From Eledone cirrhosa (Eukaryota): a stretch of DNA of 64,000 nucleotides. The stretch is taken from positions 107,012,001 through 107,076,000 of the forward strand of contig OZ024740.1 of the NCBI GenBank assembly GCA_964016885.1, read 5' to 3'. Every line of letters begins with the position of its first letter. Within the stretch, counting starts at the first letter, position 1. Below, one piece after another: positions 1-64,000 of the stretch. Both the position numbers and the translations under genes were made by a program. The notes beneath the pieces are model-generated. The model was not told the origin of the DNA, searched no databases, and saw nothing but the letters and a program-made list of their open reading frames with translations.

Positions 1-1
1 A

Positions 2-89
2 TCCTCTTGATAAGTTGGCAGACCTCGCAAGGACTCTATATCTTTGATATATTGTTTTTGTTTATGCCACGAAACTACGTAGTCGAGGA
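2..89 (+). ncRNA. Type I hammerhead ribozyme, U3-A8 core variant
   Basis: tcctc-TTGATAA-gttggca..tgccac-GAAA-CTACGTAG-TC-gagga: stem I tcctc/gagga, palindromic stem III, GUC site. Confidence 0.7.
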
Positions 90-592
90 ATTTAGGAGCA
101 GTTTAGGTATGATACATTTTATTACTAATTATATCTAAATGTTTCTTCTCTCTTCATAATGTATTTTTAACTCTGATACCGGTTCAGTCTGGTTCAAACT
201 GAATTGGTCTGTCCCAGTCATTCATTGAGCAACATCGGTGAAGTTGGCACCCTTAACTCACAGTTGGGTGCGGATGCATTCATGTATATATGTGTGTGTC
301 CGCATGTATCTGTGTGTTTCTAAATATATTAATAACTCCCTCTGGTCGAGCAATCTTTGAAGTGTGGGGACAACTGGAAAGCTTCCATTACTCATACTTC
401 TCGCCTTCTTCACTACCTCTTCTACGGCCTCGATATGAATACCCCCTCCGCCTCCGTGGTATTTTCTTCGTGGTTATAAGAGGCTTAGCTCTGTTTCTCG
501 ACCGTTATATCGCGTGACTATCTCCCCCTCCGCCTTTTGGGATTCTTTCTCACGTCGTGTAGACGCGTTCTTGAGACTAGTAAAATGAGGTA

Positions 593-680
593 TCCTCTTG
601 ATAAGTTGGCTGACCTCGCAAGGACTCTATATCTTTGATATATTGTTTTTGTTTATGCCACGAAACTACGTAGTCGAGGA
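593..680 (+). ncRNA. Type I hammerhead ribozyme, U3-A8 core variant (second tandem copy)
   Basis: Same motif as 2-89, 591 nt downstream. Confidence 0.7.
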
Positions 681-752
681 ATTTAGGAGCAGTTTAGGTA
701 TGATACATTTTATTACTAATTATATCTAAATGTTTCTTCTCTCTTCATAATG

Positions 753-792
<40 letters not shown>

Positions 793-794
793 CA

Positions 795-830
<36 letters not shown>

Positions 831-1416
831 GCGTAAGTGGTTCAGTGAATTACTGGTGTTTGTACCAAAGCAAGTACTCAATGCACAGACAGAGTGTATA
901 TATCATAAAAACGAGAAAGTTTCGTTTAGATGTAAAATATATTTGTGTATCAACCTGTTACGTGCGTTTCGCAGAGGATTGGGTCAAGGTCACCCATAGG
1001 GGTTATGGGCACGACTCTACTATCGATCTGCTCTTCAGACTGGCGATGTGACATATCTGTATGAAACTCGAGTAATATGTCGCAAGATCTCTCTGAAGTT
1101 CGGAGTTTATGCCACAAGGTATCTATGAAACTCGGAAAATATGTTCCAGAGTATCTACAAGTAGGTACCAGTATCAAAACTTTTGTTATATTTTCTGCCA
1201 AAGCTGATTTTAACTTGATGCCATGAGATATGAAGAAACTGCGTCTTAAATTTCACAGAGGTCACTTATTAGCTTCTTAGCGTTTATTTGGTAAGAAAAT
1301 TGAGAAATTGTTTCTACATAAATATATTTATTTAAACTTTAAACTTAAATATTTGGGTAAATATGTTCTCTAAAACTTTTATGGTGGATTTAGTAAAACC
1401 AGATGTTTAATAAATG

Positions 1417-1558
1417 ATGGTGGTTTGGGTGGTGGCGGCGGTAGTGGGGGTGGTGTTGGTGGTGGTGGCGGTTTTGGTGGTGGTGGCGGCGGCGGCGGCG
1501 GCGGTGGTGGTGGTGGCGGTGGTGGTGGTGGTGGTGTTGCTGCTGTTGCTGGTGATGG
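1417..1558. repeat. (GGT/GGC)n trinucleotide repeat
   Basis: Directly visible; explains the poly-G/H/T ORFs. Confidence 0.9.
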
Positions 1559-1688
1559 TATTTACGATACCAATAAAACAGTGTGTAGCATAACAGCATA
1601 CAAATATGCAACATGTTGCCTTTGACACCATGTGCATTATATGACTGCGTGCAATATCATAAAATGTGCGGTAATACAGTATTTATCG

Positions 1689-2635
1689 TATAACAGTATG
1701 TGCAATATAACAGTATGTGCAATATAATAGTGTGTGCACTATAACAGTATGTGCAATATAACTGTATGTGCAATATAACAGTATGTGCAATATAACAGTG
1801 TGTGCACTAAACAGTATGTGCAATATAACTGTATGTGCAATATAACAGTATGTGCAATATAACAGTGTGTGCACTATAACAGTATGTGCAATATAACTGT
1901 ATGTGCAATATAACAGTATGTGCACTATAACAGTATGTGCACTATAACAGTATGTGCAATATAACAGTATGTGCACTATAACAGTATGTTTACTATGAAG
2001 GCATGAGCATTGTGTGACTAACTATGTGCATTATGACAATACGGGCAGTATGGTGGTATGGCCAATATAGTAGTATATATACACCGTGTCCTCTCAATAA
2101 CATGTGCACTATGACATGTGCAATATGTGCAGTATAAAACATATGCATTATGAGACTATGTGCACTATCACAGCATGTTTCGTATCCCATTGTATGTGCA
2201 GTATGACACTATGACAGTATATTCAGTATCACACTGTGAAATATACCTGCACAATAACAGCATGTGCATTATAACAACATGTGCAGTATCAAACTGGGTT
2301 CAGTATTACTGTATGACAGTATATACAGTATGACAATAATCCAATATCACAGTATTACAGTATGTTCTATATCACACTATATACAGTATGACAGTATGTT
2401 CAATATCACACTATGTGAAGTATGACTGTATGTCTTATATCACGTTATGACAGTGTGTCCTATATCATACTATATCACACTATATACTGTATGACAGCAT
2501 ATATACCATGACAGTATATACACTATGACAGTGTGTCTTATATCACACTATATACAATATCACAGTATATACTGTATGACAGCATATATACCATGACAGT
2601 ATATACACTATGACAGTATGTCCTATATCACACTG
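1689..2635. repeat. 17-bp minisatellite (taacagtatgtgcaata) decaying into diverged units
   Basis: Regular 17-nt period to ~1990, then degenerate tatgacagtatatacag-type units. Confidence 0.85.
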
Positions 2636-3007
2636 CGAAGTATGCCATATATGAACTAGGTTGTTTTGGTTAGACCGGAAATTGAAAGGTTCTCAAGTTC
2701 TTTATCCTTAGTTGACACCATTTACCACACGCGTCATTGAGAGGGAGAAACGTGATACAATTCTATGTAATATAGAATTTCCTCCAACTCAATAGAAATT
2801 CACAATATTATTATTGTTTTCAATTTGAATTTTTTTTTTTTTCACATACACTTATTTATGATATTAATTTTACAAACTTAATTTTGTTTACATGTAGTAA
2901 GTTAGACGTCTGACCTCATTGTATATTTTCATACAATTGCATGCACAAATATATTACTTTTATTAATAGTTTAGTCAGTGGGGGGAAAAGGACAGTATCC
3001 ATGACTC

Positions 3008-4969
3008 TGTAGCGGTTGTCTCCCTTGTTGTGACTCACAACCCCAATAGATTAACATCTAGACGGGAAGTAGAACCCTATAAAACGAATAGCCTTCGGCT
3101 CTCTCCCTCTCATTTGCCCTTCCGGCGCCTGGCCTTCGCCAGGCGTCTCGCGTTTGCCTGGCAATCAAAACGGTAACTACTAACTTTGCTTCATTCTATC
3201 ATCTATTACTTTGACATGTCAACTATACTGTTCTATATATATCCATGATTGTTAATTAAATATTATACACACAAACTATGTCTCTTTGTTACATTCATAC
3301 AACCCAGTACTCTCGCTATATTGGTAACCCTGACGTGATACGAACACGCAGCCGTTCATCGCTATAAGTGGTCACCCCGAAAAAAGAAAAAAATAGCAGA
3401 ATCTGGCGTTGTGTGAGTAACATTACGAATACACAACAAATTTATTGACAAACTATGAAAATACTCAGTAAAAGAAACGAACACACCACGCACATGTGAA
3501 ATTTTCGCACAGACAGACTTTTTCTCTCACGCATCAACTATCTGTCGCATTTCACGATATATATATATGTTTCTCGTTTCTTACAACGAACACTTTCAAA
3601 ACAAAAAAAAAACAAAAAAAAAAAAATGAAATTTGATATTTTTTTTTTAGAAACATTTCAACAGGAACATTTATTTTCGATGAACCATTGCCTTTTTTTT
3701 TCATCGTTTTCTTCATCGTTCAAGTTTTTTTTTTGTTTTTTTTCCAAAGTTCACACCAATAATTACGCCGAGTGAAGCCTTTCTTTTTCATCATTGTCAC
3801 TTTCACACTTCCACTATCATTTTCTCGCGCGTTAGAAATATTATTTTTTCAACCTAACTTATCCTTGTATTGGCACGTGTAGGCAGCACAAATTCTCGAC
3901 TCACAGAGATATCTCGACTCACAGAGATAGCCGCACGCCAGAGATAACGTTTCTCGCCAAGGATTCTTCAGCCTTAAGCTATATTCTCCTATTTGCCGGT
4001 TTAAAAATTTACCACGTAAATTTGCCGTTGAAAACTGCGCATTTATTCAGAATGCTTATTTCTTTGGTCGCTGGCCTCTTGACCCTTCCAGGTCAACGTA
4101 TTCTCAACATCGACCATCAACTTCGGCTGCTATTTCTGGCACTTTGCGCAACTCATTTTTTCCGGAAAATTTTTTTTTTTACTGTGAATTTAAACACCGA
4201 ATACGCTAACTCAGCGAGACATCAACAGCAACACAGCTTCACCAACAACCAAAACCAGCAGAACAAGCCAGAGAATTTATTTTTGCAGCACTCTTCCTGT
4301 GAGAAAATCCATTCGGAGGTTGGAAATTTCACGATATACCACAGAACAGAAACCACCTGCATTCATTCTCTGGAACACACTTTCTTTCCTGCTGTCATGT
4401 GATTGCACACCTGTGAACTATATTTTGTACATTTGAACTTTGAGCCCTTCTCTTACTTTATTACATTGTATCTTTGGGTGATGGATAGATAGATGTCCAG
4501 TCGTTCTCTGGCCAAGAGCGGTTGGCTACCTTGATATCTATCATTGATTTTTGCAAACATTCTTTTGTCGTAATTTTCATGCCTGTTACAACATTCTCGC
4601 CAACTTGCTACATATTTCATTCGATTTTTATATTCTAAAATTCTGGCGGGAGGTTATGTAGCGGTTGTCTCCCTTGTTGTGACTCACAACCCCAATAGAT
4701 TAACATCTAGACGGGAAGTAGAACCCTATAAAACGAATAACCTTCGGCTCTCTCCCTCTCATTTGCCCTTCCGGCGCCTGGCCTTCGCCAGGCGTCTCGC
4801 GTTTGCCTGGCAATCAAAACGGTAACTACTAACTCTGCTTCATTCTATCATCTATTACTTTGACATGTCAACTATACTGTTCTATATATATCCATGATTG
4901 TTAATTAAATATTATATACACAAACTATGTCTCTTTGTTACATTCATACAACCCAGTACTCTCGCTATA
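3008..4969 (+). mobile_element. Non-autonomous LTR retrotransposon (Gypsy-like, 4-bp TSD)
   Basis: 313-bp LTRs at 3008-3320 and 4657-4969 (3 differences seen); TSD ACTC at 3004-3007 and 4970-4973; PBS at 3322; purine tract ggcgggagg before the 3' LTR; no gag/pol ORF. Confidence 0.92.
3322..3353 (+). promoter_or_regulatory. Primer-binding site complementary to tRNA-Trp 3' end
   Basis: TGGTAACCCTGACGTGATACGAACACGCAGCC resembles the reverse complement of the metazoan tRNA-Trp 3' end (TGGTGACCCCGACGTGATTTGAACACGCAACC, recalled). Confidence 0.75.
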
Positions 4970-5384
4970 ACTCTTTTCACGACATCTGAGATTGGTAGGA
5001 GGAAGGGACGAAATTATTCTCAGACAGGAGGCTTGACCTAAACGCTTACACCGGTTTCTACTCCACTATATGAATGTATGGACCCGTAACAACTGATAGA
5101 GTCGTAGGGGCACCGTAGTAACATACGACGTGTACTGGACATTTTAAACATGGCGGAGCCCATACCTCTCCAGGTCTGAATACATCTGATTTCTTGCATG
5201 GAAGGAAAAAGAAGAAGTAAGAAAAACATATAGAGTAAGAATCAACCCCAATACTGGACTGATATTTTTTATCAACTACGAAAGGATGAAAGGCAAAGTT
5301 TACCTCGATGAGATTTGAGCTCAGAGCGCATAGAGCCGGAACGAATACCTAAAAGTCGAAGGTCTGTCCTAAGCCAGAAGGCTC

Positions 5385-5632
5385 ATTTGGCCGGTGCTTT
5401 TCTCGGTTTCATGACGTGAAGCGACTGAGAGTCCAAGACTCTCCCTTGGACAGGACGCGAGTCCATCGCAGGGTTAAACCTCCAGATATTGCTGGAACTC
5501 ATTTTCAGCTGAGTATACTGGAGCAACGTGAAATTAAGTGTTTTGTTCAAGAACATAACCGCAACCCAGGAATCGAACACACGACATTATGAACGTAAGT
5601 CAAACACCCTTTCCACTAGGCCACGTGCCTCC
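5385..5632 (-). mobile_element. tRNA-head CORE-type SINE (approximate)
   Basis: Reverse of ggcacgtggcctagtgg..ggttcgattcctggg..ttcttgaacaaaacactt..gctccagtatactcagctg. Confidence 0.6.
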
Positions 5633-5867
5633 ACAAAGCCATATATACATATACATATTGTGTGTGGGTGTATGTGTGTGTTTATGTGTATATGTGTGTG
5701 TCTCCGATTATGTCGTCAGAAGTGTATGTCACTGTCAACGCATGGTTATAAATATATGTATGTGCGTGTGTTAGTGTATGCATGGGTGAGTGTCGATGGT
5801 TAAGTATATTCATGAAAGTATGTTTGTAACTTTGTATATATAATGTAACAGCATTTATATATACAAG

Positions 5868-6930
5868 ATGTCTTCCAAAAATCAATTAAAGTTGGTGATC
5901 AGAAAAGAACTCACAGCCTTCTTTAAAGGCCTCAACCTCTCCATACAGGTTGAGGCCAACCTCTCGGTCGTTAATTACCTCGACATTACCCTCAATTGTC
6001 GAATGGCTTGCACTACTCGTATAGAAAGCCGAATAATACGCTTAATTACATAAGTAAGCATTCTAACCATCCTGCCAGCATAACCAAGAACCTGGTAAGA
6101 AAAGTTTCTTTGAGGCTTTCCCGTCTATCTACAAACGAGCATATTTTCACCGACCATTCTACATATTACAATGAAACTCTTGCTCGGAGTGGATTTCTCG
6201 ATAAGGTAGCATATACAGAGTATGAGAATAGACCTAGGAAAAATAGATCCCGACGCATTATATGGTATAACCCACCATATAATATGGAGGTGGCCACACC
6301 ATTAGCTAAGATCTTTCTCTCCCTTATTATGAAGCATTTCCTCCCAGCACATAAATATAGTAAAATTTTTAATAGAAATACCATTAAAATTTCTTACTCT
6401 ACGACTCCTAACCTTGCACATAACATCACAGTTTCAAATTTAGCTAAATTACCTAGCCGTAGGAACACGTGCAACCCTGTAGCTAGTACTAACTGTAATT
6501 GTAGGAATCGGGTTGACTGCCCCCTATCCGGAAAATGCCTCTCTAGTCACATTGTCTACAAATGTAAGGTTGAAACACCCACGTCCCGTAGGGCCTACAT
6601 AGGGTTAACCACCAATAGATTCAGGCAGCGTCTTTACATGCATACCCATTCTTTTCTTAACCTTTTAAGAAGGAATATGACGTCACTTTCAGCTTATATC
6701 TGGAGTCAAAAAGACAACCACACCCAATATAAGTTACACTGGGAGATCCTAGCTAGGGCTAGATCGTATAACGGAAATAAAAGACCATGTGACCCTGCGC
6801 CGCTGAAGCCCTGGAAATACTCTACGCCAAAGACCACATCTTAAACAAAAAATCTGAGGCAATTTCGGCTTGTAAACATAAATTGTACAAAACTTTCCTG
6901 TTTTACAGCCCCACATTATACCCTAACGGA
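5868..6930 (+). mobile_element. Penelope-like element fragment: RT C-terminus plus GIY-YIG endonuclease (frameshifted)
   Basis: VNYLDITLN, YRKPNNTLNYI..SNHP, WYNPPY, CNCRNRVDCPLSGKC, IVYKC..AYIGLT..FRQRL..H. Confidence 0.9.
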
Positions 6931-7837
6931 TAGTACGAACTATACGCGGATATTTTACGTCTTAATGTGGTAGCTAAGTATATATTATGTTTATACCATT
7001 ACTTATTTGCATAGGTAAGTATATATTACCTGTATGTTTTGTGAAGGTACGTATACTTTCTCGTACGTATATTTGCTTGTATATGTTATAGGCGTATATA
7101 TTATATTATATATACTGGTACATGTGCATAAGGTTATGTGTATACGTGAGTTTTGCGTCTGTGTGAGTATGCTGGTTCGCACATATGTAGGGTGTGTATA
7201 TGTGTACATTGTGTTTTGGTTGGCGTGCGTTTAGCGAACATTTGTGTATTTACATGTAGGTATGTGTGTGCGCGCGTTATATACGTATTTATGTGTGTAT
7301 ATTTATATACGTTTATATAATTATATGTATATACGCACATACACACACATATATATATTTTTTTTAATATATATTTTTATGTGTATTTGGTGTATACGTT
7401 GGTATGTGTGCGGGTACAGGCGTTGCGTGGGTTCCGTATGTACGTGCGTGTTTTTTTTGTGTACGTGCTTGTATTTGCATACCTATGGCGGGTGTTTTCG
7501 CGTATGCACGTGTATGTGTATGCGTGCATGTATATATTTAATTTTTATTGATTTCAATTACCTCTGTAATTTATTTACATTATTCTTAACTCTGAAGCCG
7601 AGAATCATTCGGTTTCCTAAATAGAATTTTAGTCTACGACTTCAGTTATACCATAAACGTGGTTTTGTCTTTACGTGTAATTGTTCTCACCGCTCCACAT
7701 AATGACGTATTATCGTTTTTTTTTCGTTCATTACCAGAGAACGTTTCCACGAACCACCTAATAGAATATTAGTCTACGACTTCATTTATACCATAAACGT
7801 GGTTTTGTCTTTGCGTGTAATTGTTTTCGCCGCTCCA

Positions 7838-7972
7838 AATAATTTTATCGACCCCGTAAGGATGAAAGGCAAAGTTAACCTCGGCGGTATTTGAACTCAG
7901 AATGGCAAGGGCCGTAACTCTATACGTCAAAGCATGGCGTCCGACCCTCTCCCAATACTGCCAATCCACCGT
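7838..7972 (-). mobile_element. tRNA-derived Meta-domain-like SINE, partial
   Basis: Core gcctttcatccttacggggtcgataaaat on the minus strand; B-box gagttcaaatacc. Confidence 0.75.
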
Positions 7973-8269
7973 TCCAAATAATGACGTATTATCTTCGTTT
8001 TTTTTCGTGCTTTGCCAGGGAACGTTTCCACAAACCAAAGTATCGTCTTCCTATCTTCTTTCGGTTGCAACGTTTTTCGAAATATTTACTTCTGCGTTCA
8101 CAGATTGATTTTGTTAGTTTCAGGTGAAAGCAGCGATTCTTTGCTTAAATTTTAATGTGTTATTTTAATAAATATTTGCTGTACAGTTTTTATATATTTG
8201 ATACATATTTATCCCTATCGAGCCCTCTTTGGATTTTAGTCTTCAAATTTATTAGTATTACTATATATA

Positions 8270-8475
8270 TATAACAAAGAAGGTGTGGTAAGATGCCAGG
8301 TGGACCATAATGCACCACAGTACTTTATACTTAGGGTAGAAGAGTGGGTAATAGGAAAAGAGCCAGGACCCCGACGGCTGCGCCCCGGCCGTTTCGACAG
8401 CTAGATGCTGGCTTAGTTCGGATCTAGATGTCGAAACGGCCGGAGCGCAGCCGTCGGGGTCCTGACTCTTTTCAT
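8270..8475. mobile_element. Penelope pLTR remnant with inverted hammerhead 3' half; family also at 9970-10145, 17883-17990, 24568-24670, 51657
   Basis: Shared ggtgtggtaag..gagtgggtaataggaaa; inverted arms containing gtcGAAAcggc..gccgTCggggt; flanked by (TA)n. Confidence 0.6.
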
Positions 8476-8525
8476 ATATATGTGTGTGGGTGTGGGTGTG
8501 TGTATAATATAATATAATATAATAT

Positions 8526-8933
8526 AATTGTTTCTACTTTTGGCACAAGGCCAGCAATCAACCAGTACATTACTGGTACTTTATTTTATCGATCTCTGTG
8601 TGGATGAAAAGCAAAGTTAACCTCGGCGGGATTTGAACTCAGATCGTAAAGGGACGTAACTATGCTGGAAAGCATGTCCGACCCTCTACCGATACTGCCA
8701 ATTCACCGCCCTCTATAATATAATATAATATAATATAATATAATATAATTGTTTCTACTTTTGGCACAGGGCCAGCAATTAACCAGTACATTACTGGTAC
8801 TTTATTTTATCGACCCCGTAAGGATGAAAGGCAAAGTTAACCTCGACGGGATTTGAACTCAGACCGTAAAGGGACGTAACTATGCTGGAAAGCATGGCAT
8901 CCGACTCTCTACCGATACTGCCAATCCACCGCC
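8526..8933 (-). mobile_element. Two tandem Meta-domain-like SINE copies, each with a (TATAA)n tail
   Basis: Same SINE core twice (~8526-8712, ~8746-8933). Confidence 0.8.
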
Positions 8934-9548
8934 CTGGTAGACAAATTCTTTGTCTCTCTGTCTGTCTATATGTCTCTTCCTTATGCATTCTCAAACGGCT
9001 CAACCAAATTAAATCAAATTTTACAAGGTCGGGATTAACAACATGTAATTTTTATTTTCATTTAGATTAAAACAATATAACATTAAACGGACATTTTATA
9101 ACACGACGACGACGTCACATTTTGTATGTATGTGTCTGTGAGTGTGTGTGTGTGTGCGTGTTCGTTACGTACGTTAGGCCTTAGTAAGTTACATACACAC
9201 ACATCTTCACGTGAATATTTAATCAGATGCACAGAGAATTAAACACACACACACATCTACACATATATAGATATATATCTGTGTGTGTGTGTGTGTGCGT
9301 GTATATATGTGTGTGTGTGTGTATGTGTGTGTGTGTGTGATGTTTGACTAGTATATGTGTGTGAGTATACATACATTTCTGTGACGACTGACATAACGAA
9401 ACACTGTCTGAATGTATGTCTGCGTGTGTCTGCGTTTATCAAACAGTTCTAGTCCTGTAGAAGCTTTTCTATATTAAACATTTATACTCTGTTTTGTATT
9501 GAGTACCTTACTTACTGTGGTTACCCCCCGATTGAACCCGGGATAACT

Positions 9549-9620
<72 letters not shown>

Positions 9621-9646
9621 ATTTATAAATATATATATATTTATAA

Positions 9647-9790
9647 ATAAACTAATATGTATGTGATGAAACACAGATACCAACACATCTGTATATATAT
9701 TGCAAAAGAAAAATTCTGGCTAAATTTTTCTTTTGCAATATATATACAGATGTGTTGGTATCTGTGTTTCATCACATACATATTAGTTTA
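9647..9790. repeat. Near-perfect palindrome, ~68-bp arms
   Basis: aaactaatatgtatgtgatg..caaaagaaaaa / tttttcttttg..catcacatacatattagttt. Confidence 0.9.
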
Positions 9791-10982
9791 TACACGGCTC
9801 AGTGGGTATTTTCCTCCTTCGAGCTAATTCCATTGTAAAAGAATTCATTACCTTATATTTATAAATATATATATTTATAAATATATATGTATATATATAT
9901 ATAATATATAAGAACAAAAGATGGTTAAAAGAGTTCCATGTATTTTCTTATGCGCATTTCATATATATATATAACGAAGGGGGTGTGGTAACGAACCAGA
10001 TGGTTCATAACGCAGAATACTCAATATTTAAGGTAGTAGAGTGGGTAATAGGAAAAAGTTTAACCCCGACAGCAGAGATCAAGCCGTTTCGACGGCTATT
10101 TCTGTCCAGAAATTGAGCTCTGCCGTCGGGGTCATACATTTTCCTATATATATATTCACGGGTTTTCACGTTATTTAATATAATTGTTCCTACTTTTGGC
10201 ACCAGGTCACCAATTATCCCAGTGCATTACTGGTGCTTTAAGAATAATAGAACACAAAATTTTATATATCAACAATTTTACTTATTTAATATGTCTTATG
10301 TTATTTCATAGCGTTCTGGAAATTCTGAATATACAAATTTTGACAAATGAAGCTATTGAGCTTAAAGTTGACGTTTTGTTTCCCATTACACCAAGCATGA
10401 AATAGCAGTAATGTCCATTCCTTCGTAAAATCGGAAAGATAGCAGCCCGCCCGAGGAAGGAACCCCTTGAAGCAAGGTAGCTATTGCAGTGGGTGTCACT
10501 GGCCACTCTCTGTGACAATGTCTTCACCATTCGGAGGACGGCCGTATCATCACTCACGACTGAGGCTTAGAGACAGTGCCACCTTCCATCTCTTTCTTTC
10601 CTTCGTTGTTTCGTTGCTTCATTCTTTTTTCTTTTTCTTCTTTCCTTTTCCTTTTTTTTGTTTCATTTAAATATTATTTTTTGTCCAACTTTACAATGTT
10701 ATCTTATAATAATTAACACATTCTAAAATATATTTTTTTTAAATAAATGAAATAGTTTTGTTTAAGGATATAGCCCAATACTTGCGCTTTTAATTTGAAA
10801 CCACAATCTCTAGTCTTATATTTCAATACCGTAATTCTCGAGGTACTACTCCTCCATCGTATAAAAATATTTTATAAAAATATACGTAGATCTTTTTTTT
10901 TTATAAATATTAATCAAGAAAGATTATAAAAAAAAGACATATTCCTTTAGATTGTTATTTCTGTACAATAGATCAGTTTATG

Positions 10983-11124
10983 GTCATCATCATCATCGCA
11001 GTTGTCGTCGTCATCTTCATCATCATCATCGTCGTCGTCGTCGTCATCATCATCATCGTCGTCGTCGTCGTCGCCGTCACCGCCGCCGCCATTACTATCG
11101 TCGTCTTCATCGTCATCATCACCA
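10983..11124. repeat. (CAT/CGT)n trinucleotide repeat
   Basis: Directly visible; gives a spurious poly-D ORF. Confidence 0.9.
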
Positions 11125-11405
11125 TTTTTAGCCATTATCTACCCAATGAAAGGCGGGGACTTCATTAGCTGATGCCAGTTGGTTCTATATTGTGACACTT
11201 TCATCCATGTAAAACCTATAAACCTATAAATCACATCTCACCATCTCGTCCTTTGTTTCATTAGCCTGCCCCCTACAATCTCCATTCTGTCCACCTTTTG
11301 TCATTTGTCCGTACATGTCTACCTCCACCCCACCCTCCGTTTTCTATTTTTAATATTGTATACGATATCTTCTATTCTTATCTATCGACAACTGTTTTTC
11401 TGCTA

Positions 11406-11850
11406 CAGTGGAAACTCGGCTCACGAACGCCTCCCATCACGAACAATTTTTCCGAACATAAAATGTCTAGGGTCATGAATAGTATCTCGAGTAACGAACA
11501 CGCAAGCCGGAAACAACGGTTGGTAACAAGCTTTGAATATCGGTGGGAAAGCGTCACTTGCTGTGTAGTTAGTTATTATGTTAATATCTATTCTATTCTA
11601 TTCTAAGGCGGGTAAAATTTCCGAGATCCATGGACGAGTTCTCTCCAGCGGTCTCAGTCCCTCATTATCGCTGACATGTCCTACGTCTCCAACAGACCAG
11701 TGTCTGTCCTTAGGGCATCAACATACGTTAACCTTGGTCTTCCTCTTCTAGTGCGTCCATGTAGGGGCTCCCAAAGGAGCACTGAGTGCAATGTCAACTC
11801 TGGATGTCGGTGAGCATGTCCAGCTAACCTCAGTCTCCTCTCTCTCTCAC

Positions 11851-11894
<44 letters not shown>

Positions 11895-12000
11895 TCCTTT
11901 TTCAACATTTCGTATGGGGAAAATAGTTTCGATTTACAAACATTTTGGATGAAGAACGGCCTTCAGGAAGGAATTGAGTTCGCTAACCGAGGTTCCACTG
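11406..12000. mobile_element. pogo/Tigger-like MITE with nested RTE fragment (~11607-11835, minus)
   Basis: TIRs TA-cagtggaaactcgg / ccgaggttccactg-TA; nested RLRLAGHAHRHPE..GRPRLTYVD RTE C-terminus. Confidence 0.7.
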
Positions 12001-12445
12001 TATTTTTTTTTATTGATTCTTAACATACATTTTTCTGTTCTAAGCTTCTGTTCCATGTGTTTTTAGTCCTTACCTATGCCTCTGTTATATAAAGCATTGC
12101 TGATATCATATACTAGTCAAACATTCACTACTTCAACATTTCAAAAACATTGAAATTGGTCTAAGTTTATCCCAGCTATTTTTTCTGGCCATTTCTTTAA
12201 CTTTTTCGTTGTCACATTTCTAATGAAAGACACTTATGAATCTTGAAAATAATCCAGTATATGGAGGGATTTAGTAATATAACTAATTTTCTTATTATTA
12301 AACCGGTGTTTGGATTATCACTTAAATATTTTTACATGAAATAAAATTATGATGGAATGTTTTAGATAAATATAAACATTAAAAAACATGATGGATGGTT
12401 TCAGATAGTTTTGTATCAAAAAGGTTAAAACCTTCAGTTACTTCT

Positions 12446-12660
12446 TCAGTTTGGGTTATTAGCTGGTCTAAATTCAAACCATTCCGTCAAAACTCCTGCG
12501 ATTGGCTCCCATAAGCAATAAGGCAGATGTGTATAGAGAAAAGGGATCAAGCGTGACAAGAAGCCTCTGTAGTAAATTTGTTTGGGTTCTGGTGAAAGCA
12601 GACCATCTAACATTGCTTCAAACACAGGGGAAAGGTCACTGGATAATATAGTGTCATCAT
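12446..12660 (-). CDS. SDR paralogue A, last exon (homologous to gene B exon 5); not in ORF track
   Basis: Acceptor tttacttccag; DDTILSSDLSPVFEAMLDGLLSPEPKQIYYRGFLSRLIPFLYTHLPYCLWEPIAGVLTEWFEFRPANNPN* aligns with gene B exon 5. Confidence 0.88.
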
Positions 12661-13290
12661 CTGGAAGTAAATGAAATATAATGTCTAACTTCTGACTTCA
12701 TACATTACTTGAGGCTACATAACAACAACAACAAGGACAATGACAACATCAATATTCCAGAAATTACTGGAGACTACACACCAACTACCACAATAATAAC
12801 ATTATAGCATGATATATAATTGTTTTTAACAAGGCAAATAAAAAATACTTAATTCTTGTTCCAAAATAAGAAGTTTCTCAAATCATGAATAATAATAATA
12901 ACAACAATATTTTTTTTCTAATTTAGACACAAGACCAACAATTTGGGGAGAAGGGATACATCGATTTCTTTGACTCTAATGCTTGCCTGGTATTTTAGTT
13001 TATCGACTCCCGAAGGATGAATGGCAAAGTTGACCTCAGCGAGGTTTGAACTCAGTGCGTAACGACCCATAACAAATATCATAAAGCATGTTCTAACAAG
13101 TCTGCCAATCCACTACCCTAAGCATCATGAATAATGAAAATCATTCATTGTGTAATTGTGTAGCTATGATTTTTAGTCAACAATGAATATAAAGTGAGAT
13201 ACAAACATATTTATTTGTGTATATATATATATATCAAATTACAAAATATGAGGAAATAATAGACAAAAATATACCTATTCTTGCTTCAAA

Positions 13291-13383
13291 GTCCCGACTG
13301 CAATTTCGCCGATCTGTGTGCAACGTTTTCTGCACTATAAAAATGCATCATCGCTGTGAGGTTGACACGACTTATCAAGAGAC
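13291..13383 (-). ncRNA. Type I hammerhead ribozyme, U3-A8 variant, sense to gene A intron
   Basis: gtctc-TTGATAA-gtcg..cggc-GAAA-TTGCAG-TC-gggac; adjacent 57-nt segment directly repeated ~561 nt away (13234/13795). Confidence 0.65.
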
Positions 13384-14777
13384 CCCTCAGAAAAAAACAG
13401 TTTCTTGACGCGTTCGCAGCAAGTGAGAGAATCTCTCTAGAGGCGGGAGGAAGAATTAACACGTGATACAGTGGTAAAAAAAGGGACTGTTTCTTCCGTA
13501 GCAAGTGAGAATATCTCGAGAGGTGGAGGAAGGAATTAACACATGATGCAGTAATCACAAAAGGGTAGTAAGGTGGACAGTGAGTGAATATCGTATTTGC
13601 TAGAAAAAGCAGTTAGTACACTCCTGGGTTAACTCGACCATGGGGGAGTTTGGGACAATATAATAATGAAATACACACACATATTCATATGTATATGTGT
13701 GTGTGTGGTATCCGCTTTAACAAGTTCTGCTCGATGACCGAATGAGCTAAAATAATCAAAATAATTAAAATAACTGAATAGTCAGAGCTATTTATCAATT
13801 TACAAAAAATGAGGAAATAATAGACAAAAATATACCTATTCTTTCTTCAAATGCATATAGAAAATTTTATACAAGATCACTAAGATGTTCAATATGTATT
13901 TGCTTCTCTGAATGAGATTACTTTAGCGATCTCTTTTCATTGAGATGTTATGTACACTCTAACAAATTTACTTATATATAATTTGCTGCTCCCTATAATA
14001 CTCGTCAATATTGACTGCTTTTTCTAGTGGCAGTGTGGACCCGCCACTTTTGTCCGTTTATACGAATATTTGCCTTGTTGATAGATCTACGCATGCGTGC
14101 AGGATTAATTTCTTACACCACGCGGGTTCGATGGACAATGAAACAGCACTTTGTACCAAATCCAAGCCCAACCTCCCATCCATGAAGATCTGGAAAACTT
14201 TCCCAACATGCGCTTGAAATCATGCAAACCATTCTGGGAATCAATGAAGACCTTTCAGGACAATAATTTGATCTGAAGGAAGAGTGGCGGAGATCATAAA
14301 ATGAGTCCAAATTTGCCAACCAAGACCTCGTCTAGGACCCCACATCTAAACCAGCCGCCTTTGACCTTCCAAGAAAGCAAAGGGTGTCCCTAAATCGGAT
14401 CCGCACAATACAGACCAGGACAGCCCATCACCTCCATCGATGGAAAATGGAAGACAGTCCAGCGTGTGGCTTGGGGAATCTGACCAGACAGTACCGCCTT
14501 TTGTTCGGGATTGTTCCTCAGACGTTTTCCCGGTGGCCTGGAGGCAATCCATAATGCTGCAAATGACACCTTAGTCCGGCTCACTGATCTGCCTTTCTAT
14601 TTACTGTGTATATGTCATACGACAAGAAGAACCGGCTGATGTCACACCGATGCCAACTACTGATGTAACCATTACATGATAACTACCCACCATTTCATTG
14701 AAATGTGTATAATGAAATAAATACAATTATGTAAACATAACATCTGTCGTTATTTCGTGTATATATATATATATATA

Positions 14778-15058
14778 CTCAAAGCAAAAACATATACATT
14801 TTTTTAGTCCGCTCCCTTCCACCCAGAATTGTCTCGGAAATGTTACCTTTTAATCATTTTTTGCTGTCTGGAGAAATCACGATATCTATCGTCATGGAAA
14901 TATGTATAACTGCTCAATTAATAAAGGATTCTAACAGCTAAGACTTCGCATTTTCCTCTTTATAAATATACTCCGTCATCCTTGTTTTTAGTAGGAAGTA
15001 ATATGACGTCGAGTGCTAGAAGTGAATTGCATCCTTGTATACCGAATGTGTGTGTGTG

Positions 15059-15060
<2 letters not shown>
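14778..15060. repeat. Dispersed ~280-bp repeat, second copy at ~25715-25990
   Basis: Both read actcaaagcaaaa..gaaatcacgatatctat..gcatccttgtataccgaatgtg. Confidence 0.8.
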
Positions 15061-15125
<65 letters not shown>

Positions 15126-15138
15126 GGTAGGAGGGACC

Positions 15139-15176
15139 GTCCTAATGAAGGCCAGTTAAGCCTGAAATGCATAGAC
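15139..15176 (+). ncRNA. Minimal hammerhead-like motif, degenerate (G5A)
   Basis: gtc-CTAATGA-aggc cagttaa gcct-GAAA-TGCA-TA-gac, between two (TA)n tracts. Confidence 0.55.
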
Positions 15177-15327
15177 TGTTGTCCCCTTGCTTCTGTTGGA
15201 CATCACTAGAGGGCGTTAGCCCCCCGGTGTTTGCATAACTACGGCTTCCTAAAACTGTATTTCTTTGGAGATACGAAATATTTATACATATTGTATAAAG
15301 CTATGCTTGAAGCGAAATCTTATTTCT

Positions 15328-15453
<126 letters not shown>

Positions 15454-16153
15454 GAAGAAGATTTTTCATGTGACAATTTAAAGAAAGCTAAATATATCTT
15501 GTAACAAAACTTAAAAGAACAGATTTTTCAGAGAGTGGTGGAACTATTAATGCTGGAGAATAATATTACCATTCTCCATTTACATCCATATTTCCATGCT
15601 GACATCATGGCTTGGACAGGTCATTACAGATCAAGTTAGTACTTAATTAGAGCAATTGTTCTCCTAGACAGGCAGTGGCCACATTTCACGTACATTCCAG
15701 TTTTTGGCATGGTCTCTACAGTTTGATGCCCTTCATTATGCAAACTACTTTACAGAATGTACAAGTCACATTTTATAATAGCACCAGTACTAGAGAGGTT
15801 GCTGTCTTTGATGTGACTAATGAGTTATCTCAGCTCTTTTTTGTATTGTTTCTATGGCTGGATGCTCTTCCTAACACCAACTACTTTACAGAGTAGTATT
15901 GAGCGCATTTTATCAAGACACCTGAACTAGCGAGACTGTCAAATCATTGACTTGACTATAGGACCAAGTATAATTTATAGTGGTACCAATACTTTTTATG
16001 AAAATGTATAAGATAAGATCGTAACACAATTACATAAATAGCTCTAAATTTAACATATGTTCTTACTTTTGATATCTTAAATATATATTTATGTTGATTG
16101 TCTATACTAAATATTTTAAAGCACTTAAAATGCCATAGAACTGTGTTACTTAC

Positions 16154-16474
16154 TAGTTTTATATCCACTTGGCACAATTGTGGACACCTTCACTCCCCAT
16201 CTTTCATTCTCAGCACGAAGAACCTCTGATAACATGAACAGGGCAGACTTTGAGCAGCAATATGCAGCCATCAAAGCTACTGGAGCTAAACCAGCGTTAC
16301 TGGATACATTTACTATCCGACCTTGGCTTCTCCGAAGTAAAGGTAGAAATTTGCGGCACAACAGGAATGGTCCACGAAAGTTGACATCCATAATCTTGAG
16401 GGAGTCATCGGTGGAAATCATCTCAGAATTTCCAATGTAACAAATTCCTGCATTGTTAACCAATCCCCACAGAG
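16154..16474 (-). CDS. SDR paralogue A exon 3 (catalytic: NNAG, VNVSS, YCCSK)
   Basis: Acceptor ttttttag, donor gtaagt, 321 nt, phase 1-1; SDR motifs. Confidence 0.9.
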
Positions 16475-17000
16475 CTAAAAAAAAGTAAAGATTCTAGAAT
16501 TAGACAAATAACTTATGAATCACATTGACCAAACAAAATGAAAGACAAAGCCATTGAACAATATAGGTATAGATACAATACAATAAATACATTAGAGATT
16601 ATTAAAAATGCACAAGCTGCAAATAAAGTATATTATATGAATCAAACAAGCTACAATTGCAAGACACTACACTAAAAGGACTAGATAAGAAACTGTTAGT
16701 GAATAACACATAGATACACTACAGAATTCCATACAAAAATAGAAAGAAACACATATAACAGAATAATATTAAAAGAAACACACTGATAACATACACTAGA
16801 CACAAACAAATATAGATATATGAATGATGACATATAAATCTACCAGTCGAAATTTAAATTCCAACAGTAATGTCACGAACAAACACAATGGTTACTATAA
16901 TGAATAAAAAAAATTTATCCTGAAGATGAGACTAAGAAAGTCATGAAACAAAGCTGATGAAACTGTAAAAATATAAAATAAACTTCATATATATATATAT

Positions 17001-17240
17001 AAATGTAATCTGAGTTTTTCTAATATTAATAATAATATTTGATTCATTTGAAATTATGCAAACAGCATCTTTTAAGGCATGTCAGTAGAATGAGCCCCTC
17101 ATTCTTCCATGTAAACAGTCTGTTTACATGCCAACAGAAGAGCAAGAATGGGGGGCTCATTCTACTGACATGGCTTAAAAGATGCTGTTTGCATAATTTC
17201 AAATGAATCAAATATTAAAATAACTCAGATTACATTTATT
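17001..17240. repeat. Inverted repeat of a pLTR-like family also at 29690-30060 and 33560-34270
   Basis: Arms gattcatttgaaattatgcaaacagcatc..gtcagtagaatgagccc and their reverse complement. Confidence 0.75.
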
Positions 17241-17261
17241 GTATTCAGCCATAACTTTTTG

Positions 17262-17308
<47 letters not shown>

Positions 17309-17309
<1 letters not shown>

Positions 17310-17820
17310 TAGCTAAAGTACCCGTCCTTTGGACGGTTCAAGTAGTTCATTAAACTAAACAAAGTAAATTTGAATACACAGAAGAAAAACGTACTTTATG
17401 TAAACCTTAGGCACTATTCCAGCGAAATAATTAATATGTGAGCTCAGTGTCATCCGTTATCCCATGTCACAACAGAAATCCAGTCTAGGTATACATTTCT
17501 TTGACAGCAGTAAAACCTTTTGTTTCAAGTACAAAGAGTAAAGTAAAATCCGATGAGCCGAATTGTAATAATCAAAATCAGCAAAGAAAATTTTTGACAA
17601 CATCAAAAATGAGTTCCTATTGTATTGACGAAAGATAACTCTTGTCTTACTTAATCACGAAAATTGACACAAATAACCGAAACTTTTTTAATGTCTCCAA
17701 AGGCGCCAATATCGATTTTTGAAAGCCTTTGTAGATCATGTACAGGTTTTGTGCAAGGAGAAGCTCTGTAAAATATTTCAAAGAAATCGCATGAATGGTT
17801 TAGAATATATGAGACCTCAT
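17309..17820 (-). mobile_element. Helitron 3' end (5' limit uncertain)
   Basis: Minus strand ccgtcc-aaa-ggacgg hairpin ~10 nt upstream of CTAG|T. Confidence 0.55.
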
Positions 17821-17988
17821 TAAAAATTGTCCACACACACATACAGAAAACTATATTTTTATATATATATACAAATATATATATAACGAAGGAGGTGTGG
17901 TAAGGAACCAGATGGACCAAAACGCACCAGATTACTCAATACTTAGGGTAGTAGAAATAGTCGTCGAAACGGCTTGAGCTCTCTTTCC

Positions 17989-18038
<50 letters not shown>

Positions 18039-18313
18039 AAGAGTAAAGACCCATTTCAGTCACGAGTGACCATGGGATTTGCACATAGAAAGTTGCATTC
18101 TGAGACACAAGTCTGGGCAGTATTGTTAGTGGAAGACCAGGAGTCACCCATGCATACCAGTCTGCTCTTCCCATGTCACTGATGGTGTCCAATGGAAAGG
18201 GAATGACCAATACAGCTTGGCACCAGTGATGTTGCAACTCATTTTACAGCTGAGTAAACTGGAGCAATATGTAAGCCTGATGCTTGTTTTAAATTCAAAT
18301 ATATATACATATA

Positions 18314-18990
18314 TATAATAGAATATAAAAGAAAAATGAACACAGATATATAGATATATGTGTTCAAATCGTAAGGGACCTGATTCGCTAAGGTGAAAAG
18401 AATACTAACTATTATAATATACGGCTCAGAAATATCTCTTTCTTAGAGCTATTGTGTTGTAAGAGACTATTTTGAGTTCCTAACTCAATATATACCTTTA
18501 ATATATTCGGCTCCGTTAATTTGTTGAGCTATTTCAAATGTCGAGTAGACCTGGCTGCTATTTTTAGTGGTGTGGGTTTGTGAGACTCGCTAGGATGCCA
18601 TGTGCACTGTTTTATATTTTATATATAGCATACATGGATGTGTCTACGATACTAATTCATCACTAATGAGCTTCGATTAGTATTTCTATTCACAATTAAC
18701 TTTGCGAAACAACAAGTTGTCTGGGTGATTGGTAGTTACCATAATTCCGGTTTGTATTTATTTTCTTCATTTTTTTCTTAAATTGAGACAAGCGAACCCA
18801 ATTGTCTATAGTTAGTATTCTTTTCACCTTAGCGAATCAGGTCCCTTACGATTTGAACACATATATCTATATATCTGTGTTCGTTTTTCTTTTATATTCT
18901 ATTATAATATACGGCTCAGAAATATCTTTTTCTTAGAGCTATTTTGTTGTAAGAGACTATTTTGAGTTCCTAACTCAATATATACCTTTA

Positions 18991-18992
<2 letters not shown>
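18314..18992. mobile_element. pLTR-like element with inverted and direct duplications and a degenerate hammerhead at 18657-18728
   Basis: 18314-18410 inverted vs ~18810-18910; 18411-18500 direct vs 18901-18990; CTAATGA-gc..gc-GAAA-CAAC aa GTTG-TC-tgggtga. Confidence 0.6.
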
Positions 18993-19071
<79 letters not shown>

Positions 19072-19330
19072 ATATTATAAATATATAAATATTATATATA
19101 TATTATATAATATATTATATATATTATAAATGTCACTAACATATCCTGGTTCATAATAAGGGTATAGAGACTGTACCAATTGAGTAAAAGTTTTTTTTAG
19201 ATTTTCACATGAGATTCTTGCAGTTCCATAGAGCCTATATATATATGTATATATATTGATGTACAGGAGAAATTTCTCCTTGTGCACTGATATTTTGATT
19301 ATATAGATTATACATATATATATATATATG

Positions 19331-20295
19331 GACAGCTTCCGTTACCCGGGTGACAAAATCAGCAGGGGGGAGGGTGCTCTGAAAGTACAGTAGCTAGAGT
19401 CAGAACTGGATGGAAAAAGTTCAGAGAGCTTATACCACTATTAGCCGCTAAAGGGTTCTCCCTAAAAATGAAAAGCAGGTTGTATGATGCCTGCATACGA
19501 ACAACAATGTTGCATGGCAGTGAGACCTGGGCATTGTGTGCAGAGGATATACGCAGACTAGAGAGGAACGAAGCTTGCATGCTCCGCTGGATGTGTAATA
19601 GTAATATACGTGAACGGCAAAGCATAAACGAACTAAGGAAAAAATTAGAAATAAGAGGGATCAGATGTTGTTTACTCGAGAGAAGGCTACGTTGGTATGG
19701 TCACGTGATGCGCATGAAAGACGACAGCTGTATAACAAAGTGCAGGGCAATAAAGATAGATGGTAGCCACGGAGTAGGCAGACCCAGAAAAACCTGGGAC
19801 GAGCTGATAAATTCCCACCTCACACACTTACACCTCTCCAAGACAATGTCACTGGACCGAGATCTTTGGCGGTACTCAGTAATAGAGAAGACCCGCCTTA
19901 CCTAAATACAAAGTAAAACCTACTACAGTCAGTAGGCATCTCTAACAAAATACACCCCTGTCCCACCACCCCCACCCCATCCACATCGCCCCTTTCAATG
20001 CAAAGTTATGTTGGTGCCACAACATCCAGGCCGAAACAAATGAGATCGTGTAGGTGTCATGACAAAAAACACACAGTCCACGCTGTAATGTGGCCGTGTA
20101 GGCAACACGGTAAAAACCTCCCAGCCCCACACTGTAAACGTGGTTGGTGTTAGGAAGGGCATCCAACTGTAGAAAACCTGCCAGACAGTCCTATGCGAGC
20201 AAGACAACCACTCTTGCCTCAAGTGGGAAAACCCCCGTCCAAACCCATGCAAGCGTGGAACATGGAAGTTAAACGATGATGATGATGATGATGAT
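19331..20295 (+). mobile_element. RTE-clade LINE, 5'-truncated, with 3' UTR and (GAT)n tail
   Basis: LYDACIRTTMLHGSETWAL..RRLRWYGHVMRM..GRPRKTW; tail aaacgatgatgat. Confidence 0.85.
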
Positions 20296-20399
20296 ATATA
20301 TACACACACATTTATATATAATAATAATAATTAGGGAACAAAGAATTAGTGTTCCATCATATTCATATTTAATCACATATTACACATGTTTCACTGCTA

Positions 20400-21402
20400 A
20401 TCAGCTGTGTGCAGAAGACCTACGAAGATTGGAAATAAATGAAGCTTGCATGCTTTAATGGATGTGTAATAGTAGTGTGCATAAATGACAAAGTGTAAAT
20501 AAACTGAGAAAGAGACTGGGCATAAGAGGGGTCAGATGCAGTGTGCAGGAGGGGAGATTGGATTGGTATGCACATGCGATGCATATGGAGGATGACAGCT
20601 GTATAAAAATGTGTAGGATGATGAAAGTTAATGGAAGCTATGGAGTAGGAAGAGCTAGGAAGACTTGGGATGAAGTGATAAAAGCTGATCTTGCCTAATT
20701 AAACCTATCAAAGGAGATGATACAGGATCGAGATCTCTCGTGTTATGCTGTACTGTAGAAGACCTGACTTCCCATGTGCACAAAATGAAACAACATATAA
20801 ATGTCACTTGTCAGCAACCAGCATTTCCCCATTCACCTTCCCTAGTCTTAATACCCTTGCCCTCACCAAATAAATACCTAATTCACCTCATCCATGTCCA
20901 ACTTGCATACTCCTTCCTCTCCCCACAATACATGTCATGTGGAACCCTTCTCATCATCCTTGACCCCTACATACAAGTGTGGAATGTAGGACACGCTCCA
21001 AACCTGGTCCATCCCACCTCCATAATGCTGTTTCCATGACAAAAGCACTTTGTTTACATCTCCCATGTCTTAACAGTCCACCAGCTAAGTACACCACATT
21101 AGACCTACTCCTCTAATCCGTATCCTGCATACACGCATCAAACCTCCTCTACCCTTCCACATCTTATACACCTCTCTTATGCAATCCATACATACAAGTG
21201 CAGAAAGCTGGACACGCTCCCCTACAATGCTGCTGAAATGGCTAAAAGCTCCCAGTCAACCCTGTAAAATGGTCATGCTGGTGACACAACAAAAAGCACC
21301 TAGTAATGTAACTGGCATTAAGAAGGGCATCCAGCTGTAAAAACTAAGCCAAAATCAGTTCTGTATAAGCGAGACAGTCATGATGATGATGATGATGATG
21401 AT
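20400..21402 (+). mobile_element. Degenerate RTE fragment with UTR and (GAT)n tail
   Basis: LCAEDLRRLEINEACML homology to the 19468 ORF; stops present. Confidence 0.65.
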
Positions 21403-21420
21403 GCTATATATATATATATT

Positions 21421-21456
21421 TCTTCTGATGAAGGACTAGCGTCCGAAACGTTAAGA
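21421..21456 (+). ncRNA. Minimal type I hammerhead ribozyme
   Basis: tctt-CTGATGA-a-ggac tagc gtcc-GAAA-CG-TT-aaga; palindromic ACGU stem III typical of Penelope minimal hammerheads. Confidence 0.75.
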
Positions 21457-21548
21457 CCCTCTTCCTGCTATATCAAGTGTTAACCTAATATATCCCTTCC
21501 ATATACTGTACCAATTGTGTTGTTATTTCTGTTTACCTTCTACATACG

Positions 21549-21598
<50 letters not shown>

Positions 21599-21619
21599 TA
21601 TACATATATATATATATAT

Positions 21620-21693
<74 letters not shown>

Positions 21694-21706
21694 GTGTGTG
21701 TGTATG

Positions 21707-21739
<33 letters not shown>

Positions 21740-21740
21740 G

Positions 21741-21778
<38 letters not shown>

Positions 21779-21853
21779 TTCAAGTGAATGTTAAAAATAC
21801 TATTGTACTTAAAACATTGAAACATTAATTGAATGAACACATTCCATACTCAC

Positions 21854-22066
21854 GTTCTTCACCTAAAGTGTTTTTAACCTTTTCAAAAGCGTACTCAACT
21901 TGATCCAACTCTGATACATCCAGCTGCAAGATATGAAGCCTTGTAGAACATTTTTGCTGCAAAGAACGAGCACCCTGACCATCTTTAAACAGACATCCTG
22001 CAAACACAGTAAATCCCAACCTATCGAGTCGGACAGCAAGCCCATGGCCAAATCTTTGATCACAAC
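21854..22066 (-). CDS. SDR paralogue A exon 2
   Basis: Acceptor ccctcatcag, donor gtgagt, 213 nt (same as gene B exon 2); GCDQRFGHGLAVRLDRLGFTVFAGCL..LQLDVS. Confidence 0.9.
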
Positions 22067-22151
22067 CTGATGAGGGTAAATATTTAAAAAATTAATTACA
22101 TGGTAATGGTGGGGTGGGGTGGGATGTGATCATACTGGGGGAGATGATAGA

Positions 22152-22180
<29 letters not shown>

Positions 22181-22185
<5 letters not shown>

Positions 22186-23198
22186 TAAATTTAGTCCTTC
22201 ATCAGTGATTTTCCAACCTCCATTGGTATTTCATCGCTTTAAAGACCATATACCTCTTGTTGGTGCGAGCAATGGCTAAAGAAAGTCGTTGGGACACATA
22301 AATAGGGGGAACGAGTGAGACAGTAAACAATCAAATATGGTAATGCAATGAAAAGTGAGGAAGAAGGAGTCAAGTCCCTGAAATCGATGAACATAAGTTC
22401 TGTGAAATCGTGGACGAGAGAGAATAAAGACCATCAAACCTGGTCGAAATGTGAGTAAGGAAAGAATTTCGCACAGGTCAAACGGGAGGAAGTAGGAGAG
22501 GGAGTAGCAGAGAGTGAGTGAAAGTGTGAGGAAGAGGCTAACAGAGAGAGTGACTGTTAGGAAGTGAGAGATACAGAGAAAAGGGGAAGCAGTAAGAAAG
22601 AAACAGACGGGTCACAGCGGAGGAAAATATATATGAATATGAAAACATGGCGTGCTGCGTGATTGCAAATGGGTTACATATGAATAAATTTAGTCCTTCA
22701 TCAGTGATCTTCCAACCTCCATTGGTATTTCATCGCTTTAAAGACCATATACCTCTGGTTAGTACGAGCAACGGCTAAAGAAAGTCGTTGGGACACGTAA
22801 ATAGGGGGAACGTGCGAGACAGTAAACAATCAAAAATGGTAATGCAACGAAAAGTGAGGAAGAAGGAGTCAAGTCCCTGAAATCAATGAACATAAGTTCT
22901 GTGAAATCGTGGACGAGAGAGAATAAAGACCATCAAACCTGGTCGAAATGTGAGTAAGGAAAGAATTTCGCACAGGTCAAACGGGAGCGTTGCATTATCA
23001 TCTTTGATTGTTTACTGTCTCGCTCGTTCCCCTTATTTACGTGTCCCAACGACTTTCTTTAGCCGTTGCTCACACCAACCGGATTTATATGGTCTTTAAA
23101 GCGATGAAATACCAATGAAGGTTGGAAGATCACTGATGAAGGACTAAATTTATTCATATGTAACCCATTTGCAACCACGCAGCACGCCATGTTTTCAT
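22181..23198. mobile_element. Direct (period 499) plus inverted repeat unit in (TA)n, pLTR-like
   Basis: 22181-22488 ~ 22680-22987; 22990-23198 is the reverse complement of ~22636-22847; carries a CTGATGAaggac half-hammerhead. Confidence 0.65.
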
Positions 23199-23219
23199 AT
23201 ATATATATATATATATATA

Positions 23220-24170
23220 TCATCATCATCATCACTGTTTAATGTCCATTTTTTCCACATTATCATGGGTTAGACAAGTTGTCTCATTGTGAGACAAGCC
23301 ATGTCTTACTCATACAGAACTGATTTAGGCTTGGTTTCTACGGCTGGATGCCCTTCTTAACATCAATCACATATACAGAGTTGACTGGGTGCTTTTTATT
23401 GATACCTACACATCTTTACAGTGTGGACTGGGGGCTGTGGGCGGAGTGGGTGAGATGCATGTGGATTGGAGAGGTAGATCTAGGATGGGGCACTTATCTA
23501 GTGAAGGATAGGGTGTTAGGACATGGATGGAGTGTTAGGACCCAGGAGGTGTATTGAGGGAGAAGGGGGAGGTAAGGGAAAGTGGTGCATATCAGAGGTA
23601 TGCATCAACCTATGCGCATGAGAAGGCAGGTCTTTTGTATTACAGTATATGCCAGAGATCTTGATCCTGTGTCATCGCCTTTGAAAGGTGCAATTGTGCA
23701 AGGCCAGCTTTTATCAGCTCTTCCGAAGTCTGTCTAGATTTCCCTATTCCAAAGATTCCATCAACTTTGAATGCCCTGCATCTCTTTATACAACTGCCAT
23801 CCTTCATATGCATCACATGTCCATACCAACACAATTTCCTTTCCTGCACACTGCATCTGATCCCTCTTATGGCCAGTTTCCTCTCTCAGTTCATTTATGT
23901 TTTGCCACTCATGTATATTACTATTACACATTCTTCGAAGCATGCCAGCTTTCTAATCTTTGTAGGTCCTTTGGACATAGTACCCATGTTTCACTACCAT
24001 GTAACATAGCTGCTCATATACAGACATCATATAATCTGCCCTTTATTTTGAGGGAAAAAGGCTTTTGTAGCTAGCATAGGCACACCTACCTCTACTGCTA
24101 GTTTGGTCACTCAGGTAACAGAAGCTGTCAACTGCTTCTACAGAACCTTCCAAGAATTTGGTAGCACGTG
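23220..24170 (-). mobile_element. Degenerate RTE fragment with 3' UTR and (GAT)n tail
   Basis: ERKLCWYGHVMHMKDGSCIKRC homology. Confidence 0.7.
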
Positions 24171-24532
24171 TTTGCTGTGAGTGGTTGATTTCTCTCAACT
24201 ATCAACCACATACATTATATATATATTAACAATCTGCAGTAGATACATGGTATGATGTAGAGTGGTATATTAGTAAAACGAGCAGAAACCACCGAACTCG
24301 CAGTCAATCCTCTACTTTTAATAATGTATATATAATCCACCCTGCTAAGTGGGAAGGAAGGGCAACCAGTTGTTGAAAACCAAGCCAAAGAGGATCTATG
24401 AGCAAGAAATAGTCACCTAACCTGTCTAACCTCCCATGCAAAGCCTATTTATGCCCAGCTTATTTTTAGGACCCTCTTCCCAGTTTGCCTCTAACTCTTT
24501 TCCTATTCCTCTATCTCTTTTCTCTCTCTCTT

Positions 24533-24570
<38 letters not shown>

Positions 24571-26391
24571 ACGAAGGAAATGTGGTAAGGAACCAGATGG
24601 ACCATAACGCACCAAAGTACTCAATACTTAGGGTAGTAGAGTGGGTAATAGGAACGAGTAGGACCCCACTCGTCCTATATATATATATATATATTGGAAA
24701 ATGTGTGAGATCCTTGGTACAGTTAGGTATATTTGAAAAAAAGAAAAAGAATTACTTCACTTGTAGTGTTAAAAAATGTTTGATTTAATGTTATAATATT
24801 ATTATATTATGAGTTGGTAGATCCAGTAAGTTCTTTGTTAACTTCGGTGGGAAGAATTTTAGAGATTCCTGGTTAACTTGGGTTGGAGAACTTTCCCACA
24901 TTCGTCTGTCTGTGGCGATTGTCAAACTGAGATCAGGTGGTGTTGAAATGTGTGACTATATATAAGAGAGATTTGGATGTGTCTGGGGTGTGGCGTGTGG
25001 TGTTAATGTGTGTTGATGATGATGAAGGTCCAGAGGAATTAAAGTATACATACATACACACACATACACGTACACACACACACATATATATACACCCAGA
25101 AAATGGTGAGGTTGTAAGATAAGGGTATTTGAGAAGGTGGTCATAAACATATTCTCCTACTGGTTTTATTTCATTAGCTGACCTTTGATGAGTATACAAT
25201 AGCATAGCTGAATCAACTCTTCTTTATGGATTTGGAATTAACTGTGGAGATATAAAAGATGCAGAAGCGAAAACTAACCAAAGAGTGAGTGTTTTCTCCT
25301 ATTATTTCTGGCAATATTATTACAACAATATGACCCTCCCAAGTATAACAATATTTGTTTCGACACACGATTTCATATCAAAAACCTTGCAAAACAAATA
25401 TCTATATATATATACCGACAGCACTGTGCAGTCACAGGGGTTGATGGTCTGTATATTATCCTGCCATAAACGGGTAACAGGTATGAATGCACTAAAATTC
25501 TGCTGGTCACCAAAGCTAGCAGTAAAAGAATTTTGGATGGTTTGAACTCCCACTGACCATATAGTGTTGTCGGCCGAGGAGGTGGGGGACTGGTAGCTAG
25601 AGAGAACAAATAAGGTTGGTGGTAGTCTAGGTTGTAGTTGAGTAGTCAGTCAGCCATACCCCTGTGGCTGCTCAGTGCTGTCGGTATGTTCTGAAAGTTA
25701 GAAGGTTGCAGGCACTCAAAGCAAAAGCATACACATTTTTTAGTCTGCTCCCTTCCACATAAAATTGCTTCAGAAATGTTACCTTTTAATCAATTTTTGC
25801 CATCTGAAGAAATCACGATATCTATTGTCATTTAAATATGTATAACGGCTCAATTAATAAAGGACCATAACACCTTCAACTTCGCATTTTCCTCCTTATT
25901 AATATACTCCGTCATGCTTGTTTTTAGGAAGTAATATGACGTTGAGTGCTAGAAGTGAATTGCATCCTTGTATACCGAATGTGTGTGTGTATATATATAT
26001 ATATATATAAGGTGTCCAAAAAATTGTATACACACTTCAACAGCAGATAACTGAAATGTGTACACATTTTTTGGGGGGACACCCTGTACATATATATATA
26101 GTATCAAGGCAAATAACTTTATGTTTACTCTGGGATTTATACATAACCTTATCTATGAGTACACTGAGATGCAACCGGTACTAGCAGGGTAACCTTATGT
26201 TTGTCCCATTAACCTCTTATTATCTATCTATCTATCTAATTATAGTTTATTGTTATTTATTAATGTTAAAATTATTTTTATGTAAAACCCCCGCCGTCAC
26301 GTCTTGTAATGTCCCATTTTTGTACGCCCCTGTGGCAAATAAAGAAAGATATCTATCTATCTATATATATACCTATCTATCTATCAATTTA

Positions 26392-26416
26392 TCTATATAT
26401 TGCTAAAATTCTGTGA

Positions 26417-26448
<32 letters not shown>

Positions 26449-26934
26449 CTGTAATGTAATACAGCTAAAAGGGCACATAATGGGAAAATATTTTGAAAGA
26501 AAGTTGGCCCTGAAATGGGAATACAAATGGAATAAAACAAGTTTCGCATAAATCGGACCACGGCTTCCTAAGACATGGGGTTTTTCCGGGACCCTTCATA
26601 AACAGAGAGAGAGAAAGAGAGCCATAGAGAGAGGGAGAGGAGACAGAGTAGGAGAATGGAAGAGAGAGAGTTGGTGTTGTTGTGTATATAGATATGTGAG
26701 TGTGTGTGCATATATATATATATGTGTGTGTGTGTGTCTATGACCAGTGTATATAGATCACTGACCCCCACATATATATACACACAAACATATATATATA
26801 TATTTATATACACACGTATATATATATGGGCTTTCCAGTTTCATTTCACATTATATACATGTCTGTGTATATTCTAATTATTTAAAAATTATTTTTAAGT
26901 GATCATGTGGCTCAACGGGTCACGGGTGGTCTAG
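26392..26934 (+). mobile_element. Non-autonomous Helitron; partial second copy at ~27871-28290
   Basis: A|TCtatatattgctaaaa 5' end, (TTGC)n, 3' hairpin gtggctc-aac-gggtcac then CTAG|T. Confidence 0.65.
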
Positions 26935-27029
26935 TATATATATATATGTGTGTGTTTAATGGTAGCTATGATGCTTCCATAGTCGGTATGCCAGTTGAGC
27001 CCTCTATGTTCTTACAGAGCAGAGTGTGA

Positions 27030-27164
27030 TATAATATAAAACGAAAAATCAGTGATGCATCTGGACTCAGTTTATTGTGTGTTACAATTGTTTCGCCACC
27101 GCCAAAACAATTGTAACACACAATAAACTGAGTTCAGATGCATCACTGATTTTTCGTTTTATAT

Positions 27165-27168
<4 letters not shown>
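27030..27168. repeat. Palindrome of ~60-bp arms built on a hammerhead 3' half
   Basis: Arms aaacgaaaaatcagtgatgcatc..gttacaattgttt; minus strand gcGAAA-CAATTG-TA-acac. Confidence 0.75.
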
Positions 27169-27248
<80 letters not shown>

Positions 27249-27717
27249 ACACACACATATATACACATTACACCATGTGATCTGGAATCAGTTATGCCAT
27301 CTGTAATCAGACTACAAATTCATACACAATGACTGAGTTTATCTTTATTAATGCAATTAACAACAATTAAATGCAATTAATGCAATTAATTGTTTCGACT
27401 TTAGGCACAAGGCCAGCAATTACCCAGTGCATTTAGAGAATATATTTCCAGCAAGACTTCTCTCCCTGCAAAGCGACTACACAACTAATGAGAAAGAAGT
27501 TTATATATGTATAAGAATCAGTTCCCACCCCACCCTTGCAAGTAGGGAAAAGCGGACGTAAAATGATGATGATGATGATGATGATGATGATAATACATGA
27601 AGAGTTACCTTTACCTGACCTGACAATTACAATGAGCATGGGAAATTGCTGAAGAAATTATGACACATTTAAATGCAATTGTAACATTATTTAAAAAGAT
27701 TAGTATTTAAAATATCA

Positions 27718-27756
<39 letters not shown>

Positions 27757-27785
27757 GAGAGAGGGAGTGTGTGTGTTTGTGTGTG

Positions 27786-27836
<51 letters not shown>

Positions 27837-28284
27837 TAAAACATGTCTATAGAATCACAAGATAACTATATATTGCTTGCTTGTCTGTAATGTAATACAG
27901 CTAAAAGGGCACATAATGGGAAAATACTTTGAAAGGAAGTTGGCCCTGAAATGGGAATACAAATGGAATAAAACAAGTTTCGCATAAATCGGACCACGGC
28001 TTCCTAAGACATGGGGTTTTTCCGGGACCCTTCATAAACAGAGAGAGAAAAAGAGAGCCATAGAGAGAGGGAGAGGAGACAGAGTAGGAGAATGGAAGAG
28101 AGAGAGTTGGTGTTGTTGTTGTGTATATAGATATGTGAGTGTGTGTGCATATATATATATGTGTGTGTGTGTGTCTATGACCAGTGTATATAGATCACTG
28201 ACCCCCACATATATATACACACAAACATATATATATATATATATACACACATGTATATATATGGGCTTTCCAGTTTCATTTTAC

Positions 28285-28355
<71 letters not shown>

Positions 28356-28553
28356 TCATCATCATCATCATCATCAACGTTTAACGTCCGTGTTCCACGC
28401 TTGCATGGGTTTGGACGGGGGTAGTCCCACTTGAGGCAAGAGTGATTGTCTTGCTCGCATAGGACTGTCTGGCAGGTTTTCTACAGTTGGATGCCCTTCC
28501 TAACACCAACCACATTTACAGTGTGGGTCTGGGAGGTTTTTACCATATATGTA

Positions 28554-28855
28554 GGCACATGGCTTAGTGGTTAGAGCATTGGCCTTGCAATCGAAAGGTT
28601 GTGAGTTCAATTCTCAGACCGGGTGATGTGTTGTTTCCTTGAGCAAGACACTTTATTTCACATTGCTCCAGTTTACTCAGCTGTAGAAATGGCAAAGTGG
28701 TCGTGGAGGTGCCACGGCAAAAACCACCCAGCACTCACTGTAAATGAGGTTGGTGTTAGGAAGGGCATCCAGCTGTAGAAATCAAGCCAGAATCAGTTCC
28801 CGTCCCACCCTTGCAAGCAGGGAAAAGCAGATATAAAATGATGATGATGATGGTG
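28554..28855 (+). mobile_element. tRNA-head CORE-type SINE with RTE-derived tail; other copies ~29320-29680(-), ~34470-34905(-), ~35833-35950(+)
   Basis: A box tggcttagtgg, B box gagttcaattc, CORE-like ccttgagcaagacacttt; tail shared with RTE 3' UTR. Confidence 0.75.
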
Positions 28856-28938
28856 ATATATATATAAGTTTATCCTGGGTTCAATCAGGGGTAACCACAG
28901 TAAGGTACTCCATACATAGCAGAGTATAAATATATCAG

Positions 28939-28989
28939 GGCTTCCTGATGATTCCTCCTGAATGAAACAGTTCTAGTCCTGTAAAAGCC
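28939..28989 (+). ncRNA. Type I hammerhead-like motif
   Basis: ggcttc-CTGATGA-ttc ctcct gaa t-GAAA-CAG ttctagtc CTG-TA-aaagcc; 3' half also at 9441-9464. Confidence 0.6.
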
Positions 28990-30077
28990 ATTTATATATA
29001 TATATAAACTCTCTCTCTATATATATATAGAGAGAGGGGGGGGGGGGGGTATGTGATTCTATGAATTACTGATGGTGGTACCAAAACAAGCACTCAATGC
29101 ACAGGTAAAGTGTATATATTAAGAAAAACGATGAAGTTTCATTTACATGTGGTTAGTTTTTTATTGTGTATCGACATGTAAATGAAACTTCATTTTTCTT
29201 AAAATATACATTCCGCCTGTGCATTGAGTGCTCGTTTTAGTACCACCAGCAGCAATTCACTGAATCACATACACTATATGTATACATATATATACATCAT
29301 CATCATCACCATCACCATTTTATGTCTGTTCTTCCACGCTAGCATGGGTTAGACGGGTTGTCTTGTTGTGGGCAGTGTCCGGTCGGCTGACCTTATCTTG
29401 TTCATACAGGAACTGATTCTGGCTTGATTACTACAGCTGGATGCCCTTCCTAACACCAACCCCATTTATAGTGTGGGCTGGGTGCTCTTTTGCCGTGGCA
29501 CCGCCACGACAACTTTGCAGTGGAATGATATGGACCCCAGTCCATATCATCTCATTTCTACAGCTGAGTAAACTGGAGCAACGTGAAATAAAGGGTCTTG
29601 CTCAAGGAAACAGCATATCACCCGGTCTGAGAATTGAACTCATAACCTTTCGATTGCAAGCCCAATGCTCTAACCAGCCAGATTTGCATATCAGCAGATA
29701 TGCAAATCTGGCTGATCAGTGGATCTGCTAATAATGATAATATTGTGTTGGCATATAAACAGAATGGCAGACACTAATGTGTCTGAGTGATTACCCTTCA
29801 CCAGTACCGTATACTGTTTACCTGTCAACTGTCAGAGCTAGTGAAAATATATGATATTTTCTTAAATATACAGGGACTGTTCGGCCTGATTTGCATATTA
29901 GGAGACCCACTGATCAGCCAGATTTGCATATCTGCAGACAGGCCAGTTGTTTTCATGTATGTGAGCGATTAATGGGCGGCTTTGTCATATTCAAATAACT
30001 AACAAATAGTTTTATTGCTTTTGTATTCAGCCATGTAGAGCGATAAATCTATTTGTTAGTTATTATATATAAATATA

Positions 30078-30240
30078 GGGTCGGATGCCATGCTTTCCAG
30101 CATAGTTACGTCCCTTTACGATCTGAGTTCAAATCCCGCCGAGGTTGACTTTGCCTTTCATCCTTACGGGGTCGATAAAATAAAGTACCAGTAATGCACT
30201 GGGTAATTGCTGGCCTTGTGCCTAAAGTAGAAACAATTAT
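30078..30240 (+). mobile_element. Meta-domain-like SINE; further copies ~12915-13118, 33607-33794, 37786-37908, 44611-44950 (dimer), 47425-47612, 49395-49578
   Basis: Conserved core gcctttcatccttacggggtcgataaaataaagtaccag. Confidence 0.8.
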
Positions 30241-30541
30241 ATATAAATACACATAAATATATATACATTATATATATTATATTACACATAAATATATATA
30301 CAAAATATATATTTTTTCACTTCCTCAATATATTTCTCTCTCCCATATCTCCTCTCTCTATCTCGCTCTGTTGTTTTTCTTTACATACATCTCTTCATCT
30401 TCTTCTTTTTATCTTCGTTTTTCTTCGTCTTTCTTTATCTATAACTGTCCTTAACAGTTTCACTACCAAATCAACTTTTTAAATGGAAGTTGCATTATTC
30501 TAAGGTATGTCAAATTTATTTATAAAACAGCTTATATATTG

Positions 30542-30607
30542 TATTTTGTCTGAGGAAGGCATACCATATTTTTAATATGATATCCCAGAAATATATATAA
30601 CGAAATA
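30542..30607 (+). ncRNA. Type I hammerhead ribozyme motif
   Basis: tattttgt-CTGAGGA-aggcataccatatt ttt aatatgatatccca-GAAA-TATATA-TA-acgaaata; tail inverted around (TA)n at 30785-30917; truncated sibling at 46810. Confidence 0.65.
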
Positions 30608-30735
30608 AATATGGTTTTATAAATATAGTTTCCATTTGTTTAATATCGTAAACCTACTCCAAAAACTGTTGAGTGCTTTTATATCAGTTATAAAATATTT
30701 ACTCGTTGTAACCCAACAATTTTAAATAAAACTTT

Positions 30736-30787
<52 letters not shown>

Positions 30788-30915
30788 AAAGTTTTATTTA
30801 AAATTGTTGGGTTACAACGAGTAAATATTTTATAACTGATATAAAAGCACTCAACAGTTTTTGGAGTAGGTTTACGATATTAAACAAATGGAAACTATAT
30901 TTATAAAACCATATT

Positions 30916-30961
<46 letters not shown>

Positions 30962-31005
30962 AGGGAAGTAAGGTTCTATACAAAGCAGTGGTTATAGAGA
31001 AAAGG

Positions 31006-31476
31006 TGAGATTGGAAATAGTACTGAAAATATATTTAAGGGTCTGGTTTTTTTTTGGGGGGGGGGGTCTTTGATTCGTCAAAGTGACATTATTGAAAAGA
31101 TGAGAGTGACAATTCTTTTTAAAAAAGAGTCTTATAATGTATATAAAGTATATAAAGAGGGAGACTTCTCAACAGTCTCCTTCTCAACAAGGAAGATGAA
31201 AAAACTTATCTCAACACTTAATTTTAAATCTTTAATTTTTAGTTTTTAATCCTTATTAATTCTTTTTAATTGTAATACTCAACATATGATAAGATGAATT
31301 TTACTAATACATCGAAAGTGGTAATACTTTATATACATTATATACATTATAAAACTCTTTTTTAAAAAGAATTGTCCCTCTCATTTTTCAATAATGCCAC
31401 TTTGACGAATCAAAGAAAAGTAAAAAGAAGAAAAACAGACTCTTAAATATATTTTTAGTGTTATTTCCAATCTCAC
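31006..31476. repeat. Imperfect long inverted repeat (~145-bp arms) in gene A intron 1
   Basis: tgagattggaaata..tgattcgtcaaagtg..aaaaaagagt and its reverse complement. Confidence 0.7.
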
Positions 31477-31729
31477 CTTTTCTCTCTCTTTCTCTCTCTC
31501 TCTCTATATATATATGTTTGTGTGTGTGTGTGTAAGTATGTATATATGTATAGATATATGCATGCATATATACTGTATATGTATGTACATATGTATGCTA
31601 TGTATGTATGCATGTATATATGTATGTATGTGTGTATGTATGTATATATTTTTGTATGTATGTATGTGTGTATTACGATGATGATGATGATGATGTATGT
31701 ATATATATATGTATATAAAAAAAACTTAC

Positions 31730-32066
31730 CTGCAACAAGTATAGCTTTGTTGTTGATATTCAACATCAGTTTTCTTAGATTCATGTGTGTCAGCAGGAAG
31801 ACAAGGCTAATGATAATGATATGCCTCATGTAACTATGCTGCACTGACCAACTGTTGGATATCCAGTATATAGCTAACACTGCAGTTAGTTTCATTAGGA
31901 GGCACAGCCTGGCCTTAGTCTGTGGCAATTTCAGTGCTAGGTAGCAGATACACAGATATAACAACTCCTTTGTTACAAACAAGTTCTGAAATATTTCAAT
32001 GTTTTCTTCATTGTGGCTGGCTTTCCTGGTCTGAGAACTAACAACATTATTAATTATTGAAAACAT
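31730..32066 (-). CDS. SDR paralogue A exon 1 (hydrophobic N-terminus, ends NKAILVAG)
   Basis: caccATG context, donor gtaagt, 337 nt phase 1; aligns with gene B exon 1 (LLY..CYL.LKL, LMKL..LA.YW, NKA.L..G). Confidence 0.8.
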
Positions 32067-32134
32067 GGTGTATGTCTATTTATATATGGATATATATATA
32101 TATGTATATATATATATATGTATATATGTATATA

Positions 32135-32199
<65 letters not shown>

Positions 32200-32320
32200 A
32201 TAATAATAAATTTGAAGACTAAAATCCAAAGAGGGCTCGATAAGGATAAACTTTAATCTGTTATTTTAATAAATATATATATATATATGTATGTATATAT
32301 GTGTGTGTGTGTTAAGGTCA

Positions 32321-32357
<37 letters not shown>

Positions 32358-33513
32358 AATTTTAGTACAGCATTAACGAAGCTTTAGGCTATCGAATGCA
32401 GATTCGGAATGTACCTTTAGCACTCGATAGAGAATAATACCCCAGAGTAATAACAATACGTTTAGACAGCTTTGCAAATCAAATATAGCGACCGGCAGTC
32501 CAGCCGCATTACCATAGCAACGAAAATGGTTGGAGTCAGGAAAATATTTTAAAGAGAGAGGAGAGAGAGCGAGTAATAAGTTTAAGATAGAAACTAAGCT
32601 GTATGTGTTTATGTTTTTTCTTGAGATGATGGTATGATGGTATTGAATATATCTTAGGTTTGTTTGTTTTTTTATGTGAATGCAGGAATTGTACCAAGCA
32701 GCTGACAAGCAGAAGCTGTCTAGTCTTCAAATGTTCCGGGAATTTTGAAATTCTACAAAATTACCATGCTGCTAGTTATTACAAGAAGATGGGTTTTTCC
32801 TTAAAGTTTAACTCATGTGATATCACATAAGACATATGGTTTATATATATATATATATATGTCGTGTTTCTGCAGTTTATTTACTCTCATCCTGTTAGGG
32901 TGGTGGTGGTGGTGGTAATGGTGGTGATTGTGGTAATGGTAATACTGGTGGTGGTGGTGGTGACAATGGTGGACAGTGATTATTTTATTGTAATTATAAT
33001 AATTCCAGATATGGAAACCAAGATGTGGGTGGAATCTCATTCCCTGGCGATTAAGTAGACCTTAATTGAGGCAGCGTGTATCATTACATAACATGTAACT
33101 GCTGTTTACATATGCAACAATTTAATACAGTGAAGTGAGAAACAAGTGATAGATGTCAGTACAACATGTTAACTCATTAGAGAGATAAACAAGTGATAAA
33201 CATTAGTCTAAAATGTTAGCTCATTAGAGAGAATGTCTTGCACTGTTTGTTGCAGCTCTCTGCAATTACAGTTCAAAATTAACACTAGAGCTGTGAAATC
33301 CTGCATTTATTAATTTTAACACTTTTTATTAATAACTGCATCGTTGAATACATATAGTGCATTTAGTCATTCCATGAGTGTATCTTTTCAGGCCTTGAAC
33401 TTTTCAGTCAACTCCTGCCTGATTTATGATCAAAGCCATTCCAGCTATAGACATCTAGTCATTCTGAATATATAGAAAAATGATATTAATGATGATGATA
33501 TACACACACACAC

Positions 33514-33546
<33 letters not shown>

Positions 33547-33912
33547 TTTTTTTTGCTCTACATGGCTGAATACAATAAATGTAATCTGAGGTCTTTGAAT
33601 ATTAATAATTGTTTCTACTTTTGGCACAAGGCCAGCAATTACCCAGAACATTACTGGTACTTCATTTTATCGACCCCGTAAGGATGAAAGGCAAAGTTGA
33701 CCTCGGTGGGATTTGAACTCAGAATGGAAAGGGCCGTAACTCTATGCGTCAAAGCATGGTGTCTGACCCTCTACCCATACTGCCAATCCACCGTCATTTT
33801 GAATATTAATAATAATATTCGATTCATTTGCAATTATGCAAACAACCTCATTTTTAAAGCCATGTCAGTAGAATGAACCCTTCATTCTTGCATGAGTGTT
33901 GGCATGTAAACA

Positions 33913-33962
33913 GAACTACAGACACTAATGTTTCTGGGTATTACTCTTCATCAGTACAGTTC
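33913..33962 (-). ncRNA. Type I hammerhead ribozyme motif
   Basis: gaactgta-CTGATGA-a gagt aat accc a-GAAA-CATTAGTG-TC-tgtagttc; decayed sibling at ~29762-29812. Confidence 0.65.
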
Positions 33963-36129
33963 ATTCTTCACCTACCAACTGTCAGAGCTAGTGAAAATAT
34001 ATGATATTTTCTAAAATATACAGTGACTGATTGGCCTGACTTGCATATTAGCAGATTGGCGGATCAGTCAGATCTGAATATTAGCAGATCCACTGATCAG
34101 CCAGATTTGCATATCAGGAGACTGGCCAGTCAGTAGAATGAGCCCCTCATTCTAATAACATGACTTTAAAAATGAGACATGTTTGCATAATTGCAAACAA
34201 ATCGAATATTCATCATCATCGTTTACGAAAAACTCAGATTACATTTATTGTATTCAGCCATGTAGAGCAAAAAAAGTAAGAGGAACCAACAGTTCATTCA
34301 CTGGAACTTTAATAATTAATCACAATCATTAGATTTCTACTTTTTTTTATGTTTCATATTCAAATATTGAACATAATATAAGAAAATAAAAACAGTACAC
34401 ACTACACAAAGTAGTTATGAACACGGAAAAGGAAGGCAATGGCAAGGGCTTTAGGGTCACAGAAGAATCATCATCACCGTTTTACATCCGTTCTTCCATG
34501 TGAGCATCGCTTAGACGGGTTGTCCTGTTGTGGGCAGTGTCTGGTCAGCTGACCTTGTCTTGCTCATATGGGAACTGATTCTGGCTTGATTTCTACAGCT
34601 GGATGCCCTTCCTAACACCAACCTCATTTACAGTGAGTGCTGGGAGTTTTTTTTTCCGTGGCGCCTAGACGTCCACTTTACAGTGAGTGCTGGGTGCTTT
34701 TTTTGCTGTGGCACCTCCACGACCACTTTGCAGTGGAATGATAGGGACTCCAGTCCTACCATCTCATTTCTACAGCTGAGTAAACTGGAGCAATGTGAAA
34801 TAAAGTGTCTTGCTCAAGGAAACAACACATCACCCAGTCCAAGAATTGAACTCACAACCTTTCAATTGCAAGCCCAATGCTCTAACCACTAAGCCATGCG
34901 CCTTCATCAAGAATGGGGAGCGTAATGGGCTCTGGGCCTAGGGTGCAGTGGTATTGAGACTGCGCGCCATGGACAAGACCACAAAAGCATTCCTGCATAC
35001 AATGGCTAGCGTTACCCACTGCAACAGCCACCCCACCTCGCGGGGCTCCTTCCTCAGATGGGCTGCTGATGTTCCGATCTTGCGGAGGAGTTCAGCAGTA
35101 TGGAATCCAAGTATGCCTGTGATCTTAATGGCAACCGGTGCGAAAAGTGACCAGACAATCCCCTGTATTTGTAAGAAACAACTTAATTGATATATTAGAT
35201 TAAACTTAAGTAGTTAGTGACATCTATCAATTAACCCTTTTGGTTCCAACCTGTCTGAGCCTCTCAATGCATGGCTAATTAACTGGAAGTTTACATTCAC
35301 CATGCAATAGATCAATGAAAACATTCCATAATAAACCTTAGTTGATCAGTGGGTCATAATGTGAAATGTTTGACAATGTGGAAACTGTGATGTTCATGCC
35401 TTTCCCAAGGACTTCCTTTTATTCTTACTGATTTTAGTCATTAGACTGCAGCCATGCCTTGACACCACATTAAAAAGATTTATTTGATCATACTGAACCT
35501 GATACTTATTTATTGATCTCCTTTTGTCAAACTGTTAAGTTATGGGATATAAGTAAACACAGGCACAGATACATATACACAAATATTGTCATCATGATTA
35601 TGATGATGTTTATCATCATTTAATGTCCATCTTCTCTGTTAGCAAGGATTGGATGTGTCTTCACAGACCAAGACAGTACTGATGAGGTCTGAGGGGAGGC
35701 TACATCTCACTTACATTCCTGCACTCCTGCAAGTGTATTTTATCATGACACAATGTTCTGATGTCTTTGACACAGCTGAAGAGTCTTCCAAACCCTTTGT
35801 TTGGCAGATTTTATATGGCCCATAGTATCAAAAGGCATGTGGCTGAGTGGTTAGAGAATTGTATTCACAATCGTTAGGTTGTGAGTTCAATTCCCAGACT
35901 GGGTGAGACGTTATGTCCTTGAGCAAGACATTTTATTTCACATTGCTCCTTCTACCTGGAGTTGCAACCGATAGATAGTATTAGCAATTGGAAAGACCAA
36001 TGGAAACATTGTTTCCTCAGTTTGATTTGACGAAAGTCAATCGACTGTCAATAGTATCAGAGCTGTGATCTCTCGATTTGGAGAAGTAGCAGCTCTACCT
36101 GGAGTGACTCTTTGATCTCCAAGCTACGC

Positions 36130-36780
36130 ACTCAATTTAGTAATATTACTCCAAAAACTCTTCAGAGGAACCCCGATTCAGTTACTTGTATTTGTAATCG
36201 TATTCTTTTGGTCATTACCCAAGATTGATGACCATAGCTAAGAGTTGGCATGAATACCAAATTGAAGATAGTGAGTTTGGTTTTTACACCTACCTTCTTC
36301 TTATTACCAAATACTGAAGTTGGTGCATTACTGCACCAGCTTCCACAATTTTTGCACTTAATTTAATTGGCTGTGCTATGTCCAGGGCAAAAACTGTACT
36401 GTTCATCAGCTAGCTTGGACTCAACAATCTCCCTACATCTCTTTGACAGACACTTAGCATAGATTTTATCGGGGAGGTCTAACAAGGAAATCTCTCTGTA
36501 ATTAGAACAATCTCTCTTGTCTACCATTTTGAAAATAGAAATTATCACTCCTGATTGTCATTGCTTAAGTGCCTTTCCATAGACCAAGGCCACCCGGCAC
36601 ATACAAGTCAACCTGAGAATACCTTCTCTATTTAAGGCTTTTAACATCTCATGCCGGATTTCATCTTCCCCAGTGGCCTTACCACATCTGAGCTCTTTGA
36701 CTGCTGCTCTTGTGACCTCAGCCTCTGAGAAATAAGTCACCACTCTCAGATGCACCTCCTGTACATCAGCAGATGCTGTT
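36130..36780 (-). mobile_element. Degenerate LINE RT fragment (RTE-like)
   Basis: GKATGEDEI..DCSNYREISLLDLPDKIYAKCL..EQYSFCPG. Confidence 0.7.
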
Positions 36781-36994
36781 GTAATTGGTTTCAAATATAT
36801 TGCAGTCTCCATGTCATGCTGCAAACACTGGTGATGGGCCTGTGACCTGTCCTGCAAGACATGGGATGGACACAAAATGATTGCGTATCCCATGACCCCG
36901 AAGACTGTCCAGAAGGGAGCAAACCGTGACAACTGGACTTAAGAGGCATTGGAAAAATTTGAAATTCAAAATGTGCATATCCCAACATGCAAAC

Positions 36995-37595
36995 ATCATC
37001 ATCATCATCATCATCGTCGTTTAACGTCCGTGTTCCATGCTTGCATGGGTTTGGACGGGAGTTTTCCCACTTGAGGCAAGAGTGGTTGTCTTGCTCGCAT
37101 AGGACTGTCTGGCGGGTTTTCTACAGTTGGATGCCCTTCCTAACACCAACCACATTTACAGTGTGGGGCTGGGAGGTTTTTACCGTGTTGCCTACACGGC
37201 CACATTACAGCGTGGACTGTCTGGCAGGTTTTCTACAGCTGGATGCCCTTCCTAACACCAACCACATTTACAGTGTGGGGCTGGGACGTTTTTACCGTGT
37301 TGCCTACACGGCCACATTACAGCGTGGACTGTCTGGCAGGTTTTCTACAGCTGGATGCCCTTCCTAACACCAACCACATTTACAGTGTGGGACTGGGACG
37401 TTTTTACCGTGTTGCCTACACGGTCACATTACAGCGTGGACTGTGTGTTTTTTTTTCGTGACACCTACACGATCTCATTTGTTTCGGCCTGGATTTTGTG
37501 GCACCAACATAACTTTACATTGAAAGGGGAAGTGTGGATGGGGGGGGGGGGGGGTATTTTGTTAGAGATGCCTACTGACTGTAGTAGGTTTTACT
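36995..37595 (-). mobile_element. RTE 3' UTR copy with internal 3x 112-bp tandem array (37102-37443)
   Basis: Matches 19915-20290; unit starts at 37102, 37214, 37326. Confidence 0.8.
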
Positions 37596-38483
37596 TACGA
37601 CCATGATAATAGTTGATCACTACAAATAATAGTTGCAAAGATTGGTTGATAGGAAAACGTGGACAAGGAATCTTCTGGATTCCAAGCAAGAGCTTTAATC
37701 ACTGCACAAAACCAATTCTGTTGTTTGTTTGTTTTTTTGTTTGTTTGTTTTCACTATTTTAATCCTGATTAATCCCCTTTATAGACTGAGTTCAAATCCC
37801 ACTGAGGTTAACTTTGCCTTTAATCCTTTGCCTTAAATCCGATAAAATAAAGTACCAGTAATGCACTGGGGTAATTGCTGGCCTTGTGCCAAAAGTAGAA
37901 ACAATTATTTTAATCCTGATTCCTGAAGTGGAATGAAAGCAGTTAACAAAAGAATCATTGGGAAAATTTGAAATTTGTTCATCCCAACTCAAATAACAAT
38001 AATAGTACTCGATCACTATTAATAAGACAGAATTAGTGGCCTGTGGCTCTTTAATGTAGTCGTTAATGCATTCGCCTGACATCTGAGAGATGTGGGGTTC
38101 GGCTTCTCGCAGATGCCTGTCCCCTTTTTGTTTTTATCTTCAGAGGTGGTACCTCACCTGATTTTCTCAACAGTGTGACTGAATCTGAAACCACTTGGCT
38201 GCATACTACACTCCTTACACACACACAGCCATGCCTACAGCTATAAATTCCTCAATAAACTGGACCTCTACAGTCACTCACATCTATTCTTCATATGTCA
38301 AAATTGTCAAATAAAATATTGATTTCTTAATTCTAAATGTAGGCAGAAGTTGATAGAATGACACTGGAAGGAAGAGGATAACATTCAATTTAATCAACCT
38401 TCAATACATTACTGGTGTAGAGTTGATCTCACCACAGTTTTGCCTCGGAACCACTCATGAAAATTGGTTTTATAAATAAAGTG

Positions 38484-38826
38484 TACGAGAGTCAGCTGAA
38501 ATGTTCATAGGCTGACTATGAAGGATTGATACTAGAGCTGTGAAATCTTGCATGCATTAATTTCAACTCTTCTCCTCTTCTTATTAATAACTGCATTGTT
38601 TCTTTCTAGGGACTATGTTGAAAAATAAACCTCATTTGGTCATTCCATGAGAGTGTCTTGGTCAGAGTGATGCTGGAGTTGTGAAATCTTGCATGCATTA
38701 ATTTCAACTCTTCTTATTAATAACTGCAATGTTTCTTTCTAGGAACTATGTTGAAAAATAAGCCTCATTTGGTCATTCCATGAGAGTATCTTGGTCAGCC
38801 TATGAACTTTTCAGCTGCCTATTGTA
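38484..38826. mobile_element. Mariner-like MITE with ~140-bp internal duplication
   Basis: TA-cgagagtcagctgaaatgttcataggctgac / gtcagcctatgaacttttcagctgcctattg-TA. Confidence 0.65.
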
Positions 38827-39404
38827 TGTTAATACAAACCAAGGATAGGATTAAGTTGGAAACTGTACTGATTCTTCCATTAAATATTTTACAAATATTT
38901 TACAAAACAAATTTTATTCAAAAATAAATTTTATTAAAAAGTGCTCTAAAAAGAGACTATTTTTTTGTAAATAAAATTTTGTACAAAAATATATAAAATG
39001 TTTACAAATAATTTGGTATTGTAAAATATAAACAACAAAAATAATAATCAGTTTCTTTATAGATACTGATAACAAAAGAGTTATTCAGAGATGTGAATTG
39101 TGAATTTGACAAGCACACGTCTTAGACTAGGAATTAATTATCAAATTAATCATTGAGAATCTGAATTTTAATTAAAAAAAAGTTTTAATTTTAAGTTGAT
39201 CAGATTAATTTATTAATAAGACTAAAAGTTCAAATATTCGTTTTCTGGGGGGGGTTCTATTTTTGTAATCAGTGAAACTAGTTAATGTTGTATTGATGAA
39301 CATATCGAAAATTAATTTGCATAATTTGTATAAACATTGGAAATAACATTTATATATATATATATATAAATTAGACAATTATCAAAGTTGTGTTCAAATC
39401 ATTT

Positions 39405-39456
39405 AATAGCTGACAATCGTTTCTTCCAAACTTTCGTTTGGAGTCATCGGAGCATT
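39405..39456 (-). ncRNA. Hammerhead-like motif (U4C)
   Basis: gct-CCGATGA-c tccaaac GAAA gtttgga a-GAAA-CGATTG-TC-agc. Confidence 0.55.
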
Positions 39457-39654
39457 ATCAATGTTTGTACTTATTCCTGCTCTGTAAAACAACTGATGTT
39501 CTTACATTGAGCTATTTCTCTTACTGGTAATAAGGTAGTAGGAAATTACTGAACTTTCCTGTTTATAGTTGTTTATATACATAACTATAAATAGTATTAT
39601 TATTATATATATATATATTATCTGCATGTACATATGGTCTGTATGTGTATGTTG

Positions 39655-39691
<37 letters not shown>

Positions 39692-39784
39692 ACACTTACA
39701 CACACACACACAGATATTTTCAATACCAGGAACTTTGGTATTTTGTACTCTTTGATCCATTCAAAAGTACAAGTTAATTTTGTG

Positions 39785-39820
<36 letters not shown>

Positions 39821-39924
39821 AATAGAAGTTATATACACATGTATATATACCTCTACATATATGCATGTCTATGTGTGTATATACGTATATACATACACAC
39901 AAACAAATGCATATATATGTGTGT

Positions 39925-39965
<41 letters not shown>

Positions 39966-40399
39966 CACACACACAAATACATGCACAATCACATACATTT
40001 ACATATACATGCAGCTTCTTTTCAAATGCCAATGTTATACACATATATCCATTATAAATTCAATTTGGTTGGGTGGGGGGGGGGGGGGGGTTCTTATAAG
40101 TATTATTGTTGCGATGCTGGAGAATTAGGAAAATAAAGAGTCTGTTTATGTAGGTACAGCTACATAAATGGTGACACTAAAATGTTGCTCTCCTGATTAT
40201 AGGGAACTAAAGCATTGTAGAATGGACGCACAGTATCCTTGTATATCATAAGAGATGACTAAAAGGGTACTGCCAAGAAAGATATTTGGTCATAAAACAT
40301 AACAAAAGAAACCCTGTAATGAGCATGATTATACCAAGCATGGAGCATCCACATGGCTACATAGGCACTGGTTATAAAATAATATAATAATGAAATTAT

Positions 40400-40850
40400 T
40401 GTGTAAAGTGCTCAGGTGCACTACAACTCATCAAAGGTGCATGTATAGTACATAGAATAATATACAAATGTCAGGGAAGTGAATAGTGTATGAGTCATGA
40501 TATACATGTGTGTATGTGTATGGAGGGGGAACATTAGGTGTAGTGTTGGCGAACCTCAGGAAGCATGGAGGCCTTAAAGGATGCAGTGTCTTGACAGCTA
40601 ACAACTGATGCTGGGAGTTTGTTCCATGCTTCAGCAACTCTGAGCGTGAAAAGATGTTTCCGAAAGTCATGGGAGCTGTGCTGTTTTCTGACTTTGTGGG
40701 CATGCCCACGTTGTGTTACACACATGGAAATCAAAAAGGTACTCAGGGTTGTTGTTGGCAAGATGGTTAATAATTTTATGGGTGTTTACCAAGTCAGTTG
40801 CCAGACGTTATAAACTAGAAGAACCATTTCACTGATTACTCAACAGCTTT
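40400..40850 (-). mobile_element. CR1/L2-type LINE 3' fragment
   Basis: TQRGHAHKV..FRKHLFTLRVAEAWNKLPASVV C-terminal motif. Confidence 0.7.
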
Positions 40851-40993
40851 ATAAAATATGTCAGTTTTATTGATCTGATAACAAATTGATAAATATAAAT
40901 TTTAAAAATATAATTAACATTATTTACATTATTTATAATAGATTCGAAATATGATAAATATAACTGTATATTATATATATATATATGTACGTG

Positions 40994-41044
<51 letters not shown>

Positions 41045-42100
41045 TTATATGTATGTATATATGTGCATATTTATATATATATATATATATGATTATTTAT
41101 GCAACCCAAATTGTGTATATGGGTTTACTTACTTCAACAATTGTTGAAACTTTTAAAAGAGTCTACCTGCCATTAGGAAGATTGACTTTAAACGTGGCTT
41201 GATGCAGATAGCTTGTACTACTTCTCCATCAAACAAGATAACAAAAATATACATTGATGATGATGGTGATACATTATAACTTTCTTCAATGTACATTATT
41301 TATCTGCCATATCAACAGTCAACCTATATTGATTTACTGAAATGCCAGCAGTCAATCAGTATTGGTTAAGTGCCATACTAGCAGTCACTTAGTATTGGTT
41401 AGACATAATAACAGCAGTGAATTAGCCTTGGTTAACTGTAATACCAGCAGTTAATCAATATAATTTTACTGCCATGCCACCAATATTTTGCAAAAGAACA
41501 GCTACCCACTCAACACTGCTTATAAACAAATATATGTTCTTGAACATTTTTGTTTTTGATTTGTTTCTATTTAAAAAATCTTCAAAAATATTAAAATTCT
41601 GTGTATCTTATTAAAACAGATACATATATTTCTGACTTTGAGGGGTTCTTTTTGTGTGTGTATGTGGGGAGGATTTAATTTTTTTTAAATGTAAATTTTA
41701 ATATCAATGTAAATTTCAGGCAAAACAAAAATGAAGTTCAAGACCGATGCCCTAGCATGGCCCCAGCCAGTCGGCTGAAACATGTAAAAGAATAACCATT
41801 CTTACTTCCAAGGAAAAAAACATTTCTCACAACCTGGAAGAGATTTCCTTACATCAGCGTCGGACCAAAAACAAAAGACATCTAGTCAAAAAAAAATGTT
41901 CAAATGTCACGAAGCTGAACAGAAGTCCTTTACAAAATACAAAATCAAGTCACAAATGAATTCAAAGGAATTCCTTACAAAATCTTTTTGAGTGCAGTTT
42001 AAGGAAACTGCTTTGCTGGCAAATGATTCTGCAAGTAAAAAAAATACCAGTCTTTAAAATGAATTCTTATAGTTCATTTCTTTAAAGTTCAGATTTTTTT

Positions 42101-42330
42101 TTATTTTCCTTCTTGTTCTTCTTGTAAACAGGAAGGCTGGAACTCAAACCAGTCAGCTAAGATGTGCATCACAGGCTGTCTTAGAATGGTCGGTAAATGC
42201 ATATAGCAGAATGGAATGACACGCGAAAGAAATCCTTTGTAGTAAACCAACTGAGGATTTTGTGAAAGAAGTCCATCAATCATAGCATTGATTACAGGTG
42301 AAATATCAGCTGATAGCATATCATCAGAGT
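42101..42330 (-). CDS. SDR gene B exon 5 (last)
   Basis: Acceptor ctacttccag; DSDDMLSADISPVINAMIDGLLSQNPQLVYYKG..EGK*. Confidence 0.9.
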
Positions 42331-42723
42331 CTGGAAGTAGAAGGGGAGAAAAAGAATCCATTAGACTTTGATCTTTGGTTTGATAACAATTCTCAATAAA
42401 TTATGTATCAAAATGTTTGATTAAAGTAGAGTTTAAATATTCCTTTATTATGACTCTTGTTTGATGATCCTGCAAGTGCGCAGGTGAAACTCCAGAGCAA
42501 ATAGACTCATTACTTAGCTATAATAAAGGAATATATATATGTATACATACTTCTAAATATATAAGCCTCAGTATTTTAATTTTCTCTTTACAAAAGATTA
42601 AATTTTAAACAACATTTAACCTAACAAATAATTAACAGGTTCAATACCAATTAAAATACACAAGTTTTATGAAAACACTCTAGACAGTGTAATGTAATAT
42701 ATGACATATAATTAAATACATAC

Positions 42724-42837
42724 CTCCTGCTTTAGGTTTGGCAATAAAGGATTCTTGTCCAAAATCTTCTTTGACAATATTTGGTGCTTCTGCCCACCAC
42801 TTCTCAGCCATCTTTTCTTTGTTATATGCTATAATTC
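42724..42837 (-). CDS. SDR gene B exon 4
   Basis: Acceptor ttttcaacag, donor gtatgt, 114 nt; GIIAYNKEKMAEKWWAEAPNIVKEDFGQESF resembles the SDR9C W...P..VKEDYG motif. Confidence 0.85.
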
Positions 42838-42929
42838 CTGTTGAAAAGAAATGGTTGAATATTGTTAATCCTGCAGTCAAAATGACATATGTATGTGCAT
42901 GTATATACACACACATACACACATAGATT

Positions 42930-42972
<43 letters not shown>

Positions 42973-43464
42973 ATTTGCTTGTTGGAAACAATAGTAATAG
43001 TAATAATGGTTCAATTATCTACTCTTTGGTGACCAAACTGCCTAAAACCACCCCTGGTTCTATGATACAAAATTGTCTATTTTAAAGTGTTTATATTTAT
43101 CTCATCATAACATTATGTAAGAACTTTTATGTTATGTTTCAAATACTAGCTTAATAATGAACAAAAATAGTTATTTTACAAAATCTTACAAAATTCTTCA
43201 TTATTTTCAAAATTACTTCAAAATTATATGCTATCTTTCATTAGAAATATGGTAATGAAAGGATTAAACTATTTTTTAATTATCAAATTGGTTTAAAATT
43301 ATCTGTATATGTATTTTAAGTTTTGATTAATAAATATAATTATCAAATATTTCCATATATGTAATTTAATGTTTAGATTATGAAATAGATTTGAATACTA
43401 ATTTTCCACTTAAAAAATAATAATGATTATGTTTTATAAAATGCCATAGAACTGTGTTACTTAC

Positions 43465-43785
43465 CAGTTTTATATCCACTTGGCACAATTGTGGACACCT
43501 TCACTCCCCATCTTTCATTCTCAGCACGAAGAACCTCTGATAACATGAACAGGGCAGACTTTGAGCAGCAATATGCAGCCATCAAAGCTACTGGAGCTAA
43601 ACCAGCGTTACTGGATACATTTACTATCCGACCTTGGCTTCTCCGAAGTAAAGGTAGAAATTTGCGGCACAACAGGAATGGTCCACGAAAGTTGACATCC
43701 ATAATCTTGAGGGAGTCATCGGTGGAAATCATCTCAGAATTTCCAATGTAACAAATTCCTGCATTGTTAACCAATCCCCACAGAG
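43465..43785 (-). CDS. SDR gene B exon 3 (catalytic)
   Basis: LWGLVNNAG..GRIVNVSS..YCCSK..GVKVSTIVPSGYKT; canonical ag/gt. Confidence 0.93.
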
Positions 43786-44120
43786 CTGGAAAACCAAAAA
43801 GAATGAACAATAAATTTTTGAATACTTAAAACAAATTTTAAAAAATTATTTTTGATTGTAACTTAGAAAAGAGTTAATTATTAAAAATATAACTGATTAA
43901 AATGATAAATTAATTATCAAAAAAGTTATCATCATCATCCTTTTATACCCATTTTTCCAGGGAAGTTTTGGCATTTCTTCATCCATAGGCAGCACACTGC
44001 ATCTCATTTCTCTTGTACCCAGTTTTTCTCTCAGCTCATTCATATTTTATCATTCATACACACAGACATACATCTACAAAAAATTCTTTGTAAAATAAAA
44101 AAAATAATACTTCAACTTAC

Positions 44121-44333
44121 TGTAATTATTTAAGTTTTCTGCAACTGTCTCAAATGCTGTGTCAATCTGATATTGGTTTGAGACATCAAGTTGGAGGATG
44201 TGTAATAAGGGTGAACATTTGTCCTTCAATTCAGCAGCTCCATCACCACTTTTATCAAGACAACCAGCAAATACTTTAAATCCAAGTTGATCCAGCTTGA
44301 TAGCTAATGCTTGCCCAAATCCTCGATCACAAC
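44121..44333 (-). CDS. SDR gene B exon 2
   Basis: GCDRGFG completes TGxxxGxG; GFKVFAGCL, LQLDVS; canonical splice sites. Confidence 0.93.
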
Positions 44334-45491
44334 CTGTTAGGGATAACAAAAAAAAATCATCATTATTAGCTCACATATTTTAAATGATTGATTAAATGTC
44401 ATTCTGTATATAAACCTGCAATTAAATGTTTAAAAAGTTAGACTCATTAACCTTAATTAAGAACAATTCTAATTAGGCTTTCCAGCCAACGATTAGTCAG
44501 TTACATAGTTATTAAACTGCTATTTCCCCGAGAAAATAAACTTTTGGTTTGTAGTGACAAAAATGTTGTTATACTACTAATTTTGTGATAGCATATGAAA
44601 CAACATTATCAAATTCCGCCGAGGTTAACTTTGCCTTTCATCCTTACGGGGTCGATAAAATAAAGTACCAGTCACGCACTGGAGTCGATTTAATCGACTT
44701 TCCACCTCCCGCCAAAAATTGCTGGCCTTGTGCCTATATAAGAAATCATTATCAAACAGCAGGTGGATTGGCAGTATCGTTAGAGGGTCGGACGCCATGC
44801 TTTGCAGCAAAGAGTTACGGCCCTTGCTATTCTGAGTTCAAATCCCGTCGAGGTTAACATTGCCTTTCATCTTTACGAAGTCGATAAAATAAAGTACCAG
44901 TAATGCACTGGAATAATTGCTGGCCTTGTGCCAAAAAGTAGAAACAATTATTAAGTCACACTATCAAACAACATTATCAACCAGCTATATCATTCCATGA
45001 TCACATTATTAAAAAAGAAACATAATGATAATTTTAAGAAAATAAAGGAGCTAATCATCTGCACAGACCAAAGAAACTGTTTCCCTGGGTCTTTCCATTG
45101 CTGATACTATCTACCAGTCACAACTCCAAGCAGAAGATGAGATTTGAACTTAGAACAGCATCCCACCCAACTCTTCAACGCACTTGTCAATCCACTAAAA
45201 GGATAAAAAGTGAAGTTGAACTCAACTGGAACAAACACTAATTCATTGTTGTGGTAAAAACTTTCTTTAAATTTCAAGAGATGGAGTGGGGTGATAAATG
45301 ATAGTTCTAAAATATACTAAGGGTGTCCTAGCAACAACACACCGCACACCGTCATGTGCCCATGCTTTTCTTTGCTTGGAAAGAGAAGAAAGGAATAAAA
45401 ACATGTTTGCAGGCTCAACTAGATATTTAGGAGCAGGAGAAACGAGATTATATTTAGTAGGATGGGTAAAAAAAAATATAATAAAACTCAC

Positions 45492-45864
45492 CTGTAATGA
45501 GAACAGCTTTGTTGGATACAGACAGCTTCTGTGAGGGGATGTTGCCATGTATGACCAGGACACTGACAGCTAACACGAAGAAATCTATGTGATAAGACTG
45601 CTGGGATGGGTTAGATGTTGTCCAATAATAGACACCGGCTAGTAATATCAACTTCATCATTAAACTTCGGTGTATCATTGCTTTCTTCTTTAACAGTTTT
45701 AACATCAGGTAACAGAGAATGATGTACAACAACCATTTAGCAAAGTAAAAATAGTCGTATTGCTGTTGTTTATCCATGTTTAACTTAGGACTGTTTGTTT
45801 GTCTGGAATCGCCACTACTGGATGGTGATTTCAATATACCGTTAACTGTTAGCATTGTTTCCAT
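45492..45864 (-). CDS. SDR gene B exon 1; full CDS 1251 nt, 416 aa, membrane-anchored SDR9C/RDH/17beta-HSD/BDH1-like
   Basis: ATG at 45864, hydrophobic segments, KAVLITG then donor gtgagt; all five exons join in frame; start codon uncertain. Confidence 0.82.
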
Positions 45865-46896
45865 AGTTCTATTAGTAATAGTAGAAATTTTAAAAAGATG
45901 TTTCGAGGAAAGAATTTTTACGATTTGAAAGTTTTCACTTAAGTTTGCGAACTGAAGTTCTGCTTGCGACAGCCGAATATTTATAGTTAAGCGAGGTATT
46001 TTTAAAAGTGGTTTTTCCGCCACTTATATCACATTTTGTCATCTCTTTCTTCACCTCTTCCTTTTCCATTTTCACAGATCCTGTTGTGTGTATGGCTGGA
46101 GGCAGGGACAGCTGAAATAACCATTACATGAGAGACGGTGACAAGTGTTTGTGCATGTATGGATAAATGTCGTAATACGCTTGTGTCGGTCTGTCTGTGT
46201 GTGTGTGTGCTGTTATGGTGGTTGTGGTGTGAGTAGCTATGTATGCACTTGTATCTGCCTCTGTATGATATTGTTGTTGTGTTTGATGGACTGTGTATGT
46301 GTATGAGTTAGCACATATCTGTCTGTGTATGCATGTGTGCTGTTGTGGTAGTGTGAGGAGTATGAGCTTGTGTCTGTGTGTTATTGTTGTGTTTTGAGGG
46401 GCTGCGTGAATATGCGTTTGTGTCTACCTATGTGTGAATGGTGTTGTTGTTGTGGTAGTGTGTGAGGCTGTGTAAGTATGTACTTGTATGTCCGTCTGTG
46501 TGTGTGTGTGTTGTGTTGTGAGGGAATGCGTGTGTGTATGTGTATATATATATATATATATAAACGTTGGTACGTAAAGGTGTGTGTGTAAACGTGTATT
46601 TGCGTGCGTCTGCGGTGAGAGTACTCGTGAAGACACGTGGGTGTCTGTGTGTGTAATTGATTGTGCGTATATATATGTATGTGTGTGTGAGAGAGTGATT
46701 GTATGTATATATATATATGTGTATACGTGTGTGTGTAAGTGATTGTGTGTATATATATATATGTAAGTGTGTGAGTGATTGTGTGTGTGTGTGTGTGTAT
46801 ATATACACAGAGGAAGGCATAGCATATTATTAATATGATATCCCCGAAATATATATAATGAAATAAATATGGTTTTATAAATATAGTTTCCATTTA

Positions 46897-46938
<42 letters not shown>

Positions 46939-48210
46939 TTTGTACGTACTGCCTCTGTTTTGTTCCCGGTCCATTTTCACTATATATATATATATATATA
47001 TATATGTACGCGTGTATGTGTGAAAATGTGTTTGAGTGATTCTATTTAGTGTGTGTGTTTATGCGTACGTGTATATATATGTGTGTATGTGTTTGTGTGT
47101 ATATGTCTGTGTGTAGGTATGTGTTTGTATGTATATATATGTGTGTGTGTATATATGTTTGTGTGTGTATATATATATATATATATACGTACGTGTGTAT
47201 GTGTTTATGTGTGTGTATATATATATATATATATACGTGTGTGTGTGTGTGTGTTCATATGTGTGTATGTATGTTTGTGTGTATATTAGTGCTTGTAGGT
47301 ATATGTTTGAATATATATGCGTGTGTGTATGTGTGTATATATATGCGTAGTGTGTGTGTCTGTGTGATTATGTGTGTGTGTGTGTGTGTGAGTGTGTGTG
47401 TGTGATTACATGCGACTATAGTATAATTGTTTCTACTTTTGGCACAAGGCCAGCAATTACCCAGTGCATTACTGGTACTTTATTTTATCGACCCCGTAAG
47501 GATGAAAGGCAAAGTTAACCTCGGCGCGGTTTGAACTCAGATCATAAAGGGACGTAACTCTATGCTTCAAAGCATGGTGTCCGACTCACTACCGATACTG
47601 CCAATCCCCCGCGACTATAGTATAATATTCATTAATGAATTGTCAAAAAAAAACGAGGAAAGAAAGACAGGAAGTGGGAGTGTTTACTACAAAATCAATT
47701 TTTTTTTTTTCTTATATACTTTTACTGTGGTCATGCTGAGACACCGTCAGTGGCACACTATTTATATGGCCCCAAGCTAATTTTCAGCTAGCGAAATGAA
47801 TCTCACACAAGAAATATAATCGAATTTTCTGCCAGGGGTTCCATGCAAGCTTAATCCATCCCTGGACACCGGCATCAAGGGATTCAGTCGATCATATCTA
47901 CCTCAGTAATTATTTTATCGATCTCTTTATCGAGCAAGCATGCGTACTCTTAACATAGTACTCAGGGAGATTCAGCATGACACAGCATATGACATGTCTG
48001 ACTCTTTGAATCACAGGTACAACTCATTTTTGTTTCCAATTGAATCAACTGGACCAACAGGAAAGAAAATGTTTTATTGAAGGACAACGCACTGAACACT
48101 TCTAACCACTAAGCCACGGATCTTCACACACACACACACACACACGCACGCACATATATATATATACAATGATATTGAATAAATGGAAACTATATTTATA
48201 AAACCATATT

Positions 48211-48271
48211 TATTCTATTATATATATTTCAAGAGTACCAAAATTTTGGTACGCTATCATCAGATAAAATA
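48211..48271 (-). ncRNA. Type I hammerhead motif (inverted arm)
   Basis: Mirror of 48407-48467. Confidence 0.65.
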
Positions 48272-48406
48272 CGAAGTGTGTTTTATAATTTTTGACATAA
48301 CCAAGGAGAATATACCTTAAGGGTTCAAGTTTTCCTTGGATAGGAAAACTTGAACCCTTAAGGTATATTCTCCTTGGTTATGTCAAAAATTATAAAACAC
48401 ACTTCG

Positions 48407-48467
48407 TATTTTATCTGATGATAGCGTACCAAAATTTTGGTACTCTTGAAATATATATAATAGAATA
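48407..48467 (+). ncRNA. Type I hammerhead motif
   Basis: tattttat-CTGATGA-tagcgtaccaa aatt ttggtactctt-GAAA-TATATA-TA-atagaata. Confidence 0.68.
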
Positions 48468-48605
48468 AATATGGTTTTATAAATATAGTTTCCATTTATT
48501 CAATATCATTGTATATTATACTCCAGAAAACTTGTCGAGTGCTCTGAATTAGTTATAAACATTTATATTTGTTGAATTACCAACAAATTGAATATCCCTT
48601 CTGCT

Positions 48606-48640
<35 letters not shown>

Positions 48641-49193
48641 GATGTTATCTTTTTTTTTTTACAAAATGAAAACTAACCGAGGTATCCTACACGAGTTAAA
48701 GTATAAGGAAAAAAGATGAAATCGAAAATGCAACTGGAATCTTTTTTTTTTTAAATATATATTTATTTGGCTCCTTTACCGGTTTCGCAGTTCTTTTGTT
48801 TCGCAGTGCATTTCCTTATATATATGTGGGGGGGGGGGGGGGGGGGCGTGTGTGTGTGTGTGCGTGTGTGTGTGTGTGTAATTAGAAGGTGAACAGTTAT
48901 ATTTTCTATACATAGAGCACTCTTTTTTCCTTTGCTTTTCCTTTGGAATTACCTAACATATATATGTAATAAACAACATAAAATAATTATTTCATTTACC
49001 AGTGGTTTCTTGAAAGCAACCAAGAAAGCTTTCAAGAAACCACTGGTAAACTAACATATATATATATATATATATATATATAGTAATAATAATAAATTTG
49101 AAGACTAAAATCCAAAGAGGGCTCGATAAGGATAGATATATATCAAATATATAAGAACCGTAGAGCAAATATTTATTAAAATAACAGATTAAA

Positions 49194-49242
49194 GTTTAAG
49201 CAAAAAATCGCTGCTTTCACCCTTAACGGGATCTTCTGAAAC
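49194..49242 (-). ncRNA. Hammerhead-like motif with CAGAAGA core (U4A)
   Basis: gttt-CAGAAGA-tccc gttaa gggt-GAAA-GCA..TGC-TT-aaac; family also at ~8100-8262 and 32195-32270. Confidence 0.45.
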
Positions 49243-49259
49243 TAACAAAGTCAATGATA

Positions 49260-49290
<31 letters not shown>

Positions 49291-49333
49291 CATAAAACAT
49301 GTCCTTAGAATTATTAGATAAAATATATACCAT

Positions 49334-49370
<37 letters not shown>

Positions 49371-49626
49371 TTATATATATATATATATATATATAATTGT
49401 TTCTACTATTGGCACAAGGCCAGCAATTACCCAGTACATTACTGGTACTTTATTTTATCGACCCTGTAAGGATGAAAGGCAAAGTTAACCTCGGCGGGAT
49501 TTGAACTCAGAATGGCAAGGGCCGTAACTCTATGCGTCAAAAGCATAGCGTCCGACCCTCTACCGATACTGCCAATTCTATATAATATATATAAAGTATT
49601 ATATATATATATATATATTTATATAT

Positions 49627-51460
49627 AATGTTCCATTTAATCTACAAATTAAAGATAATATCCCTAAAAAAATGTTTACTATCCTAGAGAAAAACTTCCC
49701 GCCAAACCATAAATACCATCAAATTTGAAATAGATCAACTGTCAAATTTTCCTACTCCACTACCAAAAATATACAACAAAATATAAGTGCGTACAACGCA
49801 TATAAATGTAAAAAAAACCACGAATATACCACCAACACATCAAACCAACCATAATACTAAAATAAACCTCAACAAACCACCATCTCCTTCACTTATAACA
49901 AGTCGAGTAAATTCCACACCAAATTTGACTAACTCCCCTGATATAATATTCACGAATGGTTGTAACTGTAGAATCAAAAGAAATTGCCCATTAAAGGGAA
50001 ATTGTCTTATTAATAACATAGTCTATAAATGTAAAATTATCACTAAGGACTCCATTTATTCATATATAGGAGCTACGTCTAACCAATTTAAAGTAAGATT
50101 TAATACCCACAAACATAGTTTTAAAAATGCCGCATTAGCTAATACAACATCCTTGGCTGAAACAATTAATAATTATAGAAAAAAGAATATCGATTGCAAC
50201 CTGACCTGGAGTGTGCTCAAAATAACAGATAGTGTAGATTATGCCCCAGGAACTTTTTGAAATAATGAAATCTAAGGATATCCTATTAAATAAGCGACAA
50301 GGATTAATTATATCTTGCAATCATAGAATTAGAAGAACCTTCAAATATTATAAACCTAATTAATATACACCTTACACTTATATTTTACATATTATTATAA
50401 TTAGATTTTTTAATTTAGTTAACCTATAATTAGTACTTTACTACAGAGAACTTCATAATTTTATTTCCCTCTTACAGCTCTCTTTTCCTAAAATTAATAC
50501 CTAAAAGTATACATATAAATTAATTTAATTTCCTGTTATGAATCTAGATTCCTTGTAGTTTATATAAGATTGGTATTTCTCACTACTATCCTTATCCCAA
50601 AATTTTATTTTCCTTCGTTTTTAACATTCTTTAATAACATCTAATTCTTATTTATCACTTCCATATGAATTAATATAAATTTATCCCTATAAGTATACCT
50701 ATCAATTAATTTAATTTCTTGTTATAGATCTAGATTCCTTGTGGTTTAAATAAGATTGGTATTTCTCAATAATACCCTTACCCTAAAATTTTACTTTCCT
50801 TCGTTTTTAACATTATTCTTTAATAACATCAAATTTTCGTGTACCCCTCACCGGCTTGACCTCTTTTCATCCCCAAAGTATTCTTTTCATTCAAAGTATT
50901 CTTTCCATTCAAAATATAAGTCTGCACTCCTCTACCCATAAATTAAATTTCTACTACTGCTATTCTATCAACTTGACCTCTAACTACTTTTCTATTGGTC
51001 AATTCAAAACCTGTTCCAAACAGACCTATTATATTAAATCTTTGTTGTTTTTTTTTCAATAAACAAATCTCATCATTTCTGAAGACAGCATATATATGTG
51101 AAGGTATGTATATTTCCTCTGATAGTTTGTAATATTTTTACATAGATCTATATGATATACATACCAACACACATATACATCCTAGAAACGATCGTAAAAT
51201 GATGAATTTTTTAATATAAGGAACTTGTTCTTTCTTTTTATTCATTGTTTTTATTAATTTATCTTGATTCTGTTTTCCTATGATTTTCATCGAAAACTTT
51301 TGAATGCATCCCTCTCTTTTCATGATATTTGGATTACATTGAGTTCTTCATACGGATTGGACACTACCGTATATTTTGATAGATTTATCTACATATATTT
51401 ATATATATATATCACATGGCAGTTCTATACAATAAATGTTATTCCCACTCTTCTGGAATA
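49627..51460 (+). mobile_element. Penelope-like element 3' fragment (GIY-YIG, pseudogenised) with 3' pLTR
   Basis: FPPNHKYHQI*NRSTVKFSYST, GCNCRIKRNCPLKGNC, IVYKC..SYIGAT..FKVRFNTH. Confidence 0.85.
51070..51205 (+). ncRNA. Type I hammerhead with very long stem II
   Basis: tcatcattt-CTGAAGA-(~99 nt, ggtatgtatat/atatacatacc helix)-GAAA-CGATCG-TA-aaatgatga. Confidence 0.7.
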
Positions 51461-51656
51461 TGATATTTTAAATAATAATAATATGTGTGTCTGTGTGTGG
51501 GTGTGTGGGTGCGTGGGTGTGAGGACCGTGGCTTATAGGTTAGAAGTGTTCAGCGCGTTGTGTCCTTCAATAAAGCATTTTATTTCCTGTTGCTCCTGTT
51601 CACTCAATTTGAAAAAGAAAATGAATTATACCTGTGATTCAATATATATATATATA

Positions 51657-53322
51657 GGAAAATTATGGCCCCGACGGCAGAGCTCAAGTCGTTTCGATGG
51701 CTATTTCTGGACTAAATTAGAATTTTTAGCCTGGTGAATAAATAGCCGAACTTGTCAACGGGGTACTTCCTTATATGGGAAGATTGTAGTTGTCAAGACG
51801 ATTGGTTAAAATTTGTTGTAAACACAAATACGTCTATCATGGCATTTGGTGGGAGGTAGGGGTGGCTTAACTTGCCTATAGAACAATAGGGGAGTGAGTG
51901 GAGCGGTCAAGCGTTGAAAGTGATATGTATACAGCAGATTCTAAGGGTAGTGTATGAAGTGGAGGAGGGAGGTTATAGAATAGGTAAATCGAATGAGAGT
52001 AGGAGACAATAAAAGATAATAGAAAGAAATAAAAAAATATATAAAATTAGATAGTGAGAAATTAATTAAAAAAAATCTCAATGCTATCTTACAGGTTAAT
52101 AAGTTGAGAATAGAAAAACCTTGTAGAAATTGAGTAGTACCAAAACTGATACAAAAATAAAAGGGGTTTAACACGTCTGCTATAAGTAGTTAGTAAAACG
52201 TATTCGGCCAATTCTATCTTTAAATTACAGGGGTGGGGGAACTGATGCTACAGAGGCCCGATGGGCTGCATCGGGGTAGGCGAAAGGGGAAAAGCAGACG
52301 AGGAAGAAAATAGGGGGTGGAAGGAAGTGATAGGATGAGACAGGTGGAAGAAGACAATGAGGAAAAGAAAAGAAAAGAGATACATCTACCTATGTAAACT
52401 GGGGTTTCCCCTAACTTATTCGGCAAGTGGGGGAGGGGGTATCAGCCCTTGTCTACATACCCGGGTCGTTATGGGGTTTGAGGGCGAGGTAAGTCCTACG
52501 CAATCTGTGTTTGCATGCGGTTACCAGTTCGTCTTTCTTGTTTAGGCGTTGGTCCTTCGAAAATAGCATTTGTAATGTTTCCTCCGAGCATAAGTTACAC
52601 GGACGGCGTCCTGCCGTGTAAGAGTTAGCTCTGGACAGTAAGCTCCAAGTGAGATCGTAGGTTATATTATTATCTTGGGGGTCCCAGATGTAGCTCGAAA
52701 GTGTAGTGGCATGTCGCCGGACCGGGTTTCGGGAAGTATGGCGGTGTTAGTAGAGCCGGGTCTTGAAGTCACACGCGGTTAATCCTATATAAGCTTTGTT
52801 GGAGGTGTCCGTCCTCACGTTGCACTGGTAGATCACGTTACGTTCTCGGCATTTGTTGTTGAGGGGGCACGTAGATCTATCAGGGCAGTTACCCCTCCTG
52901 GTCGGCTCTCCACTGATGTCTAGGTTATTTCTTCCATAGGGGCTGAGTTTTTTGTTGTTTGAGGAGACGATATTTTGTGCGAAGTTATATGTGGTGCTGT
53001 AGGAGAGTTTGGTGGTGTTTTTGTTGATTATGTTGTGGTAGCGGTGTTGTAGTGGGAAGTGTTTTTCGAGGAGTCTAAAGAAGATTTTCCCGATAGGTGT
53101 TGCCACCTCGGCATTATGGGGAGGATTGAACCACGTTACGTTGCGTGAGCGGCGGTGTCGCCTGCTGGTTCCGCTAAGGGAAGCTGGATAAAAGGATATT
53201 TCCTCCCGGAAGCCTCTCCACTTGAGGGCCTGATTGTAATGAGGCGCGTGTTCGTCGAATATCTGCTCATTAGCGGACAAACGAGATATGCGGAGGGAGA
53301 TGTTTTTAACCAGGTTAAACAT
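51657..53322 (-). mobile_element. Penelope-like element 3' fragment (GIY-YIG) with 3' pLTR
   Basis: RISRLSANEQIF, WFNPP, KLSYSTT, CPLNNKC, VIYQC..AYIGLT..FKTRLY. Confidence 0.88.
51669..51763 (-). ncRNA. Hammerhead motif, U3-A8 variant, at the Penelope 3' end
   Basis: cccc g-TTGACAA-gttcggctattt..aaatagccatc-GAAA-CGAC ttgagctct GCCG-TC-gggg. Confidence 0.55.
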
Positions 53323-53324
53323 CA

Positions 53325-56300
53325 CCAAAATGCTGGGAAGAGAGCACTTCCCTCTCTACCCTGATTTTCCTTTTCAAATGAAATTTGAAAAAGTTAATCA
53401 GGGCATCACCGAAGAGGTAAGTGCTCGTCTTCAGCACTTTCAAACGTGTCCACCATACTATCTCTTTCGCCATGGCCACCAGACAGATAAAAACTGCCTG
53501 CCCTTCCCGGCTAAAGGAAGAGGGCGGGGCAATCCTCACGATGGACTCAGCTGACAGCTGGATCCGTCCTACACGCGACAGCAGGTGTTCGACATAAACC
53601 CACAAGTCAGCAATGCTCGGACACTGGACGAGTACGTGCAAGACGGTTTCGTCGTCCTGCGCGCATCTCGGACATGCCCGGCTGACGGCACCTCCATGCC
53701 TGTAGAGTTTATCCCGAACTAGCAAATCTCCTCGGTAGCACTGCCAGGCCAGGGATTTCTGGAAGTTGTCCATAGGCCCGGGCCCGAAAGTTCTTCCGAA
53801 GAGATTGGCTAGTTGATTTTCGTCGACGCCTAGAGTTTCCCCAAGTACGTCGTCGCTCTTCCCCTCCACTAATCCTCTATAGAACGCCAAGGTGGAGTTT
53901 CCACCGATCACATTGCCCGATTGGTCGAGAGCTGTGAGCGCCTGAAGACATTCCAATCTCCAAGCGCTCCCTCTTCGCTTGACCCAGGACTGCAGCTCCG
54001 TCAAGGAGACGAGCTGGAGAAAGACGCGCCTAGCAAACGGCGACCACACCTGATCACCGTCGAGGAAGAGGTGGAGATGTCGTAGCCTGAGCGCGTGTCT
54101 GCGCATCATAAGCCACGGCATTCCCAGCCCTCCACGTAGCGGGTGTTGACAGCAGATGGACCGCCTAACCATTGGAGCGCGTCCCTTCCACAAAAAGCGA
54201 AAGAGAAAACGCTCCAGCTCAGTCAGGCGGAGCTTAGGACAAGGTACAACGGTCAGGCGGTAGTAGATGACGGACGCGATGTACGCGTTAGCCACCTCCG
54301 CTCGACCTTTTGGCGATAGCTTCCTCTCCGCCCATTTCTGGGGTGGAGAAGCCACCCTGCTCGTCACCTCGTCCCAGTTTTTGTCCGTCTGGAGGTCCGG
54401 ACCGAACCAGAGCCCTAGCAATTTAACCGGTCCGTCCGTCTAGGGCCCGACGACGCTGTTGGACGGTAAGGACCTGCCTCTCCAGGTGCTGAGCTGCAGG
54501 CCCACTGACTTTTCCTGGTTGATCATTGCTCGTGTCACCGCTTCGTATTCACTTATTGTAGTGCCGATCGCCTCGATGTGTTTGGCGTTCGACACCACTA
54601 AGTGACATCGTCCGCATATGCTGACACGGATCTTCCGCATCCTAGTTCGCGTGGGACGCCCCTCAACGTCTCCAGTTTGTGCAGTAATGGCACGAGAGTT
54701 AATACGTACAAGAGAGACGAGAGGGGACATCCTTGGCAGGCCGAGCGCATGATGTTGAACGGTTCCGAAAGGTGACCGTTCACTCTCACCACAGAGCAGA
54801 TGTCGCGGTGCATGGCAGCGATCCAGCCTCATAAGATGGGCCCAAAGCCAGCCGCCCTCAGGACTGCCGCTAGGTAACGATAGTCGACCCTATCGAAAGC
54901 TTTCGACTGATCTAAATTGATCAAGGACCCACCCGTGCCAGGTTCCCTAGCTACCCTCTCTACGATGTATCGCATGAGGTGGAGGTTGTCGTGGATGGAT
55001 CTGTCGGGAATGGCGCATGTCTGCGCCTCTCCCACCAGACCACCAACGACAAGCGCCAACCTCTTTGCTAGCACCTTGGCCAAAATCTTGAACTCTGTGT
55101 TTAGCAGAGTTATGAGCCTGAAATTATCTATGTTATCCCCCTTGTTCGGATCCTTTATCAGCAGCGCCACATTTCTGGCATCTGTACGTAAAGTTCATAG
55201 GGCCGACCATCCAAACCAGGCGATTTACCCCTTGTGCAGCCAGTCATTGCCTCCCGTACTTCAGCGGCTGTTATCGGCTTTTCGCAACACTCCGCCTCAG
55301 TGGCCGAGAGCCACGGCAGTCCGTCGAGGTAGACACTAAAGTCCATCCCTCGATCCGGCCCGCCACTGCCCCCGAAGAGCTGAGCGAAGTGTCGCTGAAA
55401 AGCTTCACACATTTTCCCGGGATCGAGTAGCATGCGCCCGTCGTGGTCCACCAAAGACCGGATCGTGGCTTTGTTGCCACGACGCGCCTCCGCCACTCGG
55501 GCCCATTGAACGGCTTTCGTCCCCTCGTGTCTGAGAGCACGCACCCTAGCTCTGACAACGCAGCCTTCGTGCTTTGCATTGAAGAATTGGTCAAGGGCCA
55601 ATTTCGCCGCAAGTACGTCGGTCGCGATGCCTTTGCTAAGAGCATCGTCTAATTTTCTAACTAGTTCTCCCTCTGCTCTATTTTTCTCTATTGCTAAAGC
55701 CTTACTAAACCTAATGGACTCTATTCTAATCGCTCTTTTCAGAGCAAACCACACTTGTTGTTGACGATGGCCCCCGTCAACACCCGCTTAATTAGTTCGC
55801 TAATCCTGTCTCTGTAGGCCTTGCGCGCTGGTAGGACGCGTTTAGCTTCCAGTAGCCAGGTCCTCGTCTATGAAGCCTATTTAAGTCAAGCACACAGATC
55901 TCGAATTTGTGGTCCGTGTAGCTGACTATCTTGAATTGTGGACAGCCTATGCTAGACCTATCTATTTCCCTACAAAATACTCTATCTAGATATGATCTGG
56001 ATGACTCTATGCGGTTTGTCCAAGTCCACATTGGCACATTCGGAAATCCTATCGGTACCTGTCAGACAGTTCAAAACACCTGAGCAGGTTGGTGAGGCTC
56101 TTGCACCCTCCTCCCCTATCCGCTAATCCCACACAATCCCAGTCGCCCACTAACATTAAAGAACGGGACGTTCCAAGAAAGGTCTCCAGACGCCGGAAGA
56201 AATCAGGCCGCCCTGCTCCTGTCGGGGCATAGACGGCCACTAGCCTGAAAGCTTGCCCGTCTCCGCTGGTCACGTCCAGCACCACCAACTTACCTTCTGG

Positions 56301-58957
56301 GTCCAGGAAGATGGCTCGTATGGCGAGATCCAAACCTCTCCGAAAAAGCACAGCAACTCCTCCCCCCTATGAAGGACGGCTGGTTGATGCGTACACATCG
56401 TAGCCGCCGAAGATCGCTGCGATGGCCCGTGCTTCGGAGATTCTGGTCTCGCTGATGGCCACTACATCTATGTTTAGTGACCTGAGGTCGTTGAGCAGGT
56501 GGCCCTGCTTCCATGACGACCCCAAGCCACGCGCATTTATGCTGCCTATTCTGAGTGAGGTCATGTTGAAATGGAGTGGAAAAGATAGGAAAGACCACTT
56601 ACCTTACTTCTCGTAGAGGAAGGATGGTTTCTCCATCCCTTTTCACTTGATCGTCTGGTGAAGGGACCGTTGAATCGTCCCTTTGGCTGGTCGTCGGCTC
56701 TTCTGTGAGTATATCCGAATATACTCTCCGGTTGAGTGTCCCTCCTAGGTCTCTGAAATCACCAACTGCGTGGGGGAATTTTAATGTTTGTGTATTGCTT
56801 CTGTACTATTCTTACCAGTCTTATGTTTGTTGGTGTTTTGATTGGTGCTGGTATTATGTAGTCGTGCTGTGAAATGTCTGTGTGTTCAATTATGTAAGTC
56901 ATTAGTTTCTTGTTATGTGTATTTATTGCTGTGCATTTGTTTTTCTGGGGGTGGGGTGGGGTTCTGCTATTTTCTTGTCGTTGTTGCTGGGTGTGTGTTT
57001 TGTTGTTGCGTTTGCGATGTTGGTGCTTGTGGTGGTGGTGTTGAAGGTGTTGTTGTTGTTTGCGGTGGGGTTGCCGCCGGTGGTGATGGAGGTGCTAGTG
57101 TGGGTGGTGATGGTGTTGGTGGTGTTGCTGCTGTAAGTCTCTTTGCAGTAGCCTTTACCCTTTTTTCATTTCTTTCCTCCCTTTTCGAAGGCGACGATGC
57201 GCTGCTTCTGCGTTTGTGCCTTCTAACGACCTTTTGCCATCTCTCTCCCACCTCACACTCCATGTCCGATTCTGTGAGGTCGGGAAGGGGTACCAGCTCC
57301 ACTCTTTAAATTGTTGTTGTTGGTGATGTTTGCAGTGGAGTCTCTGTTTCAGCTGCAGTTGGTATTGCTGTTGTTGTTGTTAATACTTCCACTGCTGATG
57401 CTGCTGTTCTTGATTTCCGTGGCGTGGGTATGGGTACCACGGACCTATCCTTCTTGGTTGCCGCCTGTCCTGTTGCTGGTAGCAGTGGAGCCGGTTTTGG
57501 AAGGAGGGGGGTTTCTCCTTTCTCAGGGTCTTCACATTGCAGAAGGCCCTGAGGTGAGTCTTCGATCCACAGCGAAAGCATTTCGGGCGTTTGCCCTCAA
57601 CACTTATGGGCAGTTGAGTGCCGTTATCGAAGTCTATCACATCCGGGATAGCTTCGATGCATTCCTGGTTGGTTTGGATTAACATCTCAATGGAGGTGCC
57701 GACCCAATCTTCTCGTACTTTTTTCTGTACTTGCAGTACAGTTGTTTTGTCCTCAATTCCGACGAGAACAGACGTGGAGGGGGGGGGGGGGGTCAGTTTG
57801 ACCCTCACAATTTTTTGTCCGCAGTAGGAGGGCACCAACACCATTTCCTCGCTTCTTAGGGTCACTAAGAATTGAACCTTTGCCTCCTGGGATGTGGCAA
57901 AAAGCACGTCCACGGTGGCATATTTCTTGCCTCGGGTGATATGCGTTTTCCGCTGCCACACAGACCCTAAGGCTTTTTGTATTTGAGCCTCTGTGGCTCT
58001 TTCAACCCTACGGGATTTTGTGTTTACTGTACTGTACGTGACCGTACAGTGCTGTTGTGTTTCGAAAAAATGTTCGGCTGCCTTGCAGATTGCTCGGTGT
58101 CCGGTTTTCGTCACCATCTTCTTTGCTTCCTGTAATTCCTCATTTGTTATAAGGATGGGTTCCAGGTTCTTTGCGATACCTGCAAAAGAGATTGGTTTTT
58201 CTTTGTTGTTGTTGTTGTTGTTGTTGTTGTCGTCGTCAGAGCTGCTGTTACTTTTGTTGTTGCTGCTGATACTACGACTGCCGCCGCCGCTGTTGATGTG
58301 ATTGTTGTTGTTGTTTCTGCTGTTGCTGTTGTTGTTGCTGTTGCTGCTAATGCTGTTGTTGTTTATGCTGCTGCTGATGCTGTTGCGGCTGCTACTATTG
58401 TTTTCCTTGTCACTCTTGCTGCTGCTGCTGTTATTACGGCTGCTGCTGCTATTATTCATGACGTCAGACGAATGAAATGGCTTTCCGTATTTACCGCACA
58501 CATTTTTCGTCGTTGTCGTCGTCGTGGAGAAAAGTTCCACGATTTGCACGTGCTCTTGGAAACTATCAGAAACTATATTTTTATTTTTCTTTACTGGCGT
58601 CGCTTGCGAAAGAGAAGGGAGGGAGAGAGACACATTTAGAGAACGGAGGGAGAGAGACAATCTTCTCTCTGATGTAGTGACGATTGAGGAAGAAGACGGA
58701 ATGAGTGGGAGTGACTTGTGAAAATTATTTTTTGTAACCATGTTTTTTTTTTTATTTAAAATGAATATTGGGCACAAAACCCCAATAAGCGGTTATTAAA
58801 CCCCGAAGGGCCAAATAACGGGCAGAAAGACCCCTCTCACGAGGAGGAGGGTGTTTTTATCTACAATTTGGTTAAAGTTTTAAACAATTTACAATTGTTA
58901 TAGCGGTTAAAAATTACTATACCTTACAGAGCCCAGCCTCCGTCAACCATGGCATTC
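53325..58957 (-). mobile_element. Tx1/L1-group LINE copy 1: ORF1 with CCHC knuckle, fragmented ORF2 (APE-RT-Zn finger), 3' end lost
   Basis: CFRCGSKTHLRAFC; SINARG..ISETR; YLDRVF, TDH; DQSKAFDRV; YADDVT; CPRC..ETVLHVLVQC; many frameshifts. Confidence 0.92.
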
Positions 58958-58984
58958 AATAATAATAATAATCATCATCACATC

Positions 58985-59631
58985 TGAACAGTAGGAATGC
59001 CATAAGTGCAGTAAATTCCCGAGCTGTGTCTATTATTAGGTACAGTGCGGGAATTCTGAGATGGAATGTTGCTGAACAAAAAGAAATGGATAGGAAGACT
59101 AGGAAGCTATTGACTATCTACAACATGTACCACAAGAGGAGTGATGTCGATAGACTCTACTTAAAGAGATCTGAAGGTGGAAGATGTCTTATCAGCATAG
59201 AGGACTGTGTTCAGATGGAGAAGAACAACCTACACAAATACGTGACCGATAGTAAGGAGCCAATGCTCAGAATTGTACTGGAAGAGAGGACAATAGACCA
59301 GGGGATGTCCAAGGAGGAAATAACAACAAGGAGAAAGAGCAGCCTTCATGAAAAAACCCTTCATAGTACCTTCTTTGAGAAAACGGAATTCAGAGATCCA
59401 CAGACATGGAACTCGTTGAAAAGAGGAGACCTTAAAAAGGCTACAGAAGGAATGCTAATGGCTGCGCAAGAGCAGGCCCTCAAAACGAGAGTGGCTGAAA
59501 CACCATATTTACAAGGAGGAGGCTAGCCCACTGTGCTGGATCTGTGGAGAGAGAGAGGAGACTGTGGCTCACATTGTATCCGAGTGTAAACACCTAGCCC
59601 AGACCCACTATAAAGGGTGGAGACATGATGT

Positions 59632-59632
<1 letters not shown>
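58985..59632 (+). mobile_element. R4/Dong-like (RLE-type) LINE fragment
   Basis: IIRYSAGIL.W..MDRKTRKLLT..H..SDVDRLYLKRSEGGR..TEGMLMAAQEQALKTR; then (other frame) CWICGEREETVAHIVSEC..RHD. Confidence 0.75.

Positions 59633-59635
<3 letters not shown>

Positions 59636-59684
<49 letters not shown>
59636..59684. repeat. (TAA)n microsatellite at the Tx1 3' end
   Basis: Directly visible. Confidence 0.95.
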
Positions 59685-59686
<2 letters not shown>

Positions 59687-62600
59687 TTTCTTTATTAACC
59701 ACAAGGGTTTACATAAAGTAGACATTAAGGACAGTGCAGGACAATGCAGGACGGTACAAATGGGCATTTCTGCGTGTAAAAAAAACAAAAACAGAGGATG
59801 TAACAAAAATAACAATGAAAATAACAATGAAAAATTCCCCAATAGGGGGGAGACTTCGGAGGGACATTTGTGGAGAAAGCCCAGTAAAAAGCCACAATGA
59901 CCCTGACCACCAAGGCAAGTGCCCTCTCCCAGTTTTCCACCTTTAGTTTACAGATATATACTCAGAGTCGGCCCATTCACTCGGGCCATTCTTGCTTCTC
60001 TCACCCATCTTTCAACAAAATGCTGGGAAGAGAGCACTTCCTTCTCTACTCTGATTTTTCTTTTCAAATGAAATTTGAAAAAGTCAATCAGAGCATCACC
60101 GAAGAGGTAAGTGCTCGTCTTCAGCCCTTTCAAACGTGTCCACCATACTATCTCTTTCGCCATGGCCACCAGACAGATAAAAACTGCCTGCCCTTCCCGG
60201 CTAAAGGAGGAGGGCGGGTCAATCCTCACGATAGACTCAGATGATAGCTGGATCCGTCCTAAACGCGACAGCAGGTGTTCGACATAAACCCACAAGTCAG
60301 CAATTTTCGGACACTGGACGAGTGCGTGCAGGACGGTTTCGTCGCCCTGCGCGCATCTCGGACATGCCCGGCTGACGGCACCTCCATGCCTGTAGAGTTT
60401 ATCCCGAACTGGCAAGGCTCCTCGGTAGCACTGCCAGGCCAGAGATTTCTGGAAGTTGTCCATAGGCCCTGGCCCGAAAGTTCTTCCGAAGAGATTGGCT
60501 AGTTGATTTTCGTCGACGCCTAGAGTTTCCCCAAGTACGTCGTCGCTCTTCCCCTCCACTAATCCTCTATAGAACGCCGAGGTGGAGTTTCCACCGATCA
60601 CATTGCCCGATTGGTCGAGGGCTGTGAGCGCCTGAAGACATTCCAGTCTCCAGGCGCTCCCTCTCGGTCTTCGCTTGACCCAGGACTGCAGCTCCGTCAA
60701 GGAAACGAGCTGGGGAAAAACGCGTCTAGCAAACGGCGACCACACCTGATCACCGTCGAGGAAGAGGTGGAGATGTCGTAGCCTGAGCGCGTGCCTGCGC
60801 ATCATCAGCCACGGCATGCCCAGCCCTCCACGTAGCGGGTGTTGACAACAGATGGACCGCCTGACCATCGGAGCACGTCCCTTCCACAAAAAGCGAAAGA
60901 GCAAACGCTCCAGCGCAGTCAGGCGAGGCTTAGGACAAGGTACGACGGTTAGGCGGTAGCAGATGACAGACGCGATGTACGCGTTAGCCACCTCCGCTCG
61001 ACCTTTCAGGGATAGCTTCCTCTCGGCCCATTTCTGGGTGAGAGAAGCCACCCTGCTCGTCACCTCGTCCCAGTTTTTGTCCGTCTGGAGGTCCGGACCG
61101 AACCAGACCCCTAGCAATTTAACCGGTCCGTCTGTCCAGCGTCCGACGACGCTGTTGGACGGCATGGACCTGCCTCTCCAGGTGCCGAGCTGCAGGCCCA
61201 CTGACTTTTCCTGGTTGATCATTGCTCCTGTCACCGCTTCGTATTCTCTTAGTGTAGTGCCGATCGCCTCGATGTGTTTGGCGTTCGACACCACTACGGT
61301 GACATCGTCCGCATATGCTGACATGGATCTTCCGCATACTAGTTCGCGCGGGACGCCCCTCAACGTCTCCAGTTTGTGCAGTAATGGCTCGAGAGTCAAT
61401 ACGTACAAGAGGGACGAGAGGGGACATCCTTGGCGGACCGAGCGCATGATGTTGAACGGTTCCGACAGGTGACCGTTCACTCTCACCACAGAGCAGATGT
61501 CGCTGTGCATGGCAGCGATCCAGCCTCGTAAGACGGGCCCAAAGCCAGCCGCCCTCAGTACTTCCGCTAGGTAACGATGGTCGACCCTATCGAAAGCTTT
61601 CGACTGATCTAAATTGATCAAGGACCCACCCGTGCATGTCTGCGCCTCTCCCACCAGACCACCAACGACAAGCGCCAACCTCTTTGCTAGTACCTTGGCC
61701 AAAATCTTGAACTCTGTGTTTAGCAGAGTTATGGGCCGGAAATTATCTATGTTATCCCCCTTGTTCGGATCCTTTCTCAGCAGTCCCACCGCTCCTCGGC
61801 TCACAGAACTGGGAATTCTCCCGGTCTGTTGCCAATTGCAGTAGACGTCCGCCAAGAGGCCTCCGAACAAGTCTGGCATCTGTACGTAAAGTTCATAGGG
61901 CAGACCATCCAAACCAGGCGATTTACCCCTTGTGCAACCTGTCATTGCCTCCCTTACTTCAGCGGCTGTTATCGGCTTTTCGCAACACTTCGCCTCAGTG
62001 GCCGCGGCAGTCCGTCGGCAGTCCGTGGCAGTCCGTCGAGGTAGACACTAAAGTCCATCCCTCGACCCGGCCCACCGCTGCCCCCGAACAGCTGAGCGAA
62101 GTGTCGCTGAAAAGCTTCACACATTTTCCCGGGATCGAGTAGCATGCGCCCGTCGTGGTCCACCAAAGACCGGATCGTGGCTTTGTTGCCACGACGCGCC
62201 TCCGCCACTCGGGCCCATTGAACGGCTTTCGTCCCCTCGTGTCTGAGAGCACGCACCCTTGCTCTGACAACGCAGCATTCGTGCTTTGCATTGAAGAATT
62301 GGTCAAGGGCCAATTTCGCCGCAAGCACGTCGGTCGCAATGCCTTTGCTAAGCGCCTCGTCTAATTTTCTAACTAGTTCTCCCTCTGCTCTATTTTTCTC
62401 TATTGCTAAAGCCTTACTAAACATAATGGATTCTATTCTAATCGCTCTTTTCAGAGCAAACCACCACTTGTTGTTGACGATGGCCCCCGTCAACGCTCGC
62501 TTAACTAGTTCGCTAATCCGGTCTCTGTAGGCCTTGCGCGCTGGTAAGGACGCGTTTAGCTTCCAGTAGCCAGGTCCTCGTCTATGAAGCCTATCTAATT

Positions 62601-64000
62601 CAAGCACACAGATCACGAATTTGTGGTCCGTGTAGCTGACTATCTTGAATTGTGGACAGCCTATGCTAGACCTATCTATTTCCCTACAAAATACTCTATC
62701 TAGATATGATCTGGATGACCCTATGCGATTTGTCCAAGTCCACATTGGCACATTCGGGAAATCCAATCGGTACCTGTCAGACAGTTCAAAACGCCTGAAC
62801 AGGTTGGTGAGGCTCTTGCACCCTCCACCCCTATCCGCTAATCCCACACAGTCCCAGCGTGCATCTAAGATCCCGTTCCAGTCGCCCACTAACACTAAAG
62901 AGCGGGACGTTCCAAGAAAGGTCTCCAGACGCCGGAAGAAATCAGGCCGCCCTGCTCCTGTCGGGGCATAGACGGCCACTAGCCTGAAAGCTTGCCCGTC
63001 TCCGCTGGTCACGTCCAGCACCACCAGCTTACCTACTGGGTCCAGGAAGATGGCCCGTATGGCGAGATCCAAACCTCTCCGAAAAAGCACAGCAACTCCT
63101 CCCCCCGATCCAGGACGGCCGGGAGATGCGTACACATCGTAGCCGCCAAAAATCGGTGCGAAGGCCCGTGCTTCGGAGATTCTGGTCTCGCTAATGGCCA
63201 CTACATCTATGTTTAGTGACCTGAGGTCGTTGAGCAGGTGACCCTGCTTCCATGATGACCCCCAGCCACGCGCATTTATGCTGCCTATTCTGAGTGAGGT
63301 CATGTTTAAAATAGAGTGGAAAAGATGGGAAAGACCACTTACCGTACTTTTGGTAGAGGAGGGATGGTTTTTACATCCCTTTTCACTTGATCGTCTGGTG
63401 AATCGTCCCTTCGGCTGGTCGTCGGCTCTTCTAAGAGAATGTCTGAATATACTCTTCGATTGATAGTTCCTCCTAGGTCCCTGAAATCACCAACTGCGTT
63501 GGGGAATTTCGTTTGAATGTTTGTGTATTGTTTCTGTGCTATTTTTAGCAGTCTTATGTTAGTTGGCGTTTTGATTGGTGCTGGTATTATGTAGTCGTGT
63601 TGTGAAATGTCTGTGTGTTCAATTATGTAAGTCATTAGTTTCTTGTTGTGTGTATTTATTGCCGTGCATTTGTTTTTCTGGGGGTGAGGTGGGGTTCTGC
63701 TATTTTCTTGTCGTTGTTGCTGGGTGTGTGGGTTTTGTTGTTGTGTTTGCGATGTTGGTGCTTGTGGTGGTGGTGTTGAAGGTGTTGTTGGCGGTGGGGT
63801 TGTCGCCGGTGGTGATGGTGGTGCTAGTGTGGGTGGTGATGGTGTTGGTGGTGATGGTGTTGGTGGTGTTGCTGCTGTGAGTCTCTTTGCAGTAGCCTTT
63901 ACCCTTTTTTCATTTCTTTCCTCCCTTTTCGAAGGCGACGATGCGCTGCTTCTGCGTTTGTGCCTTCTTACGACCTTTTGCCATCCCTCTCCCACCTCAC
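59685..64000 (-). mobile_element. Tx1/L1-group LINE copy 2 (continues beyond window): ORF2 63303-59948 with one frameshift and an RT deletion; intact 3' UTR
   Basis: APE motifs, VRQGCPLS, YADDVT, Zn finger; AATAAA then gaaatc(ATT)n; frameshift from ggcagtccgt duplication at ~62005-62037; ~26 aa missing after AQTC relative to copy 1. Confidence 0.93.

What the first reader, a model, noticed from the sequence alone, without database searches (positions are those of the whole stretch)
16126..43787. Catalytic exon near-identical (350/351 nt) between two otherwise diverged SDR paralogues: exon-limited gene conversion
Seen: 16126-16476 and 43437-43787 match at all but one base, the last exon base (A vs G). 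The tract covers exon 3 (NNAG..YCCSK), the acceptor AG and ~28 nt of downstream intron, then stops abruptly. Exon 2 is only ~58% identical in protein (41/71, hand count), exons 1 and 5 are visibly diverged, and the introns are unrelated. Inference: recent or recurrent conversion homogenising only the active-site exon across 27 kb, making gene A a mosaic enzyme. Synonymous identity argues against selection alone.
Basis: partly seen in the sequence, partly recalled or inferred. Interest (0 to 1): 0.85.

Follow-up and report, generated by a model that had tools for sequence, protein, structure and literature searches.

The report
Octopus enzyme genes share one exon
Two old, very different neighbouring dehydrogenase genes of an octopod carry the same catalytic exon almost letter for letter, most likely because one keeps being copied onto the other by gene conversion, a known process, and one of the two genes lacks its next exon in this assembly and is probably decaying.

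Summary
Observation confirmed: 16126-16476 and 43437-43787 match at 350 of 351 bases; the genome search finds only these two copies. The tract is exon 3 (321 nt), its acceptor AG and 28 nt of intron in two tandem HSD17B2-like SDR genes of an octopod. Exon 3 has 0 differences at 74.7 synonymous sites; exons 1, 2 and 5 are near or at saturation. Read-derived contigs join copy A's own intron to the exon without differences, so an assembly error is unlikely. Octopus sinensis and O. vulgaris paralogues also match in exon 3 (103/106 aa, against 53-65% in exons 2, 4, 5), which suggests long-running conversion but is not proven at protein level. Exon 3 holds 78 of 100 predicted dimer-interface residues. 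Verdict: a real, clean new case of segment-limited concerted evolution (as in TLR1/TLR6, BMP8A/B), not a new mechanism.

The parts
16126..16476 (-). Shared tract, copy in gene A: acceptor AG (16476-16475), exon 3 (16474-16154), 28 nt of intron (16153-16126)
   Evidence: 612-nt read contigs 15865-16476 with 0 differences
43437..43787 (-). Shared tract, copy in gene B: acceptor AG, exon 3 (43785-43465), 28 nt of intron 3
31730..32066 (-). Gene A exon 1 (ATG; predicted membrane helices; last full codon gives T112A in the cofactor motif)
21854..22066 (-). Gene A exon 2 (Rossmann fold); codon AGA at 22055-22053 gives G117R in TGxxxGxG
12661..16125 (-). Gene A interval where exon 4 is expected and not found; holds (TA)n runs and an old dispersed repeat (about 14130-14635, best other copies 79-84%)
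12446..12660 (-). Gene A exon 5 (in frame with exon 3 if exon 4 is absent; ends in TGA)
45492..45864 (-). Gene B exon 1
44121..44333 (-). Gene B exon 2 (intact TGCDRGFG motif across the exon 1/2 junction)
42724..42837 (-). Gene B exon 4 (114 nt, phase 1-1; helices after the last core strand)
42101..42330 (-). Gene B exon 5 (ends in TAA)

Best explanation
Two old tandem SDR paralogues share a 351-base tract at 350 positions, likely because non-allelic gene conversion has repeatedly copied exon 3 between them, the last time very recently, and gene A lacks exon 4 in this assembly and is probably decaying. Shown: the identity, its limits, saturation of the other exons, the missing exon 4, the altered cofactor motif. 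Inferred: a double-strand break in one exon 3 is repaired off the copy 27 kb away. Exon 3 is the only exon that is both long (321 nt, above the roughly 200-nt efficient-pairing length) and slowly evolving, so it alone stayed alike enough to keep pairing, while introns and the other exons drifted out of reach. Each event resets the identity and permits the next. No selection for conversion is needed. B is the likely working enzyme; direction of the last event is unresolved.
For: Exon 3: 318/318 nt, 0 of 74.7 synonymous sites differ; exon 2 dS 1.66, exons 1 and 5 saturated. 28 intronic bases are shared, which protein selection or a spliced cDNA donor cannot give. Quartet sites (winA, winB, O. 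sinensis A, B): exons 1, 2, 5 group by paralogue at 22, 13, 20 sites and by species at 1, 1, 0; exon 3 groups by species at 2 sites and by paralogue at 0. O. sinensis and O. vulgaris A/B: exon 3 103/106, exons 2, 4, 5 53-65%; about 8-24 differences expected in O. sinensis at exon-3 rate ratios of 0.13-0.45 (P 0.046 to 5e-9). Two copies, same order B then A in the fused O. vulgaris model. 2 of 2 other SDR paralogue pairs fetched from this genome show no such exon (70%; 74-82%). Conversion mainly needs over 80% identity and about 200 bp (PMC3924818, passages), so a recent event between saturated genes points to earlier events. Decay of A: no exon 4; G117R at a column invariant in 15 of 15 other rows, T112A; last exon base G to A.
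Against: Recurrence rests on proteins only; no relative's DNA for exon 3 was available. Exon 3 can be nearly static in this family between orthologues: Patella and Haliotis differ at 4 of 106 (ratio 0.08), which would make 3 differences in Octopus unremarkable. The exon-3 tree has weak support (winA+winB 76). Gene A has no stop or frameshift in 362 codons, canonical GT/AG sites, and no long branch (0.10 vs 0.19 for O. sinensis A); other rows also carry 0-3 private changes at conserved columns. The absence of exon 4 was not checked on reads.
Confidence: 0.64

Rival explanations
1. One recent repair event: a break or deletion in gene A was patched by invading B at the start of exon 3, copying exon 3 and 28 nt of intron, then end-joining to the far side, which would have removed A's exon 4 in the same step. 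The Octopus similarity is then plain purifying selection.
For: The tract starts at the acceptor AG, where homology starts, and ends 28 nt into the intron with no flanking homology. Exon 4 is missing just downstream. One mismatch in 351 and few lesions in A fit a young event.
Against: Needs pairing of exons that would have been about 75-80% alike (my estimate from saturated synonymous sites). Octopus A and B share the derived I18. The shared exon has D22 and I27 like Octopus A, unlike 5 of 5 other B rows (O. sinensis, O. vulgaris, O. bimaculoides, Argonauta, P0006); a B donor fits only if this species branches outside them (not rejected, AU p 0.105). Not exclusive of earlier conversion.
Confidence: 0.17
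2. Selection keeps the conversion going because A and B form heterodimers through helices alpha4 and alpha5, both in exon 3, while cofactor, lid and membrane parts diverge; in this species A would be a catalytically dead partner of B.
For: Exon 3 is exactly strand-alpha4-strand-alpha5-strand in the model of O. sinensis A. O. sinensis B with A scores 0.90, best of 3 controls 0.00; runs agree in at least 92% of contacts, partner pLDDT at least 86; the mark was reached by 51 of 78 solved and 2 of 108 mismatched microbial pairs (eukaryotes 71 of 105 and 2 of 126). 40 of 49 (B) and 38 of 51 (A) interface residues lie in exon 3. DHRS9, the closest solved relative, dimerises through alpha4/alpha5 (PMC12538056, passages).
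Against: The pass may come from likeness to solved SDR dimers and shows likeness, not binding; close relatives are untested in that tool's calibration. The window's own A was not folded. The interface exon is also the catalytic exon, so the neutral account predicts the same place. No co-expression shown.
Confidence: 0.13
3. Assembly or polishing error pasted B's exon 3 into A.
For: Runs X1 and X3 are one sample and may be the assembly's source; their contig stops at 16476, so the intron-2 junction of A is not bridged there.
Against: 612-nt contigs in X1 and X3 run from A's own intron 3 through A's own base at 16154 and the whole exon with 0 differences; a contig of another organism (X5) joins A-type intron 2 to the exon start. 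Two other Octopus assemblies show the same exon nearly shared. An exon between saturated genes would not cross-map unless already alike (inference).
Confidence: 0.04
4. Purifying selection alone, or a recent whole-gene duplication.
For: Exon 3 is the slowest exon in 10 of 10 comparisons (ratio 0.08-0.73).
Against: 0 of 74.7 synonymous differences and 28 shared intronic bases; other exons saturated and A orthologous to Octopus A (100/100; AU p 2.5e-7 against winA+winB).
Confidence: 0.02

Closest known systems
TLR1/TLR6 segment-limited gene conversion (PMC2077338, abstract read)
   Same: Old tandem paralogues; one fixed segment is closer between paralogues than between orthologues; partner binding offered as the reason.
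   Different: There about 300 aa, shown in nine mammals at DNA level. Here one 321-nt exon flanked by unrelated introns, shown at DNA level in one genome, and one copy is damaged.
BMP8A/B, DDX19A/B, TUBG1/2 long-term mosaic concerted evolution (PMC2720389, abstract and Discussion read)
   Same: Two copies under 250 kb apart, mosaic pattern, heterodimer or shared-partner hypothesis called speculative by the authors.
   Different: Their screen required a conserved intron; here only 28 intronic bases are shared. Here the tract maps onto a predicted dimer interface; they saw no clear domain overlap.
Yeast whole-genome-duplicate pairs with conversion confined to coding sequence (PMC3924837, section 4 part 1 of 2 read)
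   Same: Purifying selection keeps coding DNA alike enough for conversion after it has stopped in non-coding DNA: the neutral account preferred here.
   Different: Here it is narrowed to a single exon of a five-exon animal gene.
Argonaut tyrosinase and reflectin clusters (PMC9635652, passages read)
   Same: Proposed partial gene conversion in tandem genes of an octopod.
   Different: Four-gene clusters, over 1,000 nt shared; not an SDR and not a single-exon tract.
SDR9C-like dehydrogenases (DHRS9, PDB 9B2F/9B2G; HSD17B2-like by database name)
   Same: adh_short domain, NNAG, YxxxK, alpha4/alpha5 dimer; E 1.7e-38 to 9b2f.
   Different: Substrate untested; the name estradiol 17-beta-dehydrogenase 2 is the source's automatic label. 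Window gene A fails the cofactor motif and lacks exon 4.

Membership tests
Non-allelic gene conversion tract | Segment far more alike than the rest of the paralogues, including neutral sites | tested here: met
   0 of 74.7 synonymous sites and 28/28 intronic bases; other exons dS 1.66 or saturated
Non-allelic gene conversion tract | Duplication older than the tract; orthologues of both copies in relatives, same arrangement | tested here: met
   winA+OsinA 100/100, B clade 99/99; B then A in the fused O. vulgaris model
Non-allelic gene conversion tract | Copy number unchanged, both copies at their native exon position | tested here: met
   2 copies in G000; no other exon-3 remnant in the window; none in 10 kb either side
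Non-allelic gene conversion tract | Not an assembly error (long reads across both copies) | tested here: inconclusive
   Contigs bridge A's intron-3 junction only, one sample; no long reads laid
Long-term (recurrent) concerted evolution | Segment groups by species in several lineages at DNA level | tested here: inconclusive
   Protein only: 103/106 in two Octopus species, 2 by-species sites against 0 by-paralogue; Patella/Haliotis stasis is a counter-example
Long-term (recurrent) concerted evolution | Raised GC from biased conversion | tested here: inconclusive
   Exon 3 GC3 0.41; other exons 0.26-0.48
Classical SDR, gene B | TGxxxGxG, NNAG, YxxxK, full domain, open frame | tested here: met
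   416 codons without stop, motifs present; Pfam adh_short on exons 2 and 3
Classical SDR, gene A | TGxxxGxG cofactor motif | tested here: not met
   T112A and G117R
Classical SDR, gene A | Complete C-terminal region (exon 4) | tested here: not met
   Best local score 32 in the interval, 121 for B exon 4; genome search finds only B's. Not checked on reads
HSD17B2 orthologue with steroid activity | Orthology to vertebrate HSD17B2 and 17-beta oxidation | not tested
   Name is the databases' label

The most novel reading that the evidence does not exclude
Exon 3 has been converted again and again across octopod evolution because it encodes the SDR dimer interface, and in this species gene A has turned into a pseudoenzyme (no cofactor motif, no lid exon, frame intact) whose interface is kept identical to B by conversion, so that it binds and regulates the active enzyme.
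Probability: 0.08. Interest if true: 0.72.

Novelty: new member of a known kind. Interest (0 to 1): 0.4.

Why it matters
It is an unusually sharp example of concerted evolution shrunk to one exon between genes whose other exons are saturated. The exon is also the predicted dimer interface, so the pair could test an idea the literature calls speculative: that conversion is kept up to preserve binding surfaces, against the neutral view that only the longest conserved exon can still pair. It also warns that trees or read mapping on this exon misplace the paralogues, and that a damaged copy can look healthy at its active site.

Tried and rejected
Metagenome scan for cephalopod DNA: 80 loci kept of 233 relatives, none above 46% identity, not used. 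Sequencing-run search: no RNA holder listed. Contig depths not used as copy number. X5 has no cover over most of exon 3, and X1/X3 none at 16500-16549; holes prove nothing. A second A-type full-length protein was not found besides O. sinensis P0002 and the O. vulgaris fusion (only a 61-aa exon-2 fragment, P0104); missing annotation is no evidence of loss. Idea that the unnamed Logan proteins P0007/P0011 are A orthologues and P0008/P0010 B orthologues, giving a second converted lineage: unresolved (AU p 0.25; octopod A+B clade 67/77), dropped. Self-tblastx was swamped by microsatellites. Spliced-cDNA donor rejected: intronic bases are in the tract and neighbouring exons are not. Exon shuffling with a left-over old exon 3: none found. 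A young transposon as cause of exon 4 loss: the repeat there is old. GENECONV was not run. Earlier findings: nothing returned.
Full report
OBSERVATION. The two stretches match at 350 of 351 bases; the difference is 16154 T / 43465 C. A DNA search of the window's own assembly (3.0 Gb, 1,796 contigs) returns these two places only. On the minus strand the tract is the acceptor AG, a 321-nt exon and 28 nt of the next intron. The 400 nt on each side align no better than shuffles (p 0.19, 0.17).

WHAT THE GENES ARE. The exon's closest named relatives are Octopus sinensis, O. bimaculoides and Argonauta hians proteins labelled estradiol 17-beta-dehydrogenase 2(-like), 92-97% identical, so this is an octopod. 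Gene B (45864-42101) has five exons and an open frame of 416 codons. Gene A (32066-12446) has exons 1, 2, 3 and 5. Outside exon 3, window A groups with O. sinensis A (100/100) and window B with the other B proteins (99/99); forcing the two window genes together is rejected (AU p 2.5e-7; 16 rows, 257 columns, N-terminal unalignable columns and near-duplicate rows left out). An O. vulgaris model fuses B and then A, so the order is conserved. The duplication is older than the split of these octopods; whether it predates the split from the unnamed Logan proteins is unresolved.

EXON 3 AGAINST THE REST. A vs B: exon 1 156/336 nt, exon 2 129/210 (dS 1.66), exon 5 117/210, exon 3 318/318 with 0 differences at 74.7 synonymous sites. 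Selection on protein cannot do this, nor keep 28 intronic bases. A spliced cDNA donor is excluded by those bases. One difference in 351 is 0.0028 per site (95% range 0.00007-0.016): very recent. That base is derived in A, since Gly stands there in 15 of 15 other rows.

IS IT AN ARTEFACT? Contigs of runs X1 and X3 (one sample, possibly the assembly's source) of 612 nt cover 15865-16476 with 0 differences, joining A's own intron and A's own base to the exon, and end exactly at the tract border. A 2,301-nt contig of a second sample (X4, kind not on record) fits only 16155-16474 with 0 differences, as a spliced B-type transcript would. A contig of another organism (X5) joins A-type intron 2 (25 other letters, 4 gaps in about 250 nt) to the first 26 exon bases. 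No long reads were laid. An error is unlikely.

RECURRENCE. In O. sinensis and O. vulgaris A and B share 103 of 106 residues in exon 3 but 53-65% in exons 2, 4 and 5. In the quartet of window and O. sinensis genes, exons 1, 2 and 5 group by paralogue at 55 sites, by species at 2 and crosswise at 1 (247 columns); exon 3 groups by species at 2 and by paralogue at 0 (106 columns). Scaling by exon-3 rate ratios of 0.13, 0.25 and 0.45 predicts 8, 14 and 24 differences in O. sinensis (P 0.046, 2e-4, 5e-9; for O. vulgaris 0.098, 1e-3, 2e-7). Against this, Patella and Haliotis differ at only 4 of 106 here (ratio 0.08, lowest of 10 pairs), so protein stasis alone is possible. Conversion mostly needs over 80% identity and about 200 bp (PMC3924818, passages), so the recent event is easier to explain if earlier ones kept the exon alike (inference). 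Two other SDR pairs of this genome show nothing similar: 70% at the catalytic exon for a pair about 90 kb apart, 74-82% over three segments for a pair 40 Mb apart.

DIRECTION. At exon sites 22 and 27 both window copies have D and I, like Octopus A; 5 of 5 other B rows have A or T and L. That points to A as donor unless this species branches outside those five, which the B tree does not reject (p 0.105). Published octopod relationships are weakly resolved (PMC5813590, passages). Unresolved.

GENE A IS DAMAGED. O. sinensis and O. vulgaris A have exon 4. In the window the O. sinensis A exon-4 peptide scores 121 on B's exon 4 and at most 32 between A's exons 3 and 5; two genome searches find only B's exon 4, plus one match at E 0.85 with a stop. 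A also has G117R at a column invariant in 15 of 15 other rows, and T112A, both in the TGxxxGxG cofactor motif (motif as in PMC12538056). Exon 3 joins exon 5 in frame, with no stop in 362 codons, and A's branch is not long, so any decay is young. Other rows carry 0-3 private changes at such columns, so the count alone is not unusual. The loss was not checked on reads.

STRUCTURE. In the model of O. sinensis A (pLDDT 71, 15-row alignment) exon 3 (185-290) is strand, helix 205-233, strand, helix 254-276, strand; exon 4 gives the three helices that follow. DHRS9, the best solved match (E 1.7e-38), dimerises through helices alpha4 and alpha5 (PMC12538056, passages). O. sinensis B with A scores 0.90, best of 3 controls 0.00; runs agree in at least 92% of contacts, partner pLDDT at least 86; the mark was reached by 51 of 78 solved and 2 of 108 mismatched microbial pairs, 71 of 105 and 2 of 126 in eukaryotes. 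The pass may come from likeness to solved SDR dimers. 78 of 100 named interface residues lie in exon 3. This makes heterodimers possible, not shown.

MECHANISM. Most likely (0.64): repair of breaks off the neighbouring paralogue, able to persist only in the one exon that is long and conserved, with A now decaying. Rivals: a single patch repair that also removed exon 4 (0.17); selection for a shared dimer surface (0.13); artefact (0.04); selection alone (0.02).

WHAT IS KNOWN. Segment-limited concerted evolution is described for TLR1/TLR6 (PMC2077338, abstract), BMP8A/B, DDX19A/B and TUBG1/2 (PMC2720389, abstract and Discussion), yeast duplicates (PMC3924837, passages and section 4 part 1 of 2), newt sodium channels (10.1101/2021.03.25.437018, abstract) and argonaut tyrosinases (PMC9635652, passages). 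I found no account of this pair: four accession numbers gave 0 papers; SDR with gene conversion gave 5 listings, none on it; cephalopod and octopus HSD searches showed none among 20 listed of 113 and 20 of 351 (listings only; passages of PMC12965858 gave nothing on it). Most subscription journals are not in the library and no supplements were read.

VERDICT. Interest 0.40.

Noticed in passing
window 53322-57256 and 60012-64000: Two tandem copies, 92-98% alike, of a non-LTR retroelement with endonuclease, reverse transcriptase and zf-RVT domains; an ORF at 57380-58792 (-) has a zinc-knuckle-like stretch. 'Tx1-like' is my recalled label.
   Followed up: partly
window 3008-3320 / 4657-4969; 1-164 / 592-755; 22183-22488 / 22682-22987; 26448-26603 / 27884-28039: Short local duplications at 96-99% identity, 0.5-1.6 kb apart.
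   Followed up: no
window 30604-30919 and 48162-48516: Perfect inverted repeats with arms of 158 nt (no spacer) and 175 nt (5-nt spacer).
   Followed up: no
P0062 (O. vulgaris CAI9723554.1): The 675-aa model fuses gene B and gene A into one protein; probably an annotation error.
   Followed up: partly
P0009, P0068 (unnamed Logan proteins): Relatives that lack the exon-2 segment in frame, like an exon-skipping isoform without most of the cofactor fold.
   Followed up: no
P0020 (Patella) and P0024 (Haliotis): The exon-3 segment differs at only 4 of 106 residues while exons 2, 4, 5 are 0.51 apart.
   Followed up: partly
window 49787-50260 (+) and 52747-53355 (-): ORF fragments that recall Penelope-type endonucleases (from memory); the second had no Pfam match, the first was not scanned.
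   Followed up: no
L083, L084, L088 (G000 C15, C3): Other SDRs of this genome have the matching catalytic region ending near residue 245, apparently split by an intron; the converted pair has it as one 321-nt exon.
   Followed up: partly
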